Under the pieces are notes generated by a model. That model was not told the origin of the DNA and did no database searches. It saw only the letters and a list, made by a program, of their open reading frames with translations. DNA of 30,649 nt from a virus (taxonomy: Duplodnaviria > Caudoviricetes), in the IMG/VR virus record IMGVR_UViG_3300006735_000134, positions 1-30,649 of that record; one strand, given 5' to 3'. Shown piece after piece: positions 1 to 30,649 of this stretch. Both the position numbers and the translations under genes were made by a program. Position 1 is the first letter of the stretch. The number at the start of each line of letters is the position of its first letter.

Positions 1-1
1 T

Positions 2-2146
2 GATGTTAAGGTAGGTAGAATTGGTGCTACTTGTAATGGTAGATTGTCAAACTTTGTTACTTGTTCATCTACAACTGATTGTGGTGGAACTATAATAGAA
101 AGTATAGCTGCACCTAATGAAGCGTTAGTTTCGTCTGAATATGTAACTAGTCCTGGAAGTGATGGTAGTGATGTTTGTTCTTTAGTTGCAGATATACCAG
201 TTTATTATGTAGGATCAATTGTAGGTAATAATGTTGATAGTGAGGGTGCTACATTATATACCAACAAAAGTTCAACGAATCATATATTTAACCCGTTCGG
301 TGGAACAGGTAATTGGTATAAAATAATATTAACTGGATCTGATGGTAACCCTGCTGATTTTTATTGTAAGATATATGGAGAAGATATAGCTGGTGGATTT
401 GCAGTTGATGTAACGCCTTGTAATCAAAGTGTAGAAACTGGACAAGAGGGTGAAACTACATCTCAAACAAATGCTAATGCTACTGTAACATTAAGTATGT
501 CAACATCAGATGGTAATAATCAAGGTAAAGCATACGTAAGTCAAAGAACAGTATTAACAGCTTCGTCACAAAATATTACAAATCCATCTTATCAATGGAG
601 TAAAGCTAATTCAGGTGGTTCTTTATCAAATATTAGTGGTGCTACAAGTCAACAATTAGTTATAAATGAATCAGGTGGTGGGGGTGAAACACAAACATCT
701 ACTGGAACTAAAATATATAATTGTAGTGTTAGTGGTACTAGTGCTTCAAGTAACTTACAAATAATATGGGAGAATAGAACATCATATTCTGCTAAATATA
801 GTACGCAACCACCACCAAGTAAATCAGCTTGTAGTGGTACAGCTATTACTTTATATGCAGATAGAAATGGTGCAAATGAGTTTTGTTTAGCTACAGCTTT
901 CTTTGAAGATGCAACTGGTCAAACTCCAGCTACAACTGGAAGAACTTACTCTAATAGTACAAATGGTCAAAATGGTAGCTTTAGACAAGTATCAGGAAGT
1001 GGATCAACTTACACTTTAGGTAGTTGTGCTAATAATGATTGTACTGATCCTGTTGATCCTACTACTGGAACAATACAAAAATTAGCATTAACAAGATGTC
1101 CTAATCAAACTAATGCTGGTATTACTGAATATTTTGTGTTTAAAGATTTTAGTTATGGTGTAGGTACAATTTTACACTTAAAGAATTTTGGTCAAAGTGG
1201 TGGTGAGGGTTGTTATACAATAGCAACTCAATATGCAGATAATTTTACTATGCCTAGTGGTACTTATATAGTAGAAAGTGCTGACAAACTAAATTACATA
1301 GAAACATTACAACCTTATGGTAGTTGTACAGAATGTATTAATGACGCACAAGTAACTGAACCTGATTTAATTGATCCAAATAAATATTATGGTGCTTATA
1401 GATTATGTGGAGTGCCTGAAGGAACTTTACAATATGTAGTGTCTGATTCTGAGTTGCCACCAGTTTATAGAATTGGTGCTAATACAAACACTTGTAGAAA
1501 CTTAGCTATATCTGGTGATAGTGCTTATAATGAAAACGCTACTGTATTTGAAGATTTAGTTCCAACATCTTTTAATGATTGTGCAACTTGTTTAGCTGGT
1601 ACAACACCATCTTCAACTGGTCTTACAAATAAAAGAGTATATCAATTGTGTACTGACAACTCAGTAACTTTAGTTGTAGGAACATCAAGTGCAACTTATA
1701 CATTCCCTGATGTTATAAAATATCAAGAGTTAAGTTATTATAATCCACAATCATCTAGTGACGCAACTGTTATTAATGTAGAAGATTTGCTTACATATAG
1801 AGATTGTGACGCAGCAAACTATGTTCCACCAACTATAACACCTGATAGACCATCAAATATAAAAGTTATGAGAATATCATTAACTTCAGCACTTAATAGA
1901 ACATCAGCTTGTAATACTTTATACACTTATGGTTTAAATGTTTATTATGTAGGAACTTTTGGAGATAATACATATTTGTATTCAGATCCTAGTTTAAGTA
2001 CACTTTATGCACCAACAACAGAAACTGGTTTTAGAGTAAACGAAGATAGAAACGCATTTAAAATAGGGTTCACTGGTAACTCAGCAGGAGTTAGACCAGG
2101 AGCAGTATATAATTTTGGTTCTTGTTCTAACGTTGACATCTATTAA
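2..2146 (+). CDS. Large Cys/Ser/Thr/Gly-rich virion protein (tail fibre or adhesin-like), 5'-truncated by the window
   Basis: The frame is open from position 2 (DVKVGRIGATCNGRLSNFV...), so the TTG at 44 is probably not the true start. It has repeated Cys modules and an Ig-like segment (PSYQWSK...IYNCSVSG), and lies at the head of the tail gene block. Confidence 0.6.
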   Translation, partial: DVKVGRIGATCNGRLSNFVTCSSTTDCGGTIIESIAAPNEALVSSEYVTSPGSDGSDVCSLVADIPVYYVGSIVGNNVDSEGATLYTNKSSTNHIFNPFGGTGNWYKIILTGSDGNPADFYCKIYGEDIAGGFAVDVTPCNQSVETGQEGETTSQTNANATVTLSMSTSDGNNQGKAYVSQRTVLTASSQNITNPSYQWSKANSGGSLSNISGATSQQLVINESGGGGETQTSTGTKIYNCSVSGTSASSNLQIIWENRTSYSAKYSTQPPPSKSACSGTAITLYADRNGANEFCLATAFFEDATGQTPATTGRTYSNSTNGQNGSFRQVSGSGSTYTLGSCANNDCTDPVDPTTGTIQKLALTRCPNQTNAGITEYFVFKDFSYGVGTILHLKNFGQSGGEGCYTIATQYADNFTMPSGTYIVESADKLNYIETLQPYGSCTECINDAQVTEPDLIDPNKYYGAYRLCGVPEGTLQYVVSDSELPPVYRIGANTNTCRNLAISGDSAYNENATVFEDLVPTSFNDCATCLAGTTPSSTGLTNKRVYQLCTDNSVTLVVGTSSATYTFPDVIKYQELSYYNPQSSSDATVINVEDLLTYRDCDAANYVPPTITPDRPSNIKVMRISLTSALNRTSACNTLYTYGLNVYYVGTFGDNTYLYSDPSLSTLYAPTTETGFRVNEDRNAFKIGFTGNSAGVRPGAVYNFGSCSNVDIY

Positions 2147-2171
2147 TACTATTTTTGTTTTTTAGGTTATA
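2146..2171 (+). promoter_or_regulatory. Weak candidate late promoter (ATACT-N15-GTTATA)
   Basis: GTTATA at 2166-2171 just upstream of ATG 2186; the upstream element is a degenerate version of the AACA seen at 8452, 9861 and 12521. Confidence 0.35.
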
Positions 2172-2185
2172 TTAAAAAAGATAAG

Positions 2186-3259
2186 ATGGCTACATTAACA
2201 AGTTCTACATTAAAGTTATATTGTTGGACTGGTCAATTCGAAAGTGATAGACCAACCACAGCACAATATACAATTACAAAATCTAACCCTGATTCTAACA
2301 ATACAGTAAGATTTGAAATATCTGAACTTGTACAAGATTTTATTAATATTACATTTAATGATGATTATAGTACAATAGATACTTCTTGTTGGTGGTATTA
2401 CACTAAAACAAATACATATAGTGATTTATCAACTCCTACTTCTACTACTGAATATGGATTAGCAACAAAAGGTTACACTTATTTTGAAGATGGATTTAAC
2501 TCATCATTAAGTTCTAGTAAATTAATATCAAATGAATATTTGTATATTCCAAAAAACATAAAATATTACATACCAATATATTTAGGACCTGGTGGTGTAA
2601 CAAATGTAATATATTACACTAAAGATGCTTTAGGTAATGAAACGCAAGCAGGAAGTCAATCTTTTACACCATACAATCAAATACCTACTACGGAAAGTTC
2701 TTCTGATTACATACAATATGTAGAATCAGCAATACAAGCAAGTAAGATAGAAATTATATCTAGCAATACATCAGCTTCAACTTACTCGTCTATAACATCA
2801 ATAGCAAAAGAAACAATATACCCTATATTTGTTTGTAATACAAAATACACAAATCACAAGGTTTCTTTTATAAATAAATTTGGTGCAATACAAGATTTGT
2901 ACTTTAACAAAAAAAGACAAGATAGATTAAGTGTAGAAAAAGATAATTTTGTTACAAGTACAATCAGATCAACAACAAACTCTGCTACTTACGATACATT
3001 TACCCCATCTAACATTGTTCAAGATGTAGCTTCAACAAAATCTATAACTTTAAACACTGGTTATTTAAGAGAAGAATATAATGAAACAATAAGACAATTA
3101 TTACAATCAGAAAATATATGGATTAGAGAAAATAATCTTACTTTACCAATATTAGTTAAAGACTCTAATTTTCAATATAAAACAAGTGTAAATGATAAAT
3201 TAGTTAATTACACTATAAACTTTGAATTTGCATTTGATGGTATCAATAATATTAGATAA
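2186..3259 (+). CDS. Tail/baseplate structural protein (distal-tail-like)
   Basis: 357 aa. The C-terminal 'FINKFGAIQDLYF...ITLNTGYL...QLLQSENIWI' motif is one I recognise from Bacteroidota siphophage tail genes. Coupled to the next gene by TAATG. Confidence 0.6.
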   Translation: MATLTSSTLKLYCWTGQFESDRPTTAQYTITKSNPDSNNTVRFEISELVQDFINITFNDDYSTIDTSCWWYYTKTNTYSDLSTPTSTTEYGLATKGYTYFEDGFNSSLSSSKLISNEYLYIPKNIKYYIPIYLGPGGVTNVIYYTKDALGNETQAGSQSFTPYNQIPTTESSSDYIQYVESAIQASKIEIISSNTSASTYSSITSIAKETIYPIFVCNTKYTNHKVSFINKFGAIQDLYFNKKRQDRLSVEKDNFVTSTIRSTTNSATYDTFTPSNIVQDVASTKSITLNTGYLREEYNETIRQLLQSENIWIRENNLTLPILVKDSNFQYKTSVNDKLVNYTINFEFAFDGINNIR

Positions 3260-6240
3260 TGAACCAAAAAATACAACTATACATAGAGAACGAACAAGTT
3301 GATGTATTTCAAGATGGTTCTATTAATATTGTAAGTAGTATTAAGGACTTTAGAGAACCTGATAAAATATTTACTGATTTTTCTCGTAATTTTAATTTAC
3401 CAGCTACTTCTAGGAACAACAAGTTATTTAAACATTATTACAATTATGATCTTGTTGGAAATAATTTTGACGCTAGATCATCTAAACAAGCAAGAATTGA
3501 AATAAATGATAGACCATATAAAGATGGTTATATAACACTAGAAAGTGTTAAACTTAAATTTAATAAACCTAGTTCATATAAAGTAACTTTTTATGGTAAC
3601 TTAAAATTACTTAAGGAATTATTTAACAATGTTAAGTTGACAAACTTAGAATGGTTAGAAAGATTTAATATTAATGATAGTCATTATGATTCTAGTGGTG
3701 ATTCATTTTATCATTATTTAACACAAACAAAAGACTATACTTCTAATGATGAATTTACTATTGGAACTGGTGATGGTGTAACAAAAAGATTTAGATTACT
3801 ATATTCTCCATATCCACAATTAGATACAGATTTTAAGTTGTATAACGCAGGATCTGAAGTTGCTACAAGTAATTTTTCTTATTCTTATACATCAGGAGAT
3901 GTTACGTTTAATACTGCTCCTAATGCTGGTAATACTATAACTACAAAATTGTTTTATACACAACCAATTATTGTTCCTTTAATATCTACTTCTGAAAGAT
4001 TGTATTACACAAACAATGCTAATTTTTATGGTGTGATAAGTGATGGTAATTTATATTACAATTCAAGCAACTATCCACTAAACAACCAAATAAATGGATT
4101 AAAGTTTGAACATCTAAAACCTGGTCTTAGAGTGCATTTAGTTTTACGTGCAATAGAGCAAAAAATAAATCGTGATCCTAATACGCCAAACATAGAATTT
4201 TCTAATGACTTTTTTAATGCTAGTAATAAAGATTATTACAATTTATATATGTGGCTAAATAAAGACAAAAAAGCTAATACATTATTTAGTGAGGGTGATA
4301 AAGAAATTAAAGTAAATTCATTTAATATTTCTAGTAATACAATAGCATTATATCAAGATGCTACTAATCAAGGTTTATTAGAAATATCATCTGTAAATTC
4401 ATCAGGTCTAACAGGTACTCAATCAGGTGACACAATTATTGTAAGAAACTCAACAGCTGAAAATATAGATTATATAGAATGTAGGTTTAGAGTTTTTACT
4501 AGTGATACTTCTAATGCTTTTGGTTTAAGAGTATATAGAAATGGATCAGTTATTAGAACGTTTGAACCAGCTGTTGGTAATGGTACATCAAAAGATTATG
4601 ATTTTTACGTAGAACAAGATGGAGATTATCAATTTGAATTATTCTCATCAACAGGTTTGACTATTAATAATGGTTTTGAAGCTAAGTTTGTTATAGCTGG
4701 AGATAGAGATGATGAAGAATATAATGATGTAATAATTAGTGGTGGTGCTTTAACATTTAACAAAGGTAAATTTAGTATATCTAAAAATATGCCTGAGATG
4801 AATGTAATAGAATTTTTATCTGGTTTATTTAAAATGTTTAATCTAGTTTGTTTTGTAGAAAATACAGAAAGTAGTAGTTATAGTACGACTCAATCTAATA
4901 TGAAAAGAATTAGAGTTATGACATATGATTCATACTATGCTTCATCTAGTTCAGAATTAGATATAACAAGTAAAGTAGATACTTCTGAAAGTAGTGTAGA
5001 AAGGTTGATGCCATATTCACAAATAGAATTTAAGTATGAAGATACTCAAGCAGTCCTTGCAGAACAACATAGATCTGACTTTGGATTAGAATGGGGTGGA
5101 GAAAGTTGGACATATAGTGATTCAAGAGGTGAGCAAAAGTATGAAATAATTCCACCTTTTTCACACTTAAAATATGAAAGGTTATTATTGACTGATGGTA
5201 CAACACCATCTTCATTACAAGTAGGTTTTAGTGTTAAAAGAAGTAATGCAGAAAGAAACGTTGCTATTGGTGGTGGTAGTACAGCTGGATTTAAATCATT
5301 CCAAGAAGAAAAATATAGTCCTCATTTTAGTAAGAAACCATTATTGTTTTACGCACATAGAGAAACTAGTGGTACACAAATACCATATGTATATACTGAT
5401 GTAAATAACAACGCAGTTTTTTATGGTGCTATTACAACTTATTTTATACCATTAAATTCAGTTGATATAAATACATCACAATCTAATCATTTTGGAGAAG
5501 AGGTAGATGAGTATAGAGTTTATAATGCTAATGAGCAAAGTAACGTAAACAATTTATTTAATATATATTACAAAAACTATATTGAACATTTATTTGATGT
5601 AAAGTCAAGATTGATAAAAATAAATGCAAATTTAACTAATGCTTTTATATCTAAATATTCGTTAGCTGACAAAATTAGAATACTAGATAAAACATTTAGT
5701 ATAAACAAAATTGATATAGATTTACAAAATGGACAATCAAAATTAGAGTTGCAAAGGTATTATGATGTAGTTTCTTTTGATTGTTTAGCACTAAACTTTA
5801 ATGCTAGAGTAGAGGTTACATCAAGTGGTAATGCTTATGTATTTGATAACAAGTATGGTACATATCAAATGGGGTTAGGTACTTATATAATGAATGATGT
5901 TCCATCAGCTCACCCAATTGCATTTCACAACTTTGGTAAAGAAAGTAGAATTACTTACACAGGTACAGCAAGTGGTGGTACAAAAACTGGGTTAGATGGT
6001 AATACATATACATACTATTATGGTAACGTTACTATAACTGTTGCTGGTGATTTTGGTACAATGAGTTACGAGTGTTATAATCACGGGTATATGGGGGGAG
6101 AAAATAATCTAGTTTATAATGCAGATTGTTTAACGTCTACAACGCCACCAGCACCACCAGTAGTAGGAAACTTAACAGTAGATGCGACTGATATTTATGT
6201 AGATAGTGCAATAATTACGTCAGATCAAACAGATGAATAA
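3259..6240 (+). CDS. Large tail tip/hub protein with an inserted Ig-like module and a C-terminal cupredoxin-like domain
   Basis: 993 aa. N-terminal 'IKDFREPDKIFTDFSRNFNLPATSRNNKLFKH' is typical of Bacteroidota phage tail proteins. It contains a 'GTGDGVTKRF...GDVTFNTAP' module and a C-terminal 'HPIAF...YECYNHGYMGG' motif. Confidence 0.65.
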   Translation: MNQKIQLYIENEQVDVFQDGSINIVSSIKDFREPDKIFTDFSRNFNLPATSRNNKLFKHYYNYDLVGNNFDARSSKQARIEINDRPYKDGYITLESVKLKFNKPSSYKVTFYGNLKLLKELFNNVKLTNLEWLERFNINDSHYDSSGDSFYHYLTQTKDYTSNDEFTIGTGDGVTKRFRLLYSPYPQLDTDFKLYNAGSEVATSNFSYSYTSGDVTFNTAPNAGNTITTKLFYTQPIIVPLISTSERLYYTNNANFYGVISDGNLYYNSSNYPLNNQINGLKFEHLKPGLRVHLVLRAIEQKINRDPNTPNIEFSNDFFNASNKDYYNLYMWLNKDKKANTLFSEGDKEIKVNSFNISSNTIALYQDATNQGLLEISSVNSSGLTGTQSGDTIIVRNSTAENIDYIECRFRVFTSDTSNAFGLRVYRNGSVIRTFEPAVGNGTSKDYDFYVEQDGDYQFELFSSTGLTINNGFEAKFVIAGDRDDEEYNDVIISGGALTFNKGKFSISKNMPEMNVIEFLSGLFKMFNLVCFVENTESSSYSTTQSNMKRIRVMTYDSYYASSSSELDITSKVDTSESSVERLMPYSQIEFKYEDTQAVLAEQHRSDFGLEWGGESWTYSDSRGEQKYEIIPPFSHLKYERLLLTDGTTPSSLQVGFSVKRSNAERNVAIGGGSTAGFKSFQEEKYSPHFSKKPLLFYAHRETSGTQIPYVYTDVNNNAVFYGAITTYFIPLNSVDINTSQSNHFGEEVDEYRVYNANEQSNVNNLFNIYYKNYIEHLFDVKSRLIKINANLTNAFISKYSLADKIRILDKTFSINKIDIDLQNGQSKLELQRYYDVVSFDCLALNFNARVEVTSSGNAYVFDNKYGTYQMGLGTYIMNDVPSAHPIAFHNFGKESRITYTGTASGGTKTGLDGNTYTYYYGNVTITVAGDFGTMSYECYNHGYMGGENNLVYNADCLTSTTPPAPPVVGNLTVDATDIYVDSAIITSDQTDE

Positions 6241-6389
6241 TGATTAGAAATTTAATAGAGTTATTAAAGTTAGACGATCACTATGGTATTAGTGAGAGAG
6301 TAGATATTGCTAAAGGTAAATACAAAGCAAAGAAAAATATGAAAGAAGTTCGTGAACATTTTAAGAGAGTAATCAATGGCAAAGGGTAA
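6240..6389 (+). CDS. Small hypothetical protein (49 aa), not in the ORF track
   Basis: MIRNLIELLKLDDHYGISERVDIAKGKYKAKKNMKEVREHFKRVINGKG. Starts in a TAATG overlap, fills the gap and overlaps the tape measure start. Confidence 0.65.
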   Translation: MIRNLIELLKLDDHYGISERVDIAKGKYKAKKNMKEVREHFKRVINGKG

Positions 6390-8451
6390 AGAATTAATTT
6401 ATACTATAAGGGTTATTGACAAAAGTAAAGTTGTCATTGACGAATTAGGTCAAGAGGTAGAAACACTTGAACAGGCATTTGTTCAGATCAATGGAGAAAT
6501 ACAAAAGACCGATACGCTTCTTGAGGGAACTGCATCTAGTTTCGAAAAGCAAATAAGAACACTAAAACAACAAAGAGATTCTTTAGCTAAAAACTCTGTT
6601 GAATATGGTAAGTATAATGCAAAGATTGCACAAGTAGAAGCTGAGTTACGTAAACTTACAACTACTACTAAAAGTCAAGATCAAGTAAATGCTGATATGA
6701 TTGCAAACACTGGTCTTGCATCTAATACTATTGTAGAATTTGGTAGAACAATATCTGATGCACCATTTGGTATTATTGGTGTAACAAACAACTTATCAAA
6801 CTTAGCTAACAACTTTGAGATACTTAGTGGTAAAGTTGGTGGTACACAAAATGTATTGACTTTATTAAAACGTCAATTAATGAAAGGTGGTGCTTTTGTA
6901 TTAGCAATACAAGGTGTACTTGCATTATTAACATTCTTTAGAGATGATATTGAAAAATTAGTAGCTTCTATATTTGGTGGTAGTAAAAAAATAAAAGAGG
7001 GTATGGTTTCAATAAAAGACGAAGCAATTGCTAGTCGAGCAGCACTTGAAAGATACCTACAAATATTAGATGATGTAACTGCTTCACAACAAGATCAAGC
7101 AACTGCTTTAGATGCACTACTAAGAGGTAACAAAGAATTAAATGACGCACTAGATGAACAACTTATTAGTGGTGAAAAAAGAAGAGAACTATCTAAAGAG
7201 TTTTTTGAATTACAATTAGACTTCTCTACAAAAAGCAACGAACTTAATGACCAATTAGAAAAGTTTAATGCAAAAGATTTGAAAGCATTTGAACGTAAAA
7301 AAGGTAGAATAGCAACTCTAAAACAAGAAAATATAGAACTACAAAAAACAGTAGATTCTCGTAGAGCTGAGGGAACACTTACAGTAAGCACAGAAGCTAG
7401 GGTAAAAAATATTATTAGAGGTAATGATATTAGAATTGGTCAAATGGAAGCAACCATAGCTAAAAGAGATATAGATTTAAACTTATTAAATCAAGTTATA
7501 GATGGTGAAAGACAATTAAATGAATTTGTAGATGAAAGAATAAAAAAGTTTGGTGATATAGAACCGATTGACGATAATCTATTTGAATCACTAAATGATG
7601 ATGTATTAGAGGACGATAGAAATATAATAGAAAGATTACTTGATCCTAATGATGAATTAAAAGATGGATTTGATGCAATTAGATTTGCTGAAGAAAGTGG
7701 TCTAGAGGGTGCGTTAAATGATCTGAATAATTTTATGAAAGAGTATCAAGGAGAAAATGCTCTTGAAAGAATAAACTTAGCACAACAAGAAGCATTAAAT
7801 GAATTAAATATTTTATATGATGCACAAGAAGAAGAATTAGGTAGTAGAATAGGATTTAATGAAGATGTAACTAAAGTAGAACAATTTTATGCTGAACAAA
7901 GAGCTAAAATATCTGAAAAGGAAAATCAAGCAAAAGCAAAAAGTTTACGAGTATCAGCTCAAGCAGCAGTTCAAGTAGGTAAGTTATTACAACAATTAGC
8001 AGGAGAAAATAAAACATTAGCAATAGCAGGAGTGGTTGTAGAAAAAGCTGGTGCAATAGCAAAAATTATAGCTAATAAAAATATAGCTGACGCAGCTGCA
8101 TTACCACTTCTATCTAATCCTCTAACAGCATCACTCGGAACAGCTTTACTTACAACTAATAAAATTACAGCTACAACAGGTGTAATTGCAACAACAGCAT
8201 CAGCAGTTCAAGCTATTAAAGAAATACGTAATCCTGAGAGTGCTACTTCAAGTGGTGCAATAGTTGGTAATGCACCAACACCTTTAGTACAAGCACCATC
8301 ATTTAATGTAGTGGGTGCAACACAAACTAGTCAACTTGCACAAACTATTGCTGGAGCTGAAGAGAAACCTATAAAAGCATTTGTAGTAGAAAGCGAAATA
8401 ACAACAGCACAACAATTAGCAAGATCAGTTATAGTTAATTCTTCTATATAA
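6376..8451 (+). CDS. Tail tape measure protein
   Basis: 691 aa, helical/coiled-coil, with Ala/Gly-rich hydrophobic segments ('SDAPFGIIGVTNNL', 'AFVLAIQGVLALL') and the C-terminal 'PSFNVVG...PIKAFVVESEIT' motif. Confidence 0.8.
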   Translation: MAKGKELIYTIRVIDKSKVVIDELGQEVETLEQAFVQINGEIQKTDTLLEGTASSFEKQIRTLKQQRDSLAKNSVEYGKYNAKIAQVEAELRKLTTTTKSQDQVNADMIANTGLASNTIVEFGRTISDAPFGIIGVTNNLSNLANNFEILSGKVGGTQNVLTLLKRQLMKGGAFVLAIQGVLALLTFFRDDIEKLVASIFGGSKKIKEGMVSIKDEAIASRAALERYLQILDDVTASQQDQATALDALLRGNKELNDALDEQLISGEKRRELSKEFFELQLDFSTKSNELNDQLEKFNAKDLKAFERKKGRIATLKQENIELQKTVDSRRAEGTLTVSTEARVKNIIRGNDIRIGQMEATIAKRDIDLNLLNQVIDGERQLNEFVDERIKKFGDIEPIDDNLFESLNDDVLEDDRNIIERLLDPNDELKDGFDAIRFAEESGLEGALNDLNNFMKEYQGENALERINLAQQEALNELNILYDAQEEELGSRIGFNEDVTKVEQFYAEQRAKISEKENQAKAKSLRVSAQAAVQVGKLLQQLAGENKTLAIAGVVVEKAGAIAKIIANKNIADAAALPLLSNPLTASLGTALLTTNKITATTGVIATTASAVQAIKEIRNPESATSSGAIVGNAPTPLVQAPSFNVVGATQTSQLAQTIAGAEEKPIKAFVVESEITTAQQLARSVIVNSSI

Positions 8452-8477
8452 AACAAAAAAATAAAACTTAAGTTATA
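8452..8477 (+). promoter_or_regulatory. Candidate late (ECF-type) promoter AACA-N16-GTTATA
   Basis: AACA at 8452-8455 and GTTATA at 8472-8477; shares ACTTAAGTTATA with the site at 9874-9885. Confidence 0.6.
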
Positions 8478-8482
8478 ATAAT

Positions 8483-9664
8483 ATGGAAAATGTAATAGAG
8501 TTAATCATTGATGAAAATAATGAGATAAGTGGAATAGAAGCAATATCTATTGTAGAAAACCCAGCTATTGAAGAAGATTTTATAGCACTTAAAGAACATA
8601 AAGAAGTTAGATTAGCAGAAGTAGATGGTGAGAAAAGAATTCTTATGGGACCTGCATTAATACCTAATAAAAAGATATTTAGAAAAGGTGCAGATGATAA
8701 TGAAGATTATTACATATACTTTAGCGAAAATACTGTTCGTAAAGCATCAGAGTTATTCTTTATAAAAAGCAAACAAAACAATTCAACATATGAGCATCAG
8801 ATCGAGTTAAATGGAATGAGTGTTGTAGAGTCTTGGATTGTTGATGATCCAACTAACGATAAATCTAATGCTTATGGTTTTGACTTACCAAAAGGAAGTT
8901 GGGTTGTATCTATGAAAGTATTAAATGATGATGTATGGGAAAGAGTAAAAAATGAAGAGGTTAAAGGTTTTTCAATAGAGGGATTCTTTGCTGACAAGAT
9001 GGAAAGACCAAAAGAAAGTATAGAAGAAAAAGCGTGTGATAGTTGTTTAGATGAGTTGAACGCACACTTTGACTTAATGGAAGCACTATCAGCTTTAGAA
9101 GAAGAAGTAGATTTAGAAAGTTATGGTGGTTACCCACAATCAGCTAAGAACAATGCAAAAAGAGGTATTGATCTGAACAAGAAACTAAACAACAAGTGTG
9201 CAACACAAGTTGGTAAAGTAAGAGCGCAGCAATTAGCTAGAGGAGAAAAATTTACATTATCAACACTTAAAAGAATATATTCTTATTTATCAAGAGCAAG
9301 TGCATATTATGATCCAGGGAATAATGAAGCGTGTGGAACAATTTCATATTTATTATGGGGTGGTAAATCAATGTTAAATTGGACTACTTCTAAATTAAAA
9401 GGTCTTGATGCAATAGAAGCATCAGCTATCATTATAGATGGTAGAGCAGCGTACTCAACGAAAGAAGAAGCTGAGAAAGCTGCAGAAGATATGGGTTGTT
9501 CAGGGTATCATACACACGAATTAGATGGTGATGTTTGGTATATGCCTTGTGAGGAACACAATCTCAAAGACAAAGATGATCCTTGTCAATCAGGATATGA
9601 GCAAATAGGTATGAAAACCAAGAATGGTGTGAAAGTTCCTAATTGTGTTCCAATAAAAAATTAA
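8483..9664 (+). CDS. XkdF-like prohead protease with C-terminal accessory modules
   Basis: 'AISIVENPAIE...LMGPALIPNK...TYEH...VESW...GSWVVSMKV...KGFSIEG' matches the XkdF-type phage serine protease; it lies upstream of scaffold and capsid genes. Confidence 0.8.
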   Translation: MENVIELIIDENNEISGIEAISIVENPAIEEDFIALKEHKEVRLAEVDGEKRILMGPALIPNKKIFRKGADDNEDYYIYFSENTVRKASELFFIKSKQNNSTYEHQIELNGMSVVESWIVDDPTNDKSNAYGFDLPKGSWVVSMKVLNDDVWERVKNEEVKGFSIEGFFADKMERPKESIEEKACDSCLDELNAHFDLMEALSALEEEVDLESYGGYPQSAKNNAKRGIDLNKKLNNKCATQVGKVRAQQLARGEKFTLSTLKRIYSYLSRASAYYDPGNNEACGTISYLLWGGKSMLNWTTSKLKGLDAIEASAIIIDGRAAYSTKEEAEKAAEDMGCSGYHTHELDGDVWYMPCEEHNLKDKDDPCQSGYEQIGMKTKNGVKVPNCVPIKN

Positions 9665-9669
9665 TAATT

Positions 9670-9717
9670 ATGCCAGGTAAACATAAATACAAGAAAAAGA
9701 AAACCAAGAAAAGATGA
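9670..9717 (+). CDS. Possible 15-aa basic micro-peptide
   Basis: MPGKHKYKKKKTKKR; starts 5 nt after the protease stop, and its TGA overlaps the next ATG (ATGA). Confidence 0.35.
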   Translation: MPGKHKYKKKKTKKR

Positions 9718-9854
9718 AAAGAAGAAAGGACGCTACATTAAGCCATTCTTCCCCTCGATCTTCTTCAAGAGGGTGTCTATGTCCTGATGGTAGAACTTAT
9801 CACAAAAAATGTTGTGATGGTACATTAGAAGCACAGGGTATAGGTAAGGTTTGA
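9714..9854 (+). CDS. Small Cys-rich protein (46 aa), not in the ORF track
   Basis: MKRRKDATLSHSSPRSSSRGCLCPDGRTYHKKCCDGTLEAQGIGKV; the CxC...CCDG...QGIG motif is one I recall from the head module of related phages. Confidence 0.7.
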   Translation: MKRRKDATLSHSSPRSSSRGCLCPDGRTYHKKCCDGTLEAQGIGKV

Positions 9855-9860
9855 AATTAA

Positions 9861-9885
9861 AACAATAATATTTACTTAAGTTATA
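9861..9885 (+). promoter_or_regulatory. Candidate late (ECF-type) promoter AACA-N15-GTTATA
   Basis: AACA at 9861-9864 and GTTATA at 9880-9885, upstream of the scaffold/capsid genes. Confidence 0.6.
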
Positions 9886-9903
9886 CTATAAATTCTTAAT
9901 CTT

Positions 9904-10428
9904 ATGAGAGCAAGTGAAATAGTAAATAAACTTAAAGATGTCCTTTTATCATCAACTGAAGTAGAAAAAGTTGAAGAAACTAATATCGAAAAAGAAGTTG
10001 AATTAAAGGAATCAACACCTAAATCTAAAAAAGAGGTGGAATCAAAAAGCGTTTCAGAAAACGCAAATGATGAAACTCAAAAGCAAGAAGATGACATTAG
10101 AGAAGTGTCTTATTCTGCTGAAGAGGTACTAGCTGAAAATCCTATGGAAGATACTCAAGAAGAAATTATTGAGGAAGCACCTAAATATGCAACAATAGAA
10201 GAAGTTGCAGAGATTAAAGCTATGGTTGAAAAACTAAGAGGAATGGTTGAAGCAAAAGAAGAAACAAGTCCTGAAGTTCCACAAGAACTTTCTAGTGATG
10301 AAGTTACTGAACCTTTAGCACATTCTCCTGAAAATGAAGTAAGTGAAAAATTAGGTATTAGATATTCAACTAATGCAAGACAAAACACAACTTACTCAAG
10401 AGTATTAAACGCAATATCTAATAATTAA
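9904..10428 (+). CDS. Capsid scaffolding protein
   Basis: 174 aa, extremely Glu-rich, between protease and capsid, ending 'PLAHSPE...TYSRVLNAISNN'. Confidence 0.7.
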   Translation: MRASEIVNKLKDVLLSSTEVEKVEETNIEKEVELKESTPKSKKEVESKSVSENANDETQKQEDDIREVSYSAEEVLAENPMEDTQEEIIEEAPKYATIEEVAEIKAMVEKLRGMVEAKEETSPEVPQELSSDEVTEPLAHSPENEVSEKLGIRYSTNARQNTTYSRVLNAISNN

Positions 10429-10882
10429 TCAAATTTTAAAATTATGTCTACGACAATAACAACTTCGAATGATGTATTGAGAGCAAGATCAAAACAAACA
10501 ACTCTTACTGCATCTCAAAGCGTAACAGCTAATCAAGCAGGTGGTGAATTTAACATTGCGACTGACGCATTAGTTATAACATTACCTGAGATCAACGCCA
10601 ATAATATTGGTATGGAATTCACATTCAGAAACACTGGAGCTGATGGTAATAACATTATTACTTTATCTCCTGCTGCAGCTGATGGTATAAATGGAAGTAT
10701 CGCAAATGCAGCTGCTGATTCAGTAGCTAGTGGTACAGCTAACAAAGACTGGGTTAACACAAAAGCTACAGCAAACAAAGGTGACTGGTGTACAATTAAA
10801 GCTATATCTACAACTACTTGGTATGTAACAGGTGGAGTAGGTATTTGGGCATCAGAAGCATAATCTAATATTAATCAAATTT
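10416..10882 (+). repeat. About 20-bp direct repeat flanking the 139-aa gene
   Basis: ATCTAATAATTAATCAAATTT (10416-10436) versus ATCTAATATTAATCAAATTT (10863-10882); one indel. Confidence 0.6.
10444..10863 (+). CDS. Probable capsid decoration/auxiliary structural protein
   Basis: 139 aa, Ala/Thr/Asn-rich beta-type sequence ('ITLP...GMEFTF...WYVTGGVGIW') between scaffold and major capsid genes. Confidence 0.55.
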   Translation: MSTTITTSNDVLRARSKQTTLTASQSVTANQAGGEFNIATDALVITLPEINANNIGMEFTFRNTGADGNNIITLSPAAADGINGSIANAAADSVASGTANKDWVNTKATANKGDWCTIKAISTTTWYVTGGVGIWASEA

Positions 10883-10894
10883 AATTCGTAAAAA

Positions 10895-11818
10895 ATGGCG
10901 ACAACAAATAATTTAACGACAACTTATTCTGGTGAATTCGCAGGCAAATATGTTTCTGCAGCTTTATTATCAGGTAAGACTTTGGCAGAGGGTAATATAT
11001 CTATCAAGCCAAACATCAAGTACAAAGAAGTAATGAAAAAAGTATCTACAAATGACATCGTAAAAGATGCGTCTTGTGACTTTGATCCAACTTCAACATT
11101 AACTCTTACTGAGAGAATTCTTACTCCAGAAGAGTTTCAAGTTAACTTACAACTATGTAAGAAAGACTTTAGAGCAGATTGGGAAGCAGTGCAAATGGGA
11201 TATTCTGCATTTGACAACTTGCCACCATCTTTTTCTGACTTTTTAATTGCTCACGTAGCAGATAAGGTAGCACAAAAAATGGAACAAAACATTTGGAATG
11301 GTACTAACGCTAACGCTGGTGAGTTTGATGGATTCAAAACTACATTATTAGCAGATGCAGACGTAGTTGACGTAGGTGCTGGTGCAGTTACTTCAGCAAA
11401 CGTAATTACTGAACTAGGTAAAATTGTAGATGCAGTTCCAAGCGCAGTTTATGGATCTGAAGATTTGTTTGTATATGTATCAAACAATATTTATAGAGCA
11501 TATGTAAGAGCATTAGGTGGTTTTGCATCTAATGTAGGTGCTGCTGGTACTGACAACAAAGGTACACAATGGTTCAATGGTGGTGCATTAACATTTGATG
11601 GTATCAATATGGTTATGGCACCTGGTTTAGCTTCTAACACAGCGGTAGCTGCTGAAAAAGGTAACTTATTCTTCGGTTGTGGTTTATTAAATGACCAAAA
11701 CGAAGTTAAGGTAATCGATATGGCAGATATTGATGGAAGCCAAAACGTAAGAGTAGTAATGAGATTTACAGCGGGTATACAACACGCTATTGGATCTGAC
11801 ATCGTTCTTTACTCTTAA
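10895..11818 (+). CDS. Major capsid protein
   Basis: 307 aa, 'TTYSGEFAGKYVSAALLSG...LTERILTPEEFQVNLQLCKKDF...DMADIDGSQNVRVVMRF'. It follows protease and scaffold, has biased codons (TTC, AAC, GAC) and is followed by a terminator. Confidence 0.88.
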   Translation: MATTNNLTTTYSGEFAGKYVSAALLSGKTLAEGNISIKPNIKYKEVMKKVSTNDIVKDASCDFDPTSTLTLTERILTPEEFQVNLQLCKKDFRADWEAVQMGYSAFDNLPPSFSDFLIAHVADKVAQKMEQNIWNGTNANAGEFDGFKTTLLADADVVDVGAGAVTSANVITELGKIVDAVPSAVYGSEDLFVYVSNNIYRAYVRALGGFASNVGAAGTDNKGTQWFNGGALTFDGINMVMAPGLASNTAVAAEKGNLFFGCGLLNDQNEVKVIDMADIDGSQNVRVVMRFTAGIQHAIGSDIVLYS

Positions 11819-11841
11819 TAAATAAATTGTATAACTCAAAG

Positions 11842-11877
11842 AAAGGTAGGGGGGATTATCTTACCTACCTTTTTTTA
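11842..11877 (+). terminator. Rho-independent terminator after the capsid gene
   Basis: AAAGGTAGG...CCTACCTTT stem followed by a T-run. Confidence 0.85.
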
Positions 11878-11892
11878 TAAAAAATAATAATT

Positions 11893-12462
11893 ATGGCTTG
11901 TGATTTAACACTTGGAAGAAAAGAACCTTGTAAAGACGTAGTTGGTGGAATAAAAAATGTTTATTTTGTTGACTTTAGTAAATTAGGTACTGTGACTCTT
12001 ACGAATGACGAGATAACTAATATGACCGGTACTGCTGGTGCATTAACTTATTTTGTATATGAAGTAAAAGGAAATTCATCATTAGAACAAACCGTGAACT
12101 CTTCAAGAGAAAATGGTACTACTTTCTATGAGCAAACATTGAACTTAACACTTAAAAAGTTATCTAAAGCTGATAACAAAGAGTTAAAGTTAATGGCTTA
12201 TGGTAGACCACATATTGCTGTTGAAGATTACAATGGTAACTTTATGATGATGGGATTAGTTAATGGAGCTGACGTAAGTGGTGGTACAATTGTTACTGGT
12301 GCTGCAATGGGAGACTTAAGTGGTTATACACTTACTTTCACAGCTCAAGAAACTTTACCAGCTGTGTTTATGGCACATACTGCTGGTCAATTCGTGTTTA
12401 ACTCAACTGATTTCGCTGGGTTAAGTGGTACAATAACTAGAACAGTAGGATCAAACTCTTAA
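11893..12462 (+). CDS. Major tail (tube) protein
   Basis: 189 aa, 'MACDLTLGRKEPCKDVVGGIKNVYF...SRENGTTFYEQTL...GAAMGDLSGYTLTF'; bracketed by terminators. Confidence 0.75.
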   Translation: MACDLTLGRKEPCKDVVGGIKNVYFVDFSKLGTVTLTNDEITNMTGTAGALTYFVYEVKGNSSLEQTVNSSRENGTTFYEQTLNLTLKKLSKADNKELKLMAYGRPHIAVEDYNGNFMMMGLVNGADVSGGTIVTGAAMGDLSGYTLTFTAQETLPAVFMAHTAGQFVFNSTDFAGLSGTITRTVGSNS

Positions 12463-12485
12463 TAGAGTGTTTTTTTCTTAATACG

Positions 12486-12518
12486 AAAGAGGGGATCAAT
12501 TTGATCCTCTTTTTTTTT
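12486..12518 (+). terminator. Rho-independent terminator
   Basis: AGGGGATCA-ATT-TGATCCTCT hairpin followed by a T-run. Confidence 0.85.
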
Positions 12519-12546
12519 GGAACAATATGATACAATTTTAGTTATA
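12519..12546 (+). promoter_or_regulatory. Candidate late (ECF-type) promoter GGAACA-N16-GTTATA
   Basis: Directly after the terminator; AACA at 12521-12524, GTTATA at 12541-12546, ATG at 12552. Confidence 0.6.
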
Positions 12547-12551
12547 TACTT

Positions 12552-12914
12552 ATGACAACATTATTGCCAAACACAAACGCACAAACTATTAGCATTATAC
12601 CAAGATCATATATAGTTGCTAGTAATTTAACGTTAAAGATAGTAGAAGATGGAACTAAGAAAAATCAAACGTTAAGTAATATAACAAGTGCGTTATCTTC
12701 TAATGGTAATTTCTTAAATATGTCTTGCACGTTTAGTATCTTAGCTGAAGATGGTAACTATTCATTTGAGATAAAACAAGGATCAACTCTTATTTATAGA
12801 GGTAAAGCATATGCAACAAGTCAAGTGAATTATACTACTAGTCATACATTAAATCAAAGTAAATATGATGAGTTTGATTCTGAAACAACTGAACAACAAT
12901 ATATAGTAATATGA
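12552..12914 (+). CDS. Hypothetical structural (neck/head-associated) protein
   Basis: 120 aa with a 'LIYRGK' motif, immediately upstream of and overlapping the portal gene. Confidence 0.5.
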   Translation: MTTLLPNTNAQTISIIPRSYIVASNLTLKIVEDGTKKNQTLSNITSALSSNGNFLNMSCTFSILAEDGNYSFEIKQGSTLIYRGKAYATSQVNYTTSHTLNQSKYDEFDSETTEQQYIVI

Positions 12915-14650
12915 GTAAAAATTTAAAGATAATCAATTTAGCAGGGTATGAAGTACCTAAAGTAATTGAAAGTAAAAGACATAATTGGGTTGAGTATGGA
13001 GAAAATAACGCATACTTTGATGAGATTATAGAAAGATATTTAGGTAGTGCAACTAACTCAAGGTGTGTCAATGGTATTGTCGATATGATATATGGTAGAG
13101 GGTTAGATGCAACTGATTCACAAGAAAAGGCAGAGATGTTTGGTAAAATGCAGGCGATACTAAAACCTGACCAATTAAAGAGAATAGTAAATGATTTAAA
13201 ACTTTTAGGTCAAGCATCTATACAAGTTACTTATGACAAAAGAAAAACTCAGATCAATGGAATTTATCACTTTCCTACTGAAACACTTAGAGCTGAGAAA
13301 GCAAAAGATGGCAAGATAAAAGCATATTATTATCACCCTAAATGGACTGATATAAAACCTAGTGATAAACCAAAAAGAATACCAGCATTTGGTTTTGGTA
13401 AAAAAAGTGAATTAGTTGAAATATATTGTGTAAAACCTTATAGACCTGGTTTTTATTATTATTCACCAGTCGATTATCAAGGTTGTTTGCAATATTGTAA
13501 TTTAGAAGAAGAGGTATCTAACTACCATATAAACAACATTAAGAATGGTTTACAACCATCTATGTTATTAAACTTTAATAATGGTGTTCCTGGTGATGAA
13601 GCACAAGAAATAATAGAAAGAAAGATATATGATAAATTTAGTGGATCATCAAATGCAGGTAGATTTATATTAGCATTCAACGAAGATGCAGAAACACAAG
13701 CATCAGTAGAACCAATAAACCTACCAGACGCACACGCACAATATGATTTCTTAGCAAAAGAATCGAGAGAAAAAATTATGATTGGTCACGGAGTTGTTTC
13801 ACCTATATTATTAGGTATAAAAGATAACACTGGTTTTGGTAACAATGCAGAAGAATTAAGAACAGCTTCTATATTAATGGACAACATCGTTATACGACCA
13901 TTTCAAGCACTTTTAATAGACTCTCTTAAGACTATTTTATCTTTTAATGAAATATATCTAAACTTATATTTTGTAACGTTACAACCTATTGAATTTACTG
14001 AGTTAGATAATATAGCAACTAAGATTAAAAGAGAAGAAGAAACAGGAGAAAAGTTGTCTAGTGAGGAAAAATTAGAGATGAATGATGACGAAGCTGATGA
14101 TCTATTGAATCAATTAGAGTCATTAGGAGAAAAAATAGATGATAATGAATGGGAACTAGTTCATCAAGAAGTAGTAGAAGATTCAGATCAAGACTTTGAT
14201 TTAGAGAACTTTTCTAATCAAGCTAGTAAATCTGATGCAAATCCTAATAAAGAATCATATCAAGATAGTGCAACATTTAAAGTAAGATATTCATATACAC
14301 CAATAAAAAAATCTATAAATAGTAGAAAGTTTTGTATTAGTATGGAAAACTTAGCTGAACAAGGTGTTGTATTTAGAAAAGAAGATATAACAATGATGTC
14401 TTTTAGAGGACTTAATAAAGAATTAGGTCATAAAGGTCAAAGATATAGTTTGTTTAAATATAAAGGGGGTGTAAATTGTCAACACAAATTTATGTTAAAC
14501 GTATATAAAAAGAGAGTAAAACAAGGAGATAAAGTGTCAATTGGAGATGCAAAAAAAGATGGGTTTAAAGAGCCAACAAATCCAAAAGAATATGCAATTG
14601 CACCAAAAGATATGCCGAATAGAGGACATCACCCAAATTATAATAAATAA
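12911..14650 (+). CDS. Portal protein with C-terminal extension
   Basis: 579 aa, 'WVEYGENN...YYYSPVDYQG...NNIKNGLQPS...KFSGSSNAGRFILAFN...GFGNNAEEL'; extra C-terminal domain 'SRKFC...YSLFKYKGGVNCQH'. Confidence 0.85.
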   Translation: MSKNLKIINLAGYEVPKVIESKRHNWVEYGENNAYFDEIIERYLGSATNSRCVNGIVDMIYGRGLDATDSQEKAEMFGKMQAILKPDQLKRIVNDLKLLGQASIQVTYDKRKTQINGIYHFPTETLRAEKAKDGKIKAYYYHPKWTDIKPSDKPKRIPAFGFGKKSELVEIYCVKPYRPGFYYYSPVDYQGCLQYCNLEEEVSNYHINNIKNGLQPSMLLNFNNGVPGDEAQEIIERKIYDKFSGSSNAGRFILAFNEDAETQASVEPINLPDAHAQYDFLAKESREKIMIGHGVVSPILLGIKDNTGFGNNAEELRTASILMDNIVIRPFQALLIDSLKTILSFNEIYLNLYFVTLQPIEFTELDNIATKIKREEETGEKLSSEEKLEMNDDEADDLLNQLESLGEKIDDNEWELVHQEVVEDSDQDFDLENFSNQASKSDANPNKESYQDSATFKVRYSYTPIKKSINSRKFCISMENLAEQGVVFRKEDITMMSFRGLNKELGHKGQRYSLFKYKGGVNCQHKFMLNVYKKRVKQGDKVSIGDAKKDGFKEPTNPKEYAIAPKDMPNRGHHPNYNK

Positions 14651-15147
14651 TGAAAGCACTATTTATAACATTAAAAGAATTAAAAAGGAAGTCTATTATA
14701 GATGGTAATGTAGACCAAGATAAGTTAATACAATTTGTAGAAGTTGCACAAGACACCTACATACAAACACAACTTGGAACAAAGTTATATGATAGATTGC
14801 AATTTGAAGTAATTAATGACTCGTTAACAACTGTGAATCAAACATTAATTGATGATTACCTAAAACCTATGTTAGTTTGGTATTCTCAAGCTACACTAAT
14901 CCCATACATTGCTTTTCAAATTAGTAATGGTGGTATTTACAAGCATAGATCTGAAAATTCAGATAGTGCTTCTTTAAGAGAAATAGATAGTTTAGCTGAT
15001 GATGCAAAGCAAAAAGCAGAGTTTTACACTCAAAGATTTTTAGGTTATATGAATGAAAATAGTGAATCATACCCACTATATACAGCAGCACAAGAGGGTG
15101 GTATGTACCCTGAGAGAGATCAAAACTTAACAGGTTGGGTATTATAA
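14650..15147 (+). CDS. Head-tail adaptor/connector protein
   Basis: 165 aa directly after the portal; 'IDGNVDQDKL...AQD..IQ..LGT.LY' helical adaptor-like motif. Confidence 0.65.
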   Translation: MKALFITLKELKRKSIIDGNVDQDKLIQFVEVAQDTYIQTQLGTKLYDRLQFEVINDSLTTVNQTLIDDYLKPMLVWYSQATLIPYIAFQISNGGIYKHRSENSDSASLREIDSLADDAKQKAEFYTQRFLGYMNENSESYPLYTAAQEGGMYPERDQNLTGWVL

Positions 15148-15263
15148 TGAAAAGAGGTAAATACGTTAAACATCATAATAAGACAAAAAAGCAGAACGAA
15201 ATTAAATTAATGAGTTATATTAAAAAGATAAAAGATGGCATTTGGATCAATATACGAAAGTAG
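15147..15263 (+). CDS. Small basic hypothetical protein (38 aa), not in the ORF track
   Basis: MKRGKYVKHHNKTKKQNEIKLMSYIKKIKDGIWINIRK; TAATG-coupled to the adaptor gene. Confidence 0.5.
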   Translation: MKRGKYVKHHNKTKKQNEIKLMSYIKKIKDGIWINIRK

Positions 15264-15402
15264 TTTTTTTGGTAATACAAATGAAACAAATGGTTGGGGT
15301 GCAATATACCCATTTGATGCAGATGGTTCTTTTTTACGAGTAGATACAACTTTAGAACTAGTTGATGATACAAGTATAACAGTAGATAAAACAATATATT
15401 AA
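15235..15402 (+). CDS. Small virion protein (55 aa), possible fibre anchor; not in the ORF track
   Basis: MAFGSIYESSFFGNTNETNGWGAIYPFDADGSFLRVDTTLELVDDTSITVDKTIY; its C-terminus resembles that of the 993-aa tail protein. Confidence 0.65.
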   Translation: MAFGSIYESSFFGNTNETNGWGAIYPFDADGSFLRVDTTLELVDDTSITVDKTIY

Positions 15403-15412
15403 AAATTAAGCA

Positions 15413-16489
15413 ATGGCAAAAACAGTAATAAACGTTGGTACTAGTGCAAATGATGGAACAGGTGATCCATTAAGAACCGCAATGCAATCAACAAACTCAA
15501 ACTTCAATGAAGTATATACGCTATTTGGTAATGGTTCTACGTTAGCATTAAGTGGTGACGTTAGTGTTAGTGGTGGTACTGCTACAATTGGTAGTGGTGC
15601 TGTGACAAGTGCAAAAATTGCAAACGATACTATTGCATTAACAAATTTAGCTGATATAAAAATTAACGATACAACTGATGTTATATATACAAACATAGCA
15701 ATTACAGTTGTAAATCCTGGTTCAGGAAATAAATATTATTATGATGGTGCTAATCAAGTAATAACATTATCTAAAGGTCAAACATATAGATTTGACCAAA
15801 GTGATAATTCTAATGCAACTCACCCATTAAGATTTAGTACAACTCAAGGTGGTACACATAGTGGGGGATCAGCTTATTCAACTAATGTAACAGTTGTTGG
15901 AACTCCTGGTAATGCTGGTGCATATACACAAATAACAACAGAGCAAGATACACCAACATTATACACTTATTGTACAGCTCATAGTGGTATGGGTAACACA
16001 GTAAGTTATGGTGCTTCATTAGATTCAAGAGGTCTAGTATCACAAATAGGATTAGATACAAATGATTATATCACAGTTTTATCAGACAAAATTAGTTTCT
16101 TTATTGATGGTAGCGAAGATATGCGATTACAAGATAGTGGTACTTTACAAGTAGAGGGAGATGTGGTAGCATATTCTACAGTAATATCTTCTGATGAAAA
16201 ATTAAAAGATAATGTAGAAACTATTGATAGTGCATTAGATAAAGTAAAACAATTAAAAGGTGTAACATTTAATTATAAATCTAATGGAAAAGCTAGTGGT
16301 GGTATTATAGCACAAGATGTAGAAAAAGTATTACCATCATTAATAAAAGAACAAAACACACTTGATGGATCTGATACATTTAAAACTGTAGATTATAATG
16401 GTCTAGTTGGTTTGTTAATTGAATCAGTAAAAGAATTATCTAGTAGATTAGATAAGTGTGAGTGTAAAAAAGAATGTAAAAATAATTAA
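15413..16489 (+). CDS. Fibre protein: T4 gp9/gp10-like N-terminus, cupredoxin-like domain, peptidase S74 intramolecular chaperone
   Basis: Starts 'MAKTVINVGTSANDGTGDPLRTAM'; contains 'HPLRFS...LYTYCTAHSGMG'; ends 'SDEKLKDNV...LKGVTFNYK...GIIAQDVEKVLP...VDYNGLVGLLIESVKEL' (S74 signature). Confidence 0.85.
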   Translation: MAKTVINVGTSANDGTGDPLRTAMQSTNSNFNEVYTLFGNGSTLALSGDVSVSGGTATIGSGAVTSAKIANDTIALTNLADIKINDTTDVIYTNIAITVVNPGSGNKYYYDGANQVITLSKGQTYRFDQSDNSNATHPLRFSTTQGGTHSGGSAYSTNVTVVGTPGNAGAYTQITTEQDTPTLYTYCTAHSGMGNTVSYGASLDSRGLVSQIGLDTNDYITVLSDKISFFIDGSEDMRLQDSGTLQVEGDVVAYSTVISSDEKLKDNVETIDSALDKVKQLKGVTFNYKSNGKASGGIIAQDVEKVLPSLIKEQNTLDGSDTFKTVDYNGLVGLLIESVKELSSRLDKCECKKECKNN

Positions 16490-16491
16490 TT

Positions 16492-16968
16492 ATGGCTTTA
16501 CAAGGTAAAATAACAAGGTATAAAATGATTGAAGATACTGATGCTGAAATGATTGAAGAAACAAGAACTTATGTAGATGACATTCCAGAAGATCACGAAG
16601 ATTACGATAAAAGAGGAACAACTGAAACTGTAATGGTTTATCCAAAAACACAAGTAATTGATGAAGATAGAACTTATGATGACGCTTATTTAAAGATAAG
16701 AGCTTGTGGATTTCATCAAACACCTAAAGTTCATCACCCTACAACTGGTGATACTGAAAAAACTTTTTATCTAAATATTTTATATGATATTTATAGAAGT
16801 AAAGAACACGCTGATTTTGATAGTGGAAATCCAGTTGAATTTTTAGATTGGTCAGAAATGGAACCGATAGATTTAGATTCGGAAGAGTTTACATCTCAAA
16901 ATATAATGCAATATGCTTACGAAGTTTTAAATTCACAACAAGAGTATCTTGAAATGAATGCAGTTTAA
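16492..16968 (+). CDS. Acidic hypothetical protein, possible fibre assembly factor
   Basis: 158 aa, Asp/Glu-rich, between two fibre-like genes; function inferred from position only. Confidence 0.45.
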   Translation: MALQGKITRYKMIEDTDAEMIEETRTYVDDIPEDHEDYDKRGTTETVMVYPKTQVIDEDRTYDDAYLKIRACGFHQTPKVHHPTTGDTEKTFYLNILYDIYRSKEHADFDSGNPVEFLDWSEMEPIDLDSEEFTSQNIMQYAYEVLNSQQEYLEMNAV

Positions 16969-16987
16969 CAAAATAAATTAAATAATT

Positions 16988-18310
16988 ATGGCAGTACCTA
17001 GTTCAGGGGCTTTAAGATTAAGAGGAGATATAGCACTAGAAGTTGATGGAAGTGCAACAGGAACAGATGTTTCTTTAGGAACGTTATCAAATAGTGCTGG
17101 TTTTACAGAACCTGATACTATGAGTGAATTCTATGGTTACTCAAGTGTTTCTGCACCAAGTGTAACTACAAGTGCAGCAACAAGTGTTACAGCTTCTAGT
17201 TTTACAGCTAATGGAAATGCTACTAGTGATAATGGTGCTAGTATAACTGATAGAGGTTTTTATATAGGTACAGATTCTAATTATGCTAACAATACAAAAA
17301 CAAGTGTTGGTGGTAGTGGAACTGGAACTTTTACTTTAAATAAAACTGGTTTAACATACAATCAAACTTATTATATTACAGCTTATGCAACTAATTCAAT
17401 AGGAGAGGGTAGAGGATCAACAATTACACAAAACACAGCAAATGCAACAGCACCAAGTGTTAATACAAATTCTAATTCAAGTGTAAGTGTAACTTCAATG
17501 GTTGCTAATGGTAATGTTACATCTGATGGTGGTGCTACCATAACGTCAAGAGGATTTTATTTTGGTACAAGTAGTAATTATGCAAATAATGGTAAATACA
17601 CAGTAAGTGGTACAACTGGTTCTTTTAATAGAACAATGAGTGGATTAAATCAATCAACAACATATTATGCAACAGCATTTGCTGTTAACGCAGTTGGAGA
17701 ATCAAGAGGTGGTACACAAAGTTCAACAACATCAACACCAATTAACTATTCAGTAAGTACACAAGGTGGTTATCACGAATTTGAAGTTATAGGTGGTTCA
17801 TCTGTTGTTCATTCACAATATTATTCTACTCAATATGATAGAAGTCAATATAATCATTCTCAATTAGGTTGGACTACATTTGGAAATTGTGATAAAGGAA
17901 GTTCAAGTGGAAGTGGTGTACAAAATTGTAATTATGAAGTAATGACTCAAGGAAATAGAATGAAAGTAAATAATATTCGGGCACATTATTCAGGTTCTTA
18001 TGTTGCTGTAAGAGGTTATATAAGAGTTTATAAATATTATTATAATTCAAATAATACTGAAACTGCTAGAACAATACAAAGAATTAATCCAGGTGGTTGG
18101 AATTTAGGTTCTTGGAATAGTGGTAATGTTGTATCAAATAATTCTTGTGATAATTGTTATTATCCAGGAAGTGGTACAAGTTCATCTTTCAATTATAATG
18201 TAAATGGAACAAGTTATATGGATTGTAATAGAGGTGTTTATCAAACAGCCGTAACACCTTGTGCAGCTTGGGGTGCAACATCTAATCAATATAATGCAAG
18301 TGGTGGTTAA
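16988..18310 (+). CDS. Virion surface/receptor-binding protein with two fibronectin-III-like repeats
   Basis: N-terminal 'MAVPSSGALRL...MSEFYG' adaptor motif; tandem ~98-aa repeats 'APSV.T...ANGN.TSD.GA.IT.RGFY.GT...GL....YY.TA.A.N..GE.RG'; Tyr/Asn/Cys-rich C-terminal domain. Confidence 0.75.
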   Translation: MAVPSSGALRLRGDIALEVDGSATGTDVSLGTLSNSAGFTEPDTMSEFYGYSSVSAPSVTTSAATSVTASSFTANGNATSDNGASITDRGFYIGTDSNYANNTKTSVGGSGTGTFTLNKTGLTYNQTYYITAYATNSIGEGRGSTITQNTANATAPSVNTNSNSSVSVTSMVANGNVTSDGGATITSRGFYFGTSSNYANNGKYTVSGTTGSFNRTMSGLNQSTTYYATAFAVNAVGESRGGTQSSTTSTPINYSVSTQGGYHEFEVIGGSSVVHSQYYSTQYDRSQYNHSQLGWTTFGNCDKGSSSGSGVQNCNYEVMTQGNRMKVNNIRAHYSGSYVAVRGYIRVYKYYYNSNNTETARTIQRINPGGWNLGSWNSGNVVSNNSCDNCYYPGSGTSSSFNYNVNGTSYMDCNRGVYQTAVTPCAAWGATSNQYNASGG

Positions 18311-18321
18311 AATTTAATATT

Positions 18322-18549
18322 ATGAATTTATTCGAGAAAAAAGTAACAGAAGAAGATAAAGAGTTTTATCAAGATTTTATAGATAACTTCGATAATTTCG
18401 AAAACGAAGATATTTACGCATATGAGGGTTTTTGGTTATTACACGATAAATTATTTAGTAGTGGTTTCCAACCTTGTGATTGTAATAGGTTTCAATTCCC
18501 ATTTTTCAAGAAAGAATTAGATATTGTTTTTAGTAAATTTATAAAATAA
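18322..18549 (+). CDS. Hypothetical protein (75 aa)
   Basis: ORF fills the operon gap; acidic/aromatic with 'PCDC'. Confidence 0.55.
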   Translation: MNLFEKKVTEEDKEFYQDFIDNFDNFENEDIYAYEGFWLLHDKLFSSGFQPCDCNRFQFPFFKKELDIVFSKFIK

Positions 18550-18554
18550 TAATT

Positions 18555-18848
18555 ATGGCAGATTTAGATTTAGAAGAGATAAAGAAAAAGAAATTTAACA
18601 TAAGCGTTGAGAACTTAATTACGTTAGGTGCTGTAGTAGTAACAGTGGTCGGTATGTGGTATTCGCTGCAAGCTGACATCGAAGAAGCTAAGGCTTTACC
18701 GGAACCAGAGGTGTCAAGAACAGAGTATGATCTGAAAGATCAACTAATAAGAGAAACTATTATATCTACTGAAGAAAAGGTTGATGCTAATTCAGAAAAG
18801 TTAGACAAGATAGATGAAAAACTATATGAAATAATAATAAAAGAATGA
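18555..18848 (+). CDS. Single-pass membrane protein with coiled coil (lysis-module associated)
   Basis: Transmembrane segment 'LITLGAVVVTVVGMWYSL' followed by a heptad-rich C-terminus. Confidence 0.6.
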   Translation: MADLDLEEIKKKKFNISVENLITLGAVVVTVVGMWYSLQADIEEAKALPEPEVSRTEYDLKDQLIRETIISTEEKVDANSEKLDKIDEKLYEIIIKE

Positions 18849-19156
18849 GAATATTAATATTAGCATTATTGTTTAGTGTATTTAGTTATGGACAAGATAT
18901 GACTACTGTTCATTTTAATTATAAATGGAATAGTCAAAATTCATACAATGGATTAGATAAATTAAAAAATACTAAAGTTCAATATGCAAACGTTGAAGAT
19001 CAAAAAGATATAATAAAAAGATCAATTAAATCAGTACCTACAATAATGATATATAAAGATGGTAGTCCAGTTGCTAAATTTGAAGCAGGATTAACTATGA
19101 AAATAAGTGTTAGATTAGATAGCATACAATCTATTATAAATAAATATAAGAAATAA
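18845..19156 (+). CDS. Exported thioredoxin-fold protein lacking CxxC
   Basis: Signal peptide 'MRILILALLFSVFSYG/Q'; 'VHFNYKWNSQN' at the WCxxC position; 'IKSVPTIMIYKDG' cis-Pro loop; no Cys anywhere. Confidence 0.6.
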   Translation: MRILILALLFSVFSYGQDMTTVHFNYKWNSQNSYNGLDKLKNTKVQYANVEDQKDIIKRSIKSVPTIMIYKDGSPVAKFEAGLTMKISVRLDSIQSIINKYKK

Positions 19157-19302
19157 TGAATGGGTTTGAACCAACGATATTAGGAGTTGCTGTTTATATA
19201 ATAACAATATCACAAATAAACGAAGCACTACAATCACTCCTAATAATTGCAACGTTAGTTTATACAATTATTAAAATAATACAACTTTTAGAAAAAAAAT
19301 AA
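19156..19302 (+). CDS. Small two-helix hydrophobic protein (48 aa), holin/antiholin-like; not in the ORF track
   Basis: MNGFEPTILGVAVYIITISQINEALQSLLIIATLVYTIIKIIQLLEKK; TAATG-coupled, upstream of the endolysin. Confidence 0.6.
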   Translation: MNGFEPTILGVAVYIITISQINEALQSLLIIATLVYTIIKIIQLLEKK

Positions 19303-19305
19303 ATT

Positions 19306-19404
19306 ATGGTAAGAATACTAAGATGGTTAGCAAATCAATTTGAAACGTTTAACCATTACGTATCAGCTAAGTGGAACGCTTGGTTGAAGAAAATTAAAAT
19401 GTAA
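19306..19404 (+). CDS. Cationic amphipathic peptide (32 aa); not in the ORF track
   Basis: MVRILRWLANQFETFNHYVSAKWNAWLKKIKM; fills the gap exactly before the endolysin ATG at 19407. Confidence 0.55.
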   Translation: MVRILRWLANQFETFNHYVSAKWNAWLKKIKM

Positions 19405-19406
19405 TA

Positions 19407-19868
19407 ATGGATCGTATAAGTAAACATATTAGTTTTGAAGAAGCTACTCGTTCTAATACTGCTTTACGATTAAACATTGATAACACACCAAGTGCATATC
19501 AATTAACAAATATGTGTGGAGTAGCACAAAATATATTTGAACCTTTAAGAGATTGGGTAGGTGGTGCTATCAAAATAAATTCTTTCTTTAGATCTGACGA
19601 ATTAAATAAAGCAATAGGTGGTAGTACAAAATCTCAACATTGTCAAGGTAGAGCAATAGATATAGATGATACTTTTGGACATAAAACTAATGCACAAATG
19701 TTTAAATATATTAGGGAAAATTTAGATTTTGACCAAATGATTTGGGAGTTTGGAGATGACAATAATCCTAATTGGGTTCATATTTCTTATGTAAGTAAAG
19801 ATGAAAATAGAAATAGATGTCTTAAAGCATATAAAGAAAATGGTAAAAGTAAATATATGGTAATATGA
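19407..19868 (+). CDS. Endolysin, peptidase M15 family
   Basis: 'INSFFRS..LNKAIGGSTKSQHCQGRAIDID...WVHISY': SxH, D and H zinc ligands of M15. Confidence 0.9.
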   Translation: MDRISKHISFEEATRSNTALRLNIDNTPSAYQLTNMCGVAQNIFEPLRDWVGGAIKINSFFRSDELNKAIGGSTKSQHCQGRAIDIDDTFGHKTNAQMFKYIRENLDFDQMIWEFGDDNNPNWVHISYVSKDENRNRCLKAYKENGKSKYMVI

Positions 19869-20314
19869 GTAAGAAAAAATTAAAAGACACTAAAGTAGGT
19901 AAGTTTTTAAGTGGTGCTGGATCTTCTATAATAGATTCATTAGGTGATGTATTACCAGACAATGGAGTGTTTGGTGTTGTAAAAAACTTAATTAGTAAAG
20001 ACGAAACTTTACCACCTGAAGATAAAGAAAAAGCATTAGCATTATTAAATCAAGATACTATTGAGATGCAAGAAGTATCAAAAAGGTGGTCTAGTGATAT
20101 GCAATCAGATTCTTGGTTAAGTAAAAATACTAGACCTATGGCATTAATATTCTTAACTATATCTATGGTATTGTTAATCTTTGTTGATTCTAGTGGTTTA
20201 GAGTTTAGTGTCGATACTGGTTGGATTGATTTATTAAAATCATTATTAATCACAGTCTATGTAGCATACTTTGGTTCAAGAGGTGCAGAAAAGTTCAGAT
20301 CAATAAGTAAGTAA
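19865..20314 (+). CDS. Holin (GTA 3TM holin-like family)
   Basis: 'RWSSDMQSDSWLSKNTRP' plus two transmembrane segments and 'YFGSRGAEK'; overlaps the endolysin gene. Confidence 0.75.
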   Translation: MSKKKLKDTKVGKFLSGAGSSIIDSLGDVLPDNGVFGVVKNLISKDETLPPEDKEKALALLNQDTIEMQEVSKRWSSDMQSDSWLSKNTRPMALIFLTISMVLLIFVDSSGLEFSVDTGWIDLLKSLLITVYVAYFGSRGAEKFRSISK

Positions 20315-20448
20315 TGCCTAGACGACCTAAAGTAACTATATATATACCACCAAAAAAAAAGAAAAGACCTGGAGTTCATTCTAAAAACGCATCTAAAGGT
20401 CAACCTGGTTACAAAAAAAAATATATAGGTCAAGGTAAAAAAAGATGA
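20314..20448 (+). CDS. Small highly basic protein (44 aa) with YxGQG motif; not in the ORF track
   Basis: MPRRPKVTIYIPPKKKKRPGVHSKNASKGQPGYKKKYIGQGKKR; coupled at both ends (TAATG and ATGA). Confidence 0.7.
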   Translation: MPRRPKVTIYIPPKKKKRPGVHSKNASKGQPGYKKKYIGQGKKR

Positions 20449-20636
20449 ATCATAGACAATTTGAAATTTATTGTCAATTGTGGAATGATTTTATTAATGG
20501 CATTGATATAAATAATGTAAAAGCTACAATTGAATATGAAAAAGAAATAGAAGATTATGAAAGTGTTAGTGCTAGATTATTAGCACTTAATGAATTTATG
20601 TATTATAAAGATATTATACGTAAGTTATTAAAGTAA
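20445..20636 (+). CDS. Hypothetical protein (63 aa)
   Basis: ATGA-coupled; 'YEKEIEDYESVSA' resembles the 'FEQKEMYEVCA' motif of ORF 27589..27906. Confidence 0.55.
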   Translation: MNHRQFEIYCQLWNDFINGIDINNVKATIEYEKEIEDYESVSARLLALNEFMYYKDIIRKLLK

Positions 20637-20686
20637 AAGAAAAGAAAGAAAAGGGTAAAAGAAAGAAAAGAAAAAGTTCCCCTAGA
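20635..20686. repeat. Polypurine (AAAG/AAAAG) tract
   Basis: aaaagaaaagaaagaaaagggtaaaagaaagaaaagaaaaag...: about 50 nt with a single pyrimidine, in an intergenic gap. Confidence 0.85.
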
Positions 20687-20773
20687 GAAAAACAAAATTC
20701 ATAATTTACCTGAACCAACAATATCTCTATTGAAGTTTGTAACTTTTTTCGTAGATTTACGACTACGCATTTG

Positions 20774-20781
20774 CAAATATA
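20774..20781 (-). promoter_or_regulatory. Bacteroidota-type -7 promoter box, antisense
   Basis: CAAATATA on + equals TATATTTG on -, matching the TAnnTTTG consensus; points into the 20636-20770 intergenic region. Confidence 0.5.
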
Positions 20782-20786
20782 TAAAA

Positions 20787-21464
20787 ATGTCACAAATAGA
20801 AAAATATATAATCAGATCAATTCATAAAGAACAAACAAAGGAATGGTTAAAATATAAGCATTATGCAAAACGTATACCTAGTATTAGATATTCTTTTGGT
20901 TTATATGATGATGACAAGCTGATTGGAGTTTGTACATATGGCAATCCTATATCAAAGGAATTATGTGATAATGTTTGTGGTAAGAAATGGAGAAATAATG
21001 TATTAGAATTAAATAGGTTAGTAGTCAATGAGAATTTACCAAAGAATACTTTGTCGTATTTTGTAGCACACACTTTTTATAAATTACCTCAACCATCTAT
21101 AATTGTTTCATATGCTGATACAGACCAAAATCATAGTGGATATATTTATCAAGCAACTAATTGGATATACACAGGGTTAACAAAAAAGAACTATGATTGG
21201 AAAGAGAAAGGAACTAATAAACATAGTAGAACTCTAGGTGATAGTTTTAGCACAGAGTATATGTATGCACACCCTGAGAGGTTTGAAAGAATACCTAGAT
21301 CACAAAAGCATAGATATATAATGGTACTAGCAAAAAAAAGATTAAAGAAGAGAATGATTAATTCATTAGGTTATGAAGTACAACCATACCCAAAGGGAGA
21401 CAACAAGAGATATGATGCTAGTCATAATACAACAACACAATTAAATATGTTTAATGGAGTTTAG
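20787..21464 (+). CDS. Mom-like DNA (adenine) modification protein, GNAT fold
   Basis: 'KHYAKR...LIGVCTYG...LELNRLV...IVSYADTDQNHSGYIYQATNWIYTG...KHRY' matches the phage Mu Mom family. ATG 20787 is preferred over TTG 20730. Confidence 0.8.
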   Translation: MSQIEKYIIRSIHKEQTKEWLKYKHYAKRIPSIRYSFGLYDDDKLIGVCTYGNPISKELCDNVCGKKWRNNVLELNRLVVNENLPKNTLSYFVAHTFYKLPQPSIIVSYADTDQNHSGYIYQATNWIYTGLTKKNYDWKEKGTNKHSRTLGDSFSTEYMYAHPERFERIPRSQKHRYIMVLAKKRLKKRMINSLGYEVQPYPKGDNKRYDASHNTTTQLNMFNGV

Positions 21465-21825
21465 ATATTTTACATATGATGAATTTGATTCTCCTGATAT
21501 GCCAGGGAGTGGTTATGGATATATGGATAGAGAGTTTCTACATTGTTTAGACGAAGCTAGAGATATAGCAGGAGTTAAATTTAAAATACTAAGTGGTTAT
21601 AGAAGTCCAAAAGAAAATATACGTAAAGGTGGATTATCTACATCTAGTCATTTAATTGGACGTGCTTGTGATATAAGATGTACTGACACTAGAAAAAGAT
21701 TACTAATAATAGAGGGTTTATCTATGGTTGGTTTTAGAAGATTTGGTATTGGCAAAGACCATATACACGTAGATAATGATGATCTGAAGAAACCTGGTAT
21801 TTGGATAATTAATAACTATATATAA
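21454..21825 (+). CDS. Second peptidase M15 family protein
   Basis: 'EFDSPD...ILSGYRS...SSHLIGRACDI...HIHVD'. Confidence 0.85.
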   Translation: MEFRYFTYDEFDSPDMPGSGYGYMDREFLHCLDEARDIAGVKFKILSGYRSPKENIRKGGLSTSSHLIGRACDIRCTDTRKRLLIIEGLSMVGFRRFGIGKDHIHVDNDDLKKPGIWIINNYI

Positions 21826-21843
21826 AATGTTAATTATTTTTTA

Positions 21844-21851
21844 TACATTTG
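21844..21851 (+). promoter_or_regulatory. Bacteroidota-type -7 promoter box (TACATTTG)
   Basis: Intergenic TAnnTTTG about 20 nt upstream of the ERF ATG, heading the recombination/replication operon; no clear -33 element. Confidence 0.6.
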
Positions 21852-21870
21852 TATAACTAAATTAAATTAA

Positions 21871-22434
21871 ATGAATATTTCAGAAAAATTATTAGCAATT
21901 CAAAACGAACTTAACGTGCCTAAAAAAAGACACAATAAGTTTGGTGATTATTATTATAGAAGTGCGGAAGATATTCTTGAGGGTATCAAACCACTTACTA
22001 TGAAATATAAACTATCTCTTAAACTTAGTGATACAATTAAGGATAAGGGTGGACGTTTATACGTTGAATCAACAGCAAAATTAATTGATTGTGATTCAGT
22101 AGATATGCAAATAGAAAGCAAAGCACAAGCTGTGATTGATTTCAATATGAAAGGTCAAGCTGATCCACAAAGAACAGGGAGTGCTTCTTCTTATGCAAAG
22201 AAGTATGCTTTAGGTAATTTATTTTTAATAGATGATACTCAAGATTCTGACGCAACGAACACACACGGTGCAAGAGAAATACTTGAAGATAAAAGTGAAA
22301 AGTTTGACAAAGCCATTACTTATTTAAAAGAGGGTGGTTCGTTAGATGTTATTAAGACTAAATATAGAATGTCTAAAGTAGTAGAAAAGAAATTGCAAAA
22401 AGCAATTGATAATCGTAAAGTAATAACTAAATAA
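21871..22434 (+). CDS. erf: ERF-family single-strand annealing protein
   Basis: 'NKFGDYYYRSAEDILE...QRTGSASSYAKKYALGNLFLIDDTQDSD' matches the ERF signature. Confidence 0.88.
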   Translation: MNISEKLLAIQNELNVPKKRHNKFGDYYYRSAEDILEGIKPLTMKYKLSLKLSDTIKDKGGRLYVESTAKLIDCDSVDMQIESKAQAVIDFNMKGQADPQRTGSASSYAKKYALGNLFLIDDTQDSDATNTHGAREILEDKSEKFDKAITYLKEGGSLDVIKTKYRMSKVVEKKLQKAIDNRKVITK

Positions 22435-22441
22435 ATATAAT

Positions 22442-22714
22442 ATGAGTGTATTAGGAACAATTGGAATAAAAGGTAGAGATGGTAATTATAAAAATTACAC
22501 CGTTTCTATTAGCGACTTTACTAATGAGTATGGTCAAAATATATCAATGTACGAAGAACAATCGGAAGAAGAAAGAAACGCTAAAGCACCTAAGAAGTAT
22601 ATAGGTAATGGTAAAGTATTTTGGACTGATGGTAAAGTTAGCGTAGCAACAAAAGATTCTAAGGAAACAGCAAAGCAAGTAGTTTCTGATGATAGTGACG
22701 ACTTGCCTTTTTAA
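22442..22714 (+). CDS. Single-stranded DNA-binding protein-like
   Basis: 90 aa with acidic tail 'SDDSDDLPF' and 'YIGNGKV' motif; follows ERF. Confidence 0.7.
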   Translation: MSVLGTIGIKGRDGNYKNYTVSISDFTNEYGQNISMYEEQSEEERNAKAPKKYIGNGKVFWTDGKVSVATKDSKETAKQVVSDDSDDLPF

Positions 22715-22743
22715 TTAGTAGTTTTTCATAATAATTGGTAGTT

Positions 22744-22773
22744 AAGGGGGAGTGTATGCTCTCCCTTTTTTTT
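22744..22773 (+). terminator. Rho-independent terminator
   Basis: AAGGGGGAG-TGTATG-CTCTCCCTT hairpin followed by a T-run. Confidence 0.85.
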
Positions 22774-23166
22774 ATGGATAAGAAGATAATAAAATTATAT
22801 AATAACATTTCAGATCAAGAATCGATTGATTTACTAGACGATCTTGTTGAAGATATTAATAAACTTAAGGTAAAGAATATGTTATTAGAAAGATTTCTAG
22901 TATGGTACATTACTGAGAAATTTGACAAGCAAGAACTATATAATGACAAACCAATGCTTCTACATTTTTTTAATACATACATTTTAAATAACTTTAGAAG
23001 TGTAATACAAATAAGTAAGAAAGAGCATTTTGAAAAACTAAGAATTAATCTATATGAGTATATGGTTATTAATAATATTAATAATGATTTTGATATAGAT
23101 GAATTTGTCAATGAAGTTAAAAAGAAAATAACCCTCATAATAAACGACCTAATTAATGAATTATAG
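22774..23166 (+). CDS. Hypothetical protein (about 130 aa)
   Basis: ATG 22774 preferred because the track's upstream extension runs through the terminator; very AT-rich, no recognisable motif. Confidence 0.5.
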   Translation: MDKKIIKLYNNISDQESIDLLDDLVEDINKLKVKNMLLERFLVWYITEKFDKQELYNDKPMLLHFFNTYILNNFRSVIQISKKEHFEKLRINLYEYMVINNINNDFDIDEFVNEVKKKITLIINDLINEL

Positions 23167-23962
23167 TATAAATTTTGAAGAGAAGTTTGAGAAGATACTA
23201 AAAGAAAGTTATGTAGATTCTAATGAAGAAATAAAAGAACCACCAATAGCAATATCTAAAGGATTAGCATTTAACAAAGAACCTATACCATTAGGTACAT
23301 ATGGCAACTTTAGTTTTATAAGCGCAGGACCAAAGAGTAAAAAAACATTTTTAGTTAGTTTATTAGCGTCAGCTTATATGGGTTCACACGAAACATATAT
23401 AAAAGATATAAAAGGATTTAGGGGTACAAAAAAAGTATTACATTATGATACTGAACAAAGTAGATACCACGCACAAAGAACATTCAATAGAGTTCATAAG
23501 ATGTGTAAGGATTGCACAGGGTATGAAACATATGCACTTAGACAATTCTTACCTAATGAAAGATTAGAGTTTATTGATTGGCATATATCTAAATCTGAGA
23601 ACGTTGGTTTAGTTATAATTGATGGTGTTGCTGATTTATTAAATGATATAAATGATATAGAAAAATCGAATAAAGTAATACACTACTTAATGAAATGGAC
23701 ATTAGATTATAACATACATATAATTACTGTTATACATTCTAATTTCTATAACTCAAAAGCTACTGGACATCTAGGTTCGTTCTTAGAGAAAAAAACAGAA
23801 ACACAAATTAGTGTACAAACATCAAGTGCAAATAAAGATATAGTTATTGTCGAGTGTAAAAAAAGTAGAGGTATACCATTTCAACAATTTGCATTTGAAG
23901 TTAGACAAGGATTACCAATAGTAATAGATAACGTAGAAGATTACAACAACTCTCCTTTTTAA
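23156..23962 (+). CDS. RecA/SF4-like P-loop ATPase (AAA_25 type), putative replicative helicase
   Basis: Variant Walker A 'SAGPKSKKTF', 'YDTEQ', Walker B 'LVIIDG', 'VIH', 'GHLGS.L.KK.ET'. Confidence 0.75.
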   Translation: MNYSINFEEKFEKILKESYVDSNEEIKEPPIAISKGLAFNKEPIPLGTYGNFSFISAGPKSKKTFLVSLLASAYMGSHETYIKDIKGFRGTKKVLHYDTEQSRYHAQRTFNRVHKMCKDCTGYETYALRQFLPNERLEFIDWHISKSENVGLVIIDGVADLLNDINDIEKSNKVIHYLMKWTLDYNIHIITVIHSNFYNSKATGHLGSFLEKKTETQISVQTSSANKDIVIVECKKSRGIPFQQFAFEVRQGLPIVIDNVEDYNNSPF

Positions 23963-24375
23963 TGTTAGTTACTTTAGACATTCAGATCAAACCACAAGCA
24001 CATCAATCATTTAGGTTTGCAAGGAATGGAAGAAGATATAAACCAAAAAAGATTACCGATTATCAAAATAATTTACGTAACTTAGTTAGTAAGCAACTAC
24101 CTAATAATTTTGAGATTATACAAGCTGGTTCTAAAATTAAGGTAAACTATATAGAATATATATTTAGTTACCCTAAGAGTTTCTCTAAAAAGAAAAAGCT
24201 AGAATTCACTTATAAAACTACTAAACCTGATTTACAGGATAATTTAAACAAAGCATTTTTTGATGCTTTAGAGGGTTTGATTTATGAACAAGATCAAAAC
24301 ATAGTGGTTATTAATAAGATGAGTAAGTTTTATGGAGAGCAAGATAGAATTAGAGTGGAATTCAAAGTTATGTAA
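23962..24375 (+). CDS. rusA: RusA-like Holliday junction resolvase
   Basis: 'TTKPDLQDNLNKAFFDALEGLIYEQDQNI...KFYG' RusA catalytic motif. Confidence 0.85.
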   Translation: MLVTLDIQIKPQAHQSFRFARNGRRYKPKKITDYQNNLRNLVSKQLPNNFEIIQAGSKIKVNYIEYIFSYPKSFSKKKKLEFTYKTTKPDLQDNLNKAFFDALEGLIYEQDQNIVVINKMSKFYGEQDRIRVEFKVM

Positions 24376-24518
24376 TGAGTATTCAATTCGAGTGGATTAA
24401 TGGATTTGTTTTAGGTATTGACTATGTTAGAGACATAGAATACTTCCCTGACGAGTTTACTGATCTAATTAGGTTTAGCTTAGGTTTCTTTTGGATTAAT
24501 GTATTTATATTAAGATGA
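24375..24518 (+). CDS. Small hypothetical protein (47 aa); not in the ORF track
   Basis: MSIQFEWINGFVLGIDYVRDIEYFPDEFTDLIRFSLGFFWINVFILR; coupled at both ends. Confidence 0.65.
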   Translation: MSIQFEWINGFVLGIDYVRDIEYFPDEFTDLIRFSLGFFWINVFILR

Positions 24519-25111
24519 TGGAACTCCTATCGAAATATCACAAATTATGGGTAGCGATGGGATTATCAATTGGAATTCGTAGCGACTTAGTTGAGGACTT
24601 CATACACGAAATGTACTTAAAACTAAACAAGTACATATCAGATCCTAAAAAAATAATGTATAATGAGAATGAACCTAATAAGTTCTATGTATACATAACA
24701 ATCAAAAACTTATGGAATGATTATCTAAAAGCAAAATCAAAGCATAGAATGATTAGCATAGATGATCTTGGCGAAAACAACGAAAGTTATAAAACATATG
24801 TACCTTTAATTGATGACACAAATGATGTATACTACAAAAGGAATCAAGATTATGCACAACAAATAATTCTTGATAACATACAAAAAGAAGTTGATAGTTG
24901 GGATAGATGGTACGACCAAAAATTATTTAAGATATATTATGAAACTGATATAAGTATGAGGAAACTTGCTAAGGATTCTCATATTTCAGTTACATCAATA
25001 TTTAATAGTTGTAAGAACTATAAACAAATAATGAATAGTAAGTTTAACGAAGATTACCAAGATTACATCAATGGTGACTTTCATTTAATAAAACATAATA
25101 AAGATGAGTAA
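24515..25111 (+). CDS. Phage-encoded ECF-type sigma-70 factor
   Basis: Region 2-like 'EDFIHEMYLKL...YVYITIKNLWNDYLK' and region 4 HTH 'SMRKLAKDSHISVTSIFNSCK'; 198 aa. Confidence 0.75.
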   Translation: MMELLSKYHKLWVAMGLSIGIRSDLVEDFIHEMYLKLNKYISDPKKIMYNENEPNKFYVYITIKNLWNDYLKAKSKHRMISIDDLGENNESYKTYVPLIDDTNDVYYKRNQDYAQQIILDNIQKEVDSWDRWYDQKLFKIYYETDISMRKLAKDSHISVTSIFNSCKNYKQIMNSKFNEDYQDYINGDFHLIKHNKDE

Positions 25112-25532
25112 AATTCCAAACAAACCTAAAGATAAAAGGACTAAAGCATATAAACAATGGGTTGCTAAATACGAGAAGCAATCTAGTGGTTTAGGTGATA
25201 GTGTTGAGAAAGTGACTAAAGCAACTGGCATAAAGAAAGTAGTAGATACTATTTTTGATGCTCTTGGAAAAGATTGTGGTTGTGATGGTCGTAAGAAAAC
25301 ATTAAATGAGTTGTACCCTTATAATAAACCAAAATGTTTAAGCGAAGGACAATTTAATTATCTTACAGACTTCTTTAATCAAAAGACTAATACTATAACT
25401 GCTGCGCAACAAAGAGATTTGTTAAACATATATAATTATGTATTCAACACAAACGATGTAGCTACAAGTTGTGGTAGTTGTTTTAATTCAAAGTTAGTAA
25501 GATTAAGAGAGGTCTATACTTTATATTTATGA
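25104..25532 (+). CDS. Hypothetical protein with Cys clusters (possible Zn-binding)
   Basis: 'GLGDSVEKVTKATGIK...DCGCD.RK...TSCGSC'; overlaps the sigma gene. Confidence 0.6.
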   Translation: MSKIPNKPKDKRTKAYKQWVAKYEKQSSGLGDSVEKVTKATGIKKVVDTIFDALGKDCGCDGRKKTLNELYPYNKPKCLSEGQFNYLTDFFNQKTNTITAAQQRDLLNIYNYVFNTNDVATSCGSCFNSKLVRLREVYTLYL

Positions 25533-25909
25533 TAGAGAAAGATTTATTCATATACCTTAAAGAAAAGGTTTACCCTGACCTTGTTATGAGTAATAGTCCA
25601 ATTAGTAGATGGGATTGTTATAGTCCTAAAACTAAACATAGAATAGAATTAAAGTGTCGTAAAACTCATTATGACGAGTTAGTAATAGAACGTGGTAAGT
25701 TTGACGCAATGATAGAAAAAGCTAATGATAACTTTGATCTTCCTATATATATAAACTCAACACCACAAGGAATATATAAATGGAATTTGTTTTTTGTTAC
25801 ACCAACTTGGTTTGAAAAACAATTACCAAAGACAACTGACTTCTCAGATAACTTTAAAATAACTAAAGAAATTGCAATGCTACCAATAGTAGACGCAGAA
25901 ATATTATGA
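25529..25909 (+). CDS. PD-(D/E)xK nuclease-like protein
   Basis: 'RWDC...IELKCR' D...ExK motif. Confidence 0.65.
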   Translation: MIEKDLFIYLKEKVYPDLVMSNSPISRWDCYSPKTKHRIELKCRKTHYDELVIERGKFDAMIEKANDNFDLPIYINSTPQGIYKWNLFFVTPTWFEKQLPKTTDFSDNFKITKEIAMLPIVDAEIL

Positions 25910-26208
25910 CTAAATCAAAACATCAGATCCGAAAAGAACAACCAGTATTTAGTGGTGTTCTTAAATACTTTCCAAAAGCAATACGATACGTATCTAAAGT
26001 AAGTTACGTAGGAAACGAACAACACAATCCTGGCACTCCTCTACATTGGGATAGGTCAAAATCTAAAGATGAGTTAGATGCTTGTATAAGACATTTGTTA
26101 GATCACATAGAAAATCCTATTGATGATGATGGTCTTTTACACTTAGGTAAATCAGCTTGGAGAATATTAGGTGCATTAGAAAAGTTCTTAGAAACTAAAG
26201 ACAAGTAG
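25906..26208 (+). CDS. dATP/dGTP diphosphohydrolase-domain (DUF5664-like) protein
   Basis: 'FPKAI..VSKVS..GN..H....HW...DACIRHL...D.DGLLHL..SAW' pattern. Confidence 0.65.
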   Translation: MTKSKHQIRKEQPVFSGVLKYFPKAIRYVSKVSYVGNEQHNPGTPLHWDRSKSKDELDACIRHLLDHIENPIDDDGLLHLGKSAWRILGALEKFLETKDK

Positions 26209-26210
26209 TG

Positions 26211-26238
26211 TTTGTTTATAAATTGTTTATTATATTTG
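26211..26238 (+). promoter_or_regulatory. Bacteroidota-type promoter (TTTG...TATATTTG)
   Basis: TTTG at 26211-26214 and TATATTTG at 26231-26238, immediately upstream of the methyltransferase GTG; the 16-nt spacer is shorter than canonical. Confidence 0.55.
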
Positions 26239-26242
26239 TTGA

Positions 26243-26893
26243 GTGAATGTTTTAGAGTTGTTTGCAGGAAGTTGTACTTTTAGTAAAGAAGCACAAAAAC
26301 TTGGTCACAAAACATTTAGTTCTGACTATCGTCAATTTGGTAATGTTGACTATGTAGTAGACGTTTTTGACTTTGACATCTCTAAAGTTCCATTTAAGCC
26401 AGACTTAATATGGGCGAGTCCACCTTGTACGTCATTTAGTGTTGCAGCACTATGGCGACATTGGGATAAACTAACACCAATAAGTGATAAAGCAAAATAT
26501 GGAGTAAAGATGGTACAAAAGACATTAGATATAATTAATGAATTAAAACCTAAATATTGGTATATGGAAAACCCAAGAGGTAGACTCAGATCATTAGACG
26601 TAGTAAAAGATTTACCTAGAGCAACAATATGGTATTGTCAATATGGTATGACTATGGCTAAACCAACTGATGTATGGACTAACAATCTATATGATCCAAT
26701 GTTCAATACGAATGGTTGGAAACCTAGACCTGAATGTTTTAGTGGCAATAAAGATTGTCATCACGAAAAAACTGATCGTGAAGCAAAGAAAGTAAAACAA
26801 ATGGGATTAAGTCAATTAAGTGGCAATCACAATAGAAGTATATTACCAAAAGAGTTATGCATAGAAATATTAAAACAAAGTAAAGATGATTAA
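26243..26893 (+). CDS. DNA cytosine-C5 methyltransferase (short phage type)
   Basis: Motif I 'LELFAGS', motif IV 'WASPPC', motif VI 'ENP'. Confidence 0.88.
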   Translation: MNVLELFAGSCTFSKEAQKLGHKTFSSDYRQFGNVDYVVDVFDFDISKVPFKPDLIWASPPCTSFSVAALWRHWDKLTPISDKAKYGVKMVQKTLDIINELKPKYWYMENPRGRLRSLDVVKDLPRATIWYCQYGMTMAKPTDVWTNNLYDPMFNTNGWKPRPECFSGNKDCHHEKTDREAKKVKQMGLSQLSGNHNRSILPKELCIEILKQSKDD

Positions 26894-27662
26894 ATTATTA
26901 GACAATTCCGAATGGGATAAAGATGAGTTAAAGTTAAAGATGTATGATGATACATTTTATTATGATTATTTAGGTAATGCTACATTATCTTCAAGTAGTG
27001 CGAAGCCACTATACAAATCACCACAAGCATATAAAAAATATGTTAGAGAGAATATAAGTAATAAGAAAGCAATAAGAGATGGGAAACTATTTCACACTTT
27101 GTTATTAGAAGAACATAAGATAGCAAGTGAATATCTATTTGTAGACTCAAGCACTAGAACTACAAAGAAGTTTAAGGAAGCTGAGATAGAAAATCCAAAC
27201 TTAACAGTAATGACAAATAGAGAACTAGAATCAATAAGTTATTTGATTAGTGTGTTTGAAAACAATATAGAAGCTAGTGAGTATTTAAGAAATGGTGTTG
27301 CTGAGGAACCTGGCATTGATAATATATTTGGCTTTCCTTTTCGTGCTAAAGCTGACTACCTACGATCTGATACGATCATTGATATTAAGACAACACAAAC
27401 TTTAGATGGTTGGGGTTATAAAGCAAAGAAAGTCTATCATACAGACATACAAGCGTACATATATACTAAGATTTTCCAAGTACAAAACTTCGTTTTTTTG
27501 GTTATAGATAAGAGTACAGGAGAGATAAAAGCATTTCCAGTTACTCAAGAAACTTTAGATAACGCTGAACAAAAAGTAAAGAAAGCGTGTGAAACTTATA
27601 AAGATTATGTATATGACAAAACAAAGAACATCAACCAATACCTTACAATCGAGCATTTATAA
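26886..27662 (+). CDS. RecE/exonuclease VIII-like PD-(D/E)xK exonuclease
   Basis: 'LSSS...GKLFHTLLLE...FRAKADYL...IIDIKTT...Y..QAYIY'; likely partner of ERF. Confidence 0.8.
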   Translation: MIKLLDNSEWDKDELKLKMYDDTFYYDYLGNATLSSSSAKPLYKSPQAYKKYVRENISNKKAIRDGKLFHTLLLEEHKIASEYLFVDSSTRTTKKFKEAEIENPNLTVMTNRELESISYLISVFENNIEASEYLRNGVAEEPGIDNIFGFPFRAKADYLRSDTIIDIKTTQTLDGWGYKAKKVYHTDIQAYIYTKIFQVQNFVFLVIDKSTGEIKAFPVTQETLDNAEQKVKKACETYKDYVYDKTKNINQYLTIEHL

Positions 27663-27906
27663 AGAGCAGATAAATCAAAGCTATTACTTGGCTTTAAGAG
27701 ATTTGGTTGCAGGTGTACCATATAAAGATTTAGTAGATGACTTGTACGAATTTGAACAAAAAGAAATGTACGAAGTATGTGCAGGAATACTAAGAGCATT
27801 GAACTATGCAAAAGAAAAAACATATAAGGAAATAAAAATTGAATTAAACGATTATGAGTATAAACACGAACTTAACATTATCACAAATAAAAATCTTAGT
27901 ATCTAA
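27589..27906 (+). CDS. Hypothetical protein (start uncertain; ATG at 27607 or 27613 possible)
   Basis: 'FEQKEMYEVCAGI' UVR-like helical motif; overlaps both neighbours. Confidence 0.55.
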   Translation: MKLIKIMYMTKQRTSTNTLQSSIYKEQINQSYYLALRDLVAGVPYKDLVDDLYEFEQKEMYEVCAGILRALNYAKEKTYKEIKIELNDYEYKHELNIITNKNLSI

Positions 27907-28285
27907 GGATCTGAAGATTAATATAAAGAAGAATACTAGGAATAGAAAGTATGTTTATGGTAGAGCAATTTACTTTAAACTATGTAAGGAATTTACACAC
28001 GCATCTTTAGTAGAGATAGGAGATAGTGTGAATAGAGAACACGCCACAGTGATACACGGGCTAACTGTATTTAATATGATTGCAATGTATAATGATTCTA
28101 TTATACAAACTTACAATAGAGTAAGAGATGTATTATTACAAGAGGGCAATCAAGCACTCAAGAGATATAGTGAGGTACATTATTGGAGAATTAAGTATGA
28201 AGATTTACTTGAGGATTACGATAAGTTGTTACGAGATCATCTTGAACTTGAGAAGAAAGTTAACAATGAAGAGTTAGAGGTTTAG
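27854..28285 (+). CDS. DnaA domain IV-like helix-turn-helix DNA-binding protein
   Basis: 'TRNRKYVYGRAIY...SLVEIGDSVNREHATVIHG' resembles the DnaA C-terminal 'SL..IG..FG.RDHTTV.H' motif. Confidence 0.75.
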   Translation: MSINTNLTLSQIKILVSKDLKINIKKNTRNRKYVYGRAIYFKLCKEFTHASLVEIGDSVNREHATVIHGLTVFNMIAMYNDSIIQTYNRVRDVLLQEGNQALKRYSEVHYWRIKYEDLLEDYDKLLRDHLELEKKVNNEELEV

Positions 28286-28286
28286 T

Positions 28287-28688
28287 ATGGGTAGAAAGCC
28301 AAAGCAATATAAGTACGTAAAATCTAACGATGGACGTAGAAACAATGGTAGAAAAAAAGGTGTACGTAACATTGATGTACTAGATGCAAATAGTTCGTTA
28401 CGAGTAAACAAAGCTAAACGTAATAGGGCTACAATATATACACAAAATGCTATTGCAAAAGTCTTTGGTTCACAAGAAGAATTCTTTGAGTCTATGGCAG
28501 AGTTTGCAAAGAAAGGTTCTTTCAATCACGCTAAACAATTAATGGAATATGGTTTTGGTAAACCTGGCGAGAGCAATGAAGATAATAACAATAAGGTTAA
28601 TATTAATATAAAAAATCTATTCACAGGTAACGAAGAACAAAACACAATAGACATAGATGAAACAACCGAGTCTGAACCAAAAATATAA
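28287..28688 (+). CDS. Putative terminase small subunit
   Basis: Basic N-terminus and 'LMEYGFGKP' motif; directly upstream of and overlapping terL. Confidence 0.55.
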   Translation: MGRKPKQYKYVKSNDGRRNNGRKKGVRNIDVLDANSSLRVNKAKRNRATIYTQNAIAKVFGSQEEFFESMAEFAKKGSFNHAKQLMEYGFGKPGESNEDNNNKVNINIKNLFTGNEEQNTIDIDETTESEPKI

Positions 28689-29862
28689 TGCACTTGGAAA
28701 TGATTCTAGGTATTTTGTAATCACTGGTGGTAGAGGTAGTGGTAAATCATTTGCGATAACCACATTCTTAGCGTTTCTAACGTTTGAACAAGGACATAAG
28801 ATACTATTTACTAGGTACACAATGATTAGTGCGTCAAACTCAATAATCCCTGAGTTCTTAGAGAAGCTACAACTCTATGATATTATGCACCATTTTAGAA
28901 TTACTAAAGATGAAATCTTAAACATAAGTACTGGTAGTTCAATAATATTTAAAGGCATTAGAACAAGTGCTGGTAACCAAACAGCTGCACTTAAATCTAT
29001 AAATGGAATTACTACTTGGGTTCTTGATGAAGCTGAGGAGATGACTAAGGAAGAGGACTTTGATAAGATAGACCAATCAGTCAGATCAAAGAATAAACCT
29101 AATAGGGTTATATTAATATTAAACCCTGCCACTAAAGAGCATTGGATATACCAACGATTCTTTGCTGGTAAAGGAGTTAACACAGGAGTTAATCTATGCG
29201 TAGACAATATTACATATATTCACACAACTTTCAAAGACAATAAGGAAAATCTTTCTGATTCATTTCTTATACAATTAGAAGATATAAGACGTAGACGACC
29301 TGATAGATACAACCATCAAATACTAGGTGGTTGGTTAGACAAAGCTGAGGGTGTTATATTTACTAATTGGAAAGTCGGTGAATTTAATGAGGAAGTAGAT
29401 TATATATATGGACAAGACTTTGGCTTTAGCGTTGATCCAACTGTGCTAATAAAAGTAGGTGTAAGTAAAGCACTAAAGAAGTTATGGATTAAAACAATGT
29501 ATTGTAAACCTGGTATGTCAACACAAGAGATTGGCGAAGCTAATCGTAGGTATGCAGGAGATGATCTGATTATATGTGATAGTGCAGAACCAAGACTAAT
29601 CAATGAACTCAAAGAGTATTGTAATATAAAACCTACCATAAAAAGAAAGGGTTCAATACTAACGGGTATTGCACTTATACAAGACTACGATTTGATTGTA
29701 GACTCAAATAGTCTTGAGCTGATTAAGGAGTTGAACAATTATGTTTGGCACGAAAGAAACACTAAGCCAATACAAAAGTATGACCACCACATAGACTCAT
29801 TACGTTATTGCACACAATACTTTTTAGCTAACGCAAACAAAGGAGTCTACGTTATTCGCTAA
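28657..29862 (+). CDS. terL: Terminase large subunit (PBSX/SPP1-like)
   Basis: Walker A 'GGRGSGKS', Walker B 'WVLDEAEE', 'LNP', nuclease 'GQDFGFSVDP', 'DSAEP', 'DHHIDSLRY'. Confidence 0.95.
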   Translation: MKQPSLNQKYNALGNDSRYFVITGGRGSGKSFAITTFLAFLTFEQGHKILFTRYTMISASNSIIPEFLEKLQLYDIMHHFRITKDEILNISTGSSIIFKGIRTSAGNQTAALKSINGITTWVLDEAEEMTKEEDFDKIDQSVRSKNKPNRVILILNPATKEHWIYQRFFAGKGVNTGVNLCVDNITYIHTTFKDNKENLSDSFLIQLEDIRRRRPDRYNHQILGGWLDKAEGVIFTNWKVGEFNEEVDYIYGQDFGFSVDPTVLIKVGVSKALKKLWIKTMYCKPGMSTQEIGEANRRYAGDDLIICDSAEPRLINELKEYCNIKPTIKRKGSILTGIALIQDYDLIVDSNSLELIKELNNYVWHERNTKPIQKYDHHIDSLRYCTQYFLANANKGVYVIR

Positions 29863-29865
29863 ACT

Positions 29866-29910
29866 TAATTAGGTTCAATATAATTGGGTTCAATACGATA
29901 GGTTATAATA
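29866..29910 (+). repeat. Three tandem 15-bp imperfect repeats (core GGTTCAATA)
   Basis: TAATTAGGTTCAATA / TAATTGGGTTCAATA / CGATAGGTTATAATA; a further GGTTCAATA at 29650-29658. Confidence 0.7.
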
Positions 29911-29992
29911 CCCACAAGCATAAAGCATACACCCATATTATCACGAGTGATGTCCACACTAACGCAAGTATTATTATTTTTTTATATTTCAT
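29903..29992 (-). CDS. Candidate 29-aa single-pass membrane peptide; not in the ORF track
   Basis: MKYKKIIILALVWTSLVIIWVYALCLWVL; a TATATTTG box lies on the same strand 8 nt upstream. Confidence 0.55.
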   Translation of the reverse strand: MKYKKIIILALVWTSLVIIWVYALCLWVL

Positions 29993-30000
29993 TGATCTGA

Positions 30001-30008
30001 CAAATATA
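30001..30008 (-). promoter_or_regulatory. Bacteroidota-type -7 box, leftward
   Basis: CAAATATA on + equals TATATTTG on -. Confidence 0.55.
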
Positions 30009-30027
30009 TATTTTTATTGTACATAAG

Positions 30028-30058
30028 TTGTATATAACTCTATTTTTTTTTATCTTAG
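30028..30058 (+). promoter_or_regulatory. Candidate early promoter TTG-N20-TATCTTAG
   Basis: TTG at 30028-30030 and TATCTTAG at 30051-30058 (one mismatch to TAnnTTTG), canonical spacing, upstream of ATG 30082. Confidence 0.55.
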
Positions 30059-30081
30059 TAGTCTAATTTAAAACTATTATT

Positions 30082-30649
30082 ATGAGAATTTATATATTAC
30101 ATACTACAAGTAATCTACAAGATTACAACGACCACCAAGTATTTACATCTTGGAAAGAAGTCGTAACTAAATTTCAAGAACTAGTTAAAAATGCTAGAGC
30201 TGAAGCTAATGAAATCTATACTGATGAGTATACTGAGTTCTATTTTGATGGATCTGAGGGTAGCGAAAAGATTTATATTACTGAACACAATGTATATGAT
30301 AACGAAAGATATGCTAGACAATGTAGCATTACTGATGAGGGAATGAATCAAGGTTGGATAGATGAAGATACAGGAGTATATTTCAAGTATAAAAAAGACG
30401 CTGTGCAATATGTAAAAAACTTAATGATGAATACATATGAATCAGAGGGCGATAGTGCATTTGATATTGATAAATATAAAAAAGATGATGACATCATAGA
30501 TGTTGGATTTAACCATTACAACTTTTATTGGACATCTTGGGAAGATGAAGCTGACCTACAATATAAATTAGTTGATGGAGAACTAATAGAAGATGAGGAA
30601 TATATGGAAGACCAACAAGCAAAGTTTGAATACAATTTAGAACAAGCAA
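30082..30649 (+). CDS. Acidic hypothetical (probable early) protein, 3'-truncated by the window
   Basis: Open frame MRIYILHTTSNLQDYNDHQVF...YARQCSITDEGMNQGW...EDEEYMEDQQAKFEYNLEQA runs off the window; absent from the track because no stop codon is present. Confidence 0.75.
   Translation, partial: MRIYILHTTSNLQDYNDHQVFTSWKEVVTKFQELVKNARAEANEIYTDEYTEFYFDGSEGSEKIYITEHNVYDNERYARQCSITDEGMNQGWIDEDTGVYFKYKKDAVQYVKNLMMNTYESEGDSAFDIDKYKKDDDIIDVGFNHYNFYWTSWEDEADLQYKLVDGELIEDEEYMEDQQAKFEYNLEQA

Follow-up and report, generated by a model that had tools for sequence, protein, structure and literature searches.

Selection maintains the heptamer TCAGATC throughout a clade of phages, with roughly one copy in every kb and no fixed orientation, and we see this density across the window, by which we mean the whole 30,649-nt stretch of phage DNA analyzed here. 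An earlier note on this DNA had proposed a dispersed cis-signal selected at the level of DNA, and codon shuffles, conservation, a synonymous-swap null and spacing controls all support that proposal. The explanation that we put first, tentatively and as something short of probable, is that the word is a modification mark written by the phage, with a reach of ~0.6 kb on each side, which acts against a DNA-scanning host nuclease; the writer, the reader and the host are all putative. The copies and the genes discussed below are collected in Table 1.

Excess of TCAGATC in the window

The window contains 32 copies, 15 on the plus strand and 17 on the minus strand (read as GATCTGA), and these account for 32 of its 84 GATC sites, in keeping with the original estimate of a third or more. 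The earlier note had counted 31; all of the positions that it listed are correct, and the one that it missed is at 26586. Markov models predict 2.9–3.8 copies, close to the ~3 first expected, and the word ranks first among 7-mers at orders 1, 2 and 3. Coding sequence holds 31 copies, compared with 3.7 ± 1.7 in codon shuffles that preserve the proteins (maximum 9 in 1000) and 2.8 when the shuffle is conditioned on the next base, so that the excess, which is about tenfold, stands. A third null, in which synonymous codons are swapped and the words that the genome avoids are forbidden, gives 1–10 copies in every sample. Together these nulls rule out composition, codon usage or protein sequence as the source of the word, and the last rules out a side effect of restriction-site avoidance; nor, at tenfold over-representation, is TCAGATC itself an avoided restriction site.

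Each of the 32 occurrences of CAGATC in the window is preceded by T, and ACAGATC, CCAGATC and GCAGATC, whose equal enrichment had been raised as an objection, are all absent. The copies fall in five frame and orientation classes (5, 5, 5, 6 and 10), with one site intergenic, and they do draw on uncommon codons, as had been noticed: 5 of the 9 CAG codons and 6 of the 10 CTG codons of the window lie inside the word. Apart from a mild bias at +1/+2, no flanking position is conserved, we found no longer repeat containing the word, and its distance to gene ends shows no link (median 176 vs 185 bp, P=0.47). An origin in assembly or library junctions is excluded because the sites are in-frame within intact genes and occur at homologous positions of other records. 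TCAGCTC, which was considered as a degenerate form, occurs 9–11 times in the window and in the related records G001–G003 and twice each in G004 and G005, and it was not adopted.

Table 1. Copies of TCAGATC and other features of the window
Feature	Position	Strand	Remarks
TCAGATC copy	336..342	-	
TCAGATC copy	1982..1988	+	
TCAGATC copy	2964..2970	+	
TCAGATC copy	3851..3857	-	same in L002
TCAGATC copy	5072..5078	-	same in L002
TCAGATC copy	6220..6226	+	
TCAGATC copy	6483..6489	+	not in L002/L003
TCAGATC copy	7720..7726	-	not in L002/L003
TCAGATC copy	8797..8803	+	L002/L003: one 7 bp off instead, opposite strand
TCAGATC copy	9170..9176	-	
TCAGATC copy	11454..11460	-	
TCAGATC copy	11793..11799	-	
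TCAGATC copy	13249..13255	+	
TCAGATC copy	14183..14189	+	L002-L004: one 108 bp off instead, opposite strand
TCAGATC copy	14948..14954	-	
TCAGATC copy	16368..16374	-	
TCAGATC copy	18729..18735	-	
TCAGATC copy	19591..19597	-	
TCAGATC copy	20295..20301	+	L004: one 210 bp off instead, opposite strand
TCAGATC copy	20812..20818	+	within Mom-like gene
TCAGATC copy	21781..21787	-	
TCAGATC copy	22810..22816	+	
TCAGATC copy	23982..23988	+	
TCAGATC copy	24638..24644	+	
TCAGATC copy	25923..25929	+	
TCAGATC copy	26586..26592	+	within C5 methyltransferase gene; not in earlier list
TCAGATC copy	27364..27370	-	
TCAGATC copy	27908..27914	-	
TCAGATC copy	29081..29087	+	
TCAGATC copy	29563..29569	-	
TCAGATC copy	29994..30000	-	sole intergenic site
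TCAGATC copy	30251..30257	-	
Mom-like DNA adenine-modifying GNAT enzyme, 225 aa, candidate writer	20787..21464	+	PF25680, PHROG 1384
ERF ssDNA-annealing protein, recombination module	21871..22434	+	PF04404
RusA resolvase, recombination module	23962..24375	+	PF05866
Short C5 cytosine methyltransferase, 216 aa, second candidate writer	26243..26893	+	PF00145, PHROG 757
Exonuclease VIII-like protein, recombination module	26886..27662	+	PHROG 412, E=3e-30
Purge of synonymous C-N-G (mainly CAG/CTG) outside motif	1..30649	.	

Spacing and orientation

With the strands pooled, the spacing of the copies has a CV of 0.525 (P=4e-5), and all 124 control heptamers of similar count have higher CVs (minimum 0.59, median 0.96). 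The smallest gap is 257 bp (P=8e-5), matching the earlier remark that none is under about 250 bp. The impression of more-even-than-random spacing thus holds for the pooled strands but not for each strand alone, where P is 0.40 and 0.16 in the window, the CV is non-significant in 11 of 12 strand tests and gaps reach 5.6–7 kb; a primase or nicking site was rejected for this lack of strand-specific regularity. The order of orientations along the window is random by a runs test, and the split of 15:17 is accompanied by splits of 16:20, 14:25, 14:20 and 14:10 in G001–G004.

The word could be reached synonymously at 60 places in the window, of which 31 are used, and each unused place lies at most 618 bp from a used one. 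The used places have a CV of 0.49, compared with 0.90 for a random choice among the reachable ones (0 of 10,000), and neither of the two largest gaps offers a place where the word could be reached. The choice tends the same way in G001–G004 (P=0.003, 0.0001, 0.04 and 0.04).

The Chi and priming readings of the earlier note are disfavored because evenness appears only with the strands pooled and because replacement sites flip orientation. That TCAGATC mimics a host Chi, taming AddAB or RecBCD at double-strand ends, is in our judgment very improbable. Chi-rich phages of comparable density do exist, LLS having one per 1.86 kb (PMC12315714), and if a circularly permuted genome can break at any position, both orientations could be called for. 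LLS, MD8, P1 and the Rec-minus lambdoids likewise have an asymmetric word selected to 0.5–1 per kb, but in these accounts the copies are polarized (20:3, 32:0) and clustered near one end, Chi is common to the host genome, and its use is tied to the lack of a phage recombination module, which most of these phages do not have, or of an inhibitor (PMC12315714, PMC3784561). For TCAGATC we find no polarity, no end clustering, no preference for the word in the sampled Flavobacteriales genomes and no base skew locally around the sites, and the phage has its own recombination module (ERF, ExoVIII-like and RusA), which argues against dependence on Chi.

Conservation and turnover within one clade

TCAGATC is the marker of one clade of uncultured phages, which likely infect Flavobacteriia. 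Four related records have 24–39 copies and the basal record, G005, has 18 (~6-fold enrichment, with random spacing), whereas sister lineages are at background, near or slightly below expectation (7 vs 13.6 and 16 vs 21.3, avoidance not being significant). Thus, enrichment in related phages, which the earlier note had asked about, is confined to this clade. The GATC-free loci L005–L007 were rejected as a loss within the clade, since they are nested in the capsid tree only and lie outside in the portal and concatenated trees, and L063, with three places in 4 kb, is unconvincing as an independent origin.

At 85% identity, 24 of 31 sites are kept against a background of 0.42, and at 75% identity, 2 of 13 are kept (background 0.19), although G004 nonetheless has 24 copies in 16 kb; at this divergence the density is retained while the individual positions have changed. 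Lost sites are often replaced nearby in either orientation, and the substitutes found 7, 108 and 210 bp away are on the opposite strand. Gains lie near losses when the window is compared with G002 (median 198 bp, P=0.0016) and G003 (median 117 bp, P=0.005), and nearby replacement is not significant in the remaining seven genome pairs. A neutral drive, in which a repair or conversion bias makes and restores TCAGATC from its one-mismatch neighbors without benefit, as proposed for HIP1, would fit the conservation of sites and the depletion of such neighbors in the clade (116 vs 173 expected). However, the shortfall is roughly as large as conversion into the motif would by itself produce, and a drive predicts neither gap-filling among reachable places nor nearby replacement; we find it hardly credible.

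Purge of C-N-G outside the word

Outside the motif, the window has synonymous CAG at 4 of 377 and CTG at 6 of 443. Throughout the motif clade, new synonymous C-N-G is suppressed sixfold (14 of 654 synonymous changes making C-N-G vs 382 of 2,994 in other contexts), an effect not seen in three control quartets, and we found no CNG gradient locally around the TCAGATC sites. Nonsynonymous C>T changes at CNG (3 of 218 vs 25 of 1,726) leave no deamination footprint, and deamination as the cause of the loss is not supported.

Candidate writers

The motif arose once, on one branch (support 1.0), together with the Mom-like gene and the CNG purge, and with a single origin the co-variation could be explained equally well by a host shift or by any gene specific to the clade. 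The earlier note had named the Mom-like enzyme and the C5 methyltransferase as candidates, and both turn out to be nearly clade-confined, but their co-variation with the motif amounts to one phylogenetic event and their roles as writers are predicted. Of the motif-positive loci, 6 of 7 carry the Mom-like gene, as do L119 and L004, and every motif-positive record that spans its site has it, basal G005 included; among the 16 motif-negative loci, 14 of which span the site, it occurs in none. The C5 methyltransferase is in 7 of 7 motif-positive loci and, as one fragment, among the 16 negatives. The other two candidates also occur in relatives that lack the motif, the small nuclease-like ORF in 7 of the 16 motif-negative loci and the DnaA-IV-like HTH protein in all 16.

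The Mom-like protein matches its Pfam family with E=2e-40, above cut-off, a profile built from its aligned sequences hits Mu Mom (PDB 8bv8) with E=3.7e-23, and its predicted structure is confident (mean pLDDT 85). The active-site residues proposed for Mu Mom are H58, Y59, R111, S124, D149 and Y159, and R151 is reported as essential (PMC13219725). In an alignment read by eye, the first six correspond to H25, Y26, R77, S90, D111 and Y121, which are invariant in 30 of 30 aligned Mom-like sequences and include the equivalents of the Mu catalytic R111 and S124, so that six of the seven are kept; R151 corresponds to D113, in a column that is variable in this Mom subfamily, and its replacement counts against a Mom-like writer. 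Mom enzymes put 6-NcmdA on dsDNA from Gly-tRNA, and in Mu ~20% of adenines carry the modification, the target being loosely defined by three bases, the A in S-A-S or loosely SASNY (PMC13219725, PMC7261163). TCAGATC fits SASNY at CAGAT. Because the Mu target is so loose and the Mu genome is CAG-rich, a preference for seven bases would be a novelty. Mu lacks any special word at even spacing, whereas in the window selection acts on a word of seven bases and CAG is removed elsewhere.

Other Mom-bearing phages also count against our preferred reading. A Markov scan of 70 more distant Mom loci and JeffCo found no comparable word, nor did codon shuffles of Mu, PM87, vB_EauM-23 and Riggi, and general rules that Mom phages enrich a word or purge S-A-S (29 vs 32 loci, P=0.66) were not borne out. 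In that comparison, a difference in CAG is confounded by family and region. Riggi is enriched in AGCCAGC, without even spacing, and ACCGGGA is unevenly distributed over L187.

We think it improbable that the C5 methyltransferase, rather than Mom, is the writer, placing 5mC in GATC or in the CAG/CTG core under the same logic of coverage. C-N-G is a cytosine context, and all five records with strong and even enrichment have the gene, which G005, with its weak enrichment and random spacing, lacks. However, G005, where the search for the gene gave no match, has an equally strong CNG purge (ratio 0.26), the deamination footprint is missing, and L347, a distant locus with a homolog, shows no word of this kind.

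A proposed distance-limited mark

In our preferred reading, TCAGATC is likely a chemically modified 'self' mark, written at its CAG core by what would likely be the Mom-like enzyme. A precedent for self marks that depend on spacing is the proposal made for phosphorothioate systems (PMC8053081). Each mark would protect ~0.6 kb on either flank from a scanning or traveling nuclease of the host, and the reader would be a host defense enzyme whose activity is set by the distance to the nearest mark. A second mark near an existing one would add little, and selection would then fill gaps rather than pile up copies. Modification at other CAG or CNG sites would be costly, which would account for the purge of C-N-G; yet a CAG purge is odd if modification simply protects. 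Against this reading there are also the single branch of origin and G005, which has the Mom-like gene and yet is weakly enriched with random spacing. A bolder version, which we regard as rather doubtful, is that a blanket modifier of the Mom family became a site-specific writer and the genome was rebuilt around it, with a marked TCAGATC per kb and stray CAG gone, the marks serving as distance-limited 'self' beacons or as roadblocks to a traveling nuclease of the host.

Alternatively, unmodified TCAGATC may bind or load a protein, either a small early one specific to the clade or one from the host, that spreads ~1 kb and coats, organizes, counter-silences or protects the phage DNA, with CAG/CTG purged as weak decoys. 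This would explain orientation independence, saturating coverage and the CNG purge without chemistry, and there are several unannotated clade-restricted ORFs (cluster 37, in 6 of 7 positives plus L119 and 0 of 16 negatives, and clusters 38, 40 and 41). None of these belongs to a recognizable DNA-binding family, however, no spreading protein was found among the annotated proteins, and the ubiquity of the DnaA-IV-like HTH protein speaks against that candidate, so we take this to be a serious but unlikely alternative.

Comparison with known systems

HIP1 (GCGATCGC) of cyanobacteria is likewise a short GATC-containing word that is strongly over-represented in all frames, conserved beyond controls and regularly spaced, as TCAGATC is, but it is described as a palindromic octamer found in cellular chromosomes of a whole phylum, with a periodicity of tens of kb (PMC5861425). 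TCAGATC is asymmetric, has seven bases and belongs to a single clade of phages, with ~1 kb spacing, without a conserved flank, with depleted one-mismatch neighbors and a purged core trinucleotide; thus, the earlier HIP1-like reading fails and identity with HIP1 was rejected.

The DNA uptake sequences of Neisseriaceae and Pasteurellaceae are asymmetric 9–12-mers found on both strands, about one per kb and within genes, in the chromosomes of naturally competent hosts. TCAGATC shares the asymmetry, both strands, density and genic location, but it is a phage heptamer favored by no sampled Flavobacteriales genome. Phage genomes lose restriction sites, and the Chi case is the gain of a polar host signal. 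An orientation-free, gap-filled word whose core is removed elsewhere points to an unnamed DNA process with a measurable range of ~0.6 kb. If the bolder version of our preferred reading is true, this is an undescribed, coverage-based counter-defense written in synonymous codon choice. The case could also reveal either a Mom enzyme of new specificity or a host defense that judges self by the spacing of marks. It is a small, testable puzzle of the HIP1 type as well, involving a genome of 37 kb, a single word and two candidate enzymes expressible in laboratory E. coli.

Host

The mark could instead be written by the host, through a methyltransferase or by phosphorothioation at or beside GATC, with the phage gathering host 'self' marks against a spacing-sensitive defense; we consider this rather improbable. 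For DndFGH/SspE, sparse phosphorothioate marks are known whose spacing of 1.5–10 kb is proposed to set self and non-self, and they are described as host-written on a variable subset of abundant 3–4-base sites (PMC8053081), whereas TCAGATC is a fixed seven-base word encoded in the phage genome; there are no dnd or ssp genes among the window annotations. A host shift would account for the single origin, and the phage avoids 36 minimal restriction-like words, which suggests that host DNA-scanning defenses matter. On the other side, no unrelated phage among 318 loci shows the word beyond two tiny ones, and none of the 401 Flavobacteriales genomes sampled favors it (the highest density being 0.34 per kb), although the true host may lie outside this sample. 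In 40 dense Flavobacteriales genomes, the T/V ratio for CAGATC is at most 0.72, compared with 32/0 in the phage.

In the text of the papers searched we found no report of TCAGATC with phage or recognition, and a methylome listing of the word is possible. A terminase scan of species genomes for the host found nothing, the capsid scan gave five distant contigs, and ExoVIII has matches (32–44%) in 3 of the 401 Flavobacteriales genomes.

Excess of TCAGATC in the window

The window is an entire virus record of 30.6 kb, with genes for capsid, portal, terminase, lysis, ERF, RusA, an ExoVIII-like nuclease, a C5 methyltransferase and a Mom-like protein. It holds 15 copies of TCAGATC and 17 of its reverse complement GATCTGA, 32 by count; the 31 positions listed in an earlier note are all present, but that total was too low by one copy (table). 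The excess claimed there is borne out, as TCAGATC is the top over-represented heptamer under Markov orders 1–3 (expected 2.9–3.8), and coding DNA carries 31 copies versus 3.7 ± 1.7 (maximum 9) in 1,000 protein-preserving shuffles. A null that also barred creation of the window's avoided words gave 1–10 copies. Many restriction-like words are missing or almost missing from the window (36 minimal 4–6-mers at 15% of expectation or less), including CATG, GGCC, CGCG, GGATG, GACAG, GAAGG, AAGCTT, TCTAGA and TGATCA. The TCAGATC flank is found at 32 of its 84 GATC sites, and ACAGATC, CCAGATC and GCAGATC have no copies in it. As the note had also claimed, the copies fall in different reading frames, occupying five frame/orientation classes; they contain 5 of the 9 CAG and 6 of the 10 CTG codons of the window. 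No longer repeat surrounds the copies in the window, and they show no closeness to gene ends.

Motif copies in the window and related records, and coordinates of features
Record	Feature	Position or length	Detail
Window	Peptidase M15 gene	19407-19868	
Window	Mom-like gene	20787-21464 (+)	
Window	Mom-like C-terminus	21441-21464	QLNMF
Window	Peptidase M15 gene	21454-21825	
Window	C5 methyltransferase gene	26243-26893 (+)	
Window	Additional TCAGATC copy	26586	
Window	Largest TCAGATC gap	9170-11454	
Window	Largest TCAGATC gap	16368-18729	
L088	Extra N6/N4-type methyltransferase	6060-6707	
L119	Extra N6/N4-type methyltransferase	7616-8257	
Window	TCAGATC copies		TCAGATC/VCAGATC 32/0
G001	TCAGATC copies	37.0 kb	36; TCAGATC/VCAGATC 36/2
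G002	TCAGATC copies	36.7 kb	39; TCAGATC/VCAGATC 39/3
G003	TCAGATC copies	37.5 kb	34; TCAGATC/VCAGATC 34/3
G004	TCAGATC copies	16.3 kb	24; TCAGATC/VCAGATC 24/1
G005	TCAGATC copies	33.8 kb	18

Spacing and coverage

The even spacing that the note had noticed holds, with a gap CV of 0.525 (P = 4e-5), a smallest gap of 257 bp, and an evenness exceeding that of 124 of 124 control heptamers of similar count. Single-strand evenness was not significant in 11 of 12 strand tests over six records, and the order of orientations is random. The window offers 60 protein-neutral places for TCAGATC, 31 of which are used; each unused place lies at most 618 bp from a used one, and none of 10,000 random draws among the 60 was as even as TCAGATC. 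The two largest gaps contain zero protein-neutral places. The same coverage trend is seen in G001–G004 (P = 0.003, 0.0001, 0.04 and 0.04), and it is not present in G005, the basal record of the motif clade (P = 0.67). This is how coverage would look if each further copy brought less and less and the reading took place on double-stranded DNA. An unmodified site for loading a protein is an unlikely account of the word. Chi mimicry is a very unlikely one: Chi-rich phages are polar and mostly without a recombination module in the cited sections of PMC12315714 and PMC3784561, and the TCAGATC phage is neither. Among the systems compared, HIP1, as described in the cited part of PMC5861425, works most like TCAGATC, although TCAGATC, unlike HIP1, is asymmetric and viral.

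Turnover of sites

Between the window and G002, at 85% identity, 24 of 31 TCAGATC sites are kept (background 0.42), and the G001–G002 comparison keeps 32 of 36. Just 2 of 13 survive at 75% identity (background 0.19), though the density there is unchanged. The lost sites 8797, 14183 and 20295 have substitutes 7, 108 and 210 bp off on the opposite strand, and gains lie near losses in the window–G002 (P = 0.0016) and window–G003 (P = 0.005) comparisons; the other seven genome pairs were not significant, with the test saturating at 75% identity. One-mismatch neighbours of TCAGATC are rarer than expected (116 versus 173), a shortfall about equal to what conversion into TCAGATC would consume. An origin of the word in neutral drive is extremely unlikely. 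Selection acts on the DNA for one TCAGATC per kb, in either orientation and at any position, in one clade whose genomes are otherwise purged of its core.

The C-N-G purge

In the clade, synonymous changes of the kind that makes a C-N-G had taken place at 14 of 654 sites, versus 382 of 2,994 sites in other contexts, a sixfold suppression for which three control quartets showed no counterpart. The six clade records have a synonymous CNG/CNH ratio of 0.18–0.44, as against 0.75–1.27 for 14 related loci and 0.78 for Nonlabens phage P12024L. Outside TCAGATC, the window has synonymous CAG at 4 of 377 places and CTG at 6 of 443, and 10 of the 17 synonymous CNG common to all four close genomes are TCAGATC copies. 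Nonsynonymous C>T shows no rise at CNG (3 of 218 versus 25 of 1,726), which favours selection over deamination as the cause of the loss, and the purge does not vary with distance from TCAGATC. Since TCAGATC contains CAG/CTG, it persists even though its own core is under pressure throughout the genome. The clade-wide synonymous purge, mainly of CAG/CTG, may deserve to be treated as a separate finding. Outside the clade, low synonymous CNG/CNH (0.45–0.60) was also seen in the Mom- or C5-bearing loci L159, L188, L198 and L347, three of them Mom-bearing (0.45–0.56) and one C5-bearing (0.60); L191, L201 and L206 have GAG at about 0.3–0.4 of expectation.

Distribution among relatives and hosts

TCAGATC enrichment (P < 0.01) was seen in 58 of the 318 loci measuring 2.5 kb or more. 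The motif clade accounts for 56 of them, many being redundant views of it, and the other two are very small loci from outside the clade. A six-gene tree places the motif-positive records in a single clade with G005 basal (support 1.0). Structural genes are mosaic, the GATC-free loci L005–L007 falling within the motif clade in the capsid tree only. Sister lineages have TCAGATC at expectation or slightly below, and many of them (L005–L007, L090, L096, L098, L099, L102, L104, L105, L222) have zero GATC over 5–21 kb, unlike the motif clade, where GATC has normal frequency; this suggests hosts differing in GATC restriction. G005 has a mild general excess of GATC, and G004 and G005 carry an extra N6/N4-type methyltransferase that is not in the window (L088 and L119 in the table). 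A one-strand repeated word, approximately TAAACGCAGTAGG as assembled from overlapping enriched 8-mers, occurs in early regions (L090, L093, L096, L099, L102, L104, L105, L119) of motif-negative relatives, with a variant in G005, and is probably an early promoter.

The window capsid protein shares 33% identity with its P12024L counterpart, and three of five distant genome-contig matches are labelled Bacteroidia or Flavobacteriales, from which we infer a Flavobacteriia host. None of 401 Flavobacteriales genomes sampled from a larger group favours TCAGATC (top density 0.34 per kb). TCAGATC/VCAGATC is at most 0.72 in 40 mostly small genomes hand-picked from the densest of this set, outside which the actual host may lie; a host-written mark is quite unlikely. 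Three Flavobacteriales genomes of 1.7–1.8 Mb (G035, G086, G096) have just 1–6 TCAGATC and likely avoid GATC, and a TCAGATC-bearing phage could be told from a host of their type by sequence alone.

Candidate proteins and a possible self mark

Of four readers or writers proposed in the note, two are nearly clade-confined. The Mom-like gene is in six of seven motif-positive loci (the seventh starts downstream of it), plus L119 and L004. None of 16 negative loci has it, and 14 of these cover the place where it would lie. All seven positive loci carry the C5 methyltransferase, which is seen as one fragment among the 16 negatives and was not found in G005; that this enzyme writes the mark is distinctly improbable. 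The other two proposals fared worse, the small nuclease-like ORF being in 7 of 16 negatives and the DnaA-IV-like HTH protein in all 16; the former has no family match, 'nuclease' being the note's label. Several unannotated ORFs are likewise confined to the motif clade. The window has a peptidase M15 gene on each side of the holin gene and the Mom-like gene.

Built from 30 Mom-like sequences, a profile finds Mu Mom (8bv8) at E = 3.7e-23. Six of the seven active-site residues proposed for Mu Mom in the cited part of PMC13219725 have invariant equivalents in the Mom-like alignment, and R151 has none. Mu Mom is reported to move glycine from tRNA onto adenine in S-A-S, loosely SASNY, which CAGAT within TCAGATC fits. 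The 30 aligned proteins share a QxxLF-like tail, QLNMF in the window. We take this tail to resemble a beta-clamp (sliding-clamp) binding motif, and it suggests that modification may be coupled to replication.

Tentatively, we read TCAGATC as a self mark that the Mom-like enzyme would write by modifying the DNA and that would limit a travelling or scanning host nuclease for about 0.6 kb on each side, while stray modification elsewhere would be costly. Spacing-dependent self recognition is proposed for phosphorothioate systems in the cited part of PMC8053081; the cited parts of PMC9516812 and PMC7261163 serve as background only. Searches for TCAGATC and related literature, covering few subscription papers and no supplements, found no paper. 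We regard TCAGATC as a variant of an iterated genome-wide signal; that it is a new kind of counter-defence is possible but doubtful.

What speaks against a general rule that Mom phages carry an evenly spaced word is that, among those followed up, no such counterpart was seen in JeffCo, in 70 Mom loci at greater distance or in four cultured Mom phages including Mu. Mom-bearing loci show no general S-A-S purge. Bacillus phage Riggi (L351, NC_022765) has 24 AGCCAGC versus 2.8, in coding DNA and on both strands, not evenly spaced (CV 0.89). It is without GGCCAGC, and avoidance of GGCC may have produced its AGCCAGC excess as a side effect.
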